From: a virus
Direction: 5' to 3' (one strand)
Length of the DNA stretch: 64,000 nt
Virus record (IMG/VR): IMGVR_UViG_3300045450_000055
Coordinates: 1 to 64,000 of that record
Translations under genes and position numbers: made by a program
Notes under the pieces: model-generated
Databases searched by the model: none
Seen by the model: the letters and a program-made list of their open reading frames with translations, nothing else
Told to the model about the DNA's origin: nothing
Shown here: in pieces, positions 1 to 64,000 of the stretch
Layout: each line of letters starts with the position of its first letter
How positions within the stretch are numbered: the stretch's first letter is position 1

Positions 1-2
1 CC

Positions 3-326
3 GAGAAAGCGGCCAAGGTTCGTGAGTTCATCCTCGCGGCTCTGGAACGTCCAGAGTTCAAGTTGCTCGACCCTGAGCAGGACATCTCGTCGGTCGGCCA
101 CATTAATTACGTCGGCCAGAACCTGACCAAGGAAGCGTTCCTCGACGGACGACCGGTGACCATCATCGGCGGCTACGATATCTTCCGTGGCGGTATCCCG
201 TACGGCGACGAGCGGTACAACAAGTTCATCGTCAAGGACGGCGACGAGGAACGACTCGTCGAGCCCAAGCTGCTGCGTTTCCCGCTCAACCTCAACCCGG
301 TTGACGCACCGGAAGATTCGTCCTAA
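3..326 (+). CDS. hypothetical protein, C-terminal part (5' end outside window)
   Basis: frame open from nt 3; tail equals track ORF 63..326. Confidence 0.6.
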   Translation, partial: EKAAKVREFILAALERPEFKLLDPEQDISSVGHINYVGQNLTKEAFLDGRPVTIIGGYDIFRGGIPYGDERYNKFIVKDGDEERLVEPKLLRFPLNLNPVDAPEDSS

Positions 327-364
327 TATCAAATCAACGCAAACGAATCGGAAGGAGACGCCAC
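301..364 (+). promoter_or_regulatory. class A promoter-leader cassette 1
   Basis: TTGACG-N17(caccGGAAGATTCGTCC)-TAATAT, then ..ACGAATCGGAAGGAGAC leader/RBS before TTG 365. Confidence 0.6.
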
Positions 365-874
365 TTGAAGACCGCCATACAGAAGACGCACCGCTTCCTC
401 TGGTGTCTCGCCATGCACTGGTCGCGTTCGCCGGCTCTCCCTTACCGCGCTCGTGGGTGGGTTCTCCGTCGTCTGGGCATTTCCCTACCCAAGGATGGGA
501 AGATCAACCACGGGTCCGTCGTCGGGTCGCATCTTGTGACCTTCGGGAAGTATTTCCAGTCCAATATCGATTGCCATTTCGATGGATCGGCGGCGCTTAC
601 CTTCGGAGATTACGTCACGGTCGGAGCCGGCGCACGTTTCGTCACCGGTACGCATCCAATCGGACTCGCCTATCGACGCCGGGGCTGGGAAGAGAAGCCG
701 AACCCCATCAAGGTCGGCGACGGCGCGTGGATCGGCTGCGGTGCCATCATTCAGGCCGACGTGGCGGCGGGCTGCATCATTGCAGCAGGTGCGATCGTCA
801 CGAAACCAACGGAGCCCAACGGGCTCTATGCAGGAGCGCCGGCCCGGCGCATCCGCGATCTCGGGGAAGAATAA
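365..874 (+). CDS. hexapeptide-repeat (LbH) acetyltransferase, maltose/galactoside O-acetyltransferase-like
   Basis: TTG start after GGAGAC; hexapeptide turns ..VGDGAWIGCGAIIQADVAAGCIIAAGAIV.. Confidence 0.75.
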   Translation: MKTAIQKTHRFLWCLAMHWSRSPALPYRARGWVLRRLGISLPKDGKINHGSVVGSHLVTFGKYFQSNIDCHFDGSAALTFGDYVTVGAGARFVTGTHPIGLAYRRRGWEEKPNPIKVGDGAWIGCGAIIQADVAAGCIIAAGAIVTKPTEPNGLYAGAPARRIRDLGEE

Positions 875-1290
875 TGTTCGAGCTTATCGAGCCCAAGATG
901 TGGGCATCTCACCTTCTCCGCGAGAAAGCGGAGGCCAACATCGCGGCTGGTTACCCCGGTGCTGCCATCGACCAATATCGGAAGGTAGGCATGAACGAAT
1001 GTGAGTCCACGCTCGACGACACGTTCGCCAGCGCCACGCTCCGCGACAAGCTCTGGCAGATCGACGAGCGTCAGCAGCAGGCCCGTCGCCGGATCGCGGC
1101 AAACCGGCGGTTGCAGGCGCGGATGGCTACGGAGAAGGTCTTCGACTCCAAGCTCGACCGACGCTACATCGCGCAGCACACCCACGAAGATGAGGGTATC
1201 ATCATGGGCCTCGAACGCCTGTGGTGCGTCCTGTCCGACACGTATCCGGAGTACGTCTGGGAAGACGCTATCAAGGGAGGGCACCGTTGA
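874..1290 (+). CDS. hypothetical protein
   Basis: internal ATG of track ORF 187..1290; TAATG overlap with upstream stop. Confidence 0.65.
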   Translation: MFELIEPKMWASHLLREKAEANIAAGYPGAAIDQYRKVGMNECESTLDDTFASATLRDKLWQIDERQQQARRRIAANRRLQARMATEKVFDSKLDRRYIAQHTHEDEGIIMGLERLWCVLSDTYPEYVWEDAIKGGHR

Positions 1291-1499
1291 GGTATGGTAT
1301 CAATGTGTACGACGGTCGTCAGTACGAGATCGTACCAGCCAGTTCACTTCACTTCGAGACGTATCCCAGTCGTGAGGCGGCGTTAAACGCTTATATCGCT
1401 TCCCTTATCGAGGAGCGGAACATAATCAACGCCGTCATCAAGTCGGCGCAGAAGAAGCAGCGTCGCTGGGACGCACGAACCGAACGTAGGGGCTGCTGA
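1287..1499 (+). CDS. hypothetical protein
   Basis: TTG start 6 nt after AGGGAGG; overlaps upstream stop; tail of track ORF 1221..1499. Confidence 0.55.
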   Translation: MRYGINVYDGRQYEIVPASSLHFETYPSREAALNAYIASLIEERNIINAVIKSAQKKQRRWDARTERRGC

Positions 1500-1753
1500 T
1501 GGCTGATGACCACATGTACCGCGACGACACCGGCACTAAGATCGGCATTAACGATCGCGTCAGGGTCGTTCACGTCATGAACGCCCACACCATCGGCCGG
1601 GAAGGGATCACCGTAGGTCTGGGAAAGATGGACGAGCGGTACGGTATCCCGAACGAGGATAACGTCCTGTACGTTCGTCTTGACGGCGAAACCTCGCTGT
1701 ACGAGGTGTACCCCAGCCGCGTCCGGATCATCGCCAAGGGAGGAAACGCATGA
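1499..1753 (+). CDS. hypothetical protein
   Basis: track ORF; ATGA-type coupling. Confidence 0.65.
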   Translation: MADDHMYRDDTGTKIGINDRVRVVHVMNAHTIGREGITVGLGKMDERYGIPNEDNVLYVRLDGETSLYEVYPSRVRIIAKGGNA

Positions 1754-1929
1754 ACCACGTCCAGTTCATCGGCGATCGATATGGAGACCTGCTGGGCGAG
1801 GCCACGGTCGCTACGGTCCCGGCGGTAGGTGATATGGTCGCTGGCCTTCCACGCTTCGGCGGCCGGGTGAAATCGCGGGCCTTTAACGTCAAGGATGACC
1901 GCTGGACGGTGGTGATCGCCGATGTCTGA
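1750..1929 (+). CDS. hypothetical small protein (59 aa, below track cutoff)
   Basis: hand-translated MNHVQFIGDRYGDLL..; AGGGAGGA RBS; ATGA overlap with upstream stop. Confidence 0.5.
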   Translation: MNHVQFIGDRYGDLLGEATVATVPAVGDMVAGLPRFGGRVKSRAFNVKDDRWTVVIADV

Positions 1930-1935
1930 TATCGC

Positions 1936-2403
1936 ATGTCTGGTGTTCGGTATAGGTGCGGCGTTGCTCATCGATCGTTTCGTCTTCGGGCGCTGGCTCT
2001 GGCAGAGTCGGCGATAATGCCTGTCTATCATGGCAAGCCGCCCTATCTGGAGTGTTCATCAGCCGGTGACAAGCGGTTCTCTGCGTTCTTTGCAAGAGTA
2101 AAGTCGCACGGCAACGCTACGATCGAAGAAGTATACCAAGGCGCAAAGGAGTTCCGCAACGCAGACGGCTCCAAGTCATCTGGCTATTCTGTCAAGGAAG
2201 CCAAGGGTCATCGCCCCGCGAACTATCGAGAAATTACCAATCTGTACTCTCACCTCTGGGACGACTACATGATGGAGAACCCTCATCTTCTAGTTGTCCT
2301 CAAGCAGGTGACGGGCCTGTCGGATCGATTCGGCCGCCCCGGATCAGTGTGTCAGGCGACGGAGCTTTGGCGTATTCGCAATTCATGGATGCTTGACGCT
2401 TAG
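1936..2403 (+). CDS. hypothetical protein (alternative start 2017)
   Basis: track ORF; conserved-looking core PPYLECSSAGDKRFSAFFARV. Confidence 0.6.
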   Translation: MSGVRYRCGVAHRSFRLRALALAESAIMPVYHGKPPYLECSSAGDKRFSAFFARVKSHGNATIEEVYQGAKEFRNADGSKSSGYSVKEAKGHRPANYREITNLYSHLWDDYMMENPHLLVVLKQVTGLSDRFGRPGSVCQATELWRIRNSWMLDA

Positions 2404-2453
2404 GAAGATTCGTCCTATCTCCAGATCAACGCAAGCGAATCGGGAGACACGCA
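2393..2453 (+). promoter_or_regulatory. class A promoter-leader cassette 2
   Basis: TTGACG-N17(cttAGGAAGATTCGTCC)-TATCTC; leader GCGAATCGGGAGAC before GTG 2454. Confidence 0.6.
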
Positions 2454-2723
2454 GTGACAGCACGAGTGGTAGCGGGACTGGAAGCACGGGTGATCGCAGG
2501 CCCGAAACCCAGCGCAATGGATGCGATGGTAGAAGCCAGCAAGCGGGGCTATGGTAAGGCGAAAGCCGATGCGTTCGGGCAGGGTGTCATCGTGCAGAAC
2601 CAGTTCAATGGCGATCTCTCGCGCATGGGCTATACCGGCGGCACTCGCCGGACGGCGTGGATCAACGAAGGTATCAAGTGGGCGAAGGAAGAGGGCATCC
2701 GCCGCACAGGAGATGCCGCGTAA
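2454..2723 (+). CDS. hypothetical protein
   Basis: track ORF, GTG start after GGGAGAC. Confidence 0.65.
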   Translation: MTARVVAGLEARVIAGPKPSAMDAMVEASKRGYGKAKADAFGQGVIVQNQFNGDLSRMGYTGGTRRTAWINEGIKWAKEEGIRRTGDAA

Positions 2724-2902
2724 TGCCCCGTACCGCTCGCAGCAAGGGACGCATCTACCGAGGCTTCATCATCCGCCTCATGGCGGACGACCGCTACGAC
2801 GTGTTTGAGCAGGAGGAGGACGTGGTGGACGGCCGTCCGATCAACGAGAACTTCTCCGAGATCAGCAGCGCCATGGCGTGGATCGATGAGAGCCAGTTCT
2901 GA
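2723..2902 (+). CDS. hypothetical small protein (59 aa)
   Basis: internal ATG of track ORF 2657..2902; TAATG overlap. Confidence 0.55.
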   Translation: MPRTARSKGRIYRGFIIRLMADDRYDVFEQEEDVVDGRPINENFSEISSAMAWIDESQF

Positions 2903-3141
2903 TGACCCTCGCTGAGATCAACCGACGTATTCAAGTCTCTGATCCGCTGGTGACGCTACATCGCGGGCAGGGCTACCACTACTACGAGTTCGACAACATG
3001 TCGATCAAGGCACCTGACGATCGGCTAGTCTATGAGACTGCGAGCGTTATGGTCCCATTCCTCAAGCAGCAGCCGGCTGATGTATGGATCGCCGACGCGC
3101 TTGAGTTCGCCAGCCGCGTTCGAGAGGAGAATGATCTGTGA
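2902..3141 (+). CDS. hypothetical protein
   Basis: track ORF; TGATG coupling. Confidence 0.65.
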   Translation: MTLAEINRRIQVSDPLVTLHRGQGYHYYEFDNMSIKAPDDRLVYETASVMVPFLKQQPADVWIADALEFASRVREENDL

Positions 3142-3524
3142 CCGACGATATGCCCTTTTTCGTTCCCGGTGACATCACGGATATCGCCCATCTCGTCACC
3201 ATGATCGACGCGGCGTTCCACTCAGGCGTCGTGGTCATCACACCCGACACCCACACCGGCCTCGCTGGCACCAAGCTCACCAACATCTTCATCGACGAGA
3301 TCGACTTCGCGGTAAATCCTGAACTGGAGCGAGCAGCTAAGCATATCGAAGAGATCGAGGCGGAGCATCGCCGATACTACGCCTCGATCCAGCACGATCC
3401 TATGGTCATCGCCCTTCGGGACGCACACCGCGAGCCGGTTCCTCGACTACCGCCGCGGCAACATAGTCATCCGAGGTCGCCCAAGGAAACGAGACGGGCA
3501 CAGCGCAGGGGAGGGAGAAGATGA
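3138..3524 (+). CDS. hypothetical protein
   Basis: track ORF; GTGA overlap. Confidence 0.6.
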   Translation: MTDDMPFFVPGDITDIAHLVTMIDAAFHSGVVVITPDTHTGLAGTKLTNIFIDEIDFAVNPELERAAKHIEEIEAEHRRYYASIQHDPMVIALRDAHREPVPRLPPRQHSHPRSPKETRRAQRRGGRR

Positions 3525-3799
3525 CGAAGGTCTCTTACGATCAGGCGTACTCAGATCACCGGTATCTCTGGGAGACCTACGGCCCGGCGGACGACATGAC
3601 CGGAGGTTACGTCGATAGCCATGATCTCGATCGCCTGCTCAAGTCTCCAACTAAGGCAACCGCTCGCGATTGTCTGGTGGATCAGATCAACTACTGGTTT
3701 GAGACCGGCCCGGACTCGATGGGACACCTGCCGATCGATCCGGACGACGCGGTTCTGATCGACATCGCCGACCGCTACGGATACCAAATTCCAGATTGA
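3521..3799 (+). CDS. hypothetical protein
   Basis: track ORF; ATGA overlap. Confidence 0.65.
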   Translation: MTKVSYDQAYSDHRYLWETYGPADDMTGGYVDSHDLDRLLKSPTKATARDCLVDQINYWFETGPDSMGHLPIDPDDAVLIDIADRYGYQIPD

Positions 3800-3874
3800 C
3801 CTACCGGAAGATTCGTCCTAATTCATCTCCAATGCCAGCGAATCACCGCCGGCCTGATTACAGGAGGATCGTAG
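3796..3874 (+). promoter_or_regulatory. class A promoter-leader cassette 3
   Basis: TTGACC-N17(taccGGAAGATTCGTCC)-TAATTC; leader GCGAATC.. then AGGAGG RBS. Confidence 0.55.
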
Positions 3875-4222
3875 ATGAGCGGAGATGGTAACACCAATTA
3901 CACGATATCGATGATGACCGGTGGTATTGTTGAACCTGAATATCTTCTTTACAAGCTCTTCCGGCAGGTTCCCGGAGCCAAACACTACCTCAACGAATAT
4001 GGCACCTCTACCGGAAATGGCTACGACTGGCGGACGCTTGTGGAGGATTTGCGGACGTTTTCCGCCCATCATCCGGACGTGCTGGTCGTGGTCGCAGAAA
4101 GCGGCACCTACGACGGCGAACGGTTCGACGCTCGTCATTATTTCAAGGCCGGAGCCTACGCCCGCATCGAACCTGAGGTGGTCGTGAGGTGGCCCGAGTT
4201 CAACGAGGGGATGCTGGCATGA
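3875..4222 (+). CDS. hypothetical protein
   Basis: track ORF; AGGAGG RBS. Confidence 0.7.
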   Translation: MSGDGNTNYTISMMTGGIVEPEYLLYKLFRQVPGAKHYLNEYGTSTGNGYDWRTLVEDLRTFSAHHPDVLVVVAESGTYDGERFDARHYFKAGAYARIEPEVVVRWPEFNEGMLA

Positions 4223-4449
4223 GCGTCCGCAACAAAGCCACCGGCCAGAGCATCCAGCAGACGGAGGAGAAGGCAATCGCCGAGATGAAGGCTACCGGCT
4301 TCACCGAGCATCGTGGTTACTGGTTCGAACAGACGCATGAGCGCGGCCGTCCCGTCGTCTATGTGTGGAACAGCCTGTACATCATCTGCCGCGTCGCTGA
4401 CGACATGGATGATGCGAAGAACTGGGTATCTTGGGTGCTTGACGGATAG
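4219..4449 (+). CDS. hypothetical protein
   Basis: internal ATG of track ORF 4189..4449; ATGA overlap. Confidence 0.6.
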   Translation: MSVRNKATGQSIQQTEEKAIAEMKATGFTEHRGYWFEQTHERGRPVVYVWNSLYIICRVADDMDDAKNWVSWVLDG

Positions 4450-4501
4450 GAAGAATAATCCTATCCACAATCATCGACAACGAATCGGAGGGAGACCCGA
4501 T
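4439..4501 (+). promoter_or_regulatory. class A promoter-leader cassette 4 (AATAA spacer variant)
   Basis: TTGACG-N17(gATAGGAAGAATAATCC)-TATCCA; leader ACGAATCGGAGGGAGAC. Confidence 0.6.
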
Positions 4502-4696
4502 ATGCCTGACAACAAGAACCCAATCCCGTTCAACCCCGAGATGCTGACCATCCGGCAGTCCAAGGAAGCGTTGGACGCCCTTCATCTGATCTTCGCCGGC
4601 ATCGCCCGCGTGGATGCCGGCGAAGTGGATGCCAGCAACCTCCTCTTCCACATCCGCCAGCAGCGCGATTCGCTCGCCCGTATGTGGGAGCGCTGA
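4502..4696 (+). CDS. hypothetical protein
   Basis: ATG after GGGAGAC; tail of track ORF 4313..4696. Confidence 0.6.
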   Translation: MPDNKNPIPFNPEMLTIRQSKEALDALHLIFAGIARVDAGEVDASNLLFHIRQQRDSLARMWER

Positions 4697-4697
4697 G

Positions 4698-5132
4698 ATG
4701 GACCCGAACATCCGCTATTTCACTCGCGTGTCTGGCTGGACCTCAGACGGCCGCGGCGGCACCAAGCCGGGCGGCAAGGTTGAAGTCGAAGGACACGTCG
4801 ATCTCGCTACCGCTCTCGACGCAGGCGACAAAGCCGGCATCCTGATGCGCGATCGTGAGCATGTCACGATCGAGCATCTGGTGGAACTCAAGGTGCCTTC
4901 CAAGTGGAAGGGCAACGACCTTCTTGTGCAGTCCCTGAACGGGGATAATTTCATCAAGCTCGACGACGACGTGGATAACGAGATCGTCTTTCTGTCGGAC
5001 TCGTGGGGAGACTTCAATGCGTCCTACCCCTACGACGATAACGCCGGCCGGGAAGGCGCACGCGCCGCAGCAACGCGGACGGCGAAGTATCTGGCGGAAC
5101 AGCGCAACATCGAATGGGGAAGTAACTGGTAA
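4698..5132 (+). CDS. hypothetical protein
   Basis: ATG 1 nt after upstream stop; tail of track ORF 4614..5132. Confidence 0.65.
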   Translation: MDPNIRYFTRVSGWTSDGRGGTKPGGKVEVEGHVDLATALDAGDKAGILMRDREHVTIEHLVELKVPSKWKGNDLLVQSLNGDNFIKLDDDVDNEIVFLSDSWGDFNASYPYDDNAGREGARAAATRTAKYLAEQRNIEWGSNW

Positions 5133-6112
5133 TGAAGAACGTCCGCACACTCGTCCGCATCCAGCACGGCTCGCACCTGTATGGCACCTCGACGCCGGCC
5201 AGCGATCTCGACTACAAGTCGATCCACCTCCCGCCCGGCCGCGGTATCTTGCTCGGCAAGCCGGAGGACGTGATCGATCGCAAGGTCAAGCTGTCGGATA
5301 CCGTCAAGAACCAAGCCGGCGACATCGACGACCAGTCCTACAGCCTCGCCAAGTGGCTCAAGATGCTTTACTCGGGCGATACGGTCGGCACCGAAATACT
5401 GTTCTGCCCGCCTGAGTTCATCGTCGAGATGGACCCGCTCTGGCCGGAAGTACAGCAGCGAGCCAAGGGCCTCCTCAACAAGCAGGTCAAGGGCTTCGTG
5501 TCGTACTGCCAGCGTCAGGCGGCCAAGTACGGCGTCAAGGGCTCGCGCATGGCCTCGTGCAAGGCGATCATCGATCTGCTGGACACGAAGATCAAGACGC
5601 ACGGTCTGGGTGCCAAGCTGGCAGAGATCGGCGCGGAACTGAATCAGTTCTGTTCGGACCACGAGTTCGCCGAAATGGTGCCGATCAAGCAGCAATCTGG
5701 CGACGATCTCTACCATCTCGAAGTCGTCGATCGCAAGATTCCGGTGACCAACACACTCAAGGCGGCGCGCGACATCTACGCCAAGGTGTTCGACAATTAC
5801 GGCGAACGCGCCCGTGCTGCGATGGACAACAAGGGAATCGACTGGAAGGCGATGAGCCACGCCGTCCGCGTCGCCGGGCAGGCGCTCGAACTCCTCCGCA
5901 ACGGCACCATCACGTTCCCGCGTGTCGAAGCGCCGCTGCTCCTCCAGATCAAGAAGGGTGAGCTTCCGTTCGAGACAGTCGGCGCTCTGCTGGAAGACCT
6001 CGTGGACGAAATGGAGGAAGCGTCGGCCGGCTCCAGTCTGCCGCGCAAGCCGGATTTCGATCTGGTCGATCGGCTGATCCTCGACTACTACCTCCCTCAG
6101 GTGATCGGATGA
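5132..6112 (+). CDS. Pol-beta-fold nucleotidyltransferase, RlaP-like (RNA-repair-associated family)
   Basis: N-terminal HGSHLYGTSTPASDLDYK = GSxxYG..SDxD nucleotidyltransferase motif; family assignment from memory of PF10127. Confidence 0.55.
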   Translation: MKNVRTLVRIQHGSHLYGTSTPASDLDYKSIHLPPGRGILLGKPEDVIDRKVKLSDTVKNQAGDIDDQSYSLAKWLKMLYSGDTVGTEILFCPPEFIVEMDPLWPEVQQRAKGLLNKQVKGFVSYCQRQAAKYGVKGSRMASCKAIIDLLDTKIKTHGLGAKLAEIGAELNQFCSDHEFAEMVPIKQQSGDDLYHLEVVDRKIPVTNTLKAARDIYAKVFDNYGERARAAMDNKGIDWKAMSHAVRVAGQALELLRNGTITFPRVEAPLLLQIKKGELPFETVGALLEDLVDEMEEASAGSSLPRKPDFDLVDRLILDYYLPQVIG

Positions 6113-6228
6113 TCCTGACCAAAGGGACCAAGGTAAGGGTCCACGTCCAGCCGACCTACAAACAACGAAAGCGGTGGACCGTGTGGAAGTTGTTCGGCAT
6201 CACTGTCTGGTGGAAGAGGGTATCGTAG
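6109..6228 (+). CDS. hypothetical small basic protein (39 aa)
   Basis: hand-translated MILTKGTKVRVHVQPTYKQRKRW..; ATGA overlap upstream, stop abuts ATG 6229. Confidence 0.35.
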   Translation: MILTKGTKVRVHVQPTYKQRKRWTVWKLFGITVWWKRVS

Positions 6229-6693
6229 ATGTTGGCAGTAACTATCGGCTGTCCGGGCTCAGGTAAGTCCACTTGGGCAGATACGAACCTTCCTCTCACC
6301 ACTTGCCGTCTTGAGAGGGACAGGTTCCGGGAGTGTATCTTCGGCAGCCGGCGAGCTTATCACGAACATCTGTTCGAGCGTAGTTTCCTCAGCCGGGTCG
6401 TCACGCAATCCATGGGCGCTGCGATGTCCAACTGGCCGGTGGAAGAGTGGGCCATCACCGACACCGGGCTGGATTGGCCTGCGGTAGCGCCATTCGTGGA
6501 GTACGCAACCGGCGTTGGTGCGGAGGTGGTGCTTGTGGTCTTCGATCGACCGTGGGAGCTTCTTGCCGAGCGGAACACAACGCGAGACGAAGAGCATCGG
6601 ATACCGCACGACATTCTCGTCGAGCGTTTCGAACGCTTCAACGACCCTGAGGCATGGTGGCGTCACGCCCCTTACCGGAGACTTTTCGCATGA
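6229..6693 (+). CDS. P-loop kinase, polynucleotide-kinase/AAA_33-like
   Basis: Walker A GCPGSGKST at residue 7; small kinase-size ORF next to RlaP-like gene. Confidence 0.55.
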   Translation: MLAVTIGCPGSGKSTWADTNLPLTTCRLERDRFRECIFGSRRAYHEHLFERSFLSRVVTQSMGAAMSNWPVEEWAITDTGLDWPAVAPFVEYATGVGAEVVLVVFDRPWELLAERNTTRDEEHRIPHDILVERFERFNDPEAWWRHAPYRRLFA

Positions 6694-7250
6694 GCCTGAC
6701 ATCACTCCCAACCCCCGCCATGATCGACGCCGGCCTCCGCACACTCGCCGGCTCGACCCACAAGGATCGCGGTCTCGTCGCCGACATTTGGCTCGACATG
6801 GTGCGAAACATGGAAGGTCCAGAGTTCCCAGAATGGGACGATCTTCTCGAACGCCTCACCGCCGAGTACAAGGCAAACAACGGCACGCTGGATGGCTCGT
6901 GGGTCCCGCTGAACCCGGATGGCTTGCGGGCTCGCCAAGTGATCGAAGGCCAGATGGCCCTTATCTTCGCGTACGCTACGGATAGCGTCGATCGAGCAGA
7001 CTACGACCGGCTCCAGAAAGATTACGACGATGAGCGAGTCTCGTGCAACGAGCAATACGCCACGATCGTCGAGCTTGAAAAGCTGGTCGGCAAGCTCTTC
7101 ACTGCCCTCGAAGCCGCAGGCGGCCATCTCGATTACTGTGGCTACGGCGATCGGTATGAGCGAGAATGTGCCAAGGACGCCAAGCTCCCGGAGCAGGTCG
7201 AAGAGGCGCTGGAGGCTGGACGCCTGTCTGGTCGCGTACCGACAGTCTAG
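6690..7250 (+). CDS. hypothetical protein
   Basis: ATGA overlap; tail of track ORF 6654..7250. Confidence 0.65.
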   Translation: MSLTSLPTPAMIDAGLRTLAGSTHKDRGLVADIWLDMVRNMEGPEFPEWDDLLERLTAEYKANNGTLDGSWVPLNPDGLRARQVIEGQMALIFAYATDSVDRADYDRLQKDYDDERVSCNEQYATIVELEKLVGKLFTALEAAGGHLDYCGYGDRYERECAKDAKLPEQVEEALEAGRLSGRVPTV

Positions 7251-7308
7251 CTTGCATCAGTGACAGAATCAGCATAGTCCCATCATACCGAATCACTCAG
7301 GAGGCAAC

Positions 7309-8283
7309 ATGAAGACCACGAAGACCCATCTGTCGCGCGACGCCGTGCAGCTTTATGGCAGCGAGAACCCCGGCTATTATGTCATGGTGGTCGGCGGCGG
7401 GGCACCGACATACCTGCATCCCAACCGCTACGCGGCCGAACAGGAGGCCAAGCGTCTCGTGAACATGCTGCCGGGCAGCACTGTCCACGTCATGAAGGTC
7501 CGCTCGACCTTCCACAATATGCTGCCGGCCGACCGCCCCGAGCCGGCCGTCAACAGCAAGACGGCAGAGAGCGCCGAGCGCCGCGCCGCTCAGCGGGAAA
7601 AGCAGCTTGCCCGTCTGGCGGAACTGAAACAGGGTGATCGCGTCCGGATCAGCACCAGCCATCACCTTCACGCCGGCCGGATGGGGTTCATCCATCACCT
7701 TGGCGATGCTACCGACCCTACGGTCTACGTTTGCCTGTATGACGAGTCCGCGCCCCCTATCGTTATGATCGACAACGCCGGGACGCTGCGCTGCGCTTTG
7801 GGTTCCTATCAAGAGCCTACGCGCTTTTCGGCAACTAGCCTGACGGTGGATAACACCGATCCGTTCGCTCAGCGGAAGGAAGCTACCTCCCCTCCGAAGT
7901 CCGAGGACAAGGACACCGGCTTCGCTGCTTTCCTTGGCGCGTGTCTGGGCGGTCTCGTCAAGGCGGCGCTCACGCAGTCGCAGTCGGCTCAGGCGGAAGA
8001 GGCAGCCCCTGCGCCGAAGTTTTCGGAAGAACATCGGGATGTGTACGAGGCGGCCCGCGCCATCGAAGCCGGGGTCGAGGTGGCGGTCATCAACGACCAT
8101 CATCCCTTCCTTCCGATCACGACGGGCTATCGGGGCACGAAGGTCCGCAACGACGAAGACGACATCATGTTCGTTTTCGTCAACATGACCGACGAAGAGG
8201 GCACGACCCGCGAGTTCAAGGTCAACGGCTCGCGCGTCAAGCGCGTCGATGAGTTCGCTGGCGTGGTGGACGAGACGGACTGA
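7309..8283 (+). CDS. hypothetical protein
   Basis: track ORF; AGGAGG RBS. Confidence 0.7.
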   Translation: MKTTKTHLSRDAVQLYGSENPGYYVMVVGGGAPTYLHPNRYAAEQEAKRLVNMLPGSTVHVMKVRSTFHNMLPADRPEPAVNSKTAESAERRAAQREKQLARLAELKQGDRVRISTSHHLHAGRMGFIHHLGDATDPTVYVCLYDESAPPIVMIDNAGTLRCALGSYQEPTRFSATSLTVDNTDPFAQRKEATSPPKSEDKDTGFAAFLGACLGGLVKAALTQSQSAQAEEAAPAPKFSEEHRDVYEAARAIEAGVEVAVINDHHPFLPITTGYRGTKVRNDEDDIMFVFVNMTDEEGTTREFKVNGSRVKRVDEFAGVVDETD

Positions 8284-8648
8284 TGTCCTACGCCTCCGCT
8301 CTCATGGAGGTGCCCCGCGCTGCTGCGATCGAGATTGAGTCGGCCTTCGAGGAGGCCGGCTACAATCGTACCATCGTTACCGCGGATCGTACCGGCCTTC
8401 CTGTCGTGGCAATCGACATGGAAGGCATCGCTGTTATCGCCGTTGGCGATAGTGATATCTGCGTCAATGCCGGCCGCCTGTCCGATCTCCTACATGATGC
8501 CGGTCAGGAAGCCTTCATCGCTGGGTGGGAAGCGTGCATGGCTTCTCGCAAAGGACCAAGTGCAGCGGGATATCCTGACGATCCTCACGCAGCATGGGAC
8601 CAGTATTCGCCAAGTGAAGCGATCGAAGAGCTTCAAACAAAACTCTAG
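8283..8648 (+). CDS. hypothetical protein
   Basis: track ORF; TGATG coupling. Confidence 0.65.
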   Translation: MSYASALMEVPRAAAIEIESAFEEAGYNRTIVTADRTGLPVVAIDMEGIAVIAVGDSDICVNAGRLSDLLHDAGQEAFIAGWEACMASRKGPSAAGYPDDPHAAWDQYSPSEAIEELQTKL

Positions 8649-8658
8649 GATCGATGAC

Positions 8659-8985
8659 ATGAAGCAAATCACCATCACGGACGACACGTTTCATCGTCAC
8701 ATGGCAGATTCGGATCGTCCGGTACTGCTTGTCTTCAAGGCGAGCTTTTGTGGCCCGTCTGCAATGATCGACCCATTTCTTGACCAGATCATCGAAGACT
8801 ATGGTGACGACATCATACTCGCCGAGGTCGATGTCGAGAATTGTCCCAAAGTCACGAGGGAATTACAGGTGAAAGGCACCCCGTCTTTCATCGTCATGAA
8901 CCTTGGTGTACCGCTGGGCAGTCGTATCGGCACCTCGACTTATGAGGAACTTGCTGGGTGGTTGGATAAGCATCTCGCCACTTGA
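8659..8985 (+). CDS. thioredoxin-fold protein with monothiol CGPS motif
   Basis: ..VLLVFKASFCGPSAMIDP.. where thioredoxins have WCGPC; ..GTPSFIV.. cis-Pro region. Confidence 0.65.
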   Translation: MKQITITDDTFHRHMADSDRPVLLVFKASFCGPSAMIDPFLDQIIEDYGDDIILAEVDVENCPKVTRELQVKGTPSFIVMNLGVPLGSRIGTSTYEELAGWLDKHLAT

Positions 8986-9039
8986 CACCAAGGAAGATTT
9001 GTCCTACCCGATTTGTGTAACAACGAATCGGGAGACACC
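8982..9039 (+). promoter_or_regulatory. class A promoter-leader cassette 5
   Basis: TTGACA-N17(ccaAGGAAGATTTGTCC)-TACCCG; leader ACGAATCGGGAGAC. Confidence 0.6.
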
Positions 9040-9723
9040 ATGTCACGCTACGAAGAACCGGTCACCGTACCTCGCAAAGGTCCCGGTGGTGACGACAGCA
9101 CCGAAACCTCACATCCAGCGTTTGCACAGATCGGCGTGAGCCGCGTCAGCGGGCAAATTAACCTGCTGGACAGTGAGTTCGCTCACAACGCTTACATGGT
9201 TGTGCGGATCACTCCCACCACCCTGATGCGTAACCTGTCCCGAGACTGGTTCTTCGGCGGGCGGGTCCCTTACATCGAAGTCGCGATGTCGGAGTCGCAG
9301 TGGGCGACATTCGTCTCTTCGCCCAACATCGGCGACGGCGCTCCCTGCACTGTTCAGTATCTCAACGGCCAGCCGGTCCCACAGATACCTCGCATCACCG
9401 ATCGTAAGTCGCAGTTCCGTAACGAAGTGGCGAAGGACCTCGAAGAGATGGTCGCCGCAACCGACGAACTCTCCGAACTTATCGATAGCCTTGGGCTACC
9501 AAAAGGCAAGGCAGCCTTGCTCAAGAACAAGGCCACTTTCATCCGCAGGACGCTCACCGGCAGCATCCCGTTCGTCGCCGAGCAATTCGACGAACACATG
9601 GAGAACGCGGTCGAGAACGCCAAGCAGGAAATTCATGGCTATATGGGCGGCGTCCTCCAGCGAGCCGGTCTCGAAGCCATCACCGGCGGCGCGCTCCCTC
9701 TCCAGATCGAAAGCAAGGGATGA
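9040..9723 (+). CDS. hypothetical protein
   Basis: ATG after GGGAGAC; tail of track ORF 9013..9723. Confidence 0.7.
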   Translation: MSRYEEPVTVPRKGPGGDDSTETSHPAFAQIGVSRVSGQINLLDSEFAHNAYMVVRITPTTLMRNLSRDWFFGGRVPYIEVAMSESQWATFVSSPNIGDGAPCTVQYLNGQPVPQIPRITDRKSQFRNEVAKDLEEMVAATDELSELIDSLGLPKGKAALLKNKATFIRRTLTGSIPFVAEQFDEHMENAVENAKQEIHGYMGGVLQRAGLEAITGGALPLQIESKG

Positions 9724-10046
9724 GCCTCCACAAGATCAGGTTCGTGGTGACCATGTGGGGAGACTGCTTCTGGTCCACGAGCTTCCACGGCTTCCGCGAT
9801 TTTCTTGTCCGCCACGCCGTAGATTCTGGCTACGATATGGCGACCGAAGGCGCGTTCCGCCCGCTCGCCGGACGCCCCAAGTGGCTCATGAAGCCGTGGG
9901 GAGAAGACGGCGATCTTGAATCGACCCGTATCGACCTTCCATTCAACGGCTTCATCGAACCCCTCGACTGGACGGAGAAGGAGTTTGGGGAAGCCTTGAT
10001 CGAACTCGATGCGTGGCACGCATCCCAGATCAAAGCGGCAAGCTGA
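9720..10046 (+). CDS. hypothetical protein
   Basis: track ORF; ATGA overlap. Confidence 0.65.
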   Translation: MSLHKIRFVVTMWGDCFWSTSFHGFRDFLVRHAVDSGYDMATEGAFRPLAGRPKWLMKPWGEDGDLESTRIDLPFNGFIEPLDWTEKEFGEALIELDAWHASQIKAAS

Positions 10047-10219
10047 TGGGCGGCCGGGCACCGTATCGATCCAAGCGGGCTGCAAAGCGACGCATCCGGG
10101 CAATGCTCCACGCCCAAGGACTAGGCCCCCGCGACCCGGCCCGTAGAAAGGTGGTTGACCAACAGGAAGATTCGTCCTACACCACCGACATCGAAAGCGA
10201 ATCGGGAGACACGTTGTGA
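10046..10219 (+). CDS. possible small basic protein (57 aa), reads through cassette 6
   Basis: TGATG coupling, but ORF spans a promoter cassette; may be spurious. Confidence 0.3.
   Translation: MGGRAPYRSKRAAKRRIRAMLHAQGLGPRDPARRKVVDQQEDSSYTTDIESESGDTL
10155..10215 (+). promoter_or_regulatory. class A promoter-leader cassette 6
   Basis: TTGACC-N17(aacAGGAAGATTCGTCC)-TACACC; leader GCGAATCGGGAGAC. Confidence 0.6.
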
Positions 10220-10563
10220 CGATCACTACCATCTACGACGCGGATGAAAATCCGGTCGAGCTTCCGTTCAAGTGGGTGATCTGCGGACGGTGCAACGGGC
10301 ACGGTCACTATAACGATCACGTCTACACCGGCGACGAGTTCGAGGAAGCGTTCCCGACCGACGAGGACAAGGACGACTACGTGAACGGCCGGTACGACCG
10401 CACCTGCGAAAGCTGCGATGGCTCCGGTAAGGTGAAAGCCGTACGGACCGACCTGCTCACGGCCGAGCAGTTGGAAGCGTACGAGGATGCCGTCGAAGAC
10501 GAGGCAGTAGACCGCGCCGCGATGGCCGCAGAGATGCGGTACTGCTTCGGCCCCATGTACTAA
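10216..10563 (+). CDS. DnaJ-type zinc-finger (CxxCxGxG x2) protein
   Basis: CGRCNGHG and CESCDGSG motifs. Confidence 0.6.
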   Translation: MTITTIYDADENPVELPFKWVICGRCNGHGHYNDHVYTGDEFEEAFPTDEDKDDYVNGRYDRTCESCDGSGKVKAVRTDLLTAEQLEAYEDAVEDEAVDRAAMAAEMRYCFGPMY

Positions 10564-10581
10564 CTCTGGAGGGAGACAGAT

Positions 10582-11319
10582 ATGACCATCCGCCGCTGCG
10601 TTGATCTCAAGACGATCAACAACGACTACGGGAGCTTCGAGACGGCGTGCGGAGAAGCGCCCCACGGGGTCTTCGACATCGCCAAGACGATCCAACGCGT
10701 CTTAGGGGACGCTTGCGATAACCTGCTGGCTGATGCTCGGGCTTACTCGATCGAAGTCAGTACCTGCGATGGCATCCGGGAGATCGAGGCGTTGATGTTC
10801 GACATGATTCGCGCCAACGCCACGACCGCGCACCGCATGGAGATCGATGCGGCGATCGGCTGCGGCCGGGCACTCGACGCGGCCGACGACGCGGAGCGTG
10901 GAGCCATCATGCACCGGCTGGCGCGTGACAAGGGCTTCATCGCGACCCGTGAGGAATGGACCAAGCTCGGGTTCATCCGGGATGACGATTCGCCCAACAT
11001 GTTCGACGGACCGATGACCTACCGACAGGATAGCGACGCCTTGATCGCAGGTCCCGGCGACCTGTGGATGGTCAGGGTAGAAAGCAACCTCGACGAGTTG
11101 GATTACGTCGATATCGAGGTCAGGGCGTTGACCATGGAAGATGCGGCGGACAAGGCGGAAGCCCACGCACGTCGGCATCCGGACATGTACTTCGACGTTG
11201 CTCCGGTCTTTACCTGCTACGCAAAGCGTCAGGACATTCACCGTATCGACGAAGACGTGGATGACGGCGAAGACCGTTACGCCGGCAGCGACCTCCCTTA
11301 TCCCGGACAGGAGGGCTGA
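10582..11319 (+). CDS. hypothetical protein
   Basis: track ORF; GGAGGGAGAC RBS. Confidence 0.7.
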   Translation: MTIRRCVDLKTINNDYGSFETACGEAPHGVFDIAKTIQRVLGDACDNLLADARAYSIEVSTCDGIREIEALMFDMIRANATTAHRMEIDAAIGCGRALDAADDAERGAIMHRLARDKGFIATREEWTKLGFIRDDDSPNMFDGPMTYRQDSDALIAGPGDLWMVRVESNLDELDYVDIEVRALTMEDAADKAEAHARRHPDMYFDVAPVFTCYAKRQDIHRIDEDVDDGEDRYAGSDLPYPGQEG

Positions 11320-11320
11320 G

Positions 11321-11824
11321 GTGAAGTTCTATCAGGTCCAGACCCCAGCCGGCCCGCGATTCGCCCGTACCCAGTCCGAGGCCAAGGCGATCGACAAGAA
11401 CTTTCAGCTAGTCGATCTTCCGATCGATCAGGCGTCGCTCGTCGAGCGGTACAACGACCTGTTCGAGGAAGGGGCGCGGTTCGCTCAGAACTCCGGCATC
11501 AGGATCAACGACCAGCCGGCGACCGCGGCCGACGTGGTGGCGCTCGCCCAAGCCATGGACGACGAGGACGGAGGCTATCCACAACCGCCCGTCAGGGGCA
11601 AGAAGGCGGTTGAGAACACAAGCCCCACGGATTGGGGTTTGGCCCCTCCAGAGGGCTCCTGCGAGCGCTGCGTCGCCATGTCGCAAGCCTCCCGCGACAT
11701 CGAGGAGATCATGGCGATCACGAACATCGAATGGGCGCTGTACTATGCGTCTGACAAGATGCTCGATCGCGTCGAGGCGGCAGTAGCTGCCCGCCGGGCG
11801 GAACTGGCCGAAAAGGATCGATAA
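11321..11824 (+). CDS. hypothetical protein
   Basis: GTG after CAGGAGGG; tail of track ORF 11141..11824. Confidence 0.6.
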   Translation: MKFYQVQTPAGPRFARTQSEAKAIDKNFQLVDLPIDQASLVERYNDLFEEGARFAQNSGIRINDQPATAADVVALAQAMDDEDGGYPQPPVRGKKAVENTSPTDWGLAPPEGSCERCVAMSQASRDIEEIMAITNIEWALYYASDKMLDRVEAAVAARRAELAEKDR

Positions 11825-12168
11825 TGCGGCCTGTGTCCTATCCATCGGAACCGGAAGAAGAGATCGCGTGCGCCGCGAATCGATATCCCGACATTGGGGT
11901 ATTTCCGCTACCCGCACCTGCCCGGCATCATCACATCATGTGGACATACCTCATGATTTTCGGCAGCGGCGCGAACAGATGCGAGCAAGGCTTCCTTACT
12001 ACCAAGGGTCGCTTTGTCGATCGCATCGAAGGTCTGCGGATCGCTCAGGCGGCCGATCAGCTACTGGAGAAATGCGGCGACCCCACCCGCCTGTTCTCCG
12101 AGGACCTATGGCCTACCCCACCCGAAGCGGCGATGTATTCGATCGTTAAACTCGACGAAGACGATTGA
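11824..12168 (+). CDS. hypothetical protein
   Basis: track ORF; TAATG coupling. Confidence 0.6.
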   Translation: MRPVSYPSEPEEEIACAANRYPDIGVFPLPAPARHHHIMWTYLMIFGSGANRCEQGFLTTKGRFVDRIEGLRIAQAADQLLEKCGDPTRLFSEDLWPTPPEAAMYSIVKLDEDD

Positions 12169-12226
12169 CGACCCGGAAGATTCATCCTACTACAAGCCAT
12201 CAGCAGCGAATCAGGGAGACCAGCTA
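12165..12226 (+). promoter_or_regulatory. class A promoter-leader cassette 7
   Basis: TTGACG-N17(acccGGAAGATTCATCC)-TACTAC; leader GCGAATCAGGGAGAC. Confidence 0.6.
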
Positions 12227-12559
12227 ATGCCATTCCGTACCAACTTCTTCGGCGAGAAGATCATCCAGCCGGGGACCTCGCGCGACGAGATCGATGACGC
12301 CATCATGGCGCGGCCGGAGATCATCGACTTCAACATCTATTCGGCCGATGTGTCGCTGACCGGCGACGATGTGTACGGCTTCGGCGGCACCCTCCACTTC
12401 ACCACTGAGTCCGACACGGGCGAGATCGATGACGACGACTGCGAGGTCACCGAGCATGGCGACGGTATGCTGGAGTTCGACGGCTTTTCGTCCGTCGCCG
12501 AGGCTGTCGCGTGGATCGACTTCACCTATCCCGATCTCGATATCGTCGAGGTGGCATAA
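12227..12559 (+). CDS. hypothetical acidic protein
   Basis: ATG after GGGAGAC; tail of track ORF 12014..12559. Confidence 0.65.
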   Translation: MPFRTNFFGEKIIQPGTSRDEIDDAIMARPEIIDFNIYSADVSLTGDDVYGFGGTLHFTTESDTGEIDDDDCEVTEHGDGMLEFDGFSSVAEAVAWIDFTYPDLDIVEVA

Positions 12560-12561
12560 CC

Positions 12562-13146
12562 ATGCGGCTCGACAACAGCGATCTCGTCGGCATCCGCGAC
12601 CGTGCCAAGGCGGTCTGGGCGGACATTCACCACTTCACTGGCGGCGGTGCTTCGTCGGAGGAAGCGGAGACGGCCCTGACCGATACCCGCCACATCATCA
12701 CCCTGCTCGACAAGGCGATCGGCGATCGGCGCACGGCAGCAGTCGGCGTTCGCGACGACGACGAGATGACCAAGCTGCTGGCCGGCTGCATCGGCGCGGT
12801 CGAGGCCAATTCGTTCGAGGCCCACGCATTGTGGCAACTGAACGATGCGAAGGTCGCAGGCCGGAAGCTGACGTGGCAAGGCGGTACGTCTGGCCTTCTC
12901 GTATGTGTCGGCGAGGTGGGCGGCAACCCGATTTATATCAGCTTGCTGACGCCGACGATCGGCGGCCACAAGATGCTGTTCTATTACGCCACCAGCACCT
13001 TCGTCGATCACGACATGGTGCGAGCATGGCTGGATACGAACATGCCGGCGTCGGCACGACGCTCGGATGGCCGCATCAACCATACCGACGCCACCAATTT
13101 CCACAACATCTTCGGCTACGACCGGGAGCGCCAGTATGCAGATTGA
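12562..13146 (+). CDS. hypothetical protein
   Basis: internal ATG of track ORF 12511..13146. Confidence 0.65.
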   Translation: MRLDNSDLVGIRDRAKAVWADIHHFTGGGASSEEAETALTDTRHIITLLDKAIGDRRTAAVGVRDDDEMTKLLAGCIGAVEANSFEAHALWQLNDAKVAGRKLTWQGGTSGLLVCVGEVGGNPIYISLLTPTIGGHKMLFYYATSTFVDHDMVRAWLDTNMPASARRSDGRINHTDATNFHNIFGYDRERQYAD

Positions 13147-13369
13147 GGTGTTTTCCCTCATCGACGACACTGGGCGCATCCGATCGCTCGGCACGGCCGC
13201 CTCGTTCGGGGAAGCGCGGGATATGCAGAAGGCGAGCCTCCCGGACGATCTCAAGGATGCCTACGCCGGCATCGACGGCGGCCTCCCTCTTTTCTATGCT
13301 GAGTTCCTGACCCCGGCGTTGAAGGAGAAGTATCCGCAACTCGCCGACCGCATCGACGAGGACGGATGA
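13136..13369 (+). CDS. hypothetical protein
   Basis: internal ATG of track ORF 13067..13369; 11-nt overlap. Confidence 0.55.
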   Translation: MQIEVFSLIDDTGRIRSLGTAASFGEARDMQKASLPDDLKDAYAGIDGGLPLFYAEFLTPALKEKYPQLADRIDEDG

Positions 13370-13581
13370 CGATGGAGAAAGACGCCGAAAACGTCACGGT
13401 CAGCCTGACGCCGTGGGAGCGCGAAAAGCTCGCGTTCTTTGCGGTCAGCAATGCCCTCACCTACGCCACCCACGACGCACGGGGCGGCCTGTTCGAAACC
13501 GAGAAGAAGGAGATGGTCCGCTGGAAGAACCTCTCCGACAAGCTCTCGAAGAAGAAGGAAGACACCGATGAACCGTCGTGA
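13366..13581 (+). CDS. hypothetical protein
   Basis: track ORF; ATGA overlap. Confidence 0.6.
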   Translation: MTMEKDAENVTVSLTPWEREKLAFFAVSNALTYATHDARGGLFETEKKEMVRWKNLSDKLSKKKEDTDEPS

Positions 13582-14137
13582 CCTCATGATCGCCGCGGCT
13601 GCGGCATCACTCGCCACCATCGCCACGCCCGCTCTGGCGATCCCCAGCCGCATCACATGGGTCGGCGACGCGGCCTCCCACCCGCAGGCCCTGATGGTGA
13701 CCAAGGCACTTCACGAGATGATGGCGGCCGGCGTCATGTACACCACCGGCGAAGCCTATCTCGATCGCACCATCAAGCTGACCGACGCCCGGTTCGAGGT
13801 GCGGCGCGGCGGGTACATCTGGAGTTGGATCAACGGAGACATGGCCGAAGGAGGGCTGGTCATCGCGGCGTACGAACGGGGAGTCTTTCTGGGCGAAACG
13901 TTCATCGCAACGTCCATCAATTACGAGGAGTGCTGGCAGCGGCCGAAGCCACCCGAGTACCCGGATTACTTCCTCAAGCGGTGGCATACGCCCTATGAGG
14001 AAGAGTACACCAAGTCCGAACGGCGTCGGATCGTCTCCAGCCAGCAACTGGAAGCGCAACTTCCCAAGGACCATTTCGATTACGACATGAGGTGGCTCGT
14101 ACAGACCATCAAACAGGAAGGAGCATCAGCAGCTTGA
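13568..14137 (+). CDS. secreted protein with twin-arginine (Tat)-like signal peptide
   Basis: MNRRDLMIAAAAASLATIATPALA-IPS: RR + hydrophobic core + ALA cleavage-like site. Confidence 0.6.
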   Translation: MNRRDLMIAAAAASLATIATPALAIPSRITWVGDAASHPQALMVTKALHEMMAAGVMYTTGEAYLDRTIKLTDARFEVRRGGYIWSWINGDMAEGGLVIAAYERGVFLGETFIATSINYEECWQRPKPPEYPDYFLKRWHTPYEEEYTKSERRRIVSSQQLEAQLPKDHFDYDMRWLVQTIKQEGASAA

Positions 14138-14343
14138 AGATTGGATACGCACCGGGCAAGGTGACCGACAAGCACGACTGGCACCGGTATCAGGTCATGG
14201 CCGGCTTCGTCCACACCGTGGATCACGACGGTCAGCCCGACACCTTCGAGTTCGTCATGGGGATGCCGATGGAGCGTCGGCGGGGCGACAAGGGGTGGGA
14301 ATACCGTTTCCCTCTTGACTCCTACTGCCGGAGTGTTAGTTAG
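14134..14343 (+). CDS. hypothetical protein
   Basis: TTG start overlapping upstream stop, GGAAGGAG upstream; tail of track ORF 14092..14343. Confidence 0.5.
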   Translation: MKIGYAPGKVTDKHDWHRYQVMAGFVHTVDHDGQPDTFEFVMGMPMERRRGDKGWEYRFPLDSYCRSVS

Positions 14344-14367
14344 ACTTTCACTCGAAGGAGAATAGGT

Positions 14368-14565
14368 TTGACGGAACGACAAGGCACCATCGCCATCCGG
14401 CTGCTGCGTGAGCAGATCGCTCAGCGACAGCAGAAGAACGCCACGATCCGAAACGCGTTCGGTGACCGGATCACCACGGCGCTGGATCAGGAGTGCCAGC
14501 AGCGGGACGAGGAGATCGCTGCTCTGGAAGCCGCGATCGTGGCGGTACAGCGGACCGCGGCGTAA
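14368..14565 (+). CDS. hypothetical coiled-coil-like protein
   Basis: track ORF; AAGGAG RBS, TTG start. Confidence 0.55.
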   Translation: MTERQGTIAIRLLREQIAQRQQKNATIRNAFGDRITTALDQECQQRDEEIAALEAAIVAVQRTAA

Positions 14566-14569
14566 CACT

Positions 14570-14603
14570 AGCCCCGTCAGGACCACCCTGACGGGGCTTT
14601 TCT
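14570..14603 (+). terminator. rho-independent terminator
   Basis: AGCCCCGTCAGG-accac-CCTGACGGGGCT + TTTTCT. Confidence 0.8.
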
Positions 14604-14613
14604 GTGAGGCATC

Positions 14614-14802
14614 ATGAACCACAATATCAACGACCTGCCCGACGAGACGGCGATCGAAGCACTCGAATGGCTAACCGATCCCGCCAAGGTGGTGCTGGCC
14701 TGCGGATGTGTCGAGCCTATCGCACCGGGCGATGTGCTGTACGTTACGCCATCCGGAGACGGCTTCGCTCCAATCGCAATCGATCGTGTGACCATTCACT
14801 GA
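14614..14802 (+). CDS. hypothetical protein
   Basis: track ORF. Confidence 0.55.
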   Translation: MNHNINDLPDETAIEALEWLTDPAKVVLACGCVEPIAPGDVLYVTPSGDGFAPIAIDRVTIH

Positions 14803-14815
14803 CTGTTATTTTAGC

Positions 14816-14843
14816 TTGACATAGGGGCGATTAAGGCTAACAA
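14816..14843 (+). promoter_or_regulatory. class B promoter (TTGACA .. GCTAACAA)
   Basis: CTGTTATTTTAGC-TTGACA-N14-GCTAACAA; near-identical to 37153..37194. Confidence 0.6.
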
Positions 14844-14862
14844 GGCGGTCAAGGAGATCGCT

Positions 14863-15192
14863 ATGACCCGCCCTACCCTCAACCAACTCTACCACGCAAT
14901 GCGTCGCGCCGCTCTCATCCTGCCGCTGGACAGCTTCTGGCAGCACCAAGCGTCTGGCGACGTTTACCAGATCACCAGCCATCACATCCGCGAAACTGAT
15001 GGTGTCGCCAGTGTCGAATATCGACCGGCCGGCGACTTCGATCCCCTCTTCCCTCTCCGCTTCTCGCGACCGGTAGATGAGTTTTTCGAGCAGGTCTTCC
15101 TTGGTCCGCAGCAGACCGGGATCGACGAAGCCCCTCCACTGGGACAGCGCTTCGTGGAAGTCAGCCAGAAGATGGAATGGGCGCGTGTCTGA
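14863..15192 (+). CDS. DUF1653-like protein
   Basis: GDVYQITSHHIRETDGVASVEYRP....FSRPVDEF resembles the DUF1653 pattern (from memory). Confidence 0.5.
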   Translation: MTRPTLNQLYHAMRRAALILPLDSFWQHQASGDVYQITSHHIRETDGVASVEYRPAGDFDPLFPLRFSRPVDEFFEQVFLGPQQTGIDEAPPLGQRFVEVSQKMEWARV

Positions 15193-15469
15193 TCTCGTTT
15201 ACGTTAACGGCCGCCCGATCGGCAGGATCGTGTCCTTCGATATCGAAAGCTGCTCCCTCAACCGGCTGGACCCGCCTTCGATAGCGCTCGGTATCCGAAC
15301 ATGGGAAGGCACCTTCACCACCACGTTCGTGGATACCGAAACTTTCTCCCGGCTGTTCCCACCACAGCCGGCTCCGAAACCACGACCGTTGCGGTGGGTC
15401 TATCGAAGCCTTCGGGCTCTGCCGCTGACAGCTATCATCCTTGCCTTGCTTTATGGGATTATCCGATGA
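15185..15469 (+). CDS. hypothetical protein with C-terminal TM helix
   Basis: GTG start overlapping upstream stop; tail of track ORF 15077..15469. Confidence 0.5.
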   Translation: MSDLVYVNGRPIGRIVSFDIESCSLNRLDPPSIALGIRTWEGTFTTTFVDTETFSRLFPPQPAPKPRPLRWVYRSLRALPLTAIILALLYGIIR

Positions 15470-15996
15470 CCGATGTGAAACCGTATCAGGACTTCGATAT
15501 CGAGGAAGTCGCCACGACGCTTCTGGAGACCAGCCGCTTCGGGTCGTTCCGATTCCTCCACCGTCCGGCGCGTGCCGCCATGCTGCTGCGTGACCTGTGG
15601 AGCGATCTCCAAGACGCCCTCGCCGATCTCCAGTTCGAGCGGACCGACTTCGGCAACTACCGTCGCCGCGAAGAAGAGCGTCTTCGCGACGCACGTAAAG
15701 ACGCGCTCAAGCTGAGCAAGCGTATCGATGCCGCTCTAACGGAGATGGGAGCGAGCAAGGGAAGGTGGCCGGGCGAAAAGCCTGTCGCAGTTGTACTGTC
15801 GCCTTACCAATACGAAGAACTTACCCTTCATGGGTATGATCGTTTCAGAAAGGGTCAGCAATACTCCAACGTCTCGATCTACACTGCCAAAGGGTTCTAT
15901 GGTCCGGCTGTCCTGACTCAGGACGCTTTCAACGCGGTGACGCGGATGGCACCCGAACTGAACTTCCTCGCCAAGGACCTCACCCGTGAGCGGTGA
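15466..15996 (+). CDS. hypothetical protein
   Basis: ATGA overlap; tail of track ORF 15301..15996. Confidence 0.65.
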   Translation: MTDVKPYQDFDIEEVATTLLETSRFGSFRFLHRPARAAMLLRDLWSDLQDALADLQFERTDFGNYRRREEERLRDARKDALKLSKRIDAALTEMGASKGRWPGEKPVAVVLSPYQYEELTLHGYDRFRKGQQYSNVSIYTAKGFYGPAVLTQDAFNAVTRMAPELNFLAKDLTRER

Positions 15997-16099
15997 GTTC
16001 GCGGCTGGGGCAGCCCTGCTGGATATCAGGAGGATCGTTATCCTGTTCGTGCTGGCAATGTTTGGCGGGCTGGTCATCGCCGCGGCGCTCCCGCTGTGA
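15986..16099 (+). CDS. possible 37-aa single-TM peptide
   Basis: hand-translated VSGEFAAGAALLDIRRIVILFVLAMFGGLVIAAALPL; coupled at both ends. Confidence 0.35.
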   Translation: MSGEFAAGAALLDIRRIVILFVLAMFGGLVIAAALPL

Positions 16100-16554
16100 G
16101 GGACTTCCCTAACTCGCTGGTAGCCCGGATCGAGTATTCCGACACCAACCTTGTTGGTGAGGGGATTCGCATCTGCGCCACCGGCGGCCGAGACTTCGAC
16201 GATCTCGGCTTCGTCTGGTCGCATCTGGATGTTCTCCACCACTTCCGGACCATCCGGGAGATCGGCATCGGCTGCGCCCAAGGCGTGGACGCACTGGTGC
16301 TGGCATGGGCCAAGGCTAACAAGGTCCCGTGGACCCGCTACGTCGCTGATTGGGATCGTCTGGGCACGGCCGCGGGAGCGCTCCGTAACGGTGTCATGCT
16401 AGAGGATTTTCAACCCGACCTCCTGATGGTCTACCCCGGCGGAGTAGGTACGACGGACTGCGCTCGCAAAGCCCGCAAGATGAAGATCGAGCGGGAGTTC
16501 TACAATCTCGACGACGGTTCCGACCCGTTTGTCGAAGCTACCAAATGGGGCTGA
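16096..16554 (+). CDS. DUF2493 / SLOG-fold (YspA-like) protein
   Basis: ..ICATGGRDFDD...IGIGCAQGVDALVLAWA....YVADWDRLGTAAGALRNGVM.. matches remembered DUF2493 pattern. Confidence 0.6.
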   Translation: MRDFPNSLVARIEYSDTNLVGEGIRICATGGRDFDDLGFVWSHLDVLHHFRTIREIGIGCAQGVDALVLAWAKANKVPWTRYVADWDRLGTAAGALRNGVMLEDFQPDLLMVYPGGVGTTDCARKARKMKIEREFYNLDDGSDPFVEATKWG

Positions 16555-16558
16555 TCTG

Positions 16559-17029
16559 ATGAAATGTTCGACCATCATGCGAGGCGAACTCAAGGGCTGG
16601 GAGACAGGTCCCAAGCTCAAGCGTGGCGAACCAGCCCTCAAGGCATATCGCTGCCCGGCCGGCGTCTGGACCATCGGCTGGGGTGCAACCGGCAAGGGCA
16701 TCACAGCCAAGTCGGTAGTGACCCGTGACTGGTGCGAGAAGCGGTTCGACGCCGACCTGATGTACTTCGAGCATGGCGTCGAGCGCCTGTTGAAGGGGCA
16801 CCCGGCGACCCAAGGCCAGTTCGACGCCTTGGTGAGCTTCGCCTATAACTGCGGTCTCGACGAAGATGCCGACACCAAGGCGGAAGGTCTGGGAGACAGC
16901 ACATTGCTCCGACTGCATTTGGCCGGAGATTACGCCGGTGCTGCTGCCGAGTTCGGCAAGTGGACCAGCGGCGGTATGGCCGGTCTCGTCTCTCGTCGCG
17001 CTGTCGAGAAGCGTTTCTATTTGTCCTAA
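16559..17029 (+). CDS. GH24 phage lysozyme (endolysin)
   Basis: ..KAYRCPAGVWTIGWGATG......FDALVSFAYNCG.. lysozyme core; Cys at the usual Asp position. Confidence 0.8.
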   Translation: MKCSTIMRGELKGWETGPKLKRGEPALKAYRCPAGVWTIGWGATGKGITAKSVVTRDWCEKRFDADLMYFEHGVERLLKGHPATQGQFDALVSFAYNCGLDEDADTKAEGLGDSTLLRLHLAGDYAGAAAEFGKWTSGGMAGLVSRRAVEKRFYLS

Positions 17030-17057
17030 TAGGGCAGTTAAACTAACGGTGAGACCA

Positions 17058-18317
17058 GTGTCGCTATTTTCATTTATCACGACGCAAGTGCAAAGCAATC
17101 AGATCGCTCAAGCCGCTATCATGGCAGGTCCGGCGACGGCACTGGCTTACTCTGCCAAAGCACTTCCGCTTAAACTTCTTCGAGGAGCAAAGAAGCTCGT
17201 AAGCGTTGATGTGCGTTTCAACAGCGACATGGCGGATTTTGAAGCCGTACTCCGCTTCGTAACGAACAACGTAGTCAAGGATGCGTTCAGCAGGAACTTC
17301 GTCTACACGACGGAGAGCAAGTGGGACACCGAAGACTATGAGATGGTTCACAAGCACCATGGCCTGACCGCGGGCTATGGCACTCACTTGGGCTTCTTCA
17401 ACCGACATCCTGTGCTGGTTGATCGATTTCTCGACGACGGCAACAACACCGAAAAGTTCAAAGAGCATCTGGTGGTGACGTTCTTCACCCGCTCCAAGCG
17501 CGTGGTCCGTGAGTTCTCGACAGAGGTAGCGAAGGCGGCGGGTAATAATATCGAGAGCTTCGAGAGCGTTCCTGTCCATGTCAATGGTGGGAACTACTGG
17601 GACCGGATGGGGAAGCTGCCCCTACGACGAATGAATACCGTCCTTACGTCTGACAATGCTGGTGAGAAGCTGGTTGCATCCATCCGAGAGTTTGAGGGCC
17701 GTAAAGAGGAGGACCATCGTCTTGGCTTGCCGCATCACTTCGGTGCCATGCTTCACTCCGAACCGGGCTGCGGGAAGTCGAGCCTGATCCACGCCGTTGC
17801 TTCGGAACTGGAGCGCTCCATCTATTATCTGAACATGGGGTCACTGGAGAAGGACCGCGATCTCCTGAACCTGCTCAACGGCCGCAACGACTGGTCACGT
17901 ATCCTGCTCGCGATCGAAGACTTCGACGCAGCCGGCGTCGATGTATCCAAGCGCACCGACGACGAACCAGACACGATCGAGTGCGACGAAGGGGTTGTTG
18001 TCCTCCCCCAGCCCGCCAAGCCTGCGAAGAAGTCGCCCATCACGCTCAGCGCGCTCCTCAACGTCTTGGACGGCATCCTCTGTCCGGATGGTCTCGTTGT
18101 CATCGCGACGACCAATCATCACGATAAGCTCGATCCGGCCATCACTCGTCCGGGCCGGTTCGATCAGACGTTCCGTCTTGGCAAGCTGAATTACCGCGGC
18201 TTCGTCCAAATGTGCGAGTTGTTCGGCAAGCGGCCCAGCGACTTCCCTCAGATCGGAGAGGATGTCTTGATGACCGGTGCCGAGATGCGTGCCGTTATCA
18301 TGGGAGCTTCGGCATGA
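17058..18317 (+). CDS. BCS1-like AAA+ ATPase
   Basis: Walker A EPGCGKSS, Walker B LLAIEDFD, ..ATTNHHDKLDPAITRPGRFD..; GTG start after GGTGAGAC (alt ATG 17121). Confidence 0.75.
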   Translation: MSLFSFITTQVQSNQIAQAAIMAGPATALAYSAKALPLKLLRGAKKLVSVDVRFNSDMADFEAVLRFVTNNVVKDAFSRNFVYTTESKWDTEDYEMVHKHHGLTAGYGTHLGFFNRHPVLVDRFLDDGNNTEKFKEHLVVTFFTRSKRVVREFSTEVAKAAGNNIESFESVPVHVNGGNYWDRMGKLPLRRMNTVLTSDNAGEKLVASIREFEGRKEEDHRLGLPHHFGAMLHSEPGCGKSSLIHAVASELERSIYYLNMGSLEKDRDLLNLLNGRNDWSRILLAIEDFDAAGVDVSKRTDDEPDTIECDEGVVVLPQPAKPAKKSPITLSALLNVLDGILCPDGLVVIATTNHHDKLDPAITRPGRFDQTFRLGKLNYRGFVQMCELFGKRPSDFPQIGEDVLMTGAEMRAVIMGASA

Positions 18318-18616
18318 GCCCTTACATCCAATACTTCACGACGAGAAAAGGCGGTGCGGTAATTCACGTCAACCGCCAGCATATAGCGATGAACGCCAAG
18401 GATGGCGGTAACCGACCGGTCTACACCATCAAGCCAAATGGGCCGAACTCAAAACCGATCTACGCCAGAGAGGTCGAGATCACGGGACCGTCCAAGCTGG
18501 TGTACAACGGTAAGCAACTCTCCTGTGGCGCTCGCGCGTGGATCGAGGTGCCGGCTGGTGTCCTCATCAACTTGATCGACGGCATGACTTACGACGACGC
18601 TAAGGAGGCTATTTGA
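18314..18616 (+). CDS. hypothetical protein
   Basis: ATGA overlap; tail of track ORF 18212..18616. Confidence 0.65.
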   Translation: MSPYIQYFTTRKGGAVIHVNRQHIAMNAKDGGNRPVYTIKPNGPNSKPIYAREVEITGPSKLVYNGKQLSCGARAWIEVPAGVLINLIDGMTYDDAKEAI

Positions 18617-18879
18617 TGAAATCCCAGATCGCGATAGTGGTGCATAATCACGATATCCGTGGCCGATTGGCGCAGTTGTTCGATCCATCCGCCTATCGCA
18701 TCATCGTCCCCGGACAGGCACTTAATGGCTTTCGTTTCAGAGGCGTCGTCATGACAAGCGGGGCATTGGACCGCATGAGGATGTATGCGTCGCCAGCAGC
18801 AACGGAGCGCATGGATCGATGGTACAACAACGAACTCGCCGCGAGCCTCCTACCCGGCGCAAAGGTAGTGCATATCTAG
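18613..18879 (+). CDS. hypothetical protein
   Basis: track ORF; ATGA overlap. Confidence 0.6.
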   Translation: MMKSQIAIVVHNHDIRGRLAQLFDPSAYRIIVPGQALNGFRFRGVVMTSGALDRMRMYASPAATERMDRWYNNELAASLLPGAKVVHI

Positions 18880-18927
18880 GGAACCTATGTTACTGGTGGC
18901 AGTTGGGGCTGACCACCGGAGGGACCC

Positions 18928-19143
18928 ATGTACTTTGTAACGCCTACCAATGACCACACTGGCAAGTTTGCGGTAGTGAAGCCGTCCCCCGCTGGTGGCG
19001 TCCAACCACCTATCCTGATCGGACTGTACGACTCGGAAGATGAGGCCGAGGACGCCCGCGACGAACTGAATGACGCGTGTGGCGCTGAGGACGAGGTGGA
19101 GGATGTCCCGGACGACCTCACTCAATTTCTCAAGCGCATCTGA
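18928..19143 (+). CDS. hypothetical acidic protein
   Basis: track ORF. Confidence 0.55.
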   Translation: MYFVTPTNDHTGKFAVVKPSPAGGVQPPILIGLYDSEDEAEDARDELNDACGAEDEVEDVPDDLTQFLKRI

Positions 19144-19150
19144 GCGTGTG

Positions 19151-19179
19151 TTGACAGCCACAGGCGTCGCCGCTAGTTT
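19151..19179 (+). promoter_or_regulatory. class B promoter
   Basis: TTGACA-N17-TAGTTT (GCTAGTTT). Confidence 0.5.
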
Positions 19180-19221
19180 GGCTAGGCACTCAATAGAGTG
19201 CGACTGTCAAAGGAGACAACC

Positions 19222-19482
19222 ATGACCGACTCCCCGACGACCGGCCAGCAGCAGTTTGGCACCGTGGACGACAACCTCGCCACCGCCATTCTCCGTGAAG
19301 CCGCGATCGGCCGCCAGCAGCAGGCGGGATCGCTCGAACCCAGCGCCGTCGAAGACATCCGCATGGGCAAGCAGGATCAGTCGATCGGCTTCGAGGACGC
19401 GAAGTTCGCGCTCCAGAACGCCGACCATCTGTGGGGCAAGGCCCAGCAGGTGATGGGTGACGTGGGCAAGTCGATCTCCTGA
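19222..19482 (+). CDS. hypothetical protein
   Basis: ATG after AAGGAGAC; tail of track ORF 19198..19482. Confidence 0.65.
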   Translation: MTDSPTTGQQQFGTVDDNLATAILREAAIGRQQQAGSLEPSAVEDIRMGKQDQSIGFEDAKFALQNADHLWGKAQQVMGDVGKSIS

Positions 19483-19505
19483 TCGACACCACCTCGTAGA
19501 CAAGA

Positions 19506-19535
19506 AAGCCCGGCGCTAACGCGTCGGGCTTTTTC
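19506..19535 (+). terminator. rho-independent terminator
   Basis: AAGCCCGGCG-ctaa-CGCGTCGGGCTT + TTTT. Confidence 0.7.
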
Positions 19536-19555
19536 GTACCTGCGGCCAAGCCTTG

Positions 19556-19614
19556 TTGACATACAGGATGATTCTTCCTATTGCCGGACCAGCAAAACGA
19601 ATCGGGAGACGCTT
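19556..19614 (+). promoter_or_regulatory. class A promoter-leader cassette 8 (diverged spacer)
   Basis: TTGACA-N17(tacAGGATGATTCTTCC)-TATTGC; leader ACGAATCGGGAGAC. Confidence 0.6.
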
Positions 19615-19848
19615 ATGACGATCGAAAATCCGCAGATCACGCAGACCTACGTTGGTCGGGAGTTCATGTGGGACTTCCTGTCCGAGGTCGATTACGACCT
19701 GCTGCGCCAGAACCGGTACGCTGCCGCCTACGTCCTCGAAAACCCCGACGATTTCCCCAAGGCGGACCTCACTGCGCTCGAACGGAAGGTCGCTGAGATC
19801 GACTCGTTCTATGACCAGTACCCCGAGCGCCTTGGAGCATGTGCATGA
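19615..19848 (+). CDS. hypothetical protein
   Basis: track ORF. Confidence 0.65.
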   Translation: MTIENPQITQTYVGREFMWDFLSEVDYDLLRQNRYAAAYVLENPDDFPKADLTALERKVAEIDSFYDQYPERLGACA

Positions 19849-20330
19849 GCGAGTTCCGGGAAGCCACCACACCGGAGGATGCCGACACGCTCCGGGCCTT
19901 GCTCCCGCCGCCCGAGCGGGAGATCGGCCAGAAGGTCTTCTGGGCCGCGGACGACGCGACCGGCAGCACCGTTTTCGAGGGACGCATCACGCGCATCGAG
20001 ATCGGCCGCTATGGCTACAGCGACAACAGCGCCACCCGGAAATATGTCGCCGTAGCTGACCGTGCTTGTCACATGGACTACCGCGGCAACGCGACATGGC
20101 GTGAGAAGGGTGAGTTTCCCCGCAATCAGGAATGGATGATCGATTACTATTCCGGACTTTCCGGCGATTGGTGGTCGCGCTTGTTCCTTACCCTCGACAA
20201 GGCGTTGGAGAAAGCTGCCGAAAAACGCGACTGGTGGGCCGCTGGTGCGGAACGAGACGCCAAGGATCGTCGTCGCGACGCTGCTACGTGGCGTTCCATG
20301 AAAACTCAGCAAGAGGATGTGGTAGCATGA
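19845..20330 (+). CDS. hypothetical protein
   Basis: ATGA overlap (alt ATG 19839). Confidence 0.65.
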   Translation: MSEFREATTPEDADTLRALLPPPEREIGQKVFWAADDATGSTVFEGRITRIEIGRYGYSDNSATRKYVAVADRACHMDYRGNATWREKGEFPRNQEWMIDYYSGLSGDWWSRLFLTLDKALEKAAEKRDWWAAGAERDAKDRRRDAATWRSMKTQQEDVVA

Positions 20331-22351
20331 CTGGAAAGTTGACCCGTATCGAACCCGGCTCGACGAAGCGGATGTCGGCCCCTGATGAAGAGTCCCTGCT
20401 CGGGAAGTGGTTCTGGTTGCATACCCGTGCGCCAAGCGACTATGATAAGAAGCGGGCACCGCATCACTACCGACTAGGAGAGGACGGTCGGTGGTCAGTG
20501 CTAGTCTGTGTTATGGGCATCGGCTCCAACTATACCAATGTTGAGAGCATCAGCATGGGTGAACACGGTAGCCGCTATACGCATCGCGTTCACCACGACA
20601 ACTTCTTGTCCGAACTGACTCCAGAACCTAATGCTGAGGCGATCATCGCTGGCAATGTCGATCGCTATCAGCACCAGATGGACTCGATCATGGGACGGAT
20701 CAAGGAGACCACCGCCCGGCTCGGGGTCGTGCCCATGCAGTCGATCGAGGATCGTACCGGCGACGGCGCAAACGCACTCGCCGTGGTGTCGTCGCAGGTG
20801 GACACCGACGCCTACAAGAACGCGCTCATCCTCGCCAAGAAGGAGACGCTGCCGGCGCTCTTCGAGGAGATGAAGCACGCGTCTTCCAATCTCACCCACT
20901 GGATGAAAGCCACGTCGCTTCCGATGATGGCGGCGATCGGCCCGATGAAGGACTCGATCGAGGCGATCGACGACCGTATCTACACGATCGAGCTATACGC
21001 CGGCCTGACCGAGGACGCGGTGAAAGTCCGCGACGGCGACCCCGCCCAGACGTTCGAGAAGCTGCGCGTCATGCAGCGCCGCCTCTACATGGACGAGGAG
21101 TGCCTAGCCAACTATACGGCAGGCGGCATCGACATCAAATCGATTGGTGCGTTCGACCAGTGGATCGCAGAGCCGGAGAACTTTGAGCGTCTGCTGCCCT
21201 TCCCACGCTGCATGGTGGCGTTCCGCGTACGTCGCTTTGACAAGGATCGAGAGGTGGAAAACCTGATGGACCTCCTCGTCAACATCCAGTTACAAAACGC
21301 CGACAAGTTCACCTATCTGTATATCCGCAACGGAGAACAGGTGTGGCGCGTAACCTGTAATTTCGAGTTTGAGGAAAAGGTGTTCCCGGACATCGGGCAA
21401 TTCGATGTCACTCGACCGCAGATGGTGAAGATGTTCGCCGGCCGCGTGGACCAGATCATGGACCGCGATCGGTGGGAGTTCTTCATGGAGGAGGAACAGG
21501 CCAAGGTAACTGCCCAGCAGATGAAGCATGACGCATGGAACGCCGAACAGGACCCGGCCATGGTGAACAAGTCGTTCCACAATCCTCACCGGGTGAACGA
21601 CTACAAGTTGCGGGAGCTTCGCGAGTATGAACCGTTGAACCCAACGAACGTCTATTTCGATGAAGCGTCGAAGTTCATCTCGGATGAGATCAAGAAGTTC
21701 AACCGTGTTGCCATCATCATTCAGGGACTGTTCGATCGCAGCCTCGTCCTGCACCCGCACCCGCCGGTGCAGGTCTGGCATCCGTCGAGCATGATACAGT
21801 CGCTGGAGTTCATCTACGACGCCACCTTTACCTTGTCGGATGGTGAGAAGCCTGACTTCGAGGCGTACCGAGCCAAGCTCAACGCCTTGATCGGACCCGA
21901 CTCCATCGTGACCGGACAGGAAGACTTCTGGCGGCGTCTGGAAGCGATCAAGGAGAACGCCCGGATCGAGAAGGAAGGATACGACTCTCGCCGACACCGC
22001 CCGAACTACAAGCGACTGACGCCTAGCTATAGCGACGGACCGGGTTTAGTCAGCAACATGACCGAATGGAAGGTACGAGCGAAAAAAGCCGTGTTCCGCT
22101 TCGTCCGCAACCGGGGACGCTACGGCTTCGGTGATGAAATCAGTACGTCTGTGGACGTGCCGGTTAGTGAAATTCTGAATGTCTCCGCCTACACGCCCGG
22201 CGACTACAAGATGTTCCTGTCCGATCACCGCACCCGGCAGGAGTACATCAAGTGGGCTTACCTGTTGCTGGCAGCAGAAGACTACCATGCCGGTAAGCTA
22301 CCATTGAACGTGGCCGGTCATCGGTGCCGCGGCCGGCACAATGGATCGTAA
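20327..22351 (+). CDS. large hypothetical protein (674 aa)
   Basis: ATGA overlap; tail of track ORF 20132..22351; no motif recognised. Confidence 0.75.
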   Translation: MTGKLTRIEPGSTKRMSAPDEESLLGKWFWLHTRAPSDYDKKRAPHHYRLGEDGRWSVLVCVMGIGSNYTNVESISMGEHGSRYTHRVHHDNFLSELTPEPNAEAIIAGNVDRYQHQMDSIMGRIKETTARLGVVPMQSIEDRTGDGANALAVVSSQVDTDAYKNALILAKKETLPALFEEMKHASSNLTHWMKATSLPMMAAIGPMKDSIEAIDDRIYTIELYAGLTEDAVKVRDGDPAQTFEKLRVMQRRLYMDEECLANYTAGGIDIKSIGAFDQWIAEPENFERLLPFPRCMVAFRVRRFDKDREVENLMDLLVNIQLQNADKFTYLYIRNGEQVWRVTCNFEFEEKVFPDIGQFDVTRPQMVKMFAGRVDQIMDRDRWEFFMEEEQAKVTAQQMKHDAWNAEQDPAMVNKSFHNPHRVNDYKLRELREYEPLNPTNVYFDEASKFISDEIKKFNRVAIIIQGLFDRSLVLHPHPPVQVWHPSSMIQSLEFIYDATFTLSDGEKPDFEAYRAKLNALIGPDSIVTGQEDFWRRLEAIKENARIEKEGYDSRRHRPNYKRLTPSYSDGPGLVSNMTEWKVRAKKAVFRFVRNRGRYGFGDEISTSVDVPVSEILNVSAYTPGDYKMFLSDHRTRQEYIKWAYLLLAAEDYHAGKLPLNVAGHRCRGRHNGS

Positions 22352-22364
22352 TGAAAGGATCACT

Positions 22365-22781
22365 ATGAACACCGAAGACCCGCTCATCCTGTACGTCCTG
22401 ATGAGGACGGACCTGCCCGACTATCAGGCCGGCAAGAGCATGGCGCAAGCCAATCACGCCGGCACCCGCTTCATGCGGGACATGGCGAAGCTCTCCGCCG
22501 ACCACCTCCGTCTCCTTCGCAGCTACAACGAATGGCTCCAGCAGGCGGATGGCTTTGGTACGTGTATTGTACTGGGCGTGACCCGTGCCGAGCTTCACCA
22601 GCGCTTGGCGACAGGTGCCGGGAGTGTGGAGCGTATATCCGGCCTAATCCATGACCCCACTTATCCTATCCGGGACGGAAATCAGGTTCTTACTCTTCCG
22701 ATCGACACCTGCGGTTACGTTTTTGGAAGAAAGTCGGCGTGCTACTGGGCGACGACGGGATTACACCTCTTCCGGGATTGA
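22365..22781 (+). CDS. peptidyl-tRNA hydrolase, PTH2 family
   Basis: LILYVLMRTDLPDYQAGKSMAQANHAG.. = v-v-R-x-DL-x4-GK-x-AQ-x-HA motif; C-terminal ..TGLHLF. Confidence 0.65.
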   Translation: MNTEDPLILYVLMRTDLPDYQAGKSMAQANHAGTRFMRDMAKLSADHLRLLRSYNEWLQQADGFGTCIVLGVTRAELHQRLATGAGSVERISGLIHDPTYPIRDGNQVLTLPIDTCGYVFGRKSACYWATTGLHLFRD

Positions 22782-22836
22782 CTAACCGGAAGAATAATCC
22801 TACCACAATCGTATCGAAACGAATCGGGAGACAGTC
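22778..22836 (+). promoter_or_regulatory. class A promoter-leader cassette 9 (AATAA variant)
   Basis: TTGACT-N17(aaccGGAAGAATAATCC)-TACCAC; leader ACGAATCGGGAGAC. Confidence 0.6.
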
Positions 22837-23103
22837 GTGAACAAGGAACGTCGCAAGGCAATCGCAGCCGCCATCGCCGTCATCGAAGAGGCGCGTGAAA
22901 AGCTCGACATGGCGAAGGAGATGATCGACGATATCAAATCCGAAGAGGAAGAGTACAAGGAGAACATGCCGGAATCGATGCAGGACGGCGACAAAGGTCA
23001 GCGTGCCGACGAGGCGATCGACGCCCTTGGCGAAGCATACGGCCTGATCGAAAACTTCGACATCGACGAGATCACCGGCCAACTCGAAACGGCCGCCCAG
23101 TGA
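22837..23103 (+). CDS. hypothetical acidic helical protein
   Basis: track ORF, GTG after GGGAGAC. Confidence 0.65.
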   Translation: MNKERRKAIAAAIAVIEEAREKLDMAKEMIDDIKSEEEEYKENMPESMQDGDKGQRADEAIDALGEAYGLIENFDIDEITGQLETAAQ

Positions 23104-23441
23104 GGGTCGAGCCCAAGCCGGCGTACCTCAAAGCGTCGTCACCAAAACAGGCGATGATTGCCTTCCATGCGGAGCAGGTCGAGTTCTTGCGGACGTGTAT
23201 CCGCGAGCATCGCGAGTTCTGCATGGTGTCGGACAGCGACCGCGGCGTCAAAATCGATGAGATGTGGTTCAAGGAACACGAGGAACGCATCGCTACCCTC
23301 AAGTGGGAGGACGGATCGGTATCGGCCGTCTGGCGTGATCGTCTGGCCTTCCACGAAGCGTCACTGGAGTATCTGACCCATGCGTATCGGCCGTCTGGCG
23401 TGATCGTCTTGCCTTCCACGAAGCGTCACTGGAGTATCTGA
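23100..23441 (+). CDS. hypothetical protein with frameshifted tail created by a 65-bp duplication
   Basis: track ORF; last ~21 codons are duplicated DNA read in another frame. Confidence 0.6.
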   Translation: MRVEPKPAYLKASSPKQAMIAFHAEQVEFLRTCIREHREFCMVSDSDRGVKIDEMWFKEHEERIATLKWEDGSVSAVWRDRLAFHEASLEYLTHAYRPSGVIVLPSTKRHWSI

Positions 23442-23452
23442 CCCATGCGTGA
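23323..23452. repeat. 65-bp direct tandem duplication (2 copies, few mismatches) across a gene junction
   Basis: CGGCCGTCTGGCGTGATCGTCT(G/T)GCCTTCCACGAAGCGTCACTGGAGTATCTGACCCATGCGT.. at 23323 and 23388. Confidence 0.9.
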
Positions 23453-23849
23453 TCTTCGCCTACCTCTCGATATCCAAGCCGCTCAGCGCTCATTCGAGCG
23501 CGCCCGCGAGGAGGAGACCAACGACCTGTTCTGGCCGGATATCGATGGCTTCTTCCAAGGCTGGGCGGCGCACAAGGAATACATCAAGGCGCTCGAACGC
23601 CATCGTTACGACGATTCACACTGGCGGATGGCAGGCGTCATGCTGATCGGCATCGGTGGTATGCTCGGCGTCGCTTCGCTTTTCCTCTATCTCAGCACGC
23701 CGGCCAGTCGTCTTGTTGACGACTGGGAGTGGCGCACGGTGTACCCTGCCATCGGTCTGCTGGTCATCGGCATCTTCGCGCTTCGTCGCGGTTTGGCTAA
23801 GAACCGGGAGAGCCAAGCTGTATTTGACGAACGGTGGTACGGAAAATAA
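23445..23849 (+). CDS. membrane protein (2 predicted TM helices)
   Basis: track ORF; hydrophobic stretches GVMLIGIGGMLGVASLFLYL and YPAIGLLVIGIFAL. Confidence 0.65.
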   Translation: MRDLRLPLDIQAAQRSFERAREEETNDLFWPDIDGFFQGWAAHKEYIKALERHRYDDSHWRMAGVMLIGIGGMLGVASLFLYLSTPASRLVDDWEWRTVYPAIGLLVIGIFALRRGLAKNRESQAVFDERWYGK

Positions 23850-23861
23850 CCATCGAATCGT

Positions 23862-23921
23862 TTGACGGGTAGGAAGAATAATCCTACCCGTATCTCAGCA
23901 ACAACGAATCGGGAGACAGAC
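23862..23921 (+). promoter_or_regulatory. class A promoter-leader cassette 10 (AATAA variant)
   Basis: TTGACG-N17(gGTAGGAAGAATAATCC)-TACCCG; leader ACGAATCGGGAGAC. Confidence 0.6.
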
Positions 23922-24137
23922 ATGAAGCTCAAGAAAAAGACGGAGTTCGGGGTCATCAAGGTGCAGGACGAAAACGGCGGCCCGGTGGCCGCCTTCTCGA
24001 ACGACCACGCCGGCTCGATCGCCTACGAGTGCATGAAGAGCGGACTGGTTCACTACCCCGGCGCTACCCTGTTCGATGAGGATGTCGGCCAGATGATGGT
24101 CGGCGACGTGTCCGATCTCGTTGGGAACCCGATCTGA
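23922..24137 (+). CDS. hypothetical protein
   Basis: ATG after GGGAGAC; tail of track ORF 23862..24137. Confidence 0.65.
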   Translation: MKLKKKTEFGVIKVQDENGGPVAAFSNDHAGSIAYECMKSGLVHYPGATLFDEDVGQMMVGDVSDLVGNPI

Positions 24138-24328
24138 TGCAGAAGGAAGATGTCGCCAAGACCGTCGCCGGGACGCTGGCCTTCGCCGCCCGGCAGGCTT
24201 CCAGTCCTTTGTTCGAGGACATCATCCACGGCCCGCGTCGCGACGAGGTGACACTCACGGTGGCCTTGCCGGGGCTTCCGCGCTTCCGCCTGCGGATCGA
24301 GCAGATCGAGGAGGCCGCTGATGGCTGA
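24137..24328 (+). CDS. hypothetical protein
   Basis: track ORF; TGATG coupling. Confidence 0.6.
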   Translation: MQKEDVAKTVAGTLAFAARQASSPLFEDIIHGPRRDEVTLTVALPGLPRFRLRIEQIEEAADG

Positions 24329-24536
24329 GGCACGAAACGTCACCGCCATCAAGCGCTGGGTCGCGGAGAACAGGCCGGATATGGTCAGCCAAATCGACCA
24401 GATCGTCAACGACATCGGACCCCGCGGCGCAGCCTTTACCCTGCTCATGGCAACCTCATTCGAAGCAGGTCGCATGTTTCAGGCGACTGAGGTTGCTCAC
24501 CCGGATCGCTATATCCCGATGCAGGAAGTGTACTGA
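24321..24536 (+). CDS. hypothetical protein
   Basis: track ORF. Confidence 0.6.
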   Translation: MAEARNVTAIKRWVAENRPDMVSQIDQIVNDIGPRGAAFTLLMATSFEAGRMFQATEVAHPDRYIPMQEVY

Positions 24537-24538
24537 CC

Positions 24539-24760
24539 ATGCGGTATCCGACACCCACGCTCACCGGCCACTTCTGGGCCAAGCAGAAGCTGACCGACAC
24601 CGAGACCGAGTCGCCTTCGGGCGATTGGGAGGTCGTGCAGGTCTTCTACTGCGATGACAACGAGGTTCTTCGCGTGTTCGTCCCCGGCTTCGGCTCGTCG
24701 GAGTCGATCGAGAACTTCTTCTGGGGACCCGAAGTCCTCCTTCCCAAGGAACTTTCCTGA
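24539..24760 (+). CDS. hypothetical protein
   Basis: track ORF. Confidence 0.6.
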   Translation: MRYPTPTLTGHFWAKQKLTDTETESPSGDWEVVQVFYCDDNEVLRVFVPGFGSSESIENFFWGPEVLLPKELS

Positions 24761-25092
24761 TGGTCATGAGCGCAGCGGCACTGGCTGGCATCCGCGACAA
24801 CGGACACGGCTGGAAGTATGATATCAGTCTTGGTGGCCTGACCGCGACCATCGGGGCTATGGGATACAATACGCCCGATAGCGAAGTTGAGCAGTGTGCC
24901 GTCCGAATCGCCGAAGCAATTCGTAGGTTCGCCACCATCATTCACCGGCGTGACGAGCGTCTGGCTACCGTGCTGGACGACGAAGCCAACGAGATCGAGT
25001 ACGTCGCCGACTGCGGCCTCGACGAGGTTCGTGAACGGCTGTCCGCCATGTACGACACGTTCGATTATGAACGCATCTGCGTGGTCGGCTGA
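24760..25092 (+). CDS. hypothetical protein
   Basis: track ORF; TGATG coupling. Confidence 0.6.
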   Translation: MVMSAAALAGIRDNGHGWKYDISLGGLTATIGAMGYNTPDSEVEQCAVRIAEAIRRFATIIHRRDERLATVLDDEANEIEYVADCGLDEVRERLSAMYDTFDYERICVVG

Positions 25093-25250
25093 TGGCTGAC
25101 AAAAAGCCGTGGCAATCGCAGCTTCCGGGCGGCGGTAATAACATCCCCGAAAGCTATCTGCGAAAGCTCGGCCTTCGCGGCGAGACCGGCAAACGCGACG
25201 ACGATCCTGAGGACGGTGATCTTGCTCGTTTCATTCGAGACGAGCTATGA
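25092..25250 (+). CDS. hypothetical small protein (52 aa, below track cutoff)
   Basis: hand-translated MADKKPWQSQLPGGGNNIPESYLRKLG..; coupled at both ends. Confidence 0.45.
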   Translation: MADKKPWQSQLPGGGNNIPESYLRKLGLRGETGKRDDDPEDGDLARFIRDEL

Positions 25251-25594
25251 AGCTCTGTCACGATGCGCCGTGCCCTGAATGTCCGTGGCGAAAGGCTTCC
25301 GCAGCAGGATGGCTCGGAGGGTGGCCGCCTGAGATGTACGCTGATGCGGTACATGGCAACGAGGTCCCGGCCTGCCACATGCAGGATTTCGGCCCTGACA
25401 GCCCACGTACCGCAATGTGTGCGGGGGCCTTGTCGGTAATGGCGAACTCCGCCACATCGGCATGGAAGACGCCGGGCGGCGACGACGCGAAGCGAGCAGT
25501 AGGACAACGAGAAGATACGTTCCGACACCCGTCGCTCTTTTATCAACACCACACAGGCGAAGAGTGGGTTCACCCGCTCCTTCGTAACAAATAG
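25247..25594 (+). CDS. Cys-rich hypothetical protein
   Basis: track ORF; CHDAPCPECPW.. cluster. Confidence 0.6.
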   Translation: MKLCHDAPCPECPWRKASAAGWLGGWPPEMYADAVHGNEVPACHMQDFGPDSPRTAMCAGALSVMANSATSAWKTPGGDDAKRAVGQREDTFRHPSLFYQHHTGEEWVHPLLRNK

Positions 25595-25607
25595 CAGGAG
25601 CTTCGAA

Positions 25608-25994
25608 GTGTTTCAGGTCGTGTACTATGACAAGGACGCCATCAACGCGGCCGTAAAGGAAGCAGGGCTTGCTCCTGATATGGCTGACACCTTTGCCCAA
25701 GCGGAGGAGGAGACCTATCGACGGGTTGCTGATTACAATAGCCTCGGCACCGCGGTTGCAGCAGCCGTAAAGTTGCTTCATCTCGATACCGACTTCTTCG
25801 GCACCATTCACATCCATCACATGGCACTCGTCAAGCGCGGAGACGCCGAACCGGCATGGGAAACCTTCGCCCTGTGGGAAGTGATTGCCGACAGCGACGC
25901 AGCCGACTTCAACGTGGATGATCCGCAGTACACGTATGATCTGGGGCTCGGTCCCGACGACGAGATCGTCCTGACCACTAACGAAATCGTCTGA
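25608..25994 (+). CDS. hypothetical protein
   Basis: track ORF, GTG start. Confidence 0.6.
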   Translation: MFQVVYYDKDAINAAVKEAGLAPDMADTFAQAEEETYRRVADYNSLGTAVAAAVKLLHLDTDFFGTIHIHHMALVKRGDAEPAWETFALWEVIADSDAADFNVDDPQYTYDLGLGPDDEIVLTTNEIV

Positions 25995-26380
25995 TGGAGC
26001 AGGAAGCAGTGACGCTGCCGTTGAGCCGCAAGGAGGCAGAAGCGATCATGTGGGGCCTTGCCCAGATCGGCGACTATCTCGATCGCGAGCCGACCGACCC
26101 GGCCGATCCCTTGCGACGCCTGCTCGATCTCGGATACACCCGAGAATCGATCGGAGAGACGTGTGAGGGCCTGTTTGCGGTCGCCTACGGGGATTGGCTG
26201 GCGTCGCCGCTTACGTCCCTAGAAGGGGATATTCTGAGGATGTGCGTGGAGTCCACGTCATGGGTCGCCGCGTACAGCCTCGAAGGTATTTCCACCACGG
26301 AAGCGCGGACCACGCTCCGCTCCCTCGCCGCCAAGCTCGACAAGCTCGGCATCGACATCAACCACATCCCCAACAACTAG
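25994..26380 (+). CDS. hypothetical protein
   Basis: track ORF; TGATG coupling. Confidence 0.6.
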   Translation: MEQEAVTLPLSRKEAEAIMWGLAQIGDYLDREPTDPADPLRRLLDLGYTRESIGETCEGLFAVAYGDWLASPLTSLEGDILRMCVESTSWVAAYSLEGISTTEARTTLRSLAAKLDKLGIDINHIPNN

Positions 26381-26388
26381 GAGGAATC

Positions 26389-27453
26389 ATGCACGACGTT
26401 TTCTGTTTCGCGCTCCGTGGACGCCCCTACGGCCCGCAGCACGAGTTCAACATCCTGCAAGGGCTGGAGATCGCCCAGTACGGGTTCATCTTTATCGGTT
26501 CGGCCGAAGAGCCGATCAACTTCCGCAATGCGTTCACGGCTGCGGAAGTGGCGCAGATGATCCGCGGCTCGCTGACCGCAGCCCAGAACGATCGCATCTT
26601 CATCTTCGCAGTCGAGGATCAAGACAGCGATCCTCAGTGGGCGACCCTGATCCAGCGCCTCACGGCCGAGACCGCAGCCACCCTGTCGCTCGGGCACCCG
26701 CCCCGCGTCACGTTGGTCGGACACGCCAAGGACCATTCGTCCTATTACCTCAAGCTGTTCCCGCAATGGGAATCGTACAATACGCCCAACTTCGGCAACA
26801 ACATGTCGGCGACGGACCTGCGTCACGCGCTCTACAACGCGACCGATCCCATGACCGAACTCAGCGTGATCCATGCACGCGATCGTCTTCCGATCGGCAC
26901 CTTCACTTTCCTGCGCCAGTGGGTCCGGTCGCCGGCCTTCGAGAGGATGCGGGACGAGTATCTGTTCAACGTCAAGGAGGACGCCAAGTACGGCCCCCAC
27001 CCTTATCGTCAGGTGCATATCCACGCGACCGCCGACTACTGCCTGATGCAGTCAGGCGCGGTGCTGCTGGTCCGGCGCGGCGAGATGCCGGGTAAGGGAC
27101 AGTGGGCGCTTCCGGGCGGCCACATTGGTGACCATGAGCGGTTCCGCGACGCTGCTGTCCGTGAACTGTGTGAGGAGACCTCGATCCTCGAACTCAACAG
27201 CACGCTGGACAAGGGCGACCTGTACGCTGCGATCAAGGCAGAGAAGGTGTACGACGATCCGTGGCGTTCGACCCGGATGCGGACCATCGACATGGCCTAT
27301 GGCGGCATCCTTCACCGGACCACGCGTCCGCTGGTCGAAGGCACCGACGACGCCGAAGCGGCGCGGTGGTGGAACCTCGACGAGGTGGTGCGCTCCATGA
27401 TGTTCGAGGATCATTACAATATGATCCAATTCTTCTCTCAGACTCTGCGCTAA
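26389..27453 (+). CDS. NMN adenylyltransferase-like / Nudix hydrolase fusion (NadM-Nudix type)
   Basis: TAGGAGGA RBS; C-terminal Nudix box GGHIGDHERFRDAAVRELCEETS; N-terminal domain has RGRPYGPQHEFN where NadM has GRFQPxHxGH. Confidence 0.65.
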   Translation: MHDVFCFALRGRPYGPQHEFNILQGLEIAQYGFIFIGSAEEPINFRNAFTAAEVAQMIRGSLTAAQNDRIFIFAVEDQDSDPQWATLIQRLTAETAATLSLGHPPRVTLVGHAKDHSSYYLKLFPQWESYNTPNFGNNMSATDLRHALYNATDPMTELSVIHARDRLPIGTFTFLRQWVRSPAFERMRDEYLFNVKEDAKYGPHPYRQVHIHATADYCLMQSGAVLLVRRGEMPGKGQWALPGGHIGDHERFRDAAVRELCEETSILELNSTLDKGDLYAAIKAEKVYDDPWRSTRMRTIDMAYGGILHRTTRPLVEGTDDAEAARWWNLDEVVRSMMFEDHYNMIQFFSQTLR

Positions 27454-27464
27454 GGGGCGTCACC

Positions 27465-28961
27465 ATGCAGTTCTACGACGATATCGGCGACCTCCTTCGC
27501 CAGCCGATCATGAACAAGGATACGTACAAGGCCAGTCACTGGACCTTCGAACATCCTGAGTTCACTTCCACATACGGATACATCGAAGCCCGCAAGGGTG
27601 GCGAGTTCAATGAGGTGATGTGGTTCGGTAACCTCTATACGCTGCGTTACTTCCTGACGCAGCGCTGGACGCCGGCCTTCATCGACCACGCCGCGGTCTT
27701 CCTGCCGCTGCACGGCGTACCGTTCGATCGCAAGGCCGCGATGGTCGTGTGGGAGAAGTATGACGGCCGCCTGCCTGTGCGGGTCAGCCAGCTTCCGGAA
27801 GGCATCGTCGTGCCGCAAGGCACCGTCCTGTCCACGGTCGAGTCGCTCGATGAGGAGTGCGCCGGTCTGGCGATTACCATCGAGACCCTACTGTTGCGCT
27901 GCTGGTTGCCGACGACGCTGGCGACCCGCGGGATGCGCTGGTGGCGGCTGATCGAAGAATATCTGGAGATCAGCGGCACGCCCGGCACTGCCGAGTTCAA
28001 GGTCGTCGATTTTTCGGCTCGCGGCTGCCGCTCCACCGAAGATGCCGGTATCTCCGGCATGGCTCATCTGGTCAACTTCAAGGTGACCGACAACCTGATG
28101 GGCATCCTCTTCGGCCAGCATACCTACCGGACCGACGAGATGCTGGGATACTCGATCCCGGCGACCGAACACTCGGTCACCACGTCGTGGGGACGGGACC
28201 GCGAGCAGGCGTTCTTCGAACACATCCTCGAAGTCCACGGCCAGTCTATCAACCCGCTGGGTGGGCGCTACCCGGTATCGGTGGTGATCGACACCTACGA
28301 TCAGGACGAAGCGATCAAGATGTGGTTGACGCCGGCTGACAAGGGCGGATGTGGGCTGCTGGAGAAGCTGATCGCGTCGAACATGAAGCTGGTGCTTCGC
28401 CCCGACTCTGGTGATCCCATCATCAACGTCGTCCATGTTCTCGATCTGGTCGAGAGTCTTGTCGGCTCGACGAACAACGCCAAGGGCTTCCGGATGCTCC
28501 CGGACTTCGTGGCGGTCATTCAGGGCGACGGTATCAACGAGGACAGCCTGCGGCGTATCCTCCAGCGCGTCACCTACCACAAGTGGTCGATCGACAACCT
28601 GACGTTCGGCTCGGGCGGCGGCCTGATGATGCACGAGGTCGAGCGCGACACTCACCGCTTTGCCATGAAGGCGTCGGAGGTAATCGTGGGCGGCGTCACC
28701 AGCGCCATCCAGAAGACGGTTAAGACCGACCCGTCGAAGGCATCGAAGGCTGGTCGCTTCGCGGTGGTTCGCCGGGAGGTTCCGCACTTCCCGGAGCCCT
28801 ATATCGACTTCGTGACGATCGCAGAAGCCGACCTGCTGCCGGGCGAACTCAACTGGCTCCAGCCGGTGTTCGAGCATGGTGAACTTCTCGAACCGGCGCA
28901 GACCTTCGAGGATGTCCGGGTGAACGCCGCCTACTGGCGCAACCAGACGCGTCCCGCCTGA
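27465..28961 (+). CDS. nadV: nicotinamide phosphoribosyltransferase (NAMPT/NadV)
   Basis: ~500 aa; ..DTYKASHW.., ..DFSARG.., ..SIPATEHS.., ..RPDSGDP.., ..GDGI.., ..FGSGGGL.. NAMPT-type motifs. Confidence 0.85.
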   Translation: MQFYDDIGDLLRQPIMNKDTYKASHWTFEHPEFTSTYGYIEARKGGEFNEVMWFGNLYTLRYFLTQRWTPAFIDHAAVFLPLHGVPFDRKAAMVVWEKYDGRLPVRVSQLPEGIVVPQGTVLSTVESLDEECAGLAITIETLLLRCWLPTTLATRGMRWWRLIEEYLEISGTPGTAEFKVVDFSARGCRSTEDAGISGMAHLVNFKVTDNLMGILFGQHTYRTDEMLGYSIPATEHSVTTSWGRDREQAFFEHILEVHGQSINPLGGRYPVSVVIDTYDQDEAIKMWLTPADKGGCGLLEKLIASNMKLVLRPDSGDPIINVVHVLDLVESLVGSTNNAKGFRMLPDFVAVIQGDGINEDSLRRILQRVTYHKWSIDNLTFGSGGGLMMHEVERDTHRFAMKASEVIVGGVTSAIQKTVKTDPSKASKAGRFAVVRREVPHFPEPYIDFVTIAEADLLPGELNWLQPVFEHGELLEPAQTFEDVRVNAAYWRNQTRPA

Positions 28962-28964
28962 TCC

Positions 28965-29024
28965 TTGACACCCCGCCTCAGATAGGACATTTCTTCCTTA
29001 TCTGAGGCGGTAGGAGACTGATTC
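28965..29024 (+). promoter_or_regulatory. variant cassette: TTGACA plus 15-bp-arm palindrome carrying the class A core in inverted orientation
   Basis: CCGCCTCAGATAGGA-catttct-TCCTTATCTGAGGCGG, then TAGGAGAC RBS before GTG 29025. Confidence 0.5.
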
Positions 29025-29702
29025 GTGGGCATTGCTCAGCGCGAGATGATGGGAGACGTTATGCGTGTCCTGCACGAGGTAGGCGCTGTACCCATCGACA
29101 AAGGTTACGATGGCGGTGGGCATCAAACCATCACCTTCGATTACAACCAGAAACGTACAACCTTCCATTACCCCTGCACCGGCAGGATGAATGGCAACAG
29201 TCGGCGTAACGTCATCGCCCGCCTTCGCCGCATCATCCGAGAGATACCGGAACCGACAGCACCGGTGGTGACATCACTCCCACCGCTCCCCGTCCAACCT
29301 GTCTCCCTGATGCTGGCTCCAGCGCCGCCCCCACCAACGCCGCCAGACCCAAAGCGTATGACGGCTGAACGGCGACGGGAGCTTGCCAAGTTCTACCTGA
29401 CGCATCCCCTCGTCGAGACCGCGGGCCGGTTCAACGTCACGCCCGACAAGGCACGCGAGATCATCTTGTCGCAACGCGGCCAAGCCGCCGACAAGCTGAA
29501 ACGCGAGGCTAACGTCGCCCGGATGGAAGCCGCTCGACGTACCCGCCCGGTGCCGAGCCCACCACCGCCTCCGCCCATCACTCGGCAAGAGCGCAATCGG
29601 CGGATCAAGGACTTGTACCTGAACTCGACGACAACGCTCAAAGAGATCGGTCGTCGATTTGGTGTATCGATCTCGACGGCATGGCGGATAGCGCGGCGAT
29701 GA
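29025..29702 (+). CDS. DNA-binding protein with two HTH-like modules and Pro-rich linkers
   Basis: ..LVETAGRFNVTPDKAREII.. and ..LKEIGRRFGVSISTAWRIARR (sigma region 4 / resolvase-HTH-like). Confidence 0.5.
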   Translation: MGIAQREMMGDVMRVLHEVGAVPIDKGYDGGGHQTITFDYNQKRTTFHYPCTGRMNGNSRRNVIARLRRIIREIPEPTAPVVTSLPPLPVQPVSLMLAPAPPPPTPPDPKRMTAERRRELAKFYLTHPLVETAGRFNVTPDKAREIILSQRGQAADKLKREANVARMEAARRTRPVPSPPPPPPITRQERNRRIKDLYLNSTTTLKEIGRRFGVSISTAWRIARR

Positions 29703-30550
29703 TCCTGATCGACAAGTTGACCGAGAGCAACGAGCAGTTCCGTGAACTGATGTTCAATAGTCGTGTCTTGCGATTTCATCGTGATGTTTATGACATGGCG
29801 ATGGACTTGGTGGAGAATGACAAGGGACAGATCGAGAGGATCGCACCGTTTGTCTGCTGGCCGGACAATGATACTTGGATAGAGGTGGACACTGGGGATT
29901 GGAAGCGGTTCGGTTTCCTGTTCCAAGCCTCTCGCGACGGCAACACCACTGGCGGGATCGGTATGCTTGTCATCGAAGACAGAAAGGATGAAGAGCCGCT
30001 GGTCTTGACGTGTGCCTATGATCTTCCGTCTTACCGTATGACTCCTTTCTCACCCCGTGAAGAGTTAGCCTCGCGTCTGTTCGCCAATCCGAGCCTTACC
30101 AAGCAAGTACCGGCTTGGTTAGTAGATCGTCTGGGTAAGGGTGATCCTATTTTGGAAGCGGCATCAGTCGCTCCATTGATGGCGGCCTTCAAACCTATTC
30201 TTTTCTCCCTACTAGCTCTCATAAATAGTCCGAAACTTGTAAGCCTTCGATCGGTAGATCAGTCTAAGATCAACAGAGCTAGAAAGAAAAGAGGCAAACC
30301 GTTATTTCATCCTCACCATGTCATCCGCTTGAACGTGGACTCTACGAGGATCAACGTGACACGAGGAGACGGAACGGGGCCGAAAAGGGAGCAGCATTTT
30401 GTCCGAGCCCATCCCCGCTTCTTCGTTCACCGTCGATACAAGAACGTCAGTGTGGTGATGATCCCACCCCACTATCGCGGCGATCCCAAGCTCGGGACAC
30501 GCTATACCGAATACAAAGCCGATCGCTCACAATCAAAATGGAAGGACTAA
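29699..30550 (+). CDS. hypothetical protein
   Basis: ATGA overlap; tail of track ORF 29681..30550; locally AT-richer 30190..30310. Confidence 0.65.
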   Translation: MILIDKLTESNEQFRELMFNSRVLRFHRDVYDMAMDLVENDKGQIERIAPFVCWPDNDTWIEVDTGDWKRFGFLFQASRDGNTTGGIGMLVIEDRKDEEPLVLTCAYDLPSYRMTPFSPREELASRLFANPSLTKQVPAWLVDRLGKGDPILEAASVAPLMAAFKPILFSLLALINSPKLVSLRSVDQSKINRARKKRGKPLFHPHHVIRLNVDSTRINVTRGDGTGPKREQHFVRAHPRFFVHRRYKNVSVVMIPPHYRGDPKLGTRYTEYKADRSQSKWKD

Positions 30551-30551
30551 G

Positions 30552-31124
30552 ATGACACCAGCTTTCTGCCAGCGCTGTGGCAAGCCAGTCGCAAGCGCCA
30601 CCGGCACCCATCCCTTTGTCTGTGAAAACGGACATGAGACTTGGGTTAACCCGCTGCCTGTCGTGGTGTGCCTCCAGCCGGTGACGCATACCTTCAAAGA
30701 CGGGCACCAGCGTACCGGCCTTGCCATCGCCCGACGCGGCATCGAGCCCAAGTTGGGGACATGGTGTTTCGTTTCAGGACACGTCGAGGACGGAGAAAAT
30801 CTCGAAATTGCGGCTGCCCGCGAGTGGTCGGAGGAAACAAACCTGCACTGGCCGCACGATGCCCACCTGTATGAAAGCTACGCGAACGGGAAGGGTCATG
30901 TTCTCGTTGGCTTGCTTGCTCCGTATATCCGGCTCGAATACTGGCGCGATGCGGTCCTTTGCAAGGAGAACACGGAGTTCGGCGTCTTGTGGTCGCTGGG
31001 GCAGGGTCTCGAACTTGGCTTCCCTATCCATAAGTGGATGGCTGAGCATTGGTTTGTGACCCAGCCGGCCCAGCCTGTAATGACCGCAGCGTGCTATGCG
31101 GAGGTAAAAGCACCCACCGAATGA
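30552..31124 (+). CDS. Nudix hydrolase with N-terminal zinc ribbon (NudC-like)
   Basis: CQRCG..x12..CENGH zinc ribbon; Nudix box GHVEDGENLEIAAAREWSEETNL. Confidence 0.6.
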   Translation: MTPAFCQRCGKPVASATGTHPFVCENGHETWVNPLPVVVCLQPVTHTFKDGHQRTGLAIARRGIEPKLGTWCFVSGHVEDGENLEIAAAREWSEETNLHWPHDAHLYESYANGKGHVLVGLLAPYIRLEYWRDAVLCKENTEFGVLWSLGQGLELGFPIHKWMAEHWFVTQPAQPVMTAACYAEVKAPTE

Positions 31125-31172
31125 AAAACGTAGTTAACAAGCTCTAACCAATATCATTACACGATGTAGAGC

Positions 31173-31201
31173 TTGACTAACCCCGCGAATCGCCCTAGAC
31201 C
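31173..31201 (+). promoter_or_regulatory. class B promoter of the VWA-TerB-TerC operon
   Basis: TTGACT-N17-TAGACC; preceded by CAAGCTCTA..TAGAGCTTG inverted repeat. Confidence 0.5.
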
Positions 31202-31240
31202 GCAGTTCTCGACAACGAGACACACCGAAAAGGAGACATC

Positions 31241-31840
31241 ATGACTGCACTTACCCCGGAAACCGCTTCCGAGTTCGACTTTCTTGCGCTGATCGACGCG
31301 TCGGGTTCGATGAACAACCCCTCGCTGCGTTTCCCCGGCAAGACGCGCTGGCAGGAACAGCAGGAGTCGGTCACCGGCCTCGCGTTCGCGCTGGAGAAGT
31401 TCGATGCCGATGGTATCGACGTGGTGGCGTTCGGCCCCGGCGTCGATGTCGAGGAGGGCGTGACCGGTGCCGCGGTGCCGGCGCTGTTCGCTCGCCGTGG
31501 TCCGCGCGGCTCGACCCCGCTGGCCCCTGCGTTGCAGGTCGTCATCGACAAGCAGAAGCGTACCGGCAAGAAGACGGTCGCCGTGATCTACACGGACGGC
31601 GCTCCGGACAATCCCGATCTCGTCGTCAAGACGATCACGGATGCCTCGAACGCGCTGTCGGCCGACGATGAACTGACCTTCCTGTTCATTCAGGTCGGCG
31701 ACGATCCCGATGCGCGCCGCTTCCTCGACCACCTCGACGACAAGCTCACCGGCAAGTTCGACATCGTGGATGTCGTGTCGGTGGCCGACGCGGACAATCT
31801 GGAGCCGCTGGAACTCATCACCAAGGCCATCGCCGACTAA
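31241..31840 (+). CDS. von Willebrand factor A domain protein (TerY-like)
   Basis: MIDAS LIDASGSM; ..GSTPLAPAL.., ..VIYTDGAPD.. Confidence 0.7.
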   Translation: MTALTPETASEFDFLALIDASGSMNNPSLRFPGKTRWQEQQESVTGLAFALEKFDADGIDVVAFGPGVDVEEGVTGAAVPALFARRGPRGSTPLAPALQVVIDKQKRTGKKTVAVIYTDGAPDNPDLVVKTITDASNALSADDELTFLFIQVGDDPDARRFLDHLDDKLTGKFDIVDVVSVADADNLEPLELITKAIAD

Positions 31841-31909
31841 TCATCGGCTTCAACCACCACACGGAGGCGGCGGGGACATCCCCGCCGCCTTAGCGGGAGA
31901 CAAGAATAC

Positions 31910-32350
31910 ATGTTCGGAAAACTCATGGGTCTGGGTAAGACCCTCATGGCCGACGCCGACAAGGCACTCGGCCGCATCACGTCCAAGCCGACGCTGGTCC
32001 GCGTCTGCCAAGCGTCGTACCTGATCGCCGCGGCGGACGACAACTTCTCCGACGCGGAGAAGGAAATGCTCCAGAAGGTCGTGCAGCGCAAGCTCCCCGG
32101 CTTCAAGATGGCCGAGATCGCTGGCGCAATCGATGCAGCCGTCGATGAACTCGCGTTCAGCAAGGTCGCCGGCAAGCGCAACCTGCTGGCGAATATCGAG
32201 GAAGCGGCCGGCACCGATCAGGCTGACATCATCATGCTCGCCGTCCTCGCCGTCGCCAACGCGGACAACGAGTTCGCCGATGTGGAGAAGGCGGTCGCCC
32301 GCGAAATCTGCATGAAGCTGCGGCTTCCGCTCCGGGAGTATGAGCTTTGA
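31910..32350 (+). CDS. TerB-like helical protein
   Basis: two ..AADDNFSDAEKEML.. / ..ANADNEFADVEKAVA.. repeats typical of TerB-type modules. Confidence 0.45.
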   Translation: MFGKLMGLGKTLMADADKALGRITSKPTLVRVCQASYLIAAADDNFSDAEKEMLQKVVQRKLPGFKMAEIAGAIDAAVDELAFSKVAGKRNLLANIEEAAGTDQADIIMLAVLAVANADNEFADVEKAVAREICMKLRLPLREYEL

Positions 32351-32970
32351 TCGCGGACTTCATCAATCAGGTCGTGAGCGACCCGTGGGTCCTGCTCCAG
32401 ATCATCATGCTCGATATCGTGCTGTCCGGCGACAACGCCGTCATCATCGGCGCGCTGACGGCATCCCTGCCGGCCCATCAACGCAACAAGGCGCTGATCT
32501 TCGGCACGCTCGCCGCGGTCATCATGCGGGTCGTCCTGTCGGCGCTCGCCATCTACGTCCTCAAGATTCCCGGCATCCTCGTCATCGGTGCTTTGCTGCT
32601 GGCCTATATCGGCGTCAAGCTGACACGCGATCTGCTGGACAACCACAAGGCCGATGGCTCGACCGAGAAGGTGGCGGTCACTGGCACGTTCGCTTCCGCG
32701 ATCTGGGCTATTGCCGTGGCCGATTTCTCGATGAGCTTGGACAACGTGGTCGCCGTCGCTGGCGCTGCCCACAACGTCCCGGTCATGGTGTTCGGCCTGA
32801 TGCTCTCGATCGTCCTGATGGCGGTCGCCGCCAAGGGCGTCTCGAAGCTGATCGAGCGCTACTCGTGGATCGCATGGATCGGTGTCGTGCTGATCTTCTA
32901 TATCGCCGGCAAGATGCTCTACGAGGGCGTCCCGATCGCGATCACGCAATTCAACCACCTGTTCGGCTAA
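32347..32970 (+). CDS. TerC-family integral membrane protein
   Basis: ..LDIVLSGDNAVIIG.. and ..DFSMSLDNVVAVAG.. paired TerC motifs; about 7 hydrophobic helices. Confidence 0.8.
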   Translation: MIADFINQVVSDPWVLLQIIMLDIVLSGDNAVIIGALTASLPAHQRNKALIFGTLAAVIMRVVLSALAIYVLKIPGILVIGALLLAYIGVKLTRDLLDNHKADGSTEKVAVTGTFASAIWAIAVADFSMSLDNVVAVAGAAHNVPVMVFGLMLSIVLMAVAAKGVSKLIERYSWIAWIGVVLIFYIAGKMLYEGVPIAITQFNHLFG

Positions 32971-32978
32971 GCCGGTGA

Positions 32979-33008
32979 AAGGGGAGCCTCCGGGCTCCCT
33001 TTTTATTT
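32979..33008 (+). terminator. rho-independent terminator
   Basis: GGGAGCC-tccg-GGCTCCC + TTTTTATTT. Confidence 0.8.
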
Positions 33009-33014
33009 GCCCTG

Positions 33015-33074
33015 TTGACGAACAGGAAGATTCGTCCTATCCCCAATTCAACAACGCGAATCGGGAGACAGACG
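33015..33074 (+). promoter_or_regulatory. class A promoter-leader cassette 11
   Basis: TTGACG-N17(aacAGGAAGATTCGTCC)-TATCCC; leader GCGAATCGGGAGAC. Confidence 0.6.
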
Positions 33075-34019
33075 ATGTGCAACACCTGCGGTAACAAAGC
33101 TCACGACGACCTGAACGACGACCTCGATCTCGAAATGTTCGGCACCGAAGCGCACATGCTCGCAGTGTTTCGCGAAGACTTCGGCCTGTCTGGTGAGACC
33201 AAGCCCGGTTATGATCCGGCGACCGATCCGGCGCTGCTCGACCAGCTTCACTATGAGACGTGCAAGAAGTGCCGCGGAACCGGCCGTTTCGTCCGGGGAT
33301 ACACCTTCTCCGGCCAGTGCTTCGCCTGCAAGGGCAAGGGCAAGATCGGCTACAAGACGGCACCGGAAGTCCGTGCCTCTGCCCGTGACGCCGCAGCGCA
33401 GAAGAAGCGGCTCGCGTTTGCTGCTTTCATGAAGGATCATGAGTCTGAGCTACGGTGGATGATCGATCGCACGCCGACATTCGGTTTCGCCAAGTCGATG
33501 CTGGAAGCGGCCACGAAATACGGCTACCTTACCGAGCGTCAGCTTGAAGCAGTCCGTAAGTGCATGACGCAGGACGCCTTGCGCGACGAACGCATCGCGA
33601 CCGATAAGGCTGAGAGAGCGGTTGCGGCCCGTAGCGCCCCCGTCATCGACGTGTCGGTCATCGAGACGGCGTTCGCCCATGCACTGGAGCGTGGCGTCAA
33701 GAAGCCCAAGCTGAGGCTTGATACCTTTCACTTCTCGCTTGCACCTGCCACGGGCAGCAACGCTGGTGCGATCTACGTCAAGGAGATCGAGTCGGGGGAA
33801 TATCTCGGCAAGGTCATGGGCGGGAAGTTCATGCGCGTGCGTTCCTGCACCCCGGAACAGGAGGCGCGCATCATCGCAGCAGCCTCCGATCCCGGCGCAG
33901 CAGCCAAGGCATACGGCCAGCGGACGGGCACCTGCTCGATCTGCGGACGCAAGCTCACCAAGGGTGAGTCCGTCGATCGGATGATGGGTCCGATCTGTGC
34001 CGACAATTATGGATTTTGA
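33075..34019 (+). CDS. zinc-ribbon protein (2x CxxCxGxG plus C-terminal CxxCGRxLT...GxGPxC)
   Basis: CKKCRGTG, CFACKGKG, CSICGRKLTKGESVDRMMGPIC. Confidence 0.6.
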   Translation: MCNTCGNKAHDDLNDDLDLEMFGTEAHMLAVFREDFGLSGETKPGYDPATDPALLDQLHYETCKKCRGTGRFVRGYTFSGQCFACKGKGKIGYKTAPEVRASARDAAAQKKRLAFAAFMKDHESELRWMIDRTPTFGFAKSMLEAATKYGYLTERQLEAVRKCMTQDALRDERIATDKAERAVAARSAPVIDVSVIETAFAHALERGVKKPKLRLDTFHFSLAPATGSNAGAIYVKEIESGEYLGKVMGGKFMRVRSCTPEQEARIIAAASDPGAAAKAYGQRTGTCSICGRKLTKGESVDRMMGPICADNYGF

Positions 34020-34029
34020 AAGGAGACGT

Positions 34030-34350
34030 ATGACAGTAAACGACGTGGAGATCGAGTTTGGAATGGGCGTGGTGGCTCTTGTCGCCGGCTATTCCGATGC
34101 GATCCAGAACGGGCGTACCGACGCTGACATCTTGGATTACCTCAAGGGAGAGGTAACCGAACTGGAAGAGGAGATCACCGCGGACGATCCGGGCGAGGAT
34201 GGTATCTTCGGGGAAGCTATCGATGTCATGGTCAACTGCATCGATCTCATTCGCCGCCAGTATCCCAACGCCACGATGTCGGAGTTGGAACACATGGTGA
34301 AGATGTACGCAGCCAAGAAATGTGACAAATGGAACAGGAGGTACGGATGA
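34030..34350 (+). CDS. possible MazG-like all-alpha NTP pyrophosphohydrolase
   Basis: AAAGGAGAC RBS; LKGEVTELEEEI...GEAIDVMVNCIDLI resembles the MazG ExxE..D pattern. Confidence 0.4.
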   Translation: MTVNDVEIEFGMGVVALVAGYSDAIQNGRTDADILDYLKGEVTELEEEITADDPGEDGIFGEAIDVMVNCIDLIRRQYPNATMSELEHMVKMYAAKKCDKWNRRYG

Positions 34351-34628
34351 ACAAGATCGTCGAAAGTATTCTGAGCGCTTCGGTGATTACCGGTATTGTC
34401 GCAGCTACGGTAGAGCCGGCGTCGGCTCAGCGCTACCGCTCTCGCGAGACGACCAGCACCCGGCAGACCTATCGCGACATCATTCGATCGGGGCGTACCG
34501 AACGCCGGGTGACCGAGAACCGCCGGCTTCGCGATCGGCAGCAGCGTAACGCCGAAGACCGGGCGCGTCGGTGGGGCCGGGATCGGGACGCCGACAGCTA
34601 TTCGATGGACTCGATCGATGAGGATTGA
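34347..34628 (+). CDS. secreted basic protein with Sec-type signal peptide
   Basis: MNKIVESILSASVITGIVAATVEPASA-QRY; AGGAGG RBS. Confidence 0.6.
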   Translation: MNKIVESILSASVITGIVAATVEPASAQRYRSRETTSTRQTYRDIIRSGRTERRVTENRRLRDRQQRNAEDRARRWGRDRDADSYSMDSIDED

Positions 34629-34629
34629 A

Positions 34630-34869
34630 ATGCCTCTCAAACGCTGGTGGCAGGACCTCGCCGCATATTGCGCCGCGGCGCGTAGGCCGTACAGCGGGGT
34701 CGCGAGCATGGTGGTCTGCAACCCTGATGGGCTGGAGATACTGAAAGTCGATACCTACACCGGGCGGACCATCATTCGGCACCACCCGGACATGGTAATA
34801 GTGTACGGCGACGGGCCGTTGGTCGATCCAGAGGCAGTTGACTCACCGGAAGATTCATCCTACCGGTGA
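34630..34869 (+). CDS. hypothetical protein (alt start 34618)
   Basis: track ORF 34618..34869. Confidence 0.55.
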   Translation: MPLKRWWQDLAAYCAAARRPYSGVASMVVCNPDGLEILKVDTYTGRTIIRHHPDMVIVYGDGPLVDPEAVDSPEDSSYR

Positions 34870-34893
34870 TTCGTTATCGAGGGAGACAGACAA
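34838..34893 (+). promoter_or_regulatory. class A promoter-leader cassette 12
   Basis: TTGACT-N17(caccGGAAGATTCATCC)-TACCGG; leader GATTCGTTATCGAGGGAGAC. Confidence 0.55.
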
Positions 34894-35550
34894 ATGGCAA
34901 TCACCAAGGCAAACTACGACCGCTTCGTCGCGATCCGCAACAACTCGCTGATCCATTCCAACCTCCAGTTTTCCGCCGACGCCAGCACGGCTGGCATCGA
35001 AGGCTGGCGGCTCTCGGATGTCGAGAAGCAGGACGACGGTTCCTACATCTGGCAGACCCCGTATGGGATGCTGATCGAAGAGGGCGGCGTCCTGCGTCTG
35101 TGTTCGTTCAAGCCGACACCGGCGGAGTGGGCGATCATCAAGGACGTGGCGTTCCGCGGGCACGACACCCAGACCAAGGCGATCACCAGCCCGGCAGGTG
35201 TCCGTCTGGAGCTTCGGATGAGCATCAATACCGAAGACAGCAGCTTGCCGCGTAGCCTCAACATGCTCATCACGGCCGGTACGCGGGGCGACCTCAACGA
35301 CGTTGACCTGTACGACTGCTCCGATGCCTATACTGACGCTTTCCGGCAAGGCGTACCGTTGACGAAGGAAGGCGACGGCATCTTCGACTTCTACATTTAC
35401 AACCGCTACGATCGCGACGGTGATCTGGCCGGTAATGTTCTGGTCAGGGTTACAGGAGGCAAGATGTCGCACATCTGGATCGAGGGCGGCAAGAACTGGT
35501 CGTGGACGCCGGAAGGCGACATCCAGCCGGTCGCGGGGAGGGGACGCTGA
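34894..35550 (+). CDS. hypothetical protein
   Basis: track ORF. Confidence 0.7.
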   Translation: MAITKANYDRFVAIRNNSLIHSNLQFSADASTAGIEGWRLSDVEKQDDGSYIWQTPYGMLIEEGGVLRLCSFKPTPAEWAIIKDVAFRGHDTQTKAITSPAGVRLELRMSINTEDSSLPRSLNMLITAGTRGDLNDVDLYDCSDAYTDAFRQGVPLTKEGDGIFDFYIYNRYDRDGDLAGNVLVRVTGGKMSHIWIEGGKNWSWTPEGDIQPVAGRGR

Positions 35551-35903
35551 TGGCACGCTCAGTTAGCTGCCTGATCGATGTTCATCACGCTATCAAGGCG
35601 GGTGAGGTGGGTCACAAGAAAGTCGAGCGCCTGCTGATATTGCACGGGCGCACCAAGAAGACCGACGACGAGTTGGTCGAATACTGGGGACTTCGGGGAT
35701 CGATCGGCAAGGCAGCAAGCCGTCCTGACGACGCTGACGGATCAGCGGCCGTGAACGAGCTTCTGAACACCTACGACGGCCTTGAGTGGAGTCGGGGCGT
35801 CACGCTACCAGCGTCGATCGAGGTGAGGGAACACAAGAAGGACCTGTTCTGGGTTCTTCGCACACGGCTTGCCAACGATATCGAAGCCCACAACGCCGCT
35901 TGA
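35550..35903 (+). CDS. hypothetical protein
   Basis: TGATG coupling; tail of track ORF 35502..35903. Confidence 0.6.
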   Translation: MARSVSCLIDVHHAIKAGEVGHKKVERLLILHGRTKKTDDELVEYWGLRGSIGKAASRPDDADGSAAVNELLNTYDGLEWSRGVTLPASIEVREHKKDLFWVLRTRLANDIEAHNAA

Positions 35904-35964
35904 CGAACCGGAAGAATCGTCCTACACCACCTTCATCAACAACGACTCGGAGGGAGACCCGTTC
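35900..35964 (+). promoter_or_regulatory. class A promoter-leader cassette 13
   Basis: TTGACG-N17(aaccGGAAGAATCGTCC)-TACACC; leader ACGACTCGGAGGGAGAC. Confidence 0.6.
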
Positions 35965-36420
35965 ATGAAGAAGCACAAGTTCAACTCGAACCAGTACGCC
36001 AAGAACGTAGATGCGCTGCCGGAGCTTTGCTTCGCCAAGTCGATCATGGAGGATGATGTACTGGTCGTCATCAAGCGCGGCGAGCGGGGCTACTACCCGG
36101 CCGACATGGTGAAGTACCCGCTGGCGACGGGTGAGACCAACGAGCAGCGCGTACGACGCCTCAACGAAAAGCTCGGCGTCACCACCGCCCAGCGCATGGC
36201 GATGGTGATGGGCTCGGTGGCCGGCTTCGATGTCGGGGGAGCCCATCCCAAGGAACACCGTGAACACGCCCTCGTCGAGGACCTGTTCAGCGTCAAGGAT
36301 GTTCTCGGTCACGAGGCCAAGCACATGTTCGAGTCTGGGGCGACCTACGACGAGGTACACGCCCGGATCAAGAGCATCGTCGAGCAGGCCGCGGTCGGCC
36401 GCGAGGAGTTGGTCGCATGA
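35965..36420 (+). CDS. hypothetical protein
   Basis: ATG after GGGAGAC; tail of track ORF 35869..36420. Confidence 0.65.
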   Translation: MKKHKFNSNQYAKNVDALPELCFAKSIMEDDVLVVIKRGERGYYPADMVKYPLATGETNEQRVRRLNEKLGVTTAQRMAMVMGSVAGFDVGGAHPKEHREHALVEDLFSVKDVLGHEAKHMFESGATYDEVHARIKSIVEQAAVGREELVA

Positions 36421-37055
36421 TCGAAGACGCCATCTACGTCAACGCCCGCGGCGTCGGCATCAGCGGCGGGTGGGCATCACTCGTCACTGGCGAACTCGTC
36501 TCGCACGGACCCGACCTGTCGCTGTTCGTCAAGTCGCGCTCGGACGCCTACAAGCTCGTGGACTGGATCACGCCCATGCCGGAGCGTAGCGACTCGATCA
36601 CCCTCCCCAAGCGCATCGATCGCGCCTATGTCGATTATCGCACCTCGGAGCCGAAATGGTTACAGGTTAAGCTCATCGTCGAGGAAGAGCATGAGGCGGT
36701 ACTGGAGCGACTGTATCAGGCGCTTGTGGCTCGTGACGGCTACCTGACACCCGGTCTCGTCAGGTGGGCAATCGACCCGGTATCGCTGGAGCCTCAATGC
36801 GCTCGGATCGGCCAGTGGTACGAGAAGCGGATCACCGAACTGACCGAGATGCTGGAGAAGACCCGCAACCAGCTTTCGACCATGGCGACGATCGTTACAC
36901 AGGGCAACCCGCTCGCCTACGAATCTGACGACGCTGCGGTGCTTCTACACGAGAGCGGTGTCGCCGACGCGCTGGTCCCCGAGATCACCAAGTTGCTCGA
37001 CAAGGAAGGTCGTTTCACGCCGACGTGGCCGATCATCCCGGAACTGACCGTCTAA
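36417..37055 (+). CDS. hypothetical protein
   Basis: track ORF; ATGA overlap. Confidence 0.65.
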   Translation: MIEDAIYVNARGVGISGGWASLVTGELVSHGPDLSLFVKSRSDAYKLVDWITPMPERSDSITLPKRIDRAYVDYRTSEPKWLQVKLIVEEEHEAVLERLYQALVARDGYLTPGLVRWAIDPVSLEPQCARIGQWYEKRITELTEMLEKTRNQLSTMATIVTQGNPLAYESDDAAVLLHESGVADALVPEITKLLDKEGRFTPTWPIIPELTV

Positions 37056-37153
37056 TGCCCCAGCCGGCCAGCCAGATACGCCTCCGGGTGATCGTCGGGC
37101 TGGTCGGCTTGCTTGCGGTCGTAGGTAGCTGCGGGATCGGCTGCATCTGGTGA
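37055..37153 (+). CDS. possible 32-aa single-TM peptide
   Basis: hand-translated MPQPASQIRLRVIVGLVGLLAVVGSCGIGCIW; TAATG coupling. Confidence 0.3.
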   Translation: MPQPASQIRLRVIVGLVGLLAVVGSCGIGCIW

Positions 37154-37165
37154 CTGTTATTTTGC

Positions 37166-37194
37166 TTGACACCGTGAGGTAGTCTAGCTAACAC
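37166..37194 (+). promoter_or_regulatory. class B promoter (TTGACA .. GCTAACAC)
   Basis: CTGTTATTTTGC-TTGACA-N15-GCTAACAC; twin of 14816..14843. Confidence 0.6.
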
Positions 37195-37200
37195 CGCGGC

Positions 37201-37803
37201 ATGGACACCAACGATTTCCCACTGTTTTCCCCGCCGGGCTGGCCGGAGGACACGATCGGCTTCTTCTCTGAAAAGGGGGAGCCACTTGCCTGTATCAAGG
37301 GTATTTCCTCCGAAGACACCAAGCCCATTTCGGTATTCGAATCAGTCCATGACGGTTTTCGACAGCATCTCGATCGCACGGCGCGTCCGCAGCAAGAGGT
37401 CAAGATCGACTACATTCCGATCGACCGGGACAACTTCCACGTCCGTCTCAAGCCGATCGAAGACGAGATTCGTGAGAGGATCGCGCGGCGTCATGACAAG
37501 AAGGTCCTCGACGCCATCGGCATCTCGACCACCCAGCAACAGCCCAGCGAACCACTGACGATCGACAAACTCATGGCTGACATCGATAGCATGTACGCCA
37601 AGAAACTAGAGATGGACAAGACGCTGATCCGGGCTCTGGTGGAGGCGGGTATCGACATCAAGGTCAGCGACACCAGTGGTCGGCCGACCTGCACCTTCCC
37701 GAAGAACATGGCCCGCGCCGTCGCGGAAGTCCGCAAGGAACTCCAGACCACGCCACTGGGATCGGTGTTCGATACCTTCACCAAGGGTATGATCCTGTCA
37801 TGA
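37201..37803 (+). CDS. hypothetical protein
   Basis: track ORF. Confidence 0.65.
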   Translation: MDTNDFPLFSPPGWPEDTIGFFSEKGEPLACIKGISSEDTKPISVFESVHDGFRQHLDRTARPQQEVKIDYIPIDRDNFHVRLKPIEDEIRERIARRHDKKVLDAIGISTTQQQPSEPLTIDKLMADIDSMYAKKLEMDKTLIRALVEAGIDIKVSDTSGRPTCTFPKNMARAVAEVRKELQTTPLGSVFDTFTKGMILS

Positions 37804-38384
37804 GCAAGCGCTTCGGCCGCAACCAGCGTCGCAGGCTCCGTGAGGAGGTCGCCCGTTTAACCTTAACCAAGGACTCGGCCATCGCCGCCATGGCGATCAT
37901 GGACATCGGCCCGTGGTTACCAGCGACGCCAAAGATCGCCCGGCTGGAGGACCTGTGCCTCTACTTCAAGGAGATCGAGGTCACCGAGAGCATGACCTAT
38001 CGCGGCATCCGCCGCAAGGCGAGGGTATCTCTCATCATTGATGACGCCACCTTTCGTCGTCTTAATGATGCTCACTATTCCTCCGTCGCTTGGCGGGGTA
38101 TCCAATGGAGGATGGATGCTGTCGATTACGACCACTATCGCGGACTTCGCGAAGAGAATGAGATCGAAATCGATCTCGACGCGATCGGAGCCGGCAACCG
38201 TCTCTGGCCCGACCTCACACCCGAACAGGTTGCAGCCCTCAAAGGCGAGCGGAGCGACTGGGATGCCGACGCATGGCGTCGTCTCTACCAAGCCCAGCCC
38301 CTCCCCAGCTACCGTCCTCGATCGATTGGCTCTGGAGGATATGATCGACTCTCTGGCGGTCGCGCCTCCTCCTTTGCCTTTTAA
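37800..38384 (+). CDS. hypothetical protein
   Basis: track ORF; ATGA overlap. Confidence 0.65.
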   Translation: MSKRFGRNQRRRLREEVARLTLTKDSAIAAMAIMDIGPWLPATPKIARLEDLCLYFKEIEVTESMTYRGIRRKARVSLIIDDATFRRLNDAHYSSVAWRGIQWRMDAVDYDHYRGLREENEIEIDLDAIGAGNRLWPDLTPEQVAALKGERSDWDADAWRRLYQAQPLPSYRPRSIGSGGYDRLSGGRASSFAF

Positions 38385-38473
38385 GCTCTTCGCCGCGGGT
38401 CCCCGTCAAGAGCAAATCTTCCGTAAATGTTACCCCGGCATCGAGATTGTCAGGGTGGAAAGGATACCTCACC

Positions 38474-38665
38474 ATGTCTGTTGAGCCCATGTATATCGTC
38501 TATGGTGGCGTCTTCAAGGACACCACGTTTCGGGAGATCGACAACAGGACGTACGAGCAGTACGGACCGTTCGAGACCTATCAGGAAGCCGTCAACGTCT
38601 GGCGAGGCAAGATGGGCCTTAACATCGACATCTGCGAACACCGGCTGTTCGTCTCTCCGGTATGA
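38474..38665 (+). CDS. DUF4170-like small protein
   Basis: MYIVYGGVFKDTTF..YGPFETYQEAVNVWRGK..D.CEHRLFV pattern (from memory). Confidence 0.5.
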   Translation: MSVEPMYIVYGGVFKDTTFREIDNRTYEQYGPFETYQEAVNVWRGKMGLNIDICEHRLFVSPV

Positions 38666-38916
38666 TGGTCCTCTCTGTAGCTCAGCAGAGGAAGGTAGGT
38701 GACGCCGCTCGACGCGTTGGCGGGTACGACGAACTGTCACGCCTAGCGAGCAAACATCGCCGGATCGTAGAATCCGGCGGCAAGCCAGTGGTGAAACGGC
38801 TCGCAGACGGTCGCTACGACGTGGAAGAGGATAAGGACGACGCACCACACCCCACACAGTCTGAAAACCGCCCTACGGGCATCCTACGCCGTTTTTGGCG
38901 CATCCTAAGGAGATGA
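38662..38916 (+). CDS. hypothetical protein
   Basis: track ORF; ATGA overlap. Confidence 0.55.
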   Translation: MMVLSVAQQRKVGDAARRVGGYDELSRLASKHRRIVESGGKPVVKRLADGRYDVEEDKDDAPHPTQSENRPTGILRRFWRILRR

Positions 38917-38917
38917 C

Positions 38918-39181
38918 ATGCACATTGACGTACCAGTAGCGAAAGGTGGTGTCATCATGCACGAAGGTGAACTCTATCTGGTCGAGGAAATTACCGTCCG
39001 GGCCAACATCACGCTCCAGAAGCTGGAGCCCCTGATCGATCGCTTCCAGCACTTCGAGAGCCACCTTCGTAGGTATGCTGACGAAGCGTTCGGACATAAC
39101 CCGGTCTTCGCTTTCCTCGAAGGAACGCCAACCGATCCCATCATCACGAACCTACAAGTTCTCACAACACCGAAGGACTGA
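38918..39181 (+). CDS. hypothetical protein
   Basis: track ORF. Confidence 0.6.
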   Translation: MHIDVPVAKGGVIMHEGELYLVEEITVRANITLQKLEPLIDRFQHFESHLRRYADEAFGHNPVFAFLEGTPTDPIITNLQVLTTPKD

Positions 39182-39182
39182 C

Positions 39183-39530
39183 ATGACTCCCAACGACATC
39201 GGCCCGCACCCCGACGCACCGGCCTCTTACTTCTTCATGGGCAAGCCTTCCGACTGGTCGGAAGAGGACTGTGGCAGTCTGGCGATCCGCCGGGTCGGAG
39301 CAACCGGCGAGATGCTGGTCGAGCCGGCCGCACGCATCATCCAAGACGACCTGCCGTCAGGGGACGCCATCTATCCTGCCTACCTGTCGCAGTGGACGGC
39401 CACGGAAGCGGAACGATCGCAGATCGCCGAACTGCTGGTGACCGGACAGCCGATCGAGTTCCGTACGCTTATCGCCGGCAATGCGCTGCCACCGATGTCG
39501 ATCTGGCTCCGCGGACACGGCGAAATCTGA
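39183..39530 (+). CDS. hypothetical protein
   Basis: internal ATG of track ORF 39075..39530. Confidence 0.6.
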   Translation: MTPNDIGPHPDAPASYFFMGKPSDWSEEDCGSLAIRRVGATGEMLVEPAARIIQDDLPSGDAIYPAYLSQWTATEAERSQIAELLVTGQPIEFRTLIAGNALPPMSIWLRGHGEI

Positions 39531-39766
39531 TGAGGGCGCTCTTCGATCACCAGCACCCACACTACGGCCAAGCCCTCAGCCTGAGGGTCTGCCTGTACCA
39601 CCTTCTTGGCGAGGAGTACGAATCCCTCCACGAGACGTATCACGACATCCGCGGGGAATACTGGGACCAGACCCTTTCCCGCTGGCTGGACGACGATGCG
39701 GACGTGGGTAGGCAGGTCTATTTCCGCGCCATCGTCACTCGCTTCATGATGCTGGTGAACGACTGA
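39530..39766 (+). CDS. hypothetical protein
   Basis: TGATG coupling; tail of track ORF 39392..39766. Confidence 0.6.
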   Translation: MRALFDHQHPHYGQALSLRVCLYHLLGEEYESLHETYHDIRGEYWDQTLSRWLDDDADVGRQVYFRAIVTRFMMLVND

Positions 39767-39772
39767 AACGAA

Positions 39773-39806
39773 CTGAGCCCCGCACCATCGCTGGTACGGG
39801 GCTCAG
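39773..39806. terminator. bidirectional terminator at the convergent junction
   Basis: CTGAGCCCCG-14 nt-CGGGGCTCAG between the plus and minus blocks. Confidence 0.65.
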
Positions 39807-39869
39807 CCACCGAACGGAACATGCGGGAGGCACCTTCCGCGATCTACCTAGCCGGCAAATAAGCCGGCG

Positions 39870-40115
39870 TCAAGCGTCGGCTAATTCCTTGGCGTGCATA
39901 TCCGCCAACTCCGCCATGACCTTGATCCCGTACTTATCGGCATAGGTCATGAGGATCGTCACGTAGAACGGTGCGCCTTCCGCTTCCCAGCGACGCGTCG
40001 CCCGGCCCTTCGACGAGAACCCCAGCAACTGATCGAGCCGCGCCTGATCGAGGCCGTGGCGTTCGCGGAAATCGCGAACGTCGCCGGCAGGCGTCTTGAG
40101 CGGAATGTCGGACAT
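39870..40115 (-). CDS. XRE-family helix-turn-helix protein
   Basis: VRDFRERHGLDQARLDQLLGFSSKGRATRRWE; TGATG coupling to upstream gene. Confidence 0.6.
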   Translation of the reverse strand: MSDIPLKTPAGDVRDFRERHGLDQARLDQLLGFSSKGRATRRWEAEGAPFYVTILMTYADKYGIKVMAELADMHAKELADA

Positions 40116-40813
40116 CAGTGTTTCCCTTTCACAGGATCGGGACGAGACCATCCCCACGTCGCCGCGGCATGATCCTGCTGCTCGGCGACGCGCCGGTATA
40201 CCTCTTCCATCGTGATCGGCGTATAATCTATGTGTTCCATCGAGACACACAAGTAGGCCGGGTCGATCTCCTCGGTTGACCAGTTCCCGCGCCCATGCTT
40301 AGAAAAATCTGAGTGCCTGATCGTCTGCATGACGCGATCGGTGTGCAGGTGACCGTGGACGTTCGCCTTCCAGCGCTCCTTGACCGACGCCGGATGAAGC
40401 GGGATATGTGAGCAGATCAGATCGTCGAACACTTTGTACGCGGTGATCTCCTCGAAATACTCCGCGTAGTCGGCGTTGTTCTTGCGAACGAAGATGTCAT
40501 GGTTGCCCATACGGAGACGCAGACGGCCATTGAGGCGGCCGAGGATGTGACGAGCCGTACGGCCGATGAACACGTCGCCCAGCACCTCCACCTTGTCCTT
40601 GGGACCGACGACAGCGTTCCAGCGCTCGACCATCGCTTCGTCCATGGCCGCGACGCGCTCCATGACCTCCGCTTCGGTGATAAGGCCCTCCTCGATACCA
40701 CGCTTGCCGACAGGCGCACCCCACGGCCGGATCGGGCGACCGTCCGGCGTCGTGAACATGACCATGCCCCGGTGGCTGAAATGGGGGTCGGCGCAAAAGA
40801 AACGCTCAGCCAC
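40115..40813 (-). CDS. calcineurin-like metallophosphoesterase
   Basis: FFCADPHFSH, GDVF, GNHD, GHLH motifs; GTG start preferred over track TTG 40837. Confidence 0.75.
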   Translation of the reverse strand: MAERFFCADPHFSHRGMVMFTTPDGRPIRPWGAPVGKRGIEEGLITEAEVMERVAAMDEAMVERWNAVVGPKDKVEVLGDVFIGRTARHILGRLNGRLRLRMGNHDIFVRKNNADYAEYFEEITAYKVFDDLICSHIPLHPASVKERWKANVHGHLHTDRVMQTIRHSDFSKHGRGNWSTEEIDPAYLCVSMEHIDYTPITMEEVYRRVAEQQDHAAATWGWSRPDPVKGKH

Positions 40814-41078
40814 GGCGACCACCGAACTCGGCCACAAGCTGACCGGCAGTGCGAATCATCGAACTGAGCTTGGGGCCGTTCTCGGTGAAGAGATGTGCCG
40901 CACGCTCGTCGAACTCACCGCTACGGGGCTCACTACCCTTGATCGTCTCTCTCGTCCGGCGAAGAGCCCGGAGAGCAGGACCGATGGCCCAGTCATAATC
41001 GTAATAGAAGGTGCCCTCCTCGATACGATGGATGACCTCATCCAGTGTCGTCTCTTCGCGTAGTGATTCGTCTGCTAT
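40806..41078 (-). CDS. hypothetical protein (90 codons) with no canonical start; candidate ATA initiation
   Basis: not in track; open frame IADESLREETTLDEVIHRIEEGTFYYDYDW..; GGGAGG 5 nt upstream of ATA; stop overlaps next GTG. Confidence 0.5.
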   Translation of the reverse strand: MADESLREETTLDEVIHRIEEGTFYYDYDWAIGPALRALRRTRETIKGSEPRSGEFDERAAHLFTENGPKLSSMIRTAGQLVAEFGGRRG

Positions 41079-41108
41079 GTCAGCCTCCCGTGGTAGATCG
41101 ATGATCCA

Positions 41109-41136
41109 GACATACGTCCACCGGAAGATTTGTCAA
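41109..41136 (-). promoter_or_regulatory. minus-strand promoter
   Basis: TTGACA-N16-TATGTC; spacer holds CCGGAAGATTTG (class A core) on the opposite strand. Confidence 0.5.
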
Positions 41137-41140
41137 CGAA

Positions 41141-41175
41141 AAAGGCCGCGGCGATCGGTGATCGCCGCGGCCTTT
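41141..41175 (-). terminator. palindromic rho-independent terminator
   Basis: AAAGGCCGCGGCGATC-ggt-GATCGCCGCGGCCTTT; T-run on minus strand. Confidence 0.8.
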
Positions 41176-41193
41176 GCCGTACTGGTGAAGGAA

Positions 41194-41577
41194 TTAGCCC
41201 GCTGCTGGAGCGGAGCCGGCGTCCGAAGGCTTGTCAGCAGTACGGCCGAAGGTCGGCATGACCAACCGCCACATGTCGGCGAAAACCTTGATCGGCGAGT
41301 CCTTGAACTCTTCCGACGCCTTGAACAGACCGAAGATGACGTTCTCTGCCATGATCGCCGCAACACCGCAGATCGGGTATACCCACTTAGAACCTTCGAA
41401 CACATGTCCGGCAAGCGAAGCACCGGCACCGCCCAGCAGGCACGATAGAATAAGACGCCACCACACACGGCGGGTCCCTGAGAGGATCGACTGGAGGAGA
41501 ACAAGCATTGAACCACCGGCAGCGATCCACATCTCATGCTGAACCTGCGGGTTACGCAGGAAGGTGAAGTCAAACAC
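41194..41577 (-). CDS. membrane protein (3 TM), holin-like size
   Basis: track ORF; hydrophobic helices; no family recognised. Confidence 0.6.
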   Translation of the reverse strand: MFDFTFLRNPQVQHEMWIAAGGSMLVLLQSILSGTRRVWWRLILSCLLGGAGASLAGHVFEGSKWVYPICGVAAIMAENVIFGLFKASEEFKDSPIKVFADMWRLVMPTFGRTADKPSDAGSAPAAG

Positions 41578-41926
41578 GGTCAGGACCCCAAAGGTTCTCG
41601 GTGCCGCTGCCGCGACGCTTGAGAGTGAAATGAATGTAGATGTGCGCCGCGGTGAGCAAGATACCTACAGCGGCGTGAATGGAGAACCACTTTTGGATGC
41701 TGTATCCGACACCCCATTCCGGAGTAGCTGCGTACTGGATACAGGCGATGGTATGGGCGAGCGAGAACATGGTCGAGAATGTCACCCAGACATACAGAAG
41801 GGCATTGCGCTGACCCTTAATGATGTCTACAGGCTCGTAATCCCAGCGCTTACCGGAACCTACGGCGACGATGCCTGTGATTAGCGCCATAGCGCTGAAA
41901 AAGATGGCTGCGTAAACGAAGCCCAT
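41570..41926 (-). CDS. membrane protein (4 TM)
   Basis: track ORF; 8-nt overlap with downstream gene. Confidence 0.6.
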   Translation of the reverse strand: MGFVYAAIFFSAMALITGIVAVGSGKRWDYEPVDIIKGQRNALLYVWVTFSTMFSLAHTIACIQYAATPEWGVGYSIQKWFSIHAAVGILLTAAHIYIHFTLKRRGSGTENLWGPDRV

Positions 41927-41976
41927 TGCGGAATCCTTACAGGGAGCGCAGGGCTCGGAACCTGCAAAGATCGCGC

Positions 41977-42005
41977 ATTATAGACCAAGCAAGTCTAAAA
42001 GGCAA
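41977..42005 (-). promoter_or_regulatory. minus-strand promoter with consensus -10
   Basis: TTGCCT-N17-TATAAT. Confidence 0.65.
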
Positions 42006-42034
42006 GAAAAAAGGCTCCTGAAACAGGAACCTTT
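42006..42034 (-). terminator. rho-independent terminator
   Basis: GGTTCCTG-tttc-AGGAGCC + TTTTTTC on minus strand. Confidence 0.65.
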
Positions 42035-42057
42035 CTTCTTCCAACCTTTCCAGCAGG

Positions 42058-42225
42058 TTAACCACGCCACCCTTTGGTAAGGTGATATTCCTGCATCTGG
42101 CCCGTCTTGGGGTTCATCTTGAGGATCACCCTTGCACAGGGAGTACCACCTTCACCCATACCGGGACCCACATAGTGATCGGTAAGTTTCCTCTGTCGGC
42201 GTAACTTACGCTGTAGTCCGCTCAT
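42058..42225 (-). CDS. hypothetical small basic protein (55 aa, below track cutoff)
   Basis: hand-translated MSGLQRKLRRQRKLTDHYVGPGMGEGG..; ATGA overlap. Confidence 0.5.
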   Translation of the reverse strand: MSGLQRKLRRQRKLTDHYVGPGMGEGGTPCARVILKMNPKTGQMQEYHLTKGWRG

Positions 42226-42611
42226 CCCTGCTTCCCTTTCTTCCTGTTCAGTATCCTGCGAAGAACAGTTCCCCCCATTGAACCGGGCTTATATCGCAAG
42301 ATCATGGCACCATAGGTCGGTGTAATCTCGTGTAGGTAACGAAGTTCAACTAGATCGGCTAGGTCTTGTGCGAACTCCTCTGGCTGGAGCCGGGTAATAG
42401 CTGCAATTTCTTGAACCCTTGGGAACGTCCTGCCCTCAGAAATCTTGATACACAACTCTACCGCCATCAGCAATTTCAGATGTCGCATTGATAGCTTGCG
42501 GCTGTTGAAGTGTTCCAGACCCTTAATCATTGCTTGGAGTGTCATGACTTCGGGGTCTGCGGAGGCTATTTCAATTGGGCCTCCGATTGAGCTTCCCGAG
42601 GTCTTTGGCAT
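42222..42611 (-). CDS. possible winged-helix (MarR-like) DNA-binding protein
   Basis: GGAG 6 nt before ATG 42611; ..RVQEIAAITRLQPEEFAQDLADLVELRYL.. Confidence 0.4.
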   Translation of the reverse strand: MPKTSGSSIGGPIEIASADPEVMTLQAMIKGLEHFNSRKLSMRHLKLLMAVELCIKISEGRTFPRVQEIAAITRLQPEEFAQDLADLVELRYLHEITPTYGAMILRYKPGSMGGTVLRRILNRKKGKQG

Positions 42612-43017
42612 CCACTGCTCCGTACGAGTCACACATTTCACCGACGTGCCGGCAGATAGCTTCGTAGATAGTAGGGGCTCGCTGCGGAAGCTCAGCCCGT
42701 TCCAGACCAAGGCTGACCTTGCCATCGTCCGTCACAGGAATGACGATCGTCTTACCAGACTTGAGGTGCCGCCAAAGCTCCTCCAACGTCCCCAGAACTT
42801 CGTCGAGATCAGCTTCGCTATCGTCCTTGAAGAACGATCCCGGCGACATCGACGGCTTGCGCTTGGTCGGGACACCGAAGGCGTTGGGCTCATCGCGGAT
42901 GATCGCTTGACCACCCTTCCCGAACCCCCGCAGATTGTCCCCGAACACGAACAGTTTTTCGGGGTGGAGTTGACACAGAGCCGGCGTCAGCCAGCCTGAG
43001 TACCTGATTACGCCCAT
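42571..43017 (-). CDS. hypothetical protein with FGDNxxGxGxGGQA..NAFGVPTK motif
   Basis: internal ATG of track ORF 42571..43263, 4 nt after upstream stop. Confidence 0.6.
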   Translation of the reverse strand: MGVIRYSGWLTPALCQLHPEKLFVFGDNLRGFGKGGQAIIRDEPNAFGVPTKRKPSMSPGSFFKDDSEADLDEVLGTLEELWRHLKSGKTIVIPVTDDGKVSLGLERAELPQRAPTIYEAICRHVGEMCDSYGAVDAKDLGKLNRRPN

Positions 43018-43021
43018 CGAC

Positions 43022-43291
43022 TTAATCCTCGTCCTCTTCCTCAAAACGACGCGGATCATAACCCCGCGGCACGACGCCTTCGTACCCTTGGGCGATGATG
43101 TCATCGACATCACCACTGGCCGGGCCGAAAGCCGATTGGGCTTCTCCATGGTAATACCGCAGATAGGCCAATTCTTCGGCGTCGGTGACTGTGCAGGGAT
43201 GGGAAAGCAAAAGCTGCCCAGCACTGTTCCAGTCACCAGCGCCACAGCGAATACAATCGCCATGCTGCATGATATGGCTGGCGTCGATCAT
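43022..43291 (-). CDS. hypothetical protein
   Basis: track ORF. Confidence 0.6.
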   Translation of the reverse strand: MIDASHIMQHGDCIRCGAGDWNSAGQLLLSHPCTVTDAEELAYLRYYHGEAQSAFGPASGDVDDIIAQGYEGVVPRGYDPRRFEEEDED

Positions 43292-43509
43292 TGTTCAAGC
43301 GTCCTCATAATTTCCCCAGCCAAGAACGCCTGTCCGGCTTCGGTCAGGACGAACTCGGCATCCCAAAGAGATGAGCGATAACGGGGAGTGAAACGGAAGT
43401 AGCTAGGATGCTTCTGATACAGCATCATTAGCGCCGCCTTGAGCGGTTCGTGGGCCGATGCCGGTACAAGGATTTCCGCTTCTTCGCGGGTGTCTGGCAG
43501 CAAGCTCAT
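43288..43509 (-). CDS. hypothetical protein
   Basis: internal ATG of track ORF 43288..43533; ATGA coupling. Confidence 0.55.
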   Translation of the reverse strand: MSLLPDTREEAEILVPASAHEPLKAALMMLYQKHPSYFRFTPRYRSSLWDAEFVLTEAGQAFLAGEIMRTLEQ

Positions 43510-43619
43510 CGATCGATGCTCCTCTTCGCCCACATCACAAGCTCATCGAGCTTCGTCAGGGCGGCTGACTTGGACCGCTGATCGACATCACCCGGCATCG
43601 CATTGAGGAAGTCACGCAT
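43506..43619 (-). CDS. possible 37-aa protein
   Basis: hand-translated MRDFLNAMPGDVDQRSKSAALTKLDELVMWAKRSIDR; coupled both ends. Confidence 0.4.
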   Translation of the reverse strand: MRDFLNAMPGDVDQRSKSAALTKLDELVMWAKRSIDR

Positions 43620-43745
43620 CTAACATTCACGCTGCCAGAGCATGGACATGAGAGTGCGTTCCTCCGCCGTACGTTCCCGTAACGGCTCGATCAGATGGTT
43701 CGGATTGTTGTCGGCATGGCGATTGCCGAGATGTCCGTTGTACAT
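43620..43745 (-). CDS. possible 41-aa protein
   Basis: hand-translated MYNGHLGNRHADNNPNHLIEPLRERTAEERTLMSMLWQREC; starts 3 nt after rtcB stop. Confidence 0.4.
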   Translation of the reverse strand: MYNGHLGNRHADNNPNHLIEPLRERTAEERTLMSMLWQREC

Positions 43746-43748
43746 GGA

Positions 43749-45050
43749 TCAGCCCTTGACGTTGACGACCTGCTTGAGCGAGTAGACGATCTCGACGAGA
43801 TCGGACTGCGCCGCCATCACGGCCCCGATGTTCTTGTACGCAGCCGGGCTCTCGTCGATGACATCGGCGTCCTTGCGGCACTCGACGCCAGCGGTCGCCT
43901 TGGCGTGGTCCTCCAGCGAGATCATCTTCTTGGCCTGCGTCCGGCTCATCACGCGCCCCGCGCCGTGGCTGCAAGAGCAGAACGACTCCGAGTTGCCGAG
44001 ACCGCGGACGATGAAGCTGCCGGTCGCCATCGAGCCGGGGATGATCCCCATGGTGCCCTCACGGGCCTGCACGGCACCCTTGCGGGTCACCAGCACCGGC
44101 TCGCCGAAGTGCTGCTCCTTGGTGACGTAATTGTGATGGCAGTTGATCGCCACTTCCGTCAGCGCGAACGGCGGGATGTAGTTGCGATCGACCAGCGTCT
44201 GGAGCGCCTTGACGACCGCGGCCATCATGGCGTTGCGGTTCTCGCGAGCATAGTCCTGACCGAGACCCACACCTTCCATGTAGTCGTCATACATGACATC
44301 ACCCTCCGTCAGGAACGCAAGGTCCTGATCGGGGAGGAAGGTCTGCATGTGCCGACGCGCCATGTCCTCCTTGGCTCGCTCGATGAAGAACGAGCCGATC
44401 TTGTTGCCGACACCACGCGATCCGGAGTGCAGCATCAGCCACACGTCGTCGTTCTCGTCCAGACACACCTCGATGAAGTGGTTGCCGGTGCCGAGCGTAC
44501 CCAACTGGTGGGCCGGCGACTTGTGCATTTTGAGCTTCGGATACTTGGCGAGGATCGCATCATAGCGCTCGGCCAGACTGAACTCGGTAACACGATAGGG
44601 GACACCGAAGGTCGGCTTGCCGTTGAACCAGCGGTTTTCGATGGTCTCCGGCACGCCACCCCACGACCCCGGATCGCGACCGCTGCTGATCTGCTGCTGC
44701 GTGCCCCGGCCGTGCGGAACCGCGCGCTCGATCGCATCACGCATCTCGAACAGGTTGTCGGGAAGCTGATCGGCCCGGAGGGTAGTCTTGATCGCCATCA
44801 TGCCGCAGCCGATGTCAACGCCGACCGCCGCAGGGACGACCGCGCCCTTGGTGGCGAACACCGTACCGACCGTGGAGCCAATACCAGCATGTGCATCCGG
44901 CATGACAGCGACATGCTTAAACACGAAAGGCATCCGGGCCATATTGCGAATTTGCTCGATCGCCTGCCTCTCGAAAGGGATGCCGTCCGGCTCCCACATC
45001 TTCATGAGGCCCTTGGCCCCGTTGATCCGCTCGACCTGCTCTACGCGCAT
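43749..45050 (-). CDS. rtcB: RtcB RNA 3'-phosphate ligase
   Basis: ..MPDAHAGIGSTVG.., ..DIGCGM.., ..GTGNHFIE.., ..HSGSRGVGN.., ..NCHHNY.., ..PGSM.., ..SHGAGR..; ATG after GGGAGAC. Confidence 0.9.
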   Translation of the reverse strand: MRVEQVERINGAKGLMKMWEPDGIPFERQAIEQIRNMARMPFVFKHVAVMPDAHAGIGSTVGTVFATKGAVVPAAVGVDIGCGMMAIKTTLRADQLPDNLFEMRDAIERAVPHGRGTQQQISSGRDPGSWGGVPETIENRWFNGKPTFGVPYRVTEFSLAERYDAILAKYPKLKMHKSPAHQLGTLGTGNHFIEVCLDENDDVWLMLHSGSRGVGNKIGSFFIERAKEDMARRHMQTFLPDQDLAFLTEGDVMYDDYMEGVGLGQDYARENRNAMMAAVVKALQTLVDRNYIPPFALTEVAINCHHNYVTKEQHFGEPVLVTRKGAVQAREGTMGIIPGSMATGSFIVRGLGNSESFCSCSHGAGRVMSRTQAKKMISLEDHAKATAGVECRKDADVIDESPAAYKNIGAVMAAQSDLVEIVYSLKQVVNVKG

Positions 45051-45065
45051 ATTCTGTCTCCCTGT

Positions 45066-45257
45066 GTGGGCCTCGTGAGGTACTTCCACCCTCACGAGGC
45101 CCTTAAATACAAACCTTTACCTGCACAAATCCTGACCGAGATGGCGGCCTCCCATTCAATTAACGCATAAAAACCTCCCTCATACGAGACGAACCCGGAA
45201 CGAACCGTGATTCGAAGCGATGAGGGAGGTATAGGTGTTAGTCAGACTGTCTGTCAA
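45066..45257 (-). promoter_or_regulatory. structured rtcB leader: promoter overlapping a terminator hairpin, plus a 13-bp hairpin
   Basis: TTGACA(45257..45252)-N17-CTATAC; CCTCCCTCAT/ATGAGGGAGG stem (45174..45229) + T5; GGGCCTCGTGAGG/CCCTCACGAGGCCC (45066..45099). Confidence 0.5.
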
Positions 45258-45287
45258 GCGCCCAGCGCTGGACTCGTGGTGATGGGA

Positions 45288-48200
45288 TCAACGCATTTTG
45301 ATTGCCTTGACCGCCTCCTCGGACATAGCCTCGATATCGAGTCCTTTGCTCTCCTTGAGCTTTGCGCGGGCTTCGGACAGTGGCGGGAAGATGAAGGTCC
45401 GCTTCTTGTTCGACCCTGAGTCGGTAGCCATCTTGACTTCTTTGGCCCCGAACCAGTCTTGGACCACCGTCGAGATGTCATCGTAACTGGTCTTCGCCTT
45501 GTCCGAAGAGAACCGGAAGCGCACATAGTCTTCCACCGCAGCACGCATATCGACAGCATAGACCATGGTCTCGCGATCGGTATTGAGTTCGATCGGCGTA
45601 ACCTTGTCATCGTGCGTTTCGTAGACGCCTGCCTTGACCAGTTCGAGCATGAACTTCTGCACACCGGACAGAGATTCGATCTGCTGCTGCTGGAGATGCT
45701 GGGTGACTGGGGGATTGAACAGCGACGAGAACGTACCGCCGACCGGCTCCCAGTGCAGGAGATCATAGAGGAGCGCTTCGAGACCGCCCTTCTTCTCCAT
45801 CTGGTCTCGCATCTTCTCGAAGAACACGATGTCACCGCGACGAGCCGACGAGCAGCGCAGCACGAAGAAGCGACGCTCGTCCTTGAGCGAAGCCGGGACG
45901 ACCCACTCGTTGTTCGAGATCAGCGCAAGCCGCGTATAGTTGAGCGACTGAATGGGGTCATACCCCTTCTTTTCGATCAGCACCGACTTGTTGGTAATCA
46001 TGTCCTTCAACACGCCTTCTGCCTGCGGATCGGCAGCCCAGAACGCTTCTTCGCAGACCATCAGCAGGGTCGTCGCAAGGTGGCCGTTGAACTGCCCGAC
46101 GATCTGCTTACGTTGCGACACGGTGATCCCGCATCGACCCAGTAGCTGGTTGATGTAGTCGAACAGGGTGGACTTACCCGTACCCTTCTCACCGGTGACG
46201 ACAACGGTGGAGCCGGGCTTGCCATCGGGCTTCTGGAAGAGCATCGCCAACCACGTCATGAACCACTGGAAGTACACGTCGTTGGACTCGCAGATGTTCT
46301 CGTATAGATGCCCGCGGAGCATCGACCAGTCACCGGCGACGGGTTCGTCCTTGTTCTCCAGAATATCCGTCCACTTCGTCTCGATCGGGTCCATCGGCCA
46401 TCCTCGGAATAGGTTGTAGGTGTCACGCGGTGTGGATTTACCGGGAGCGAATACGACGTTGCGGTAGGTCCGACGTTTTTCCCATTCCAACCAGAGCTTG
46501 AACGCCTCCAGCTTCTTGGTCGCCTTACCTTCCGTGATCCAGACGATGCGGTTCTTCTCGAACAGCGCAACGTCATTTTGGGACTCGAAGCCCACATCGT
46601 CATCGGACGCCCGCGGCTCCACCAGAATCTTCACGCCACCAGACGTTCGGATCACCGCGTAGCGACGGTTGAACGCCCGCAGCATGGAGTCCTCATCATC
46701 TCCGAAATCGTCATCCGACACTTCGTCAGCTTTCGGTCGAGCCGAAATCTCTCCAGTGTCAGTTCGACCTCGCGATTGATGAGCCGGTCGAGCTTCTTCT
46801 GCCGCTTTTGCTCGCGGCTTTTGTGGCTCTTCTTCATCCTCCTCGTCCTCTTCCAGTTCGAGCAGGTAGTCCTTGCTCTTGAGATCATCGACGGTAATCA
46901 TCTCCTGATCGATCATCTCGCACAGGAAATCGAGACGGTCACGGCCGGAGCAAGCGTTGTGGACGCAGACGAAGGTGAAGCCTCCATCGTGACCTTCATC
47001 GGCGTTGTCGGAGGCGTTGACCACGAAGGTGCCACCACCGCCGAAGCCGCTGTGTTCGGCCTCGAAGGGACATTCGATGTGCGTACCGGGCTTACCACCA
47101 CGCGGCTCTCGGATCATGTCACTATCGCAACACTCCTCGATCATCGTCTGGACCTCAAAACGCTTGGCGTTCTTGATCGCCCAGCCCTTGAGGTTGAAGC
47201 CGTCCTTGGTAACGTACCGCTCGCGATCGTCGTCATCGTCGTCGGTGCCAGCTTCGGTGAACGCGTTCGAGCCAACTGCACGACGCTTGCCGTCCTTGCC
47301 CCGCTTCATCTTGACGCGATCGAACTTGTCCAGATCGAGCGGATCACCCAAGATCAGCCACGACCCGAACGTCTTGTCCTTGGGAGCGTGTCGGGGCATG
47401 TAGAACAGGCGGGCAGGATCGACGCACTTCTCGTCGAAGAACAAGCCGAGATCGGTACAGAAGCCGGCGTAGCGCTCTTTCCATTCGGCGATTGCGTCCT
47501 GCTGAGACCCGCCGCGCTTGGCGAACACAAACGGCTCCGTCAGCGGAAACACCGCCCGGAACTTCGGCATCGGCTTGTGCTGGACGAGGACGACAATGCC
47601 CTCTTCGGTGTGGTGCGCTTCGTTGACGATCGCCAGTTCCTCGACGATCTCCGGCAGGACACCCTTCTTCTGGATCAGGTAATCCCTAACCGCATCCTCT
47701 TCGACCGTCGTCGAGTCAGCCCACTTGAGAAAGTGGTCGCGTTTGATGACGCTGGTGTCCTTGAGGTGGCTGTGGGTGGTGTAGATCACCGCCTCCAGCC
47801 CATGTTTCTGGATCGTCGCCATCACGTCCGACAGGGGAGCGCCCGAATCGAGATCGACCCCAAGGATGTGGTTCTCGATCATGGCGACGGCCTTGCGAGC
47901 CCCGCCGGCCGATTTGCCTTGCAGGAAGCAGGTGCCGTCCTTCTGGCCTTCCTTGTGATCCTGCAACACCGTCTCGAACTGGCCGAAGGTCGAGGAGATT
48001 TCCTTCCAGCGTCCCTGCGCTTCGTCCCGGCGTCGGCCGGTCATCAGGGTGATCTCACGCGCCGTCCCGGCCGTCGTCAGATCGAGAAGATCGGGAGCGT
48101 AATAGTTGAGACCTTCGAGATCGACCTTTCCGTTATGGAGGAATACCGACAGGGGGCACAGGTGCAAGCCCACCCGCTGACCGGCAACAGGGTCGCCGTC

Positions 48201-48458
48201 GAGCATGTAGACCATACCACCATCGACATCGAACGACGGTTGCGGCGTGACGGCGTTAGGGTTACCTGCCACGAAGAGGCCGACTGCCTCGCCGACATCG
48301 GTGACCAGATCGACCCACGGATCGTCGGTGTTGGAAGCGAACTGGCCTACCTTCATCAGGTCATCGGAGGTGAACGATTCGCCGGACGCGCCGACGACGG
48401 TCACAGCCCCTTCGGCACGGCCGAACAGGTCGTGAATGAGTTGCGTATATGCTGGCAT
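45288..48458 (-). CDS. DNA primase / superfamily-3 (D5/P4-type) helicase fusion
   Basis: 1056 aa; Walker A VVVTGEKGTGKST, Walker B-like LLMVCEE; central Cys/His cluster ECPFEAEH..FVCVHNAC; acidic linker. Confidence 0.75.
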   Translation of the reverse strand: MPAYTQLIHDLFGRAEGAVTVVGASGESFTSDDLMKVGQFASNTDDPWVDLVTDVGEAVGLFVAGNPNAVTPQPSFDVDGGMVYMLDGDPVAGQRVGLHLCPLSVFLHNGKVDLEGLNYYAPDLLDLTTAGTAREITLMTGRRRDEAQGRWKEISSTFGQFETVLQDHKEGQKDGTCFLQGKSAGGARKAVAMIENHILGVDLDSGAPLSDVMATIQKHGLEAVIYTTHSHLKDTSVIKRDHFLKWADSTTVEEDAVRDYLIQKKGVLPEIVEELAIVNEAHHTEEGIVVLVQHKPMPKFRAVFPLTEPFVFAKRGGSQQDAIAEWKERYAGFCTDLGLFFDEKCVDPARLFYMPRHAPKDKTFGSWLILGDPLDLDKFDRVKMKRGKDGKRRAVGSNAFTEAGTDDDDDDRERYVTKDGFNLKGWAIKNAKRFEVQTMIEECCDSDMIREPRGGKPGTHIECPFEAEHSGFGGGGTFVVNASDNADEGHDGGFTFVCVHNACSGRDRLDFLCEMIDQEMITVDDLKSKDYLLELEEDEEDEEEPQKPRAKAAEEARPAHQSRGRTDTGEISARPKADEVSDDDFGDDEDSMLRAFNRRYAVIRTSGGVKILVEPRASDDDVGFESQNDVALFEKNRIVWITEGKATKKLEAFKLWLEWEKRRTYRNVVFAPGKSTPRDTYNLFRGWPMDPIETKWTDILENKDEPVAGDWSMLRGHLYENICESNDVYFQWFMTWLAMLFQKPDGKPGSTVVVTGEKGTGKSTLFDYINQLLGRCGITVSQRKQIVGQFNGHLATTLLMVCEEAFWAADPQAEGVLKDMITNKSVLIEKKGYDPIQSLNYTRLALISNNEWVVPASLKDERRFFVLRCSSARRGDIVFFEKMRDQMEKKGGLEALLYDLLHWEPVGGTFSSLFNPPVTQHLQQQQIESLSGVQKFMLELVKAGVYETHDDKVTPIELNTDRETMVYAVDMRAAVEDYVRFRFSSDKAKTSYDDISTVVQDWFGAKEVKMATDSGSNKKRTFIFPPLSEARAKLKESKGLDIEAMSEEAVKAIKMR

Positions 48459-48465
48459 GGTGACC

Positions 48466-48909
48466 TTAGTTGAGGGTGGAGTAGTGGAGGGCGGTCACCG
48501 GGCCGCCTGAGTTCTTATCGTGACAGGAGGCGGCAAGGACGGCCTCTTCGGCTGTGGCTCCATGAGCCATCGCGCCTAGTGCCAGCATCGCCCCTGAACC
48601 GATTGCGGTGTAATCGGCGTAGATGGGGATAAGAAACCCGCTATCGAACTCGTGGGCTTGGCCCTGCTCGTCGATAATGAGCGCCGTGAAGTTGTCCTCG
48701 TTCTGCATTAGGAGAGTGGGGACGGCATCCTCCGGGCAGCCTTCCTCTGCCCAAGTTTCGAGAGCCGTACGCAGGAACGCCTTACCGGCCAGAGCGACCA
48801 TGAAGCGACCACACTTCGCGATCTTGGGTCGGTGACCATTGGTGATCGTGTTGTAGGCGATCATCGTATCGGCCGCGAGTGTGCCGGAGCGGTATGCGAT
48901 CGTTGTCAT
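48466..48909 (-). CDS. Ntn-hydrolase, HslV/20S-proteasome-beta-like peptidase
   Basis: starts MTTIAY (Thr after Met as in HslV); ..IAKCG.., ..ALAG.., ..AIGSGAMLALGA.. pattern. Confidence 0.6.
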   Translation of the reverse strand: MTTIAYRSGTLAADTMIAYNTITNGHRPKIAKCGRFMVALAGKAFLRTALETWAEEGCPEDAVPTLLMQNEDNFTALIIDEQGQAHEFDSGFLIPIYADYTAIGSGAMLALGAMAHGATAEEAVLAASCHDKNSGGPVTALHYSTLN

Positions 48910-48939
48910 GTGCTAACCCTGCTCGATTTGGTGAGGCAC

Positions 48940-48967
48940 GGTTAAGCTAAACTGCCGCCAGTGTCAA
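48940..48967 (-). promoter_or_regulatory. class B promoter
   Basis: TTGACA-N14-GCTTAACC on minus strand. Confidence 0.55.
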
Positions 48968-48991
48968 GTATGAATAACCATCAGCGCCACA

Positions 48992-49034
48992 ACGAGAAAG
49001 GCCCGACGCTCACCAGATGGGAGCGCCGGGCCTT
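48992..49034 (-). terminator. terminator of the tmRNA/ncRNA transcription unit
   Basis: AAGGCCCGGCGCTC-9 nt-GAGCGTCGGGCCTT + TTCTCGTT on minus strand. Confidence 0.6.
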
Positions 49035-49079
49035 ATGCCGGGATCGAAGATGAGGGAGACAGCCTGCTCCCGGCAATCT

Positions 49080-49252
49080 GGTGGATGACAACGACTACGG
49101 CAATATTCCGCGACGGCTCATGGGACACCCGTTGGGTGATTAGGTATCCCTTCGTGGGAGGCTGTCCACACCTCATGCCCCCTCCCACACGACCGGAAGC
49201 TACCGTTCAGAGGACCGCGCAATCCTCTTAGCCGTAGTCGATGTCATCCACC
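49080..49252. repeat. 173-bp element closed by 22-bp inverted repeats (structured RNA module or MITE-like)
   Basis: GGTGGATGACAACGACTACGGC (49080..49101) vs GCCGTAGTCGATGTCATCCACC (49231..49252), 1 mismatch; three hairpins inside. Confidence 0.7.
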
Positions 49253-49389
49253 TCTCAAGAGGACGTTGGGTTTACTATCCGTGCGAAGCACGTACCGGAT
49301 ATTGGCAGAGGTCATGACTCCCCCACATTATTCTCCGTTTTAGCCTCAATCGATGCCCTTCCATGGTGGCAGCAACCTCTTGGCTGACA

Positions 49390-49684
49390 AGGGACCCTCA
49401 CCTAAGGGGTCCGAGCCCAACGCCCACCTGAAAGGTGGTGGCCTGTTCTGTTCCAACGTCAGGTTCCCCACGCGGCCTGCCGGGGTCAACCAGCAGGAGT
49501 TTTTGCCTTACTTCACCAGCGAACTGGCTCCGATCGGCGGGTAGGAATTACGCCGCGAGGCGCATTTCCACGACAGTGTTGTCGTTCGCATTTACATGCT
49601 TTGGCCTGTTCGCCCCGGAGGACAGGTCAGCCATGCCTAATCGCGTCTTCTCTTCGCCTTGCCCGTCGATCCTAGTTCGTCCCC
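49390..49684 (-). ncRNA. ssrA: tmRNA coding piece of a two-piece permuted ssrA; 3' end uncertain
   Basis: 5' GGGGACGAACTAGGATCGACGGG (cf. E. coli GGGGCUGAUUCUGGAUUCGACGGG); tag GCG AAC GAC AAC ACT GTC GTG GAA ATG CGC CTC GCG GCG TAA at 49589..49548; pseudoknots downstream. Confidence 0.75.
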
Positions 49685-49749
49685 ATCAACGACACAGGCC
49701 CTGTGAGTGGGCTAGGTCCCTTCACAGGCGATAACGGTGCCTGTGCCGA

Positions 49750-49835
49750 TGGTGGAGACGACGGGTACTGCCCCCGTGTCCGAGCCAAAGTTCCGATCGT
49801 CCGAATTACGATCATCTCACCATCACTGGTGACGA
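49750..49835 (-). ncRNA. ssrA: tmRNA acceptor piece; 5' end uncertain
   Basis: ..CTCGGAC-ACGGG-GGCAGTA-CCCGT-CGTCTCC-A-CCA ends at 49750; CGTCTCC pairs with GGGGACG giving G3:U70. Confidence 0.7.
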
Positions 49836-50672
49836 GGACACTGAACTGGAAATCTGCCCCACTGGTTCCAACCAGCTATGTCAACTAGGGGTTAATGCCG
49901 GTTCGGCGGCTCAGATGTTCAGTGTCCACATCACTGGTGATGAGGACAATGAGAATGATTGGCACGCGCGCCGCCCACTTTTACGATACCGTTTACCTCA
50001 GGGAGTCGAACCCCCGGCACCGTTCTCATTGTCCACATCACAAGTGACCATCACACCCTATGAGGAGACACCAAGCTCGTCAAGGTCACTACTCCCGACT
50101 TGCCGGCCCAGTGTAGACCCACATGGAAGGGTGTTTCTGCCCCGCCTTGCTGTGTCCCCACATAGGGAGTGATGTATGTCGGTTGGGGCTCAGGCTTCGG
50201 CACCGCACTCCGGGTATGATCTCCCGGCTCTCTTGGTCCTACCACTCTGGCCCCACCCGGATCGTCAGATCAGTTTGGGTATGCTCCCGCGCCTTTGAGG
50301 CTGATGGAGCTAGTCTGAGTTCGACTCAGTGTAGCGATTATTCTCGCGACTATCGGAAAATGCACTACGCCTCCTATATAACGGCGCAGCGCCTGCATCG
50401 CTTCCGGCTCAGCCGGTCACATCTACCGCAGCTTCATGGTCGGGAACTCCCCATTCGACGATCACGCCCCACGATCGCAGGGGCTGGAAACAAAGTGGGA
50501 GGCATCTAACCCTCCCGCACCATTTAGCCGCCCCTGAGTACCGCGCCAAATAGCGCACCTCAGATGTCCTCCTCGGGACCGGCAGTCAAGGGCGTGGACC
50601 CCTACACCATTCTGCGCCGCGAGGCAGTCTCCGGTCCCGGCGGGGAAACCCGGCGACACCCTCGCTTGGTGT
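49836..50672 (-). ncRNA. candidate large structured RNA (unknown family) upstream of the tmRNA
   Basis: own promoter; no credible ORF on either strand; many nested helices; two tandem stem-closed modules at 49836..50034. Confidence 0.4.
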
Positions 50673-50678
50673 GGGCTC

Positions 50679-50707
50679 TGTCTATGGCGATTCGGGGGAA
50701 GTGTCAA
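50679..50707 (-). promoter_or_regulatory. minus-strand promoter of the ncRNA/tmRNA unit
   Basis: TTGACA-N17-TAGACA. Confidence 0.5.
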
Positions 50708-50772
50708 CTGAAAATTTCAGTGATGTAAGGTTTTTCGTAAACCTTCTTCTCAACGCCGTCATCGGCGGAGGC

Positions 50773-50847
50773 TGGCAGGGGAGTAAGGAATCGAACCTCA
50801 GACACGCGGGATTGGAAGCCGCTGCTCTACCACTGAGCTACACCCCC
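50773..50847 (-). tRNA. tRNA-Trp(CCA)
   Basis: hand-folded cloverleaf; anticodon loop TTCCAAT; T-loop TTCGATT; CCA encoded; 31:39 C-C and one acceptor mismatch. Confidence 0.8.
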
Positions 50848-50863
50848 AAGGTGGTAAATGCAC

Positions 50864-50937
50864 TGGAGACGCCTCCCGGAATTGAACCGGGGATACCGGA
50901 GTTGCAATCCGGAGCCTTACCACTCGGCCAAAGCGTC
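50864..50937 (-). tRNA. tRNA-Cys(GCA)
   Basis: anticodon arm CCGGA-TTGCAAC-TCCGG; T-arm CCCGG-TTCAATT-CCGGG; CCA encoded. Confidence 0.85.
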
Positions 50938-50947
50938 GATCACAGTG

Positions 50948-51033
50948 TGGCGGAACGTGGAGGCATCGAACCTCGTACCTTGCGGTGCCTACCGGTTAGC
51001 AACCGGTTCGAGGAGCCAACCTCAGCACGCTCC
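50948..51033 (-). tRNA. tRNA-Ser(GCT)
   Basis: class II; ACCGG-TTGCTAA-CCGGT; long variable arm; CCA encoded. Confidence 0.8.
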
Positions 51034-51048
51034 GTATTCAAGAAATAT

Positions 51049-51122
51049 TGGATGCCCGTCCCGGCATCGAACCGGGATTTCAAGAGTCAAAGTCAAGCGA
51101 CTTGCCGTTAGTCGAACGGGCA
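51049..51122 (-). tRNA. tRNA-Gln(TTG)
   Basis: U1:A72; loop CTTTGAC; anticodon stem has two U-U mismatches; CCA encoded. Confidence 0.65.
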
Positions 51123-51179
51123 ATAACCCGTTGTCGATCGATAACAGTGTCGGAGTTCATTTTGTTCTCCACAAAAAGT

Positions 51180-51257
51180 TGGTTCCGCGCCGTGGACTCG
51201 AACCACTATCTTTCCACATTCAGAGTGTGGCGGCCGGACCTGCCAGCAAAGCGCGGA
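51180..51257 (-). tRNA. tRNA-Gln(CTG)
   Basis: U1:A72; CCACA-CTCTGAA-TGTGG; atypical 5-bp D stem GCTGG/CCGGC; CCA encoded. Confidence 0.7.
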
Positions 51258-51275
51258 ACATGTCCATGGGCTAGG

Positions 51276-51349
51276 GGTGACCGGCGGGGTTCGAACCCGC
51301 TATATCCCGGATCACAACCGGGCACATCATCCAAGTCTGCCTCGGTCAC
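51276..51349 (-). tRNA. tRNA-His(GTG)
   Basis: CCCGG-TTGTGAT-CCGGG; T-arm GCGGG-TTCGAAC-CCCGC; weak D stem; no CCA; flanked by 12-bp complementary leader/trailer. Confidence 0.7.
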
Positions 51350-51379
51350 ACCTAGCCCATGGAAGCTAGGATTTGAAAA

Positions 51380-51454
51380 TGGAGCCGGAGGTCGGGATTG
51401 AACCGACGACCATCCCTTTACGAGAGGGGCGCTCTACCACTGAGCTACACCGGC
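51380..51454 (-). tRNA. tRNA-Thr(CGT)
   Basis: loop CTCGTAA; T-arm GTCGG-TTCAATC-CCGAC; CCA encoded. Confidence 0.8.
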
Positions 51455-51464
51455 CTTCTTAGAA

Positions 51465-51548
51465 TGGTGGGGACGGAGGGACTTGAACCCTCAAGCCTTT
51501 CGGCGGCAGCATCTCAAGCCGCTGCGTTTACCATTTCACCACATCCCC
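51465..51548 (-). tRNA. tRNA-Leu(GAG)
   Basis: class II; GCGGC-TTGAGAT-GCTGC; T-arm GAGGG-TTCAAGT-CCCTC; CCA encoded. Confidence 0.8.
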
Positions 51549-51556
51549 ATCGAGCT

Positions 51557-51642
51557 TGGTGCGCCGGGAGGGAGTCGAACCCTCAATTCCTTTCGGACCA
51601 CAGGGTCTGAGCCTGCTGCGTATCCCGTTCCGCCACCGACGC
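51557..51642 (-). tRNA. tRNA-Leu(CAG)
   Basis: class II; GCAGG-CTCAGAC-CCTGT; T-arm GAGGG-TTCGACT-CCCTC; CCA encoded. Confidence 0.8.
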
Positions 51643-51689
51643 GTTAAGCTCGTAACCTTAAAAGTGTACTCCCATCTGGAGATTAAGAA

Positions 51690-51773
51690 TGGTGGGCCGG
51701 GAAGGTATGTGCGCCTTCACAGAATTAACGGGGGATTTACAGTCCCTTGGGCTCACTCGTGCCCAGCCGACCC
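51690..51773 (-). tRNA. tRNA-Tyr(GTA) with aberrant 8-nt T-loop (possibly defective)
   Basis: acceptor GGGTCGG/CCGGCCC, canonical loop CTGTAAA, long variable arm, but T-arm GAAGG-CGCACATA-CCTTC lacks TTC. Confidence 0.6.
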
Positions 51774-51774
51774 G

Positions 51775-51813
51775 AAAACGAAAAAGCGCCAGACACCCGA
51801 AGGTATCTGACGC
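51775..51813 (-). terminator. terminator-like hairpin inside tRNA array 1
   Basis: GCGTCAGA-12 nt-TCTGGCGC + TTTTTCGTTTTC on minus, immediately 5' of tRNA-Tyr. Confidence 0.5.
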
Positions 51814-51823
51814 TGGGAAACTT

Positions 51824-51907
51824 TGGCGGAGGGTGAAGGAATCGAACCCTCAACCTTTCGGTTGGCCCGGCTTTCGAAACCGGTTTGCCACCTTAGCGCC
51901 ACCCTCC
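51824..51907 (-). tRNA. tRNA-Ser(CGA)
   Basis: class II; perfect acceptor GGAGGGT/ACCCTCC; CCGGT-TTCGAAA-GCCGG; CCA encoded. Confidence 0.8.
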
Positions 51908-52027
51908 TTGGAATAGGAGTGGCGCGTCAGAACCACTCCCTTAGAGGGATGAACTCGTATGCAGTTGGCAATAATGCCACTGCGTGCCGGTTAGGCTCAA
52001 GGTGTGGGTCTGTGTCATGTTGAGCGC

Positions 52028-52056
52028 AGTATATGTCCGTGTTTGTGGAATGTCAA
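52028..52056 (-). promoter_or_regulatory. internal promoter of tRNA array 1
   Basis: TTGACA-N17-TATACT with A/T-rich upstream. Confidence 0.65.
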
Positions 52057-52085
52057 CAACTATTTTCAGTGCGACACGAAAAAGA

Positions 52086-52160
52086 TGGTGGCAACGGGTG
52101 GGATCGAACCACCGACGCGGAGATTTTCAGCCTCCCGCTCTACCGCTGAGCTACGTCGCC
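52086..52160 (-). tRNA. tRNA-Phe(GAA)
   Basis: GGAGG-CTGAAAA-TCTCC; T-arm GGTGG-TTCGATC-CCACC; CCA encoded. Confidence 0.85.
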
Positions 52161-52162
52161 AT

Positions 52163-52238
52163 TGGTGCCCCGCTCAGGAGTCGAACCTGAAACCCTTCGC
52201 TTCGTAGGCGAGCGCTCGTCCAGTTGAGCTTCCGGGGC
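52163..52238 (-). tRNA. tRNA-Arg(ACG)
   Basis: loop CTACGAA; T-arm TCAGG-TTCGACT-CCTGA; CCA encoded; 7:66 G-G. Confidence 0.8.
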
Positions 52239-52243
52239 AAACT

Positions 52244-52281
52244 TGGTGGACCCTCTCGCTAGATACCAGCGGTGGAGGATC
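52244..52281 (-). other. 13-bp hairpin ending ..GGGTC-CACCA (tRNA-minihelix-like)
   Basis: GATCCTC..CGCTGG-tat-CTAGCG.GAGGGTC then CACCA; lies between tRNA-Glu and tRNA-Arg. Confidence 0.4.
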
Positions 52282-52290
52282 AATGTGAAC

Positions 52291-52367
52291 TGGTAGTGCG
52301 TACGGGATTTGAACCCGTGATCTCCTCCTTGAAAGGGAGGCGTCCTTGACCGCTAGACGAACGCACC
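52291..52367 (-). tRNA. tRNA-Glu(TTC)
   Basis: CCTCC-CTTTCAA-GGAGG; T-arm ACGGG-TTCAAAT-CCCGT; CCA encoded. Confidence 0.85.
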
Positions 52368-52390
52368 GTGCTGAAAGCACAAAATAAAAC

Positions 52391-52467
52391 TGGTAGCGCG
52401 TACGGGATTTGAACCCGTGATCTCCTCCTTGAGAGGGAGGTGTCCTTGACCGCTAGACGAACGCGCC
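52391..52467 (-). tRNA. tRNA-Glu(CTC)
   Basis: 100-bp-offset paralogue of 52291..52367; loop CCTCTCAA; compensatory acceptor change. Confidence 0.85.
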
Positions 52468-52468
52468 A

Positions 52469-52544
52469 TGGCGAGGAAGACGGGGCTCGAACCCGCGACA
52501 TCGGGATAGACAATCCCGCGCTCTACCAACTGAGCTACATCCCC
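52469..52544 (-). tRNA. tRNA-Asp(GTC)
   Basis: CGGGA-TTGTCTA-TCCCG (U at position 37); T-arm GCGGG-TTCGAGC-CCCGT; CCA encoded. Confidence 0.8.
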
Positions 52545-52551
52545 ATGGTGA

Positions 52552-52626
52552 TGGAGCGGGCGGTGGGGATCGAACCCACGCTGGGAGGGTGGAAGCCTCC
52601 TGCCTTGACCGCTTGGCTACGCCTGC
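52552..52626 (-). tRNA. tRNA-Gly(TCC)
   Basis: GGAGG-CTTCCAC-CCTCC; T-arm GTGGG-TTCGATC-CCCAC; CCA encoded. Confidence 0.85.
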
Positions 52627-52663
52627 ATCATCACCACCGGCTCAAAGCCGGGAACCATGTATT

Positions 52664-52739
52664 TGGTGGATCGGGTCGGTCTCGAACCGACAACCCTCGG
52701 ATTAAAAGCCCGCCGCTCTACCAATTGAGCTACCGATCC
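52664..52739 (-). tRNA. tRNA-Lys(TTT)
   Basis: loop CTTTTAA; perfect acceptor GGATCGG/CCGATCC; CCA encoded. Confidence 0.85.
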
Positions 52740-52760
52740 GTAGCCGAGAGAAGCGGACGC

Positions 52761-52790
52761 GAAAAACCCCACCGGCGTGGGCCGATGGGG
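52761..52790 (-). terminator. terminator-like hairpin inside tRNA array 1
   Basis: CCCCATCGGCCCACGCCGGTGGGG + TTTTTC on minus, between the two tRNA-Lys genes. Confidence 0.55.
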
Positions 52791-52811
52791 TGACAAAACT
52801 CGGTGCTGATT

Positions 52812-52887
52812 TGGAGGACGGACAGGGGCTTGAACCCTGCACCTTCGGAGTAAGAATCCGCTGCTCTACCTACTGAGCTATCCGTCC
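52812..52887 (-). tRNA. tRNA-Lys(CTT)
   Basis: loop TTCTTAC; perfect acceptor GGACGGA/TCCGTCC; CCA encoded; complementary leader/trailer. Confidence 0.85.
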
Positions 52888-53026
52888 GCTAAATCAGCAC
52901 CGGAAGCTCAGGCACGCCACCGGTTAGAGGGTAAACCCTCGTTCGCCTTCTCGGCGATCCCGTTTGCGATCGAACATCATGACTAACTCGAAATCCTTTT
53001 GACGCATGATTGCGTCTGTGAGGCGA

Positions 53027-53055
53027 CTTATACACAACCACATAGGCTGTGTCAA
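53027..53055 (-). promoter_or_regulatory. promoter of tRNA array 1
   Basis: TTGACA-N17-TATAAG. Confidence 0.65.
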
Positions 53056-53065
53056 CATAAAAATG

Positions 53066-53098
53066 AAAAAGCGGAGACTTTTTCAGTCTCCGCTTTTC
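53066..53098 (-). terminator. rho-independent terminator (bidirectional palindrome)
   Basis: AGCGGAGACT-ttttc-AGTCTCCGCT flanked by A5/T4. Confidence 0.8.
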
Positions 53099-53125
53099 AC
53101 ATTCGCTCGAAAATGTCAGTTCGTA

Positions 53126-53803
53126 TCAGACCATCGCGTATCCGCGGTGGCGGCGACGCATCCGGGACGCCGCGCCGACCATGGCGAAGCCGACCATCAT
53201 CATCGCCCACGTCGCCGGCTCGGGGACCGCGCCGATGGTCATGCTGTCGATCTCGAAGCCGTTGACCGTCGAGTTGAGGCGCACGCCCTTGACCGCCTGA
53301 TCGGCATCGGTGAAGGTGAAGGTAACCAGACGGTTCGTCAGATCGCTGGTCCAGTCACCGTTGGGGTCGGCCGGGGCGACCACCGCCGCGCCGGTGAACA
53401 GATCGCCGATCGCATATTCCGTCGCGCCGTCGAGGCCGAAGAACTGGAGGCTGTTGTGATGATCCGCGGAGCCCCAGAGGAAGGAAACCGTCGAGATGCC
53501 GGTGCCGATCACGTCGAAGAAGATCGAACCGATGCCCTCGCCGGGACCGTTGAAGGTGGGGCCGACCGAATAATAGCTGCCGGCGCTGCCGACCGGGACC
53601 GCGTGCTGGTTCTCGACGGAGGGCGGCGTCACGATCGCGCCACCGGTGTTGACCGGCGTCTTGCCGTCGAAGTCGTAGGTGATCGTGTCGGCATTGGTCG
53701 TCGAATAGTCGGTCGGGGCGGCGACGCTGGTGACGGTAACCGCGGCGCTGGCGACGGACGGGGTGGCGAGCAGCATGGCTGCCATCATCAAAATCTTGTT
53801 CAT
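53126..53803 (-). CDS. PEP-CTERM (PEPxxWA variant) sorting-domain secreted protein
   Basis: signal peptide MNKILMMAAMLLATPSVASA; C-terminus VPEPATWAMMMVGFAMVGAASRMRRR. Confidence 0.75.
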   Translation of the reverse strand: MNKILMMAAMLLATPSVASAAVTVTSVAAPTDYSTTNADTITYDFDGKTPVNTGGAIVTPPSVENQHAVPVGSAGSYYSVGPTFNGPGEGIGSIFFDVIGTGISTVSFLWGSADHHNSLQFFGLDGATEYAIGDLFTGAAVVAPADPNGDWTSDLTNRLVTFTFTDADQAVKGVRLNSTVNGFEIDSMTIGAVPEPATWAMMMVGFAMVGAASRMRRRHRGYAMV

Positions 53804-53886
53804 GGTGTCTCCTTCTCGTTCAGTGGTAAGACCTCGTTACGGGAACAAACCGATTCGCACAAGAAGGAGACATACTTAACCGGGTG

Positions 53887-54054
53887 TTAACTACGATTCT
53901 TGCGGACCAGACGTTCGAGACGGCTGATCTCAGGGGACAGCAAGCCGTTGGCAAGGCTCTCGACGTTGTTGAAGGTGCCATTGACCATGTGGGAGTAGAG
54001 ATGTCGAAGCTGCGCCAAGGCGAACTCGATGTTCATCCGATCTTCGTTATTCAT
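53887..54054 (-). CDS. hypothetical small protein (55 aa, below track cutoff)
   Basis: hand-translated MNNEDRMNIEFALAQLRHLYSHMVNGTF..; TAGATG junction. Confidence 0.5.
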   Translation of the reverse strand: MNNEDRMNIEFALAQLRHLYSHMVNGTFNNVESLANGLLSPEISRLERLVRKNRS

Positions 54055-54375
54055 CTACGCCATCCCCATTGCGTTTCGAATCTTTTGCTGAGCGGTAAGG
54101 GTGCCTTCACGCCGGCCGATCTCTCGCTCCTGCTTGCAGATGCGGAGCATGGTCACCACTCCCTCAACCGTCATGGTTCCGGGAATCGAGGTGAGACCGA
54201 TTCCGCCACGCTCCCGGCTGCGGAAGCCATTACGATACGAGATCAGGCTGTGCGGCCCGGTCTCCCTCTCGTAGGTCATGAGTTGCAAGGGCTCGCCCTC
54301 GTACTCGAAGTAGAATGTCCGGTAACCTTTACGGGCGTCCGGCACCTCCTCGAACGGTGTGGGGTCGTGGTTCAT
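54055..54375 (-). CDS. hypothetical protein
   Basis: internal ATG of track ORF 54055..54393; TAATG coupling. Confidence 0.6.
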   Translation of the reverse strand: MNHDPTPFEEVPDARKGYRTFYFEYEGEPLQLMTYERETGPHSLISYRNGFRSRERGGIGLTSIPGTMTVEGVVTMLRICKQEREIGRREGTLTAQQKIRNAMGMA

Positions 54376-54584
54376 TACTGGTCCTTCAACCACACCGACA
54401 CGACAGGGTAGACCATACCGATAGTATGCAGGCCCCAGTGTACGTCGTGTACGGTTCCACCGACCACTTCATTACCCTTCTCATCGCGGATGGTGATGCT
54501 CTCACCTATACGCGGGACGGCAATCATGTGGTCCTGCCACGACCGCTCGTGGGCATCGGTGATAATCACCATGGGCGGCATCAT
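54375..54584 (-). CDS. hypothetical protein
   Basis: track ORF. Confidence 0.6.
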   Translation of the reverse strand: MMPPMVIITDAHERSWQDHMIAVPRIGESITIRDEKGNEVVGGTVHDVHWGLHTIGMVYPVVSVWLKDQ

Positions 54585-54946
54585 TGTTGCTTCTCCATCA
54601 TCTCGCGGATCGCCGCGAGGTCAGCCTTGATCTGCTCTTGCTCGGCGTGGGTGAACGCATCACTATCCACGACCAGCTTGGCAGTGATGAGAGCGGTCAT
54701 CACAGGGAAGGCGAACCCCGGACCGAAGTGCATGAGGAAGAGGGCGATACACCTACCCACCCATGTGACAGGGTACATGTCGCCGTATCCCGTCGTGGTT
54801 GCTGTCGTGAAGGCCCACCACAAGCTGTCTGTGATGTTCTTGCCTTCGGCCAGATCGTAAGCGCCTGCTGCCACGATGACGATGACCGTATAGATCACCG
54901 CCACCGTGGCGAAGCTGCTGCCGACCAGTGTCAGCAGCCGACGCAT
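54581..54946 (-). CDS. minimal two-TM potassium channel (KcsA/Kcv-like pore)
   Basis: TM1 - pore helix - selectivity filter TATTTGYGD - TM2; 121 aa. Confidence 0.75.
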   Translation of the reverse strand: MRRLLTLVGSSFATVAVIYTVIVIVAAGAYDLAEGKNITDSLWWAFTTATTTGYGDMYPVTWVGRCIALFLMHFGPGFAFPVMTALITAKLVVDSDAFTHAEQEQIKADLAAIREMMEKQQ

Positions 54947-55092
54947 CAGTCGAAGGCCAGTTCAGCCAGACTGGACAGCATCTCGCCGACGAGTTCGAAG
55001 ATCACGGCGACGAGCTTGCCGATCGCGAACTTGATGGCGAGGTAGATGGCAACGATCGCTGTGAGGATCAGCGAAAGGAAAAGAACGGTCAT
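54946..55092 (-). CDS. 48-aa single-TM protein (below track cutoff)
   Basis: hand-translated MTVLFLSLILTAIVAIYLAIKF..; GGAGAC RBS; TGATG coupling to channel gene. Confidence 0.5.
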   Translation of the reverse strand: MTVLFLSLILTAIVAIYLAIKFAIGKLVAVIFELVGEMLSSLAELAFD

Positions 55093-55113
55093 GGCCGTCT
55101 CCAGTTCGAGGGA

Positions 55114-55689
55114 TTAACGACGACGGCTGCGGCTGCTGCTGTACGACCGGGTGGTCGTGGTCGTCGAGTACGAAGGACGCGAGTACGACGGACGGGTATA
55201 GGACGGTCGAGTGAAGCCGCTCGAACGACGCGTGGTCGTGGTCGTCGTGGTCTTGCGGCCGAACAGACCACCGTTGCGAGTGGTGGTCGTCACGACACGC
55301 GTGGTCGGCATGGACGTGATGGGCCGGCGATAGCGCACCGAGTACGGACGATAGTTGGGCCGGGTGACATAGCGATACGAGTTGTCGTAGCGTCCGATCG
55401 GCACGAAGCGGCCGTGGTAGCTGGGATCGCGCTGCATGTAGTAGCGAGGACCGCTCGGGGTCATCATCTTGGCGAGCATGTAGCCCGCCGCAGCGCCGCC
55501 CAGACCGCCGACCAGATACTTCGACACGTCACCACCGGCGTCGCGGAACTGGCTGCACTCCTGCGGGTTCTGCGCCTGCAAGCACTGGTCGTCCTGCTGA
55601 GCGAACTGGTCCTGCGGGACGGCATTGCTGCCGCAGCCGGCGGTGAACATCGAGACGGCCACGGCCGCGGCGATGATGAGCTTGTTCAT
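55114..55689 (-). CDS. lipoprotein with Thr-rich and RPSY repeats
   Basis: lipobox ..MFTAG-C; TRPSYTRPSYSRPSY and poly-T runs. Confidence 0.65.
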   Translation of the reverse strand: MNKLIIAAAVAVSMFTAGCGSNAVPQDQFAQQDDQCLQAQNPQECSQFRDAGGDVSKYLVGGLGGAAAGYMLAKMMTPSGPRYYMQRDPSYHGRFVPIGRYDNSYRYVTRPNYRPYSVRYRRPITSMPTTRVVTTTTRNGGLFGRKTTTTTTTRRSSGFTRPSYTRPSYSRPSYSTTTTTRSYSSSRSRRR

Positions 55690-55737
55690 GTAGTCTGTCT
55701 CCTGTTGTTGATTCGCTGTGAACTTCTGAGGCCCTGA

Positions 55738-55765
55738 CTGTTAGCGATTCTTTCCAGCGTGTCAA
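55738..55765 (-). promoter_or_regulatory. minus-strand promoter
   Basis: TTGACA-N16-TAACAG. Confidence 0.5.
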
Positions 55766-55777
55766 CAGGAATCAGAA

Positions 55778-55822
55778 AGGCCCGGAACTTTCTCGCATTT
55801 CGTGCAAGAGAGTTCCGGGCCT
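55778..55822 (-). terminator. terminator of tRNA array 2
   Basis: AGGCCCGGAACT..-loop-..AGTTCCGGGCCT long hairpin. Confidence 0.7.
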
Positions 55823-55830
55823 TGGCATGT

Positions 55831-55905
55831 TGGTTGTTCCGGGAGGATTTGAACCTCCGACCTACCGGTTATCAGCCGGGCGCTCTACCCCTGAGCTACG
55901 GAACA
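55831..55905 (-). tRNA. tRNA-Ile(GAT)
   Basis: loop CTGATAA; T-arm GGAGG-TTCAAAT-CCTCC; U1:A72; CCA encoded. Confidence 0.8.
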
Positions 55906-55910
55906 ACAAG

Positions 55911-55985
55911 TGGCTCGCACGGTAGGATTTGAACCTACATCTGACCGGTTAACAGCCGGACGCTTTACCATTAAGCTACGTGCAA
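55911..55985 (-). tRNA. tRNA-Asn(GTT)
   Basis: loop CTGTTAA; T-arm GTAGG-TTCAAAT-CCTAC; CCA encoded. Confidence 0.8.
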
Positions 55986-55994
55986 TCGACCGGC

Positions 55995-56069
55995 TGGTGG
56001 AGAAGGTGGGATTCGAACCCACGGCATCCTACTTGCAAGGCAGGCGCTCTACCCCTGAGCTACATCCCC
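55995..56069 (-). tRNA. tRNA-Ala(TGC)
   Basis: loop CTTGCAA; G3:U70 present; T-arm GTGGG-TTCGAAT-CCCAC; CCA encoded. Confidence 0.85.
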
Positions 56070-56084
56070 GTAGCCGGTTGAAAC

Positions 56085-56171
56085 TGGTAGTGACACCGCT
56101 GCTCATCGCTTCGAACCGGTACGCGAGTCGTCAACTCATCTGCCGGTCTAGGCGTCCACGTTGGTGTCACT
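56085..56171 (-). other. 87-nt tRNA-sized RNA with 9-bp terminal stem and ACCA tail, no canonical D/T arms
   Basis: AGTGACACC....GGTGTCACT-A-CCA; internal GACCGG/CCGGTT and GAGT/ACTC helices; sits in a tRNA slot of the array. Confidence 0.4.
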
Positions 56172-56221
56172 CTTACAGGGAGACTAACCCCTGCGTTTCA
56201 GGCGTTTCACCGCCCTCTATC

Positions 56222-56296
56222 TGGTGCCCCGAGAGGGACTCGAACCCCCGACCCTGCCGGTAGAAACGGCGCGCTCTATCACTGAGCTACCGGGGC
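56222..56296 (-). tRNA. tRNA-Arg(TCT)
   Basis: loop TTTCTAC; T-arm GGGGG-TTCGAGT-CCCTC; CCA encoded. Confidence 0.8.
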
Positions 56297-56302
56297 GGAG
56301 GA

Positions 56303-56377
56303 TGGTACGGGCTGACGGGATCGAACCGCCGGCCAGTCGCATGTAAAACGACCGCTCTACCGCTGAGCTAAGCCCGC
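56303..56377 (-). tRNA. tRNA-Val(TAC)
   Basis: GTCGT-TTTACAT-GCGAC; T-arm GGCGG-TTCGATC-CCGTC; CCA encoded. Confidence 0.85.
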
Positions 56378-56424
56378 ACACTAATCGCTTGGACCATCCG
56401 ACTTCACGGATACCGGGTCCTAAC

Positions 56425-56499
56425 TGGTGCCGGCTCTCGGGATTGAACCGAGGACCTACCGCTTACAAGGCGGTTGCTCTCCCGCTGAGCTAAGCCGGC
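56425..56499 (-). tRNA. tRNA-Thr(TGT)
   Basis: ACCGC-CTTGTAA-GCGGT; perfect acceptor GCCGGCT/AGCCGGC; CCA encoded. Confidence 0.9.
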
Positions 56500-56594
56500 G
56501 TATTCGCCCCAAACCTTTATCCCGCCAACCAATTCGTGACGGACCTCGCGCTTCGCAGCGGCGTAGGGGGGAGGAAGGGTTCTCCCATGGAAAC

Positions 56595-56672
56595 TGGTGC
56601 CAGATAGTTGGATTTGAACCAACGACCTTGAGGTTATGAGCCTCCTGCTCTACCAGACTGAGCTACACTGGC
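56595..56672 (-). tRNA. tRNA-Met(CAT), type undetermined, one extra nt in 3' acceptor strand
   Basis: loop CTCATAA; T-arm GTTGG-TTCAAAT-CCAAC; CCA encoded; no initiator hallmarks. Confidence 0.7.
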
Positions 56673-56689
56673 GTATTGAAATCACTGCT

Positions 56690-56766
56690 TGGTCAGGGCG
56701 GCGGGATTTGAACCCGCGACCTCACCCTTCCGAGGGGCACGCTCTACCGGACTGAGCCACACCCTG
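56690..56766 (-). tRNA. tRNA-Pro(CGG)
   Basis: C1:G72; loop CTCGGAA; T-arm GCGGG-TTCAAAT-CCCGC; CCA encoded; complementary leader/trailer. Confidence 0.85.
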
Positions 56767-56779
56767 ACAAAGCAGTGAA

Positions 56780-56855
56780 TGGTCTCGGTGACAGGTCTCG
56801 AACCTGCGGCCTCCTGCTCCCTAAGCAGGCGCTCTACCAACTGAGCTACACCAAG
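56780..56855 (-). tRNA. tRNA-Pro(AGG), unusual A34
   Basis: C1:G72; CCTGC-TTAGGGA-GCAGG; T-arm GCAGG-TTCGAGA-CCTGT; CCA encoded. Confidence 0.75.
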
Positions 56856-56856
56856 A

Positions 56857-56891
56857 CAAAGAAAAGGCCCCGGAACGAATGTTCTGAGGCC
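56857..56891 (-). terminator. terminator-like hairpin 2 nt upstream of the first tRNA of array 2
   Basis: GGCCTCAGAAC-attc-GTTCCGGGGCC + TTTTCTTTG on minus. Confidence 0.5.
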
Positions 56892-56924
56892 CAAAATCGT
56901 GGTGTGTCAGGTAGTGTAGCGGGC

Positions 56925-57020
56925 TTAGCCTACACTGCCTCCGTCATCGACACGCACCATCACAATCGCCGCGACGGCGGCGATCATTGGTGCGGGGTTG
57001 TTATTGATGACGGTTGTCAT
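56925..57020 (-). CDS. possible 31-aa leader peptide (or non-coding leader)
   Basis: hand-translated MTTVINNNPAPMIAAVAAIVMVRVDDGGSVG; weak RBS. Confidence 0.2.
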   Translation of the reverse strand: MTTVINNNPAPMIAAVAAIVMVRVDDGGSVG

Positions 57021-57053
57021 GGCGGAAACTACTTATCCTTGAATTGAAGCCGA

Positions 57054-57082
57054 ACTATAACCAACTACTTGCTGGTTGTCAA
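57054..57082 (-). promoter_or_regulatory. promoter of tRNA array 2
   Basis: TTGACA-N17-TATAGT. Confidence 0.7.
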
Positions 57083-57091
57083 GAAGAAAAT

Positions 57092-57570
57092 GAAGCCGGG
57101 AGGATTTGAACCTCCGTATGGACACTCAACGGACCCCTAGCGTCCTCGCATCCATTATTGCTTGGGTCACCGATAAACCGGGCTCCGGCACGGCTGCTGG
57201 TGAACCCTGAGGCTCACCCTTGACTACCGGACTTACGTCCGGGATCACCAACAATGAGGACAGCCAGAGGGGAGACAATGACTGCCCACATTGTGGGTGA
57301 AACGAATGTACCGGTTGTTTACCGGCTAGGAATCCCGGTCATCAGTCACCATTGCGACCTACATACCACCCAGACATTCTCGACGGGTTGAGATTACACC
57401 GTCTGCGATCCGTCGTTCGTGCGGATTATAGCAGCCTTGCGAGCCACCTTCCCGACTTATCCACCAAGCCCCTTGCGGTAGCCCGGTCCCAGATCAACGC
57501 CGCCTACTTTTCCCGGTTCTCACGGGGCCGCTGGCTGTTGCGGCGACACTACGGACCTTTCAGCAGCTTC
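57092..57570 (-). ncRNA. candidate ~480-nt structured RNA closed by a 7-bp end helix stacked on a canonical T-arm
   Basis: 5' GAAGCTG pairs 3' CGGCTTC; adjacent GGAGG-TTCAAAT-CCTCC; many internal hairpins (e.g. CCGGAC-gtaa-GTCCGG); no credible ORF; T-run follows. Confidence 0.4.
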
Positions 57571-57728
57571 CAATCCGCCGACGCTCTCACGCCGTTAAGG
57601 GTTTGCGGCCCAACGAACCTTCATCTACTAAACCCTCCTCGACTTGCGGTCTTAGCGGGCACCACGTTGAGACTAGCTCCGTGGCGTTAGGCGTTTTCAG
57701 TTCCGTAGTCGTGACAATCTTTGCGTTT

Positions 57729-57803
57729 TGGTTGCGACTACCGGGGTTGAACCGGCGATCTACAGATTAAGAGTCTGTTGCTTTACCACTAAGCTAAGTT
57801 GCC
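57729..57803 (-). tRNA. tRNA-Lys(CTT)-like with two acceptor mismatches (possible pseudo-tRNA)
   Basis: D-arm GCTT-AGTGGTA-AAGC; ACAGA-CTCTTAA-TCTGT; T-arm GCCGG-TTCAACC-CCGGT; G1-A72 and A4-C69; CCA encoded. Confidence 0.5.
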
Positions 57804-58228
57804 AAGCCACCGAGACGAGCTATCACCTAGTTTCCATGATGTTTCCACCGCAGAAATGCTAGTCGCCTCATGTCCTCTCATGCCGCTAAGCACTACTAGA
57901 ACGGTTGATTCAGGAGGTTCTAAATCCCCTGACCAACTGATTGACGCCCTCGACCGCTAAGTCTCGAACCTTCAACCTTGTGCTTTGTCATCAACAACTG
58001 GTAGTTAGTGCAGAGCTTCGGGTACTACCCCGACGTTTAGTGAACACCGTTGGCCTCCACCTATCCCTTACGGGCCTCATTCTACCAGCAGCCTATCTCC
58101 TGTCACCAGAAGAAGCCCTCGCGAGCCTAACTGCACCTGCCTGAAATCTCCGGTTGCCCGGCGGAGTTAAGTGGCCTTACCTCCTTTGGGGTTCCTTGCG
58201 GAACCTTGTGCCCCTCAGGCGGGGTGTG
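57804..58228 (-). ncRNA. candidate ~425-nt structured 5' RNA of the same transcription unit
   Basis: starts after promoter 58235..58263; no credible ORF; hairpins e.g. GGTTCC-gcaa-GGAACC, CCGG-gcaa-CCGG. Confidence 0.3.
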
Positions 58229-58234
58229 TCGTTG

Positions 58235-58263
58235 CATCTACAGAACGATGTGACTGTTGTCAA
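58235..58263 (-). promoter_or_regulatory. minus-strand promoter of the 58.2-57.1 kb RNA unit
   Basis: TTGACA-N17-TAGATG. Confidence 0.5.
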
Positions 58264-58372
58264 CAACTTTCTTCGAGGTATCCACATTTTTCTTCGTGTC
58301 AGTCATACTGCCTGATGCGAGGAGAAATGTGGGTGGGAGATGCCTAGACACCTCCCAACCGATTCGCAAGCG

Positions 58373-59137
58373 TTATTCGCCGCCTGCGAGCCAGACCCGG
58401 CGGCCGGTGACCAGCGGACCTTCACCGTTGACCCGCTCGGTCGTCTTACGCGACCAGAAGACCTTGCCGGCCTCCTTGTGGCGCTTGCGGCCCGACGCCA
58501 GCCGATCGTCGGCCTTGTCCTCGTCGGGGATGAAGAACGACGGCCCGACGATCTCGCCCTTGACCTTCTTCGCAGGGGTCAGTTCGCCGAAAGGATACTC
58601 CTCCGGCTTCGGCGCACGGGAGATACGCGTCACCATGGGCATGACCGAGATCAGTACGCCCTTGGTGCCGCCACGCGTCTCCTTGCCCGCCGCCTTGCCA
58701 GACGTGTCGGCATCCTGCCGCTCGGCCGTGCCAGCTTCCTGCGTCTGCTTGCCCTCGTCAGGATCGCGCCCGGACATACGCGCCCGGCTACGGTGAAGTG
58801 CTTCGGACATCGACATGTCCGCCTGCTTCTGCCCGTTGGCACGACCACGCCCCGAACCTGCCGGCTGGGTCTCGACCTTGCCCTTGCGCCGGGGAGCCGG
58901 CTTCTGGACTTCGGCCGCGGCAGCAGCCTGTGCCTGCTTGCCGATCGGGTCGGGCTGCTTGTTCGATGCCCGGCGGTTCGGCTTGGCCGGCGGAGTCTCC
59001 GCTGCCTTGCGACGCGAAGAGGCAGGTGTTGCCGCCTGCGTCTGGGTGTCGGCTGCCTTGCCGCGGCGCTTGGCCGGAGCCGGGACGGGCTCAGCGGCCT
59101 TGCGACGACGTGGGGTGCCTGCTGCTTGTGTTTCCAT
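58373..59137 (-). CDS. highly basic low-complexity protein (histone-H1-like N-terminal half)
   Basis: AAGGAGG RBS before ATG 59137; K/R/A/P-rich repeats; globular C-terminal ~90 aa. Confidence 0.6.
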   Translation of the reverse strand: METQAAGTPRRRKAAEPVPAPAKRRGKAADTQTQAATPASSRRKAAETPPAKPNRRASNKQPDPIGKQAQAAAAAEVQKPAPRRKGKVETQPAGSGRGRANGQKQADMSMSEALHRSRARMSGRDPDEGKQTQEAGTAERQDADTSGKAAGKETRGGTKGVLISVMPMVTRISRAPKPEEYPFGELTPAKKVKGEIVGPSFFIPDEDKADDRLASGRKRHKEAGKVFWSRKTTERVNGEGPLVTGRRVWLAGGE

Positions 59138-59206
59138 GAGATGCCTCCTTTCGTTGCTCGGTGATTCGGTCACTAGGAAGTTCCACGGCAACCGTCAAGA
59201 GAAAAA

Positions 59207-59833
59207 TTAGATTGCCGAAATAAGGTCGAAGGCATCCTCGGAGAACTCGACGTAACGCTCGGTGGTGTCGAGACGGGCATGACCCATCAGGCGCTGCACG
59301 TCACGGAGAGAGCAGTGATGAAGGTTGGCCTCACGGGCGAGCTTGGTTCCGAATGTGCGGCGGCCAGAGTGGCTGCTGGTGCCTTCGAACCCTGCCTCCG
59401 CCAACAGACGCCAGTAGTAGTTGGTCAGGGCGGTGACCGACATACGACGCAGACGAGGGTTCACGGGGATGGGACCACCACGCGTCAGGATGTAACGGAA
59501 AGGCTGGGAGGAGATCGCCGGGTACGTGGCGGTAGGAAAGGCAAGGCGGAAGTCGCCGATCGCCTTACGAAGAAGAGGGTGCATGGGGATCGAGCGCTCA
59601 CGACGCTTCTTACCGACATCCGAGAAGACGTTGATCGTCTTGGCGATCTTACCTTCGGCGTCGAGCATGGCGACCAGATCGATCTTGGCGATCTCGGCGA
59701 CACGGAGCCCGGCCTTGAACGACAGGAGAACGATCAACTTGTCCCGCTCGGGAAGGATCGAGTTCTCGTCGATATGGTGAAGCAGCTTGGCAAGCTGCGA
59801 GTCGTCCAGTGTCTTTGCGCGCTTGTTAGCCAT
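59207..59833 (-). CDS. tyrosine recombinase / phage integrase family (short, catalytic domain only)
   Basis: ..GLRVAEI.., ..HSGRRTFGT.., ..LMGHARLDTTERY.. (R..HxxR..H..Y). Confidence 0.85.
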   Translation of the reverse strand: MANKRAKTLDDSQLAKLLHHIDENSILPERDKLIVLLSFKAGLRVAEIAKIDLVAMLDAEGKIAKTINVFSDVGKKRRERSIPMHPLLRKAIGDFRLAFPTATYPAISSQPFRYILTRGGPIPVNPRLRRMSVTALTNYYWRLLAEAGFEGTSSHSGRRTFGTKLAREANLHHCSLRDVQRLMGHARLDTTERYVEFSEDAFDLISAI

Positions 59834-59868
59834 GTGAAAACTCCCTGCTGACTGTCTCCGATAACCTC

Positions 59869-59897
59869 ACATAGAGTGGGTCGGTGGAGGCTGTCAA
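59869..59897 (-). promoter_or_regulatory. promoter of the recombinase gene
   Basis: TTGACA-N17-CTATGT. Confidence 0.5.
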
Positions 59898-59920
59898 CAG
59901 GGAGTTAAGGAGGAACGTGG

Positions 59921-60322
59921 TTAATGAATGAAAGGGAACGGTGGTGTTGGCACGTCACGCTTGAGGTGATCGAGGTGCCAGTTGATCCGCTGGATGGCTA
60001 GGATCAGGGTTGCCGTGTGGAAATTGAGTTCGTCGGTTGTGATGTGATTGTGATAGTGGAGTCTGCTGTGGTAGTCCAACTGTAGCAGGGCTAGATGCTT
60101 TGTGGCCTCTACCACCGACGTGTCCTTACACCTCACAGCGTTGGTGAAGTCATAGGTGGAAGTGAGATCGATCACCTCACACTCGAAGACTTCAACGACA
60201 TACAGGATGCGATCCTGATTGCTGCACCCATCCGGACCGATCGGCCGGGTATCGTTCATCAGTTCGTAGGTGATCTGTTCACGGTCAAGCACGGGGGATT
60301 CCTTCACAGCGGCATCGTTCAA
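59921..60322 (-). CDS. hypothetical protein (alt GTG start 60292)
   Basis: track ORF; locally lower GC. Confidence 0.55.
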   Translation of the reverse strand: MNDAAVKESPVLDREQITYELMNDTRPIGPDGCSNQDRILYVVEVFECEVIDLTSTYDFTNAVRCKDTSVVEATKHLALLQLDYHSRLHYHNHITTDELNFHTATLILAIQRINWHLDHLKRDVPTPPFPFIH

Positions 60323-60464
60323 ATTCCGGGTCGGTATCGTCGATCAATGCCCCAGCCCAGCCGGGACAGAAATGAAGGGTGTCGTTGAGGAACAGGCACT
60401 CGTCCGGGATGGTCTCCGAGCGCTCGATCTCGTTGCACTTGATGGGGCTAAGTCCGCGGGGCAT
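60285..60464 (-). CDS. hypothetical Cys-rich small protein (59 aa)
   Basis: internal ATG of track ORF 60285..60629; GC3-rich codons. Confidence 0.5.
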   Translation of the reverse strand: MPRGLSPIKCNEIERSETIPDECLFLNDTLHFCPGWAGALIDDTDPEFERCRCEGIPRA

Positions 60465-60645
60465 CTTCGATCCTTGTGTTGCAGCCGTGGATCGGGCAGT
60501 GCTGGTGGTAGCGGAGATAGGTCTTCCAGACCCACTTCCCGTTCTTGTCCTGTATGCGGTGCATGTAGTCGATCCGCTTATCCTCGGGGACCTTACCCTG
60601 ACACAGGCAGTCTTCCGGGTCCCAATCAATACTCTCGTCCGTCAT
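60448..60645 (-). CDS. Cys/His-rich small protein
   Basis: internal ATG of track ORF 60448..60696; DCLCQ...YHQHCPIHGC. Confidence 0.5.
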   Translation of the reverse strand: MTDESIDWDPEDCLCQGKVPEDKRIDYMHRIQDKNGKWVWKTYLRYHQHCPIHGCNTRIEDAPRT

Positions 60646-60672
60646 GCACCGCTCACTGTTATCCAGACTGTC

Positions 60673-60717
60673 ACTATAGCGATTTTGGCTTGACATTGCA
60701 AGCTAAATGGTTATTCA
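60673..60717. promoter_or_regulatory. overlapping divergent promoters
   Basis: minus TTGCAA-N17-TATAGT (60701..60673); plus TTGACA-N16-TATTCA (60690..60717). Confidence 0.55.
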
Positions 60718-60739
60718 GGCTGCCTCACAGGAGACAAAA

Positions 60740-61429
60740 ATGAGCATCGCATCCAGCCTTTCGGCTTTCTTCCGTTCGATCGGGCAGCGGTTCCGTCCCA
60801 AGCCGCAGAACCCCACCAACTTTCCATTCGAAGGTCCCACCATCAGCGCCGACAAGATCGTCGCGTCCGCTATCTCCGCGCCGAAGATCAGTGTCGCGGC
60901 GCTCTCATCGCATACGGCCGAGATCGGCATCCTCAGCGAAGAGACGACCCGCCAGACGTGGGAGCGCTTCGATGCCATCGGCGCGGCGACAGCCGTCCGA
61001 GCTAAACTCCTGACGCAGCAGCAGTCCGATGATTACCTGATGGACTGTAAGGCCCGTTACGAGCGCATCTTCGACGCTTCCGGCGAACTGCGTGGACCTC
61101 ACGAGCGTCACACAGTAGCGCGACCCATCCTCAAGTACGCCCAAGCAACCGTCACGCCGGGGCGGATCGTCATCGCGGGTGATACCAAGCTGGAGGACTG
61201 GCGCTCGCTGCCTGATACCACCGCCATCCACGGCGGTAGCATCACGTCCGGCACGGTTACTGTCGGCAGCCACTCCGCCATCCGCGTCTTCACCACCAAG
61301 CGTGGTAAATTCTTCACCGAGGCGGAGATCGTTTCGGCGCTGGAAGGTCGATCGGTCCGCGCCGCGGGCAAGCTGCTCGATGTCAACTACTCCACCCTCC
61401 ACGGCTGGAAGAAGAAGATCGGTCAGTGA
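60740..61429 (+). CDS. hypothetical protein with C-terminal HTH-like segment
   Basis: ATG after AGGAGAC; ..SVRAAGKLLDVNYSTLHGWKKK. Confidence 0.6.
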   Translation: MSIASSLSAFFRSIGQRFRPKPQNPTNFPFEGPTISADKIVASAISAPKISVAALSSHTAEIGILSEETTRQTWERFDAIGAATAVRAKLLTQQQSDDYLMDCKARYERIFDASGELRGPHERHTVARPILKYAQATVTPGRIVIAGDTKLEDWRSLPDTTAIHGGSITSGTVTVGSHSAIRVFTTKRGKFFTEAEIVSALEGRSVRAAGKLLDVNYSTLHGWKKKIGQ

Positions 61430-61587
61430 TGGTTATCCATAACAATGCCGATGATCCGGACGAGGTGGAAGTGATGGACAAGGTACATTCCCTTCTCATC
61501 CATCACCCGCTCGTCCAGTCGATCAACTCATCGTGGAAAGATGGGATCGAGAAGACCGTCATCACTCTCAGGAAGCCAAAGCAATGA
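61429..61587 (+). CDS. hypothetical small protein (52 aa, below track cutoff)
   Basis: hand-translated MVIHNNADDPDEVEVMDKVHSLLIHHPLVQ..; coupled both ends. Confidence 0.45.
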   Translation: MVIHNNADDPDEVEVMDKVHSLLIHHPLVQSINSSWKDGIEKTVITLRKPKQ

Positions 61588-62051
61588 GCGATTTCCTCAT
61601 CACAGTCGTCGGCGAAGCAGCCACCGGCAAGACGACGATCCTCGATCTGATCCTCAGCACCTTGGCCGACAACGGGCTGCTGACGGTCGGAGATACCAAG
61701 CGCTACACGGAGCATCCCCGGAGCTTCATGGCACACACCCGGATCGACAACACGGACAGCATGGAGTCGATCGACATCGAGATCGACGGCGACGCGCTGA
61801 TGCAGTTCGGCAAGAACATGCGGGACTATCGTGTCGGCATCCCGGACGTTGGGAGTGATGCTCCGACCGAGACGTTCCGCTATGTCGCACGAGAGCATGA
61901 CTCGGGTTGGTGGGTGGTGATCGACACCCAAACAGGACGAGAGATCGATGACAGCGGCGACGGCGGGTTGTTCCCCAAGAACGCAGAGATCATTGCCAAC
62001 GCCCTGAACCGGGCAGGAGCGGACCTGTGTGGGGACTGGTCGAAGCACTAA
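61584..62051 (+). CDS. small P-loop protein
   Basis: Walker A VVGEAATGKTT near N-terminus; internal ATG of track ORF 61533..62051. Confidence 0.55.
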   Translation: MSDFLITVVGEAATGKTTILDLILSTLADNGLLTVGDTKRYTEHPRSFMAHTRIDNTDSMESIDIEIDGDALMQFGKNMRDYRVGIPDVGSDAPTETFRYVAREHDSGWWVVIDTQTGREIDDSGDGGLFPKNAEIIANALNRAGADLCGDWSKH

Positions 62052-62185
62052 GCTAGTACCGCGCCGTGCAGCCTCATCGCCAGCGCCACCCATGCGTCGT
62101 GAGACAGATCGGGCCGGTGAAACGATTTGGACCGCACGGCGCGGCCTATCCCTTCTGACACCACACAGAGTGATTCGCAAGCCCC

Positions 62186-63991
62186 ATGCACATTTACCTA
62201 AAGGATGGCCGGTTCATCGCCGAAGCGCGAGAGGTGGACTGGCCGAAGCTGCGTGAGGCGGGCTTCATCTTCGACCGCGGCCGTCGCCGTTACCAGACCA
62301 GCGACTGGAAGAACGCCGCGACGTTTGTCGATCAGGCGTCGGGTGATGCCTACGATCTGCTCCGGTCTAAACTGGACGAACACGCGGAGGCTATGTCTGC
62401 CTCCTATTCGATGTTCGCCGATGCTGACATCGTACGTCCCCACATTGTTAACCATAAGGGGGAGGTTCTGGATTACCTCCCCTACCAAAAGGCTGGTATC
62501 CTGTACGCCGCTGAGCGTCGGGACACCCTGATTGCCGACAGCCCCGGTCTGGGGAAGACGATCCAAGCGATCGGCCTCATCAACCACCTTGGTCTCCAGA
62601 ACGGCATCATCATCTGCCCGGCGACGCTCAAGCTGAACTGGTTGAAGGAGATGATGAAGTGGCTGGCGGACAAGAACCTTACCGTGGGTGTCGCTTATGG
62701 TAACGATCTACCCGACACCGACTTCATTATTATCAACTACGACATCCTAGCCCGCAACAAAGAGAAGCTGTGGGCGGAGCATTGGGATATCGTGGTGTGT
62801 GACGAGGCACAGTACCTGTCAAATGGAGACTCGAAGAGGACGCAAGCCGTATTCGGTGAGTACAAGTTCGATTTCCAGTCCAAGAAGCTCGTACGAAAGC
62901 CCACCCGGATCAAGGATCGCTGGTCGGAGAAGGTCGTCAAGGTTGCATGTCTACGTGCCGAGTATCGCCTGATGCTGTCCGGTACACCGATGATGAAGCA
63001 GCCCAAGGACATGTGGCCGATGATCCGGGACTTCGATCCCGGTGGTCTCGGTAAGAGTTGGGATGACTTTGCCTTCGAGTATTGCGACGCTGTGATGACT
63101 GGCTTCGGCCTGCAAGCAACCGGTGGGTCCAACCTCGACGAACTCAATGCGATCCTACGCAAGACGTTCATGATCCGCCGGCTCAAGTCGAACGTGTTGA
63201 AGAACCTACCGCCCAAGACTCGTGAAGTCCTTCTCCTCCCCGCGGAGGGGTTGAAGAAGATGATTAAGACCGAGCGCGACAAGTTCACCGATGCACTCGC
63301 TATGCTCGACGCCGCGAACACCGGTATCGAGTACAAGAAGAAGATGGTGCTGGAGGAGGTCGATCCCGGCCTTATGCTCGACACCATGGCTAAGATTCTG
63401 CCGCAGGGCTTCGACGCCCCGGATATGGATGACCTAGACGCTGGGGAATTGACGCCGGGCTTTGCGGCCTACTCGGAAGCACGTCACGATCTGGCGCTGT
63501 CCAAGGTCCCCATGGCGGTGGAACACGTCCAGCGCCTGCTTGATGCCGGTGAGAAGGTGTTGGTGTTCGCGATCCATAAGGACGTGATCGCCGCCATGTA
63601 CGAGAAGTTTCCACAGGCAGGTCGAATCATCGGTGGGATGACTACCAAGAAGGTGGAGGCTGACAAGCTCCGCTTCCAAGGAGACAAGGACAAGGGCCTA
63701 GAGCCTGACCCTGAGTGCAACATCATGCTGCTGAACCTAAAGGCAGGCGGTGTCGGTCATACCCTGACGGAAGCTACCGTGGTGGTCTTCCTCGAACTCT
63801 GGTCGGTGCCGGGTGACATGGAGCAGTGCGAGGATCGCGCCCACCGGATCGGTCTCGAACACAACATCCTTGTGCAATACCTCGTGGTCGATGGCACCAT
63901 GGACGCAATGACGATCCAGACGCTGATTGACCGTATCGCAATGATCCAACAGGCCGTCGATGGTGTCGAGCCTACAATGAAGATGGGGTGA
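62186..63991 (+). CDS. SNF2-family DNA-dependent ATPase/helicase
   Basis: motif I ADSPGLGKT, motif II DEAQYLSN, III LSGTPMMKQP, C-terminal ..LKAGGVGHTLTEA.. and ..QCEDRAHRIG. Confidence 0.85.
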   Translation: MHIYLKDGRFIAEAREVDWPKLREAGFIFDRGRRRYQTSDWKNAATFVDQASGDAYDLLRSKLDEHAEAMSASYSMFADADIVRPHIVNHKGEVLDYLPYQKAGILYAAERRDTLIADSPGLGKTIQAIGLINHLGLQNGIIICPATLKLNWLKEMMKWLADKNLTVGVAYGNDLPDTDFIIINYDILARNKEKLWAEHWDIVVCDEAQYLSNGDSKRTQAVFGEYKFDFQSKKLVRKPTRIKDRWSEKVVKVACLRAEYRLMLSGTPMMKQPKDMWPMIRDFDPGGLGKSWDDFAFEYCDAVMTGFGLQATGGSNLDELNAILRKTFMIRRLKSNVLKNLPPKTREVLLLPAEGLKKMIKTERDKFTDALAMLDAANTGIEYKKKMVLEEVDPGLMLDTMAKILPQGFDAPDMDDLDAGELTPGFAAYSEARHDLALSKVPMAVEHVQRLLDAGEKVLVFAIHKDVIAAMYEKFPQAGRIIGGMTTKKVEADKLRFQGDKDKGLEPDPECNIMLLNLKAGGVGHTLTEATVVVFLELWSVPGDMEQCEDRAHRIGLEHNILVQYLVVDGTMDAMTIQTLIDRIAMIQQAVDGVEPTMKMG

Positions 63992-64000
63992 AGATGAAAA

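Follow-up and report, generated by a model that had tools for sequence, protein, structure and literature searches.

Layout of the cassettes

The window, by which we mean the whole stretch of 64,000 nucleotides that was analyzed, belongs to a virulent, phiCbK/Lacusarx-like phage infecting Sphingomonadales. A search for TTGACNNNNNGGAAGANTNNTCCTA with up to three mismatches returned exactly 13 sites, all on the + strand, 12 of them with no mismatch and one (copy 19556) with a single mismatch. Chance expectation was 0.12 in shuffles, and none of 100 shuffles reached 13. With a PWM built from the 13 copies, the cassettes scored 40–59 bits, whereas the next + strand site reached 0.4 and the best − strand site 11. 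Both approaches confirmed the 13 recurring positions listed in the original prediction, and a 14th copy was found ~0.5 kb to the left of the window. An ORF starts 56–79 nt downstream of every copy, with a GGAG-type ribosome site 4–7 nt before it. As predicted promoters, the cassettes would drive at least 13 gene blocks of this large new phage of sphingomonad-type bacteria.

Cassette 1 (301..364) illustrates the arrangement, with a −35 TTGACG (301–306), the spacer element that we propose to be an operator (GGAAGATTCGTCC, 311–323), a −10 TAATAT (324–329), a predicted start at ~336, a leader box CGAATCG (344–350), and a gene from 365. Cassette 2 (2393..2453; operator 2403–2415; gene from 2454) also has the leader box CGAATCG, and its operator extends to TAGGA..TCCTA with 7 of 8 dyad pairs. 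Cassette 3 (3796..3874; operator 3806–3818; gene from 3875) is a longer unit of 79 nt, with a longer leader, the leader box CGAATCA, and a different, separate ribosome site, AGGAGG. In cassette 4 (4439..4501; gene from 4502), the operator GGAAGAATAATCC (4449–4461) lies inside a palindrome with 8-bp arms, GGATAGGA..TCCTATCC, and the same GGAAGAATAATCC is found in cassette 9 (22778..22836; operator 22788–22800; gene from 22837). Cassette 5 (8982..9039; operator GGAAGATTTGTCC, 8992–9004; gene from 9040) has a right half, TTGTCC, of the type seen in the related phages L02 and RXM, and its ribosome site is partly covered by a leader hairpin. Cassettes 6 (10155..10215; operator 10165–10177; gene from 10216) and 7 (12165..12226; operator GGAAGATTCATCC, 12175–12187; gene from 12227) follow. 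Cassette 8 (19556..19614; gene from 19615) is preceded by a terminator-like hairpin, and its operator (19566–19578) is flipped, GGATGATTCTTCC being the reverse complement of GGAAGAATCATCC. The operator of cassette 10 (23862..23921; operator 23872–23884; gene from 23922) sits within the palindrome GGGTAGGA..TCCTACCC, and a terminator, GGGAGCCTCCGGGCTCCCTTTTT, precedes cassette 11 (33015..33074; operator 33025–33037; gene from 33075). Cassette 12 (34838..34893; operator 34848–34860; gene from 34894) has no leader box, which is replaced by TGATTCG after the −10, at cassette positions 30–36. Finally, cassette 13 (35900..35964; operator GGAAGAATCGTCC, 35910–35922; gene from 35965) has the leader box variant CGACTCG, in which GANTC is retained. 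Overall, 7 of the 13 copies carry an exact match to the leader box CGAATCGGGAGAC, and it is recognizable in another five.

The uniform layout originally described holds overall, except that the core of copy 8982 reads GATTTG, with T at position 19, and that of copy 19556 is flipped. The two sub-variants reported for the core, ATTCG (five copies) and AATAA (three), do exist, but there are six in all, the others being ATTCA (two) and ATTTG, ATTCT, and AATCG (one each). What was called a cassette is made of three separable modules, namely promoter hexamers, operator, and GATTCG-type boxes.

Predicted sigma-70-type promoters

Each cassette is predicted to be a sigma-70/RpoD-type promoter of the host RNA polymerase, and the reading as promoter-plus-leader units is supported. 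It would comprise a −35 TTGAC, a 17-bp spacer, and a −10 beginning with TA (xCCTA, in the alpha-proteobacterial style). Transcription probably starts at the cassettes, the predicted start being a conserved CA ~7 nt past the −10, followed by an unstructured leader of 23–29 nt, GGAG, and the start codon. This geometry agrees with the Caulobacter RpoD consensus, TTGaCgS/GCtANAWC (PMC8144410). Only 1 of the 13 cassettes passed a TTGACA/TATAAT scan; the −10 would count as weak in E. coli, but xCTA is normal for alpha-proteobacteria, making the original alpha-proteobacterial reading of the −10 a reasonable one. A similar promoter without operator, TTGACT-N17-CCTAGA, lies at 31173..31240 (+ strand) upstream of gene 31241, and its spacer carries CGAATCG centered at ~−20. 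A hairpin between GATTCG in the spacer and CGAATC in the leader had also been proposed. It was rejected, as it was part of the best fold in only 2 of 13 read-through RNAs, with z-scores scattered around 0.

The spacer behaves like a palindromic operator

The conserved spacer is a palindrome of 13–17 bp, GGAnGA-W-TCnTCC, spanning ~−26 to −14 and extendable to TAGGA...TCCTA. The dyad TAGGA-N7-TCCTA first described is thus present, but it was understated, since the symmetry runs through the center. Over 83 copies, a center at position 17 gave 4.4 complementary pairs out of 6, all other centers giving 3.0 or fewer. Position 19 is T in many copies, which breaks one dyad pair. Positions 14 and 20 are symmetric in no copy and flip jointly (AG 54, AA 22, CT 2, TT 2), copy 19556 being among the flipped ones. 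The core therefore occurs in both orientations within one promoter frame, and a further promoter has it at another register.

DNA identity to relatives is 65–76%, in conserved genes only, and the motif is nevertheless exactly kept. By contrast, a survey of 185,579 bacterial and archaeal genomes (596 Gb) yielded one chance-level match only to the window-type motif, which argues against a host signal. Taken together, the palindrome, its two orientations, its other register, its perfect form in the distant relative RXM, and its location in the promoter region of a conserved HTH gene (see below) support the proposal that a dimeric phage regulator uses the over-conserved spacer as its operator.

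A candidate repressor with the operator on its own promoter

The core reported inside a minus-strand promoter at 41109..41136 (TTGACA-N16-TATGTC) is real and conserved in relatives, and the remark on it was the key lead. In this promoter, the −35 and the upstream spacer form the operator in the opposite orientation, with 12 of 13 matches (TGACAAATCTTCC versus GGACAAATCTTCC), so that the operator overlaps the −35. A terminator lies just upstream on the same strand (~41139–41155). The operator-over-−35 arrangement recurs in four metagenomic relatives (L024, L015, L010, and L039), in XM05, and in RXM. The first gene of the operon (40115..40837, − strand) encodes a phosphoesterase (phrog_547, E = 2e-43), with synteny in XM05. 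The last one (39870..40115, − strand), whose start codon overlaps the phosphoesterase stop codon (ATGA), encodes a lineage-specific 81-aa XRE/Cro-type helix-turn-helix protein, a candidate operator-binding repressor.

The 81-aa protein has a confidently predicted five-helix XRE fold (pLDDT 92). Its nearest structures, HigA2, MqsA, Aca1/2/10, C.Csp231I, and P22 c2, are dimeric operator-binding autoregulators. The family has 33 members, every one on large phage contigs and with an invariant recognition helix; none of the 33 has a Pfam domain, and the family has no PHROG assignment.

XM05 and uncultured contigs share the arrangement seen in the window. The operator sequence shifts in step with the HTH protein. 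In XM05 the protein is 77% identical and the operator is the same; in vB_EliS-L02 (L02) it is 55% identical and the operator reads GGAnAAWTTGTCC; in Citromicrobium phage RXM it is 39% identical, its recognition helix is altered, and the operator is a perfect palindrome, TAGGACAAATTGTCCTA. Lacusarx has this HTH unit in duplicate, joined to a sigma region-4 domain, a fusion that hints at a closer connection to the polymerase.

We infer that the 81-aa protein is most likely the operator's binder. The candidate proposed originally, encoded at 29025–29702, does contain HTH motifs, yet it is just 26–29% identical in relatives and is a weaker candidate. Candidates were drawn from about half of the 163-kb genome. 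The assignment of the 81-aa protein is circumstantial, relying on where its gene lies, on co-distribution, and on a single co-variation series, and co-occurrence with the operator is expected of any core DNA-binding protein in the lineage.

The explanation that we favor, with moderate confidence, is that the cassettes are early promoters shut off through their palindromic operator by an autoregulated XRE/Cro-type phage repressor. The cassette promoters would be active early via the host polymerase, the small repressor would build up, and its dimer, bound to the spacer operator, would presumably repress every operator-bearing promoter, at least 14 in the phage, as well as its own. Autoregulation would follow from the same operator lying across the −35 of its operon. 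The Y-GA-K-TC-G boxes around the start site would be a separate input. We note that a protein at ~−20 can share DNA with the polymerase, as MerR and GcrA do, which would also be compatible with activation.

Alternative readings

The bound protein might instead be an activator, the cassettes being middle promoters whose activity requires the HTH protein, or some other factor of the phage, at ~−20, acting in MerR or GcrA fashion from the DNA face opposite the polymerase. The weak −10 by E. coli standards, with the single cassette passing the scan, the HTH–sigma region-4 fusion of Lacusarx, and the fact that −20-centered proteins can co-occupy DNA with RNAP (PMC9976885) point in this direction. 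However, with a perfect −35, an optimal 17-bp spacer, and a normal alpha-proteobacterial xCTA, an activator seems unneeded; moreover, the operator over the −35 of the HTH operon is classical repression geometry, and the structural neighbors of the 81-aa protein are repressors or autoregulators. We regard activation as unlikely. Less likely still, and by our estimate quite improbable, is that the spacer is no operator at all, but a polymerase or sigma contact (phage-optimized promoter, phage sigma factor, or sigma appropriator) or a relic of duplication or gene conversion. Phage early promoters, such as those of T4, can have a consensus beyond the hexamers, and the location of cassettes at synteny breaks, some with identical leaders, suggests that they move or homogenize. 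Against this, directional polymerase contacts would not permit the element to face either way in a single promoter frame and to take another register elsewhere, and the spacer is palindromic, perfectly so in RXM. Recent copying alone is insufficient as an explanation, since variable positions are saturated while the core is retained across phages with 39–77% identical proteins. A phage sigma factor was rejected, none being complete in the window or in Lacusarx, whose "sigA" is region 4 only. So was the sigma-appropriator contact site of the original prediction: unlike in appropriated promoters, the −35 is intact, and a perfect TTGAC leaves nothing to replace.

A further reading concerns the second module, the Y-GA-(T/G)-TC-G boxes near the predicted start, and complements the repressor model rather than excluding it. 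The boxes, that is, GAWTC at the operator center (~−19), YGATTCG at ~−5, and CGAATCR, the reverse complement of YGATTCG, at +11/+12, might be recognized by CcrM, a methyltransferase of the host, and by GcrA, a sigma-70 cofactor. If so, transcription would be tied to the methylation state of phage DNA and to host GcrA. The published element is TGATTCG/YGAKTCK (PMC4647560), reported with its center either within the spacer, at −20 ± 1, or between +5 and +30; examples are GAATC at −22..−18 in PcsM and the site at +12 in PmipZ (PMC9976885). The boxes match this GcrA/CcrM element in sequence and, for two of their three registers, also in position. As in these Caulobacter promoters (PMC4647560, PMC9976885), YGAKTCG stands at ~−20 and ~+12 of TTGAC/xCTA, with the same degenerate heptamer positions: the first is C or T at ~2:1 (78 of 79 boxes), at N the order of frequency is T, G, A, with C never seen, and the last is G. 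YGAKTCG is enriched 15- to 25-fold in promoter zones of all five phages (p = 1e-7 to 1e-17), in fixed registers and orientation, and promoters without an operator carry boxes as well (window 31173, L02 23204, XM05 16388). A spacer GANTC and a GANTC downstream of the −10 exclude each other (Fisher p = 2e-5; within-genome permutation p = 0.0008), and RXM, whose operator center lacks GANTC, has the −5 box in four of four copies. However, the spacer GANTC is embedded in the operator as the palindrome center, which may explain it, and it is missing from about half of all copies and from every operator of L02 and RXM. The −5 register has not been described for GcrA, and the either/or pattern could come from cassette-lineage descent rather than compensation. 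These phages encode neither GcrA (by a probe validated on 75 other phage records) nor a CcrM-like enzyme, the phage's own methyltransferase being gamma-class; the promoters belong to a phage rather than to a cell-cycle gene. GANTC is merely mildly depleted genome-wide (O/E 0.81), and an earlier survey of alpha-phages saw nothing unusual in how GcrA sites are spread over their genomes (PMC9437464). Methylation and GcrA dependence are putative, and we hold this reading as a tentative, rather doubtful possibility.

Comparison with known systems

The repressor model resembles the Cro/CI operators of lambda-type early promoters (PR/PL) and the small XRE-type autoregulators that accompany anti-CRISPRs (Aca) or control restriction-modification systems (C-proteins), in which a small dimeric HTH protein acts on a palindrome overlapping a strong early sigma-70 promoter, binds its own promoter too, and lowers transcription after a first burst. 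Here, the operator lies within the −35/−10 spacer, the −35 hexamer doubles as a half-site in the autoregulated promoter, the protein family is without Pfam or PHROG, and binding and repression are predicted. In addition, lambda-type systems have one or two tripartite control regions, whereas in this large virulent phage the single-operator promoters number at least 14 and are scattered across more than 36 kb.

The start-associated sequences (SAS) of Cluster K mycobacteriophages are conserved boxes of ~13 bp that contain the ribosome-binding site and stand just ahead of many starts. The cassettes likewise place a conserved box with a ribosome site shortly before many start codons in one genome, but here the box belongs to a promoter unit at a fixed distance from the −35/−10, and there is no relation in sequence or host. 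The upstream half of the box, CGAATC, is found again in inverted form ahead of the predicted start, which points to a DNA-level role for the box.

PeSLs are mobile early-promoter/stem-loop cassettes of T4-type phages (PMC2839356, PMC4122927). They differ from the present units in host and promoter sequence; here, the unit includes neither a conserved stem-loop nor a conserved terminator (a terminator lies upstream of only 2 of 13 copies), and the conserved core is a putative protein operator. Like PeSLs, the cassettes are many dispersed early-promoter units of ~60 bp within a hyperplastic region populated by small ORFans, and gene content among relatives switches at the cassette. For the genes that precede 2393 and 22778, the homologs are followed by a cassette in 7 of 8 and 5 of 5 relatives, respectively, while the downstream genes differ, a synteny pattern that suggests recombination at cassettes.

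Cassettes are a discrete promoter class with an alpha-proteobacterial frame

A search with TTGACNNNNNGGAAGANTNNTCCTA returned exactly the 13 cassettes of the original prediction (starting at 301, 2393, 3796, 4439, 8982, 10155, 12165, 19556, 22778, 23862, 33015, 34838 and 35900), all on the plus strand and extending from 301 to 35924, where 0.12 were expected from shuffles. With a weight matrix built from these copies, the cassettes scored 40–59 bits in the window, versus 0.4 bits for the next plus-strand site and 11 bits for the best minus-strand site. They are a discrete class, with no weak members within the window. The layout claimed for them was also observed: an ORF start lay 56–79 nt downstream of each cassette, with a GGAG-type ribosome site 4–7 nt before the start, and a leader box, CGAATCGGGAGAC, was exact in seven cassettes and recognisable in five more. 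As had been stated, the −10 element was reduced to TA, the four bases that follow being unconserved; only TTGAC, GGAAGA-W-T, TCC and TA were invariant.

This is the frame of alpha-proteobacterial RpoD promoters, whose consensus is TTGaCgS / GCtANAWC (PMC8144410). Counting from the first base of TTGAC, itself found in 13/13 cassettes, the spacer is 17 bp, T24 and A25 are invariant, and the equivalent of −7 is C in 8/13; C takes the place of G at −14 because the operator described below supplies TCC. Since the hexamers match this pattern, the promoters should fire on host polymerase alone. The sole pointer to the predicted start site was a CA conserved at positions 35–36 in nine of the 13. An E. 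coli-type promoter scan detected one of the 13 cassettes and gave fewer sites than in shuffles.

The spacer is a predicted palindromic operator

Across 83 copies, a dyad about position 17 gave 4.4 complementary pairs out of 6, and any other centre gave at most 3.0. The element has the form GGAnGA-W-TCnTCC, extended in a subclass to TAGGA...TCCTA. Positions 14 and 20 were never complementary and hence mark the orientation of a site; they flipped jointly (AG 54, AA 22, CT 2, TT 2). Flipped cores, with covarying positions 14/20, occurred in cassette 19556 and in three relatives. In cassette 19556 the core is reversed inside an unchanged promoter frame, GGATGATTCTTCC being the reverse complement of GGAAGAATCATCC. 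The core had moreover been noticed inside a minus-strand promoter (41136–41109, TTGACA-N16-TATGTC), and what lies there is indeed a full operator, TGACAAATCTTCC matching the reverse complement GGACAAATCTTCC at 12/13 positions. In the cassettes the operator reaches from about −26 to −14; in the 41136 promoter, where it is reversed and overlaps the −35, it occupies about −35 to −23. Occurrence of the element in both orientations and in two registers points to a protein-binding site rather than a directional polymerase contact, and the spacer is, as judged from its sequence, a predicted palindromic operator for a dimeric XRE/Cro-type HTH regulator.

The partial dyad had been proposed to be either the operator of a dimeric regulator or the contact site of a sigma appropriator. 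The former reading stands, as a palindromic operator, and the latter does not. Middle promoters of the T4 MotA/AsiA type have no −35, an activator box at about −30 replacing it; here, the −35 TTGAC did not vary among the copies or among the relatives. We likewise rejected a phage-encoded sigma factor, which would need both region 2 and region 4: no sigma domain was found in the window, and the 'sigA' of Sphingobium phage Lacusarx holds region 4 only. The suggestion that spacer and leader pair into an RNA hairpin was not borne out either: when the read-through RNAs of all 13 cassettes were folded, the proposed pairing appeared in the best folds of only two, z-scores against shuffles lay between −3.9 and +1.7 (median close to 0), and the presence of the leader box was independent of the upstream boxes. 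Stable folds were due to the operator palindrome itself or to a hairpin private to cassette 8982 (8982–9042), CCCGAUUUGUG...CGAAUCGGG (−19 kcal/mol, z = −3.6), which, if formed as predicted, would place the beginning of the ribosome-binding site in a paired region.

A small HTH protein varies together with the operator

Directly downstream of a terminator, the 41136 promoter drives, on the minus strand, an operon of a phosphoesterase and an 81-aa protein (39870–40115), the start of the second gene overlapping the stop of the first. The order terminator-promoter-operator was common to four metagenomic relatives and phage XM05, and an operator-bearing promoter was found upstream of an 81-aa-type XRE-fold protein in the window, XM05, Citromicrobium phage RXM and the four metagenomic relatives. 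The 81-aa protein had 33 homologs of 63–99 aa, with no Pfam domain and located on large phage contigs; among sequenced phages, it was confined to those of Sphingomonadales. A putative recognition helix, S-x-G-R-A-(T/C)-R-R-W-E, was invariant among the 33 homologs. The predicted structure was a five-helix XRE/Cro fold (pLDDT 92), and the nearest solved structures were HigA2, the MqsA C-domain, Aca1/2/10, C.Csp231I and P22 c2, with TM-scores of at most 0.76 and weak E-values. These are small dimeric operator-binding autoregulators. By sequence, the top PDB match was Aca3 (E = 0.22). From this, we infer that the 81-aa protein is the candidate cognate regulator that binds the operator.

Comparison between phages is consistent with this assignment. 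XM05 carries an HTH protein 77% identical to that of the window, the window-type operator and a reversed operator before the phosphoesterase-HTH operon. In phage vB_EliS-L02 (L02), the HTH protein is 55% identical and the promoters read TTGAC-N5-GGA(C/A/T)AAWTTGTCCTA. In RXM, where identity falls to 39%, the recognition helix is altered to SSKGKTLTRWM, and four copies of TTGAC-N3-TAGGACAAATTGTCCTA were found, TAGGACAAATTGTCCTA being a perfect 17-bp palindrome; TTGACAATTTGTCC lies 56 nt upstream of the HTH gene. Operator and HTH protein change together across XM05, L02 and RXM. Lacusarx operators were more degenerate. Its 'sigA' (NC_041927.1, 83485–84255; 33485–34255 of the compared locus L047) is made up of the small HTH unit in duplicate and a sigma-70 region 4, with no region 2. 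In this fusion, the constant 5-bp spacing between −35 and operator on the DNA has a counterpart at the protein level.

The motif is restricted to one phage lineage

An exact-pattern scan found the motif in 45 IMG/VR loci, with up to ~17 distinct copies recovered from loci of a single large contig. In Lacusarx, ~8 copies were found, all diverged; they lie within the syntenic block and where the terminal repeat begins. Bacterial and archaeal genomes totalling 596 Gb held one chance-level match to a slightly tightened motif; given this near-absence, the composite motif is neither a host promoter class nor prophage-borne, and we rejected host promoter mimicry and prophage origin. The motif is a clean metagenome marker for this phage lineage.

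The window (59% GC) comes from a source contig of 163,497 bp, of which the analysis covered the window, 0.5 kb to its left and 10 kb to its right. It is syntenic with Lacusarx, a phiCbK-like siphovirus, over a helicase, the tRNA block, a primase-like gene, RtcB and an extended 'miscellaneous' block whose small genes include NAMPT, and all cassettes lie within that last block. On the minus strand, 28 tRNA genes and a permuted alpha-proteobacterial-type tmRNA (tag ANDNTVVEMRLAA) at 49457–57803 are syntenic with the Lacusarx tRNA/tmRNA block. Rfam matched only tRNAs and the tmRNA, and nothing in the leaders. No compared sequence represents the same phage: relatives were 65–76% identical, in conserved genes only.

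The papers on these phages that were consulted do not describe the motif, and no promoters or regulators are described for the Lacusarx/XM05/RXM group. A lineage-wide promoter-operator regulon is real and of a known general kind, and its candidate regulator family is unreported. It provides the first concrete transcription-control model for this group of phiCbK-like Sphingomonadales phages: its operator is defined, its candidate repressor is named, and the specificity variants that occur naturally (window/XM05, L02, RXM) lend themselves to swaps.

A model for early transcription and possible host inputs

In the simplest model, which we infer throughout, the cassette promoters would give an early burst on host polymerase, after which the HTH protein would shut off every operator-bearing promoter and repress its own synthesis, a logic similar to that of Cro, Aca or C proteins. 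The main alternative is that the HTH protein activates from the opposite DNA face instead of repressing.

Another layer is suggested by GANTC, which occurs at three fixed registers in the cassettes: position 15 (the operator centre), about 29, and 44/45. The boxes at ~29, downstream of the −10, have the sequence Y-GA-T-TC-G in forward orientation; those at 44/45, in the leader, have it in reverse. In these discriminator and leader boxes, Y was found in 78/79, GA..TC was almost invariant, K was found in 75/79 and the last G in 73/79; the first position was C or T at ~2:1, and N was T, then G, then A, never C. The spacer GANTC matched the extended YGAKTCK/G only in GAATC variants, on the bottom strand (CGATTCT / TGATTCT). 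In each of the five phages, strict YGAKTCG was 15–25-fold enriched in promoter zones (p = 1e-7 to 1e-17), and it was also present in operator-less promoters (window 31173, L02 23204, XM05 16388). Taking the predicted start at position 36, within the conserved CA, box centres fall at −19, about −5 to −2, and +11/+12. GANTC in the spacer and at −5 were mutually exclusive (Fisher p = 2e-5; within-genome permutation p = 0.0008). The operator centre of RXM is without GANTC, and the −5 box was found in 4/4 of its copies.

A possibility was that these boxes wire the early programme into the CcrM/GcrA epigenetic cell-cycle circuit of the host. We assume that the host has both proteins, since PMC3667746 describes GcrA and CcrM as conserved in Alphaproteobacteria. 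The boxes have the same sequence as the published GcrA element, TGATTCG / YGAKTCK (PMC4647560), and centres at −19 and +11/+12, counted from a start that is only predicted, agree with published GcrA positions of −20 ± 1, −30 ± 2 or +5 to +30 (PMC9976885). Every early promoter would then retain one or more YGAKTCG boxes open to methylation, located at −20 (inside the operator), −5 or +12, and host GcrA would boost transcription on methylated DNA only. However, the GANTC in the spacer is just the palindrome centre, and half the copies lack it; the described GcrA positions do not include the frequent register near −5 to −2; and the either-or pattern of spacer and −5 boxes could stem from cassette genealogy. 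Moreover, the phages encode no GcrA: a probe validated on 75 other phage records found none in the window, in Lacusarx, in the compared loci or in any sequenced Sphingomonadales phage. A gamma-class (NPPY) DNA methyltransferase (14695–15486 of the neighbouring locus L052; 70% identical to Lacusarx gp064) is encoded ~3 kb beyond the right end of the window, and searches of Pfam, NCBIfam and PDB gave no relative informative on its target sequence. The putative link of the cassettes to the host GANTC/GcrA system is intriguing, but on balance we consider this wiring rather unlikely. If true, a virulent phage would read a methylation-based cell-cycle signal of its host at its own promoters. It could then sense the state of the host cell cycle, or distinguish its incoming genome, which is methylated, from newly replicated copies, which are not, and GcrA input combined with the Cro-like repressor would make a two-key early switch.

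Cassettes mark the borders of variable gene modules

In most relatives, a cassette also follows the homologs of the genes that precede cassettes 2393, 8982, 12165 and 22778, and the downstream genes there are different or absent. In eight of the 13 cassettes, the upstream open frame (≥60 codons) stops at the TGA within the −35 TTGAC (positions 2–4); in up to two more, it stops at the TAG of TAGGA (positions 9–11), for up to 10/13 overall. No intergenic spacer separates these frames from their cassettes. One compact promoter-operator unit thus forms the boundary of shuffled gene modules. The cassettes resemble in this respect the T4-type PeSLs (PMC2839356, PMC4122927), which also mark borders of variable gene modules; unlike PeSLs, they have no conserved stem-loop or terminator, terminator-like hairpins being found upstream of cassettes 19556 and 33015 only. 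The left-neighbour contig L050, assembled from short reads, starts within a leader (1–31) that is the same as the one in copy 4439, and it ends at copy 4439 itself. This start indicates a 14th cassette ~0.5 kb left of window position 1 and that cassette repeats break short-read (de Bruijn) assemblies.

Other features of the window

Three further promoters of sigma-70 type, all operator-less, were noted: two on the plus strand, at 31173–31240 (with CGAATCG centred at about −20) and 19151–19200, and one on the minus strand at 59198–59169, in which the −10 TCCTAG is followed by CGAATCA and the spacer holds a short GGAACTTCC palindrome. At 37166–37203 on the plus strand, TTGACA-N17-TAACAC (GCTAAC) places the predicted start at the A of the ATG at 37201, making gene 37201–37803 a candidate for a leaderless mRNA. 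A 225-aa protein (29025–29702, plus strand) may be a second regulator; it has a proline-rich linker and two sigma-region-4/HTH_23-like helix-turn-helix repeats, gave weak Pfam and PHROG matches (late transcriptional activator / repressor) and is 26–29% identical in relatives.

By observed/expected ratio, the window showed a weak avoidance of GANTC (0.81), and CCNGG (0.63) was the most under-represented class of palindromic pentamers, which may reflect avoidance of a restriction system. Auxiliary genes at 16866–18317, 27261–28961, 31241–32978, 43749–45095 and 53126–53803 comprise a BCS1-like AAA ATPase, NAMPT (with a NUDIX nearby), VWA, TerB and TerC, RtcB, and a PEP-CTERM-tagged secreted protein.

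Follow-up and report, generated by a model that had tools for sequence, protein, structure and literature searches.

The window, i.e., the whole stretch of DNA analysed, comprises 64 kb of a 163-kb phage genome. At positions 49836-50672 on the minus strand, about 840 nt lie between a promoter and a two-piece tmRNA, with which this stretch is contiguous at its downstream end, as the preliminary description of the DNA had stated (Table 1). The leader is composed of a 5' part of ~500 nt followed by a 3' part of ~350 nt, in which three hairpin modules (C, A, and B, in the order of transcription) abut one another. Module C is a third module beyond the two tandem ones recognized earlier. ARAGORN called the tmRNA at 49457-49842, overlapping the stretch by a few bases, and the Rfam models cover 49548-49832. 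In the related phages, the region downstream of the tmRNA also carries modules with 21–27 bp stems, many of which bear T-arm motifs. The terminator hairpin that had been proposed as the end of the unit was confirmed at 48998-49034.

Table 1. Features of the tmRNA unit and of the GOLLD-like RNA locus in the window.
Feature	Position	Strand	Basis
tmRNA-unit promoter, TTGACA-N8-GAATCGC-N2-TAGACA	50679..50707	-	sequence and motif common to relatives
Lineage-specific non-coding 5' leader segment, ~500 nt, local hairpins only	50175..50672	-	no homologue, no codon periodicity
Weak terminator-like hairpin GGGAGG-8 nt-CCTCCC, then ACUUUGUUUC (U-rich tail)	50497..50516	-	consensus scan
Module C	50048..50174	-	inverted repeat I6, arms 50049-71/50152-74; covariance model R1
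Module A, clamp UCAC/UU/GUGAUG/U/GGACAAUGAGAA, 67-nt cargo with T-arm-like hairpin	49931..50047	-	inverted repeat I1, 25 nt at 92%
Module B, clamp CAUCAC/CA/GUGAUG/U/GGACACUGAAC, 70-nt cargo	49821..49942	-	inverted repeat I3, 26 nt at 85%
Two-piece (permuted, alpha-proteobacterial type) tmRNA, tag ANDNTVVEMRLAA	49457..49832	-	ARAGORN; Rfam RF04321 98.5 bits, RF01849 84.2 bits
Long-stem modules D (49248-49438) and E (49080-49252) past the tmRNA	49080..49438	-	inverted repeats I7, I4; folds
Unit-ending terminator hairpin	48992..49034	-	inverted repeat I9, 14 nt at 93%, then U-rich tail
Stem-only clamp copy	57245..57300	-	R1 match 27 bits, E about 6e-5; clamp scan
GOLLD-like RNA (RF02032)	57385-57828		108.5 bits, E = 2e-29

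The TTGACA-N17-TAGACA promoter described previously is present on the minus strand (50707..50679). A common motif, TTGACA-N8/9-GAATCGC-N-TAnnnn, is located just upstream of the tmRNA in the relatives L001, L008, L014, L015, L016, L017, and L018, and the family promoter motif also precedes tRNA sub-arrays. In L018, the first positions of the Rfam tmRNA model align to the promoter region. Judged by its sequence, the promoter is real and represents a type that the phage family has conserved. A generic sigma-70 scan missed it because the -10 hexamer ends in A.

The stretch is free of genes for proteins, as had been claimed. It contains only short ORFs, the seven longest of which found no match in Pfam or PHROG, and it lacks codon periodicity, with a GC range across codon positions of 0.05 as compared with 0.24–0.42 in genes. 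Searching for a protein homologue by tblastx, as had been proposed as a check on the earlier claim, revealed no similarity in the related loci. A decayed protein gene, which we considered as a candidate, is thus unsupported by family matches, tblastx similarity, or residual codon periodicity.

All of the individual helices noted earlier (GGGACCGG/CCGGTCCC, GGGAGG-loop-CCTCCC, CCGGC-tga-GCCGG, and CTGAG..CTCAG) were found. The characterization of the stretch as densely paired holds for the modules (49821-50174), with a folding z of -6.9, but not for the full 0.84 kb. The z of -7.3 for the entire stretch is due to the modules, and the 5' 498 nt gave a z of only -2.3, which is inside the range of the coding controls (mean -0.8, sd 1.45, minimum -3.7). 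Within this 5' segment, values of -2 to -3.9 are confined to 50246-50465, and 130-nt windows across 50426-50690 scored between +0.3 and -0.8. In the predicted fold, the 5' segment makes no long-range pairs with the modules. Uninterrupted transcription through the leader is not certain, because the weak terminator-like hairpin at 50497-50516 lies inside it. For genome scans, the locus is a caution that a long, GC-rich, ORF-free, and promoter-driven stretch can appear “ornate” although the pairing predicted for it is mostly no better than at random.

By blastn, tblastx, and local alignment, nothing similar to the 5' segment was detected in relatives, in phages, in plasmids, or elsewhere in the window. 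Its local alignments to the leaders of Lacusarx and L002, to the flanks of GOLLD, and to the rest of the window were not significant, and the covariance model of module C (R1, see below), run with the filters off, detected no hidden module C copy in it. A blastn search with 49836-50772 against phages and plasmids likewise returned no match.

The comparison with related phages, suggested earlier as a check, did not show the unit to be conserved. The unit as such is absent from the relatives, where the 125-nt module C alone recurs. In most related sphingomonad (Lacusarx-like) phages, the promoter is located merely 35–65 nt from the tmRNA instead of ~840 nt, and in one a protein gene occupies the pre-tmRNA position. 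Of the relatives identified with the neighbouring 147-aa gene as an anchor (77% identical in the closest), not one has the 5' segment, module A, or module B. When IMG/VR was scanned for exact patterns, the A/B junction and a first module C motif yielded 0–1 matches. A long leader of this kind is found in Lacusarx, L002, and L003, where the order is promoter, module C, tRNA-like element, and tmRNA; in two of these three (L003 and Lacusarx), a LAGLIDADG ORF intervenes between the tRNA-like element and the tmRNA.

The preliminary description had left open whether the stretch is related to GOLLD or ROOL, and we considered the possibility that it forms a single ornate RNA of ~0.84 kb, working as a unit beside the tRNA/tmRNA island. 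Large ornate RNAs indeed occur close to phage tRNA islands (PMC12286853), and GOLLD and ROOL resemble the stretch in being phage non-coding RNAs in or beside such islands. The promoter, the absence of ORFs, and the overall z of -7.3 would also agree with such an RNA. We scanned 48900-50800 with all 4227 families of Rfam 15, at the gathering threshold and at E ≤ 10. The tmRNA alone rose above noise, the remaining matches being microRNA, cis-regulatory, and snoRNA models at E of 0.34–7.7. Neither GOLLD nor ROOL matched at E ≤ 10, and raiA, HEARO, RNase P, and group I introns had no covariance-model match in this region either. The scan for GOLLD had power because the model, which represents a conserved 3' domain with pseudoknots, matches 57385-57828 in the same window and, at 158.8 bits, L033. 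The phage thus already possesses a GOLLD-like RNA, 7 kb from the stretch. Unlike GOLLD and ROOL, the stretch is not conserved as a unit, is not unusually structured over half of its length, and is not one multi-domain fold; the folding of its 5' 500 nt is no better than that of coding controls, no long-range pairing links them to the modules, and the only part that recurs does so in several relatives at another locus. A single ornate RNA is therefore a reading already largely refuted, and we regard it as very improbable. The stretch is not a single RNA gene but a string of small independent modules together with a part that is not unusually structured.

Module C (~125 nt) is a genuine conserved structured RNA, belonging to a previously undescribed family that is not in Rfam. 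Its clamp stem spans 22 bp and includes two Y-Y mismatches; a variable hairpin, a conserved UACACUG hairpin, and a large loop conserved as GAGUAGUGA...CGAGCUU make up the rest. We defined the family by the covariance model R1, and it has 10 distinct sequences scoring 52–153 bits. The copies in L002, L003, and L004 scored 140–153 bits and that in the cultured phage Lacusarx 82.5 bits; the independent members, in Lacusarx, L028, L033, L035, L015, L017, and L018, fall between 52 and 83 bits. The copy in the window scored 138.5 bits but is a member of the seed. It shares with the family the clamp stem, the UACACUG hairpin, the GAGUAGUGA...GAGCUU loop, and the covarying pairs. A contig of Sphingobium sp. 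MK2 also carries a member.

Over the 10 distinct sequences, 94.8% of the cells pair and 12 of the 35 pairs show compensatory changes, counts that are somewhat inflated since the alignment was fitted to the model. None of 500 shuffles reached the covariation score, and pairing in the slid controls was 30–39%. Stem-closed RNA modules, as reported earlier, are thus present, and one of them, module C, has the support of covariation that had been suggested as a check; this support does not extend to the unit as a whole, which is not kept in the relatives. A U-G pair in helix 2 is invariant in all 10 sequences, in better agreement with the transcribed strand than with its complement, and other U-G or G-U pairs recur in fewer sequences. 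Module C has two locations in the related phages: the leader of the tmRNA, or a site downstream of GOLLD, which is a few hundred nt away in the GOLLD-bearing relatives. Judging from the invariant motifs of its loop, module C may bind a protein or an RNA within the phage translation and RNA-repair module. A search across the window for complements of the loop, as a possible target, gave matches at the level of chance.

The stems of modules A and B were originally described as perfect helices at 49944-55/50023-34 and 49836-46/49917-27, respectively. Both are present and are longer than was noted, with arms of 25–26 nt and 85–92% complementarity. The CATCAC-NN-GTGAYG junctions and the T-arm-like GGGGGTTCGACTCCCTG could be found as well. 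The cargo of module A aligns with the 3' part of the tRNA-like element and the following hairpin of Lacusarx and L002, with a score of 21 that none of 300 shuffles attained (9.8 ± 1.6). On the basis of this alignment, the cargo, including its T-arm, is taken to be a truncated relic of the tRNA-like element that the relatives have at this place. The T-arm-like hairpin has a G-G closing mismatch, and neither ARAGORN nor the Rfam tRNA model called a tRNA inside 49843-50772. The cargo of module B has no detectable homologue. This cargo includes AGTTGACA, about as far from the tmRNA as the promoters of the relatives, and is aligned with them by MAFFT. A dead ancestral proximal promoter was considered for this cargo and rejected, the similarity not being significant.

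The clamps of modules C, A, and B are paralogous and conserved in sequence, sharing a consensus in which 5' UCACYNNYRAUGYGG... pairs with ...CCNCAUYRNNRGUGA 3', and R1 aligns the stem of module B to that of module C with 26 bits. The stem-only copy at 57245-57300 sits where relatives have a full module C downstream of GOLLD (positional homology with L018). A scan for UCAC...GUGA clamps retrieved 10 matches on the transcribed strand as compared with 1.8 in shuffled sequence, including modules C, A, and B and a clamp around tRNA-Pro(cgg); four of the 10 lie elsewhere. The opposite strand gave eight matches because the arms are near-palindromic. In addition, tRNA-Lys and tRNA-His possess leader-trailer stems of 21–25 nt, and such clamps on some real tRNAs of the same array suggest that processing follows a common logic. 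Gaps of 0–7 nt separate the modules and the tmRNA: the last position of the module B clamp is 49821, that of the conserved tmRNA start (AUGAUCGUAAUUCGG) is 49815, and 5 nt lie between them. The A/B and B/tmRNA junctions are palindromic, so that alternative local hairpins are possible. Modules A and B, like the 5' segment, are without homologues.

Taken together, we favour the interpretation, with a probability of roughly 0.6, that the 0.84 kb stretch is an expanded mosaic 5' leader of the phage tmRNA (ssrA) unit, in which the clamp stems serve as processing signals. As in the two-piece tmRNA precursors of alpha-proteobacteria (RF01849, RF04321), the stretch would be the 5' part of such a precursor. 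The precursors of the relatives, and that of the Rfam tmRNA model, begin between a few and a few tens of nt before the acceptor piece, and the leader of ~840 nt with extra modules sets this phage apart from other two-piece tmRNA precursors.

Stems processed by RNase III are known from the flanks of rRNA operons and, as the paralogous R-sites, from the early transcripts of phage T7. The clamps resemble them as mismatch-bearing duplexes of ~20–26 bp that flank an RNA to be released; the arms of modules C, A, and B (23–26 nt, 85–92% complementarity) form duplexes of the size that RNase III would require, ~20 bp or more from flanking sequences. Like the T7 R-sites, they occur as several paralogous, sequence-conserved copies in one phage, exactly at the boundaries of cistrons. 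They differ in that the stem sequence is unrelated to T7, the cargo is a small structured RNA or a relic instead of an rRNA or mRNA, and cleavage is only predicted. The imperfect clamp duplexes of 19–26 bp are probably endonucleolytic processing signals, most likely for the host RNase III. If the clamps are cut, the module RNAs would be freed and the tmRNA would acquire a 5' end near the one that the relatives obtain from the proximal promoter. From their sequence and position, the clamps are probably the processing sites releasing the modules and the 5' end of the tmRNA.

We also considered an origin at the DNA level, in which the modules are MITE- or REP-like inverted repeats or products of recombination between clamps; module C would then be the sole functional RNA, and A, B, and the 5' segment would be non-functional, transcribed debris. 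Several observations agree with it. The clamps are conserved in sequence as well as in pairing; they have few G-U pairs, and their complementarity is almost as high on the other strand, so that the inverted repeats may have a DNA-level origin or role. The junction palindromes are spaced 107–108 bp apart, the cargo of module A is a truncated relic, and in relatives the pre-tmRNA region is a hot spot of rearrangement where genes, LAGLIDADG ORFs, and tRNA-like elements are gained and lost. The 5' segment and modules A and B may be evolutionary debris. Yet both A and B have a perfect inner stem, of 11–12 bp. Their arms differ between the modules (AAUGAGAA/UUCUCAUU vs. ACUGAAC/GUUCAGU), including a compensated A-U to C-G change, which suggests that pairing was maintained. 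The clamps are located exactly at RNA boundaries without evident target-site duplications, and in the window their sequence-conserved copies are confined to the transcribed strand of two non-coding RNA loci (49821-50174 and 57245-57300) instead of being dispersed; the looser UCAC...GUGA scan adds tRNA-Pro and a few other places. Nor is GTGATGTGGACA enriched outside the locus within the window: with up to two mismatches, it has 11 matches against 5.5 expected, and five of them fall inside two non-coding RNA stretches (four within 49829-50041, one at 49163).

Correia/NEMIS elements are transcribed inverted repeats whose hairpins can be cleaved by RNase III. They are units of similar size (~100–150 bp) with inverted-repeat ends of ~25 nt; unlike them, the sequence-conserved clamp copies here are not dispersed over the genome, lack target duplications, and enclose non-homologous interiors. 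We consider the DNA-level origin rather unlikely as compared with an expanded tmRNA leader.

The modules might alternatively be Y-RNA-like (YrlA-type) or other tRNA mimics acting with the phage RNA-repair genes (RtcB and RlaP), for example as decoys for anticodon nucleases of the host or as tethers of a Ro60-like protein. Bacterial Y RNAs (YrlA) share the architecture of a long stem formed by the ends around a structured domain with a T-arm-like hairpin, and they occur in genomes bearing RtcB (PMC4201824); module A likewise combines a long closing stem with a cargo containing a T-arm-like hairpin, and the window encodes both RtcB (43749-45095) and RlaP (5132-6112). Some of the T-arm-bearing modules downstream of the relatives' tmRNA also contain GGUCGAAAG, which fits the YrlA motif GNCGAAN0-1G (PMC4201824). 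YrlA is recognized by this motif at the 5' side together with T-arm and D-arm mimics around an acceptor-like hairpin (PMC4201824). Modules A, B, and C, in contrast, lack the GNCGAAN0-1G motif and an evident D-arm mimic, and at E ≤ 10 the Rfam scan returned none of the Y RNA families. A T-loop is missing from modules B and C, and the T-arm in module A has a mismatched closing pair and is interpreted as a relic. A search of the window's 20 largest ORFs and of the genes called in the relatives detected no TROVE/Ro60 domain. Modules acting as Y-RNA-like or other tRNA mimics are accordingly improbable.

Within the favoured reading of an expanded tmRNA leader, module C is a covariation-supported addition to the few phage RNAs tied to tRNA, tmRNA, and GOLLD islands. 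It is also open to experiment, as Lacusarx is in culture together with its host, Sphingobium sp. IP1, and its dual placement, downstream of GOLLD or in the tmRNA leader, may help with elucidating the function of GOLLD. The conserved clamps also point to a way in which these phages may cut up their long polycistronic tRNA/tmRNA transcripts. More speculatively, and with considerable doubt, the clamp-and-cargo modules could be portable cassettes of phage non-coding RNA, excised from tRNA, tmRNA, and GOLLD precursors by means of a sequence-specific clamp and possibly re-sealed or circularised by phage RNA ligases, with module C as a partner of translation-takeover RNAs. If this were true, some lineages would have module C tethered to GOLLD and others to the tmRNA. 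Candidate ligases are RtcB in the window and a gene of the RNA_ligase family in the relative L015.

The 0.84-kb stretch upstream of the tmRNA (49836-50672, minus strand) is a real, non-coding, transcribed-looking region and not a giant RNA of the GOLLD or ROOL kind; it belongs broadly with the structured RNAs that phages carry in tRNA/tmRNA islands. The sequence features listed in the preliminary description were all found where it had placed them. Its view that the stretch is non-coding held as well, as neither Pfam nor PHROG yielded a family for the longest ORFs, tblastx against relatives found nothing, and GC content is flat across codon positions (range 0.05 versus 0.24-0.42 in genes). The ORF-free span begins where tRNA-Trp ends (50773) and reaches the terminator (48998-49034); the tmRNA lies in its middle. 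The two stems described as perfect are present but represent the inner parts of longer inverted repeats, modules A and B, and a third stem-closed module, C, lies beyond them.

The proposed promoter is genuine, since its motif, TTGACA-N8/9-GAATCGC-N-TAnnnn, recurs before the tmRNA in the related phage loci L001, L008, L014, L015, L016, L017, and L018, and also before tRNA sub-arrays. The distance from this promoter to the conserved tmRNA start A(U/C)G(A/G)UCGUAAUUCGG is just ~35-65 nt in those relatives, compared with ~840 nt in the window, which makes the stretch an expanded leader of the tmRNA transcription unit. The motif is family-specific and found at many loci; a sigma factor encoded by Lacusarx itself (LAV_00121) might read it.

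Coordinates of features in the window
Feature	Position	Strand	Remarks
tmRNA, two-piece alpha-proteobacterial type	49457-49842		ARAGORN
tmRNA	49548-49832		Rfam: RF04321 98.5 bits, RF01849 84.2 bits
Promoter motif	50707	-
Promoter motif	55765	-
Promoter motif	31173	+
Module C arms	50049-71/50152-74		23 nt at 87%
Module A arms	49931-55/50023-47		25 nt at 92%
Module B arms	49821-46/49917-42		26 nt at 85%
Weak terminator-like hairpin	50516-50497
tRNA-Lys(ctt) with paired leader/trailer	52801-52902	-
tRNA-His with paired leader/trailer	51263-51363	-
tRNA-Pro(cgg) with paired leader/trailer	56682-56778	-
Two long-stem modules, tmRNA to terminator	49080-49438	-	22-23 nt arms, 129-145 nt loops
GOLLD-like RNA, full-length model match	57385-57828	-	108.5 bits, E = 2e-29, permissive Rfam scan
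Stem-only clamp copy, downstream of GOLLD-like RNA	57245-57300	-
tRNA-like T-arm GGAGGTTCAAATCCTCC and U-tail, downstream of GOLLD-like RNA	57088-57147	-
RtcB RNA ligase	43749-45095	-
RlaP-family nucleotidyltransferase	5132-6112	+
NUDIX and NAPRTase/NAMPT (NAD salvage) genes	26194-28961	+
ORF with PEP-CTERM motif	53126-53803	-

The window derives from a large GC-rich phage and carries 28 minus-strand tRNA genes (ARAGORN). Among GenBank phages, only Sphingobium phage Lacusarx (L026) and Erythrobacter phage vB_EliS-L02 share DNA similarity with it, confined to the tmRNA. A 147-aa gene, a DUF5906 primase-like gene, and RtcB follow the tmRNA in the same orientation; homologues of the 147-aa gene are labelled proteasome/HslV-type by some sources, and Pfam gives no match for the window copy. 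Using this adjacent gene as an anchor, we fetched ~25 related loci, which differ greatly in what precedes the tmRNA. In L001, a protein gene with its own promoter occupies this place, and the tmRNA directly follows a gene or tRNA in L008, L014, and L012. In L002, L003, L004, and Lacusarx, a long leader starts with the promoter, followed by module C, a tRNA-like element of non-canonical form, and a hairpin before the tmRNA, with a LAGLIDADG ORF between hairpin and tmRNA in L003 and Lacusarx. The leader is an evolutionary mosaic, and only module C (50048-50174; 66-70% identity) is conserved within the 0.84 kb.

The tRNA-like element between module C and the tmRNA (Lacusarx 11345-11465; L002 8793-8915; L003 ~525-665) is conserved; it combines acceptor stem, D-arm, and T-arm with a long variable hairpin in place of the anticodon arm, and was missed by both ARAGORN and the Rfam tRNA model. 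The LAGLIDADG-type homing endonuclease ORF (motif LAYLAGFLDGEG; L003 ~745-1235; Lacusarx 11489-12034, LAV_00110), inserted directly upstream of the tmRNA, is annotated in GenBank as hypothetical or HNH.

Module C is a conserved structured RNA, as demonstrated by conservation and covariation. A covariance model, R1, built from four sequences, retrieved further members with E of 1e-10 to 1e-18, namely L015, L017, L018, and the cultured phage Lacusarx (in an unannotated intergenic region, 74028-74177 of the record), as well as L028, L033, and a Sphingobium sp. MK2 contig, these three located by first scanning IMG/VR and GTDB genomes for a motif. Across 10 distinct sequences, standard pairs occupy 94.8% of cells, a value somewhat inflated because the alignment was fitted to the model, and 12 of the 35 pairs remain paired through two-sided changes (38 cells). 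No shuffle out of 500 equalled the covariation score, and pairing in slid controls is just 30-39%. RNAalifold already gave 9/35 compensatory pairs from three independent sequences in the initial MAFFT alignment, before any fitting to the model. Helix 2 contains a U-G pair invariant in all 10 sequences, which suits the tRNA/tmRNA strand as the RNA better than the opposite strand; additional U-G/G-U pairs are shared by smaller numbers of sequences. Outside the helices, conservation is seen at a hairpin tip, UACACUG, and in a loop, G(G)GAGUAGUGA..CC.G..GAGCUU. Module C matches none of the Rfam 15 families.

Not only pairing but also sequence is common to the stems of the three modules and a stem-only hairpin (57245-57300), with the 5' strand UCACYNNYRAUGYGG, the 3' strand CCNCAUYRNNRGUGA, and a conserved pyrimidine-pyrimidine mismatch. 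The modules closed by these paralogous stems, or clamps, adjoin with spacers of 0-7 nt, and the clamp of module B stops at 49821, leaving 5 nt to the conserved start of the tmRNA (49815). The CATCAC-NN-GTGAYG palindromes noted previously exist but are simply the ends of neighbouring clamps. UCAC...GUGA leader-trailer duplexes also surround genuine tRNAs, namely tRNA-Pro(cgg) of the window, tRNA-Pro of L014, and tRNA-His of L012; tRNA-Lys and tRNA-His of the window have leader-trailer stems of 21-25 nt. In the genuine Lys-ctt, His, and Pro-cgg tRNAs, this pairing lengthens the acceptor stem to a 19-25 bp duplex.

We infer that the clamps probably serve as endonucleolytic processing signals, most plausibly for RNase III, an enzyme that cuts duplexes at least ~20 bp long. 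Cutting there would free the modules and leave a tmRNA 5' end near that given directly by the proximal promoter in relatives, much as happens at the stems of rRNA operons and, in phage T7, at paralogous RNase III sites. As for the sequences closed by the clamps, that of module A, which includes the T-arm-like GGGGGTTCGACTCCCTG, aligns with the tRNA-like element of Lacusarx and L002 over the 3' part of that element and on into the beginning of the next hairpin (score 21 versus 9.8 +/- 1.6 for shuffles; 0/300 as high). This cargo is a truncated relic rather than a functional tRNA-like domain. The module B cargo has no detectable relative; it carries AGTTGACA at approximately the ancestral promoter distance, which is suggestive, the similarity not being significant.

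A single ornate RNA would be in keeping with the folding energy of all 843 nt (-383 kcal/mol versus -334 +/- 6.7 for shuffles; z = -7.3), but the signal is uneven. The term "densely paired" suits the 3' 350 nt, where the modules (49821-50174) reach z = -6.9, but not the remainder: at z = -2.3, the 5' 498 nt do not stand out from coding controls (mean -0.8, sd 1.45, minimum -3.7), and 130-nt windows across the proposed nested helices (50426-50690) range from +0.3 to -0.8. For the 5' 500 nt, no similarity turned up in related loci, in phage or plasmid sequences, or elsewhere in the window. This half without conservation or excess structure contradicts a single RNA, and a relationship to GOLLD or ROOL, raised as a precedent, was dismissed, as neither family has an Rfam match at the stretch. 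DNA-level inverted-repeat elements or recombination debris are a plausible origin of the 5' segment and of modules A and B, though not of module C. RtcB and RlaP, both encoded in the window, prompted the further idea of tRNA mimics resembling Y RNAs, but no motif match and no model match were found, nor a Ro60 gene among the 20 largest ORFs of the window and the genes called in relatives. What gives the expanded leader its value is the module C family (125 nt) together with the clamp architecture, both apparently undescribed as far as Rfam 15 and literature searches show.

The window does contain a GOLLD-like RNA elsewhere, in another region poor in ORFs, although its score falls below the gathering score of 150. 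It probably extends to ~58300, is 72-79% identical in L015, L017, and L018, and holds tRNA-Lys(ctt) (57732-57803) inside its linker; GOLLD RNAs are known to have tRNAs in the linker and to lie close to tRNA islands (PMC12286853). Scores are 122 bits for the L018 copy and 158.8 bits, above the gathering score, for that of L033. The cultured relatives of this phage infect sphingomonads (alpha-proteobacteria). In those relatives that bear GOLLD, module C follows it ~360-760 nt downstream; Lacusarx and L002 have it in the tmRNA leader, and GOLLD was not found in their fetched stretches (24 and 20 kb, respectively). The window has the stem-only clamp alone downstream of GOLLD and full module C in the tmRNA leader. 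The nearby T-arm region gives a weak match, 22.6 bits, to the part of the tmRNA model that covers its tRNA-like domain. In L018 (2100-2318), module C downstream of GOLLD is succeeded by a tandem run of further stem-closed modules, one with the same clamp type, UCACUUGCAACAAGGGAG...CUCUCCUUGUUGCGAGUGA.

Between tmRNA and terminator, all relatives carry modules with 18-27 bp stems, many with T-arm motifs and some with GGUCGAAAG, which look like a possible second family of tRNA-like RNAs. T-arm motifs beyond the ARAGORN calls also recur in the tRNA arrays of L001, L011, L012, and L014-L018, e.g., GCGAGAGGTTCGAGTCCTCGGTCACC after tRNA-Ser(cga), and probably mark unusual tRNAs or tRNA-like genes missed by standard tools.
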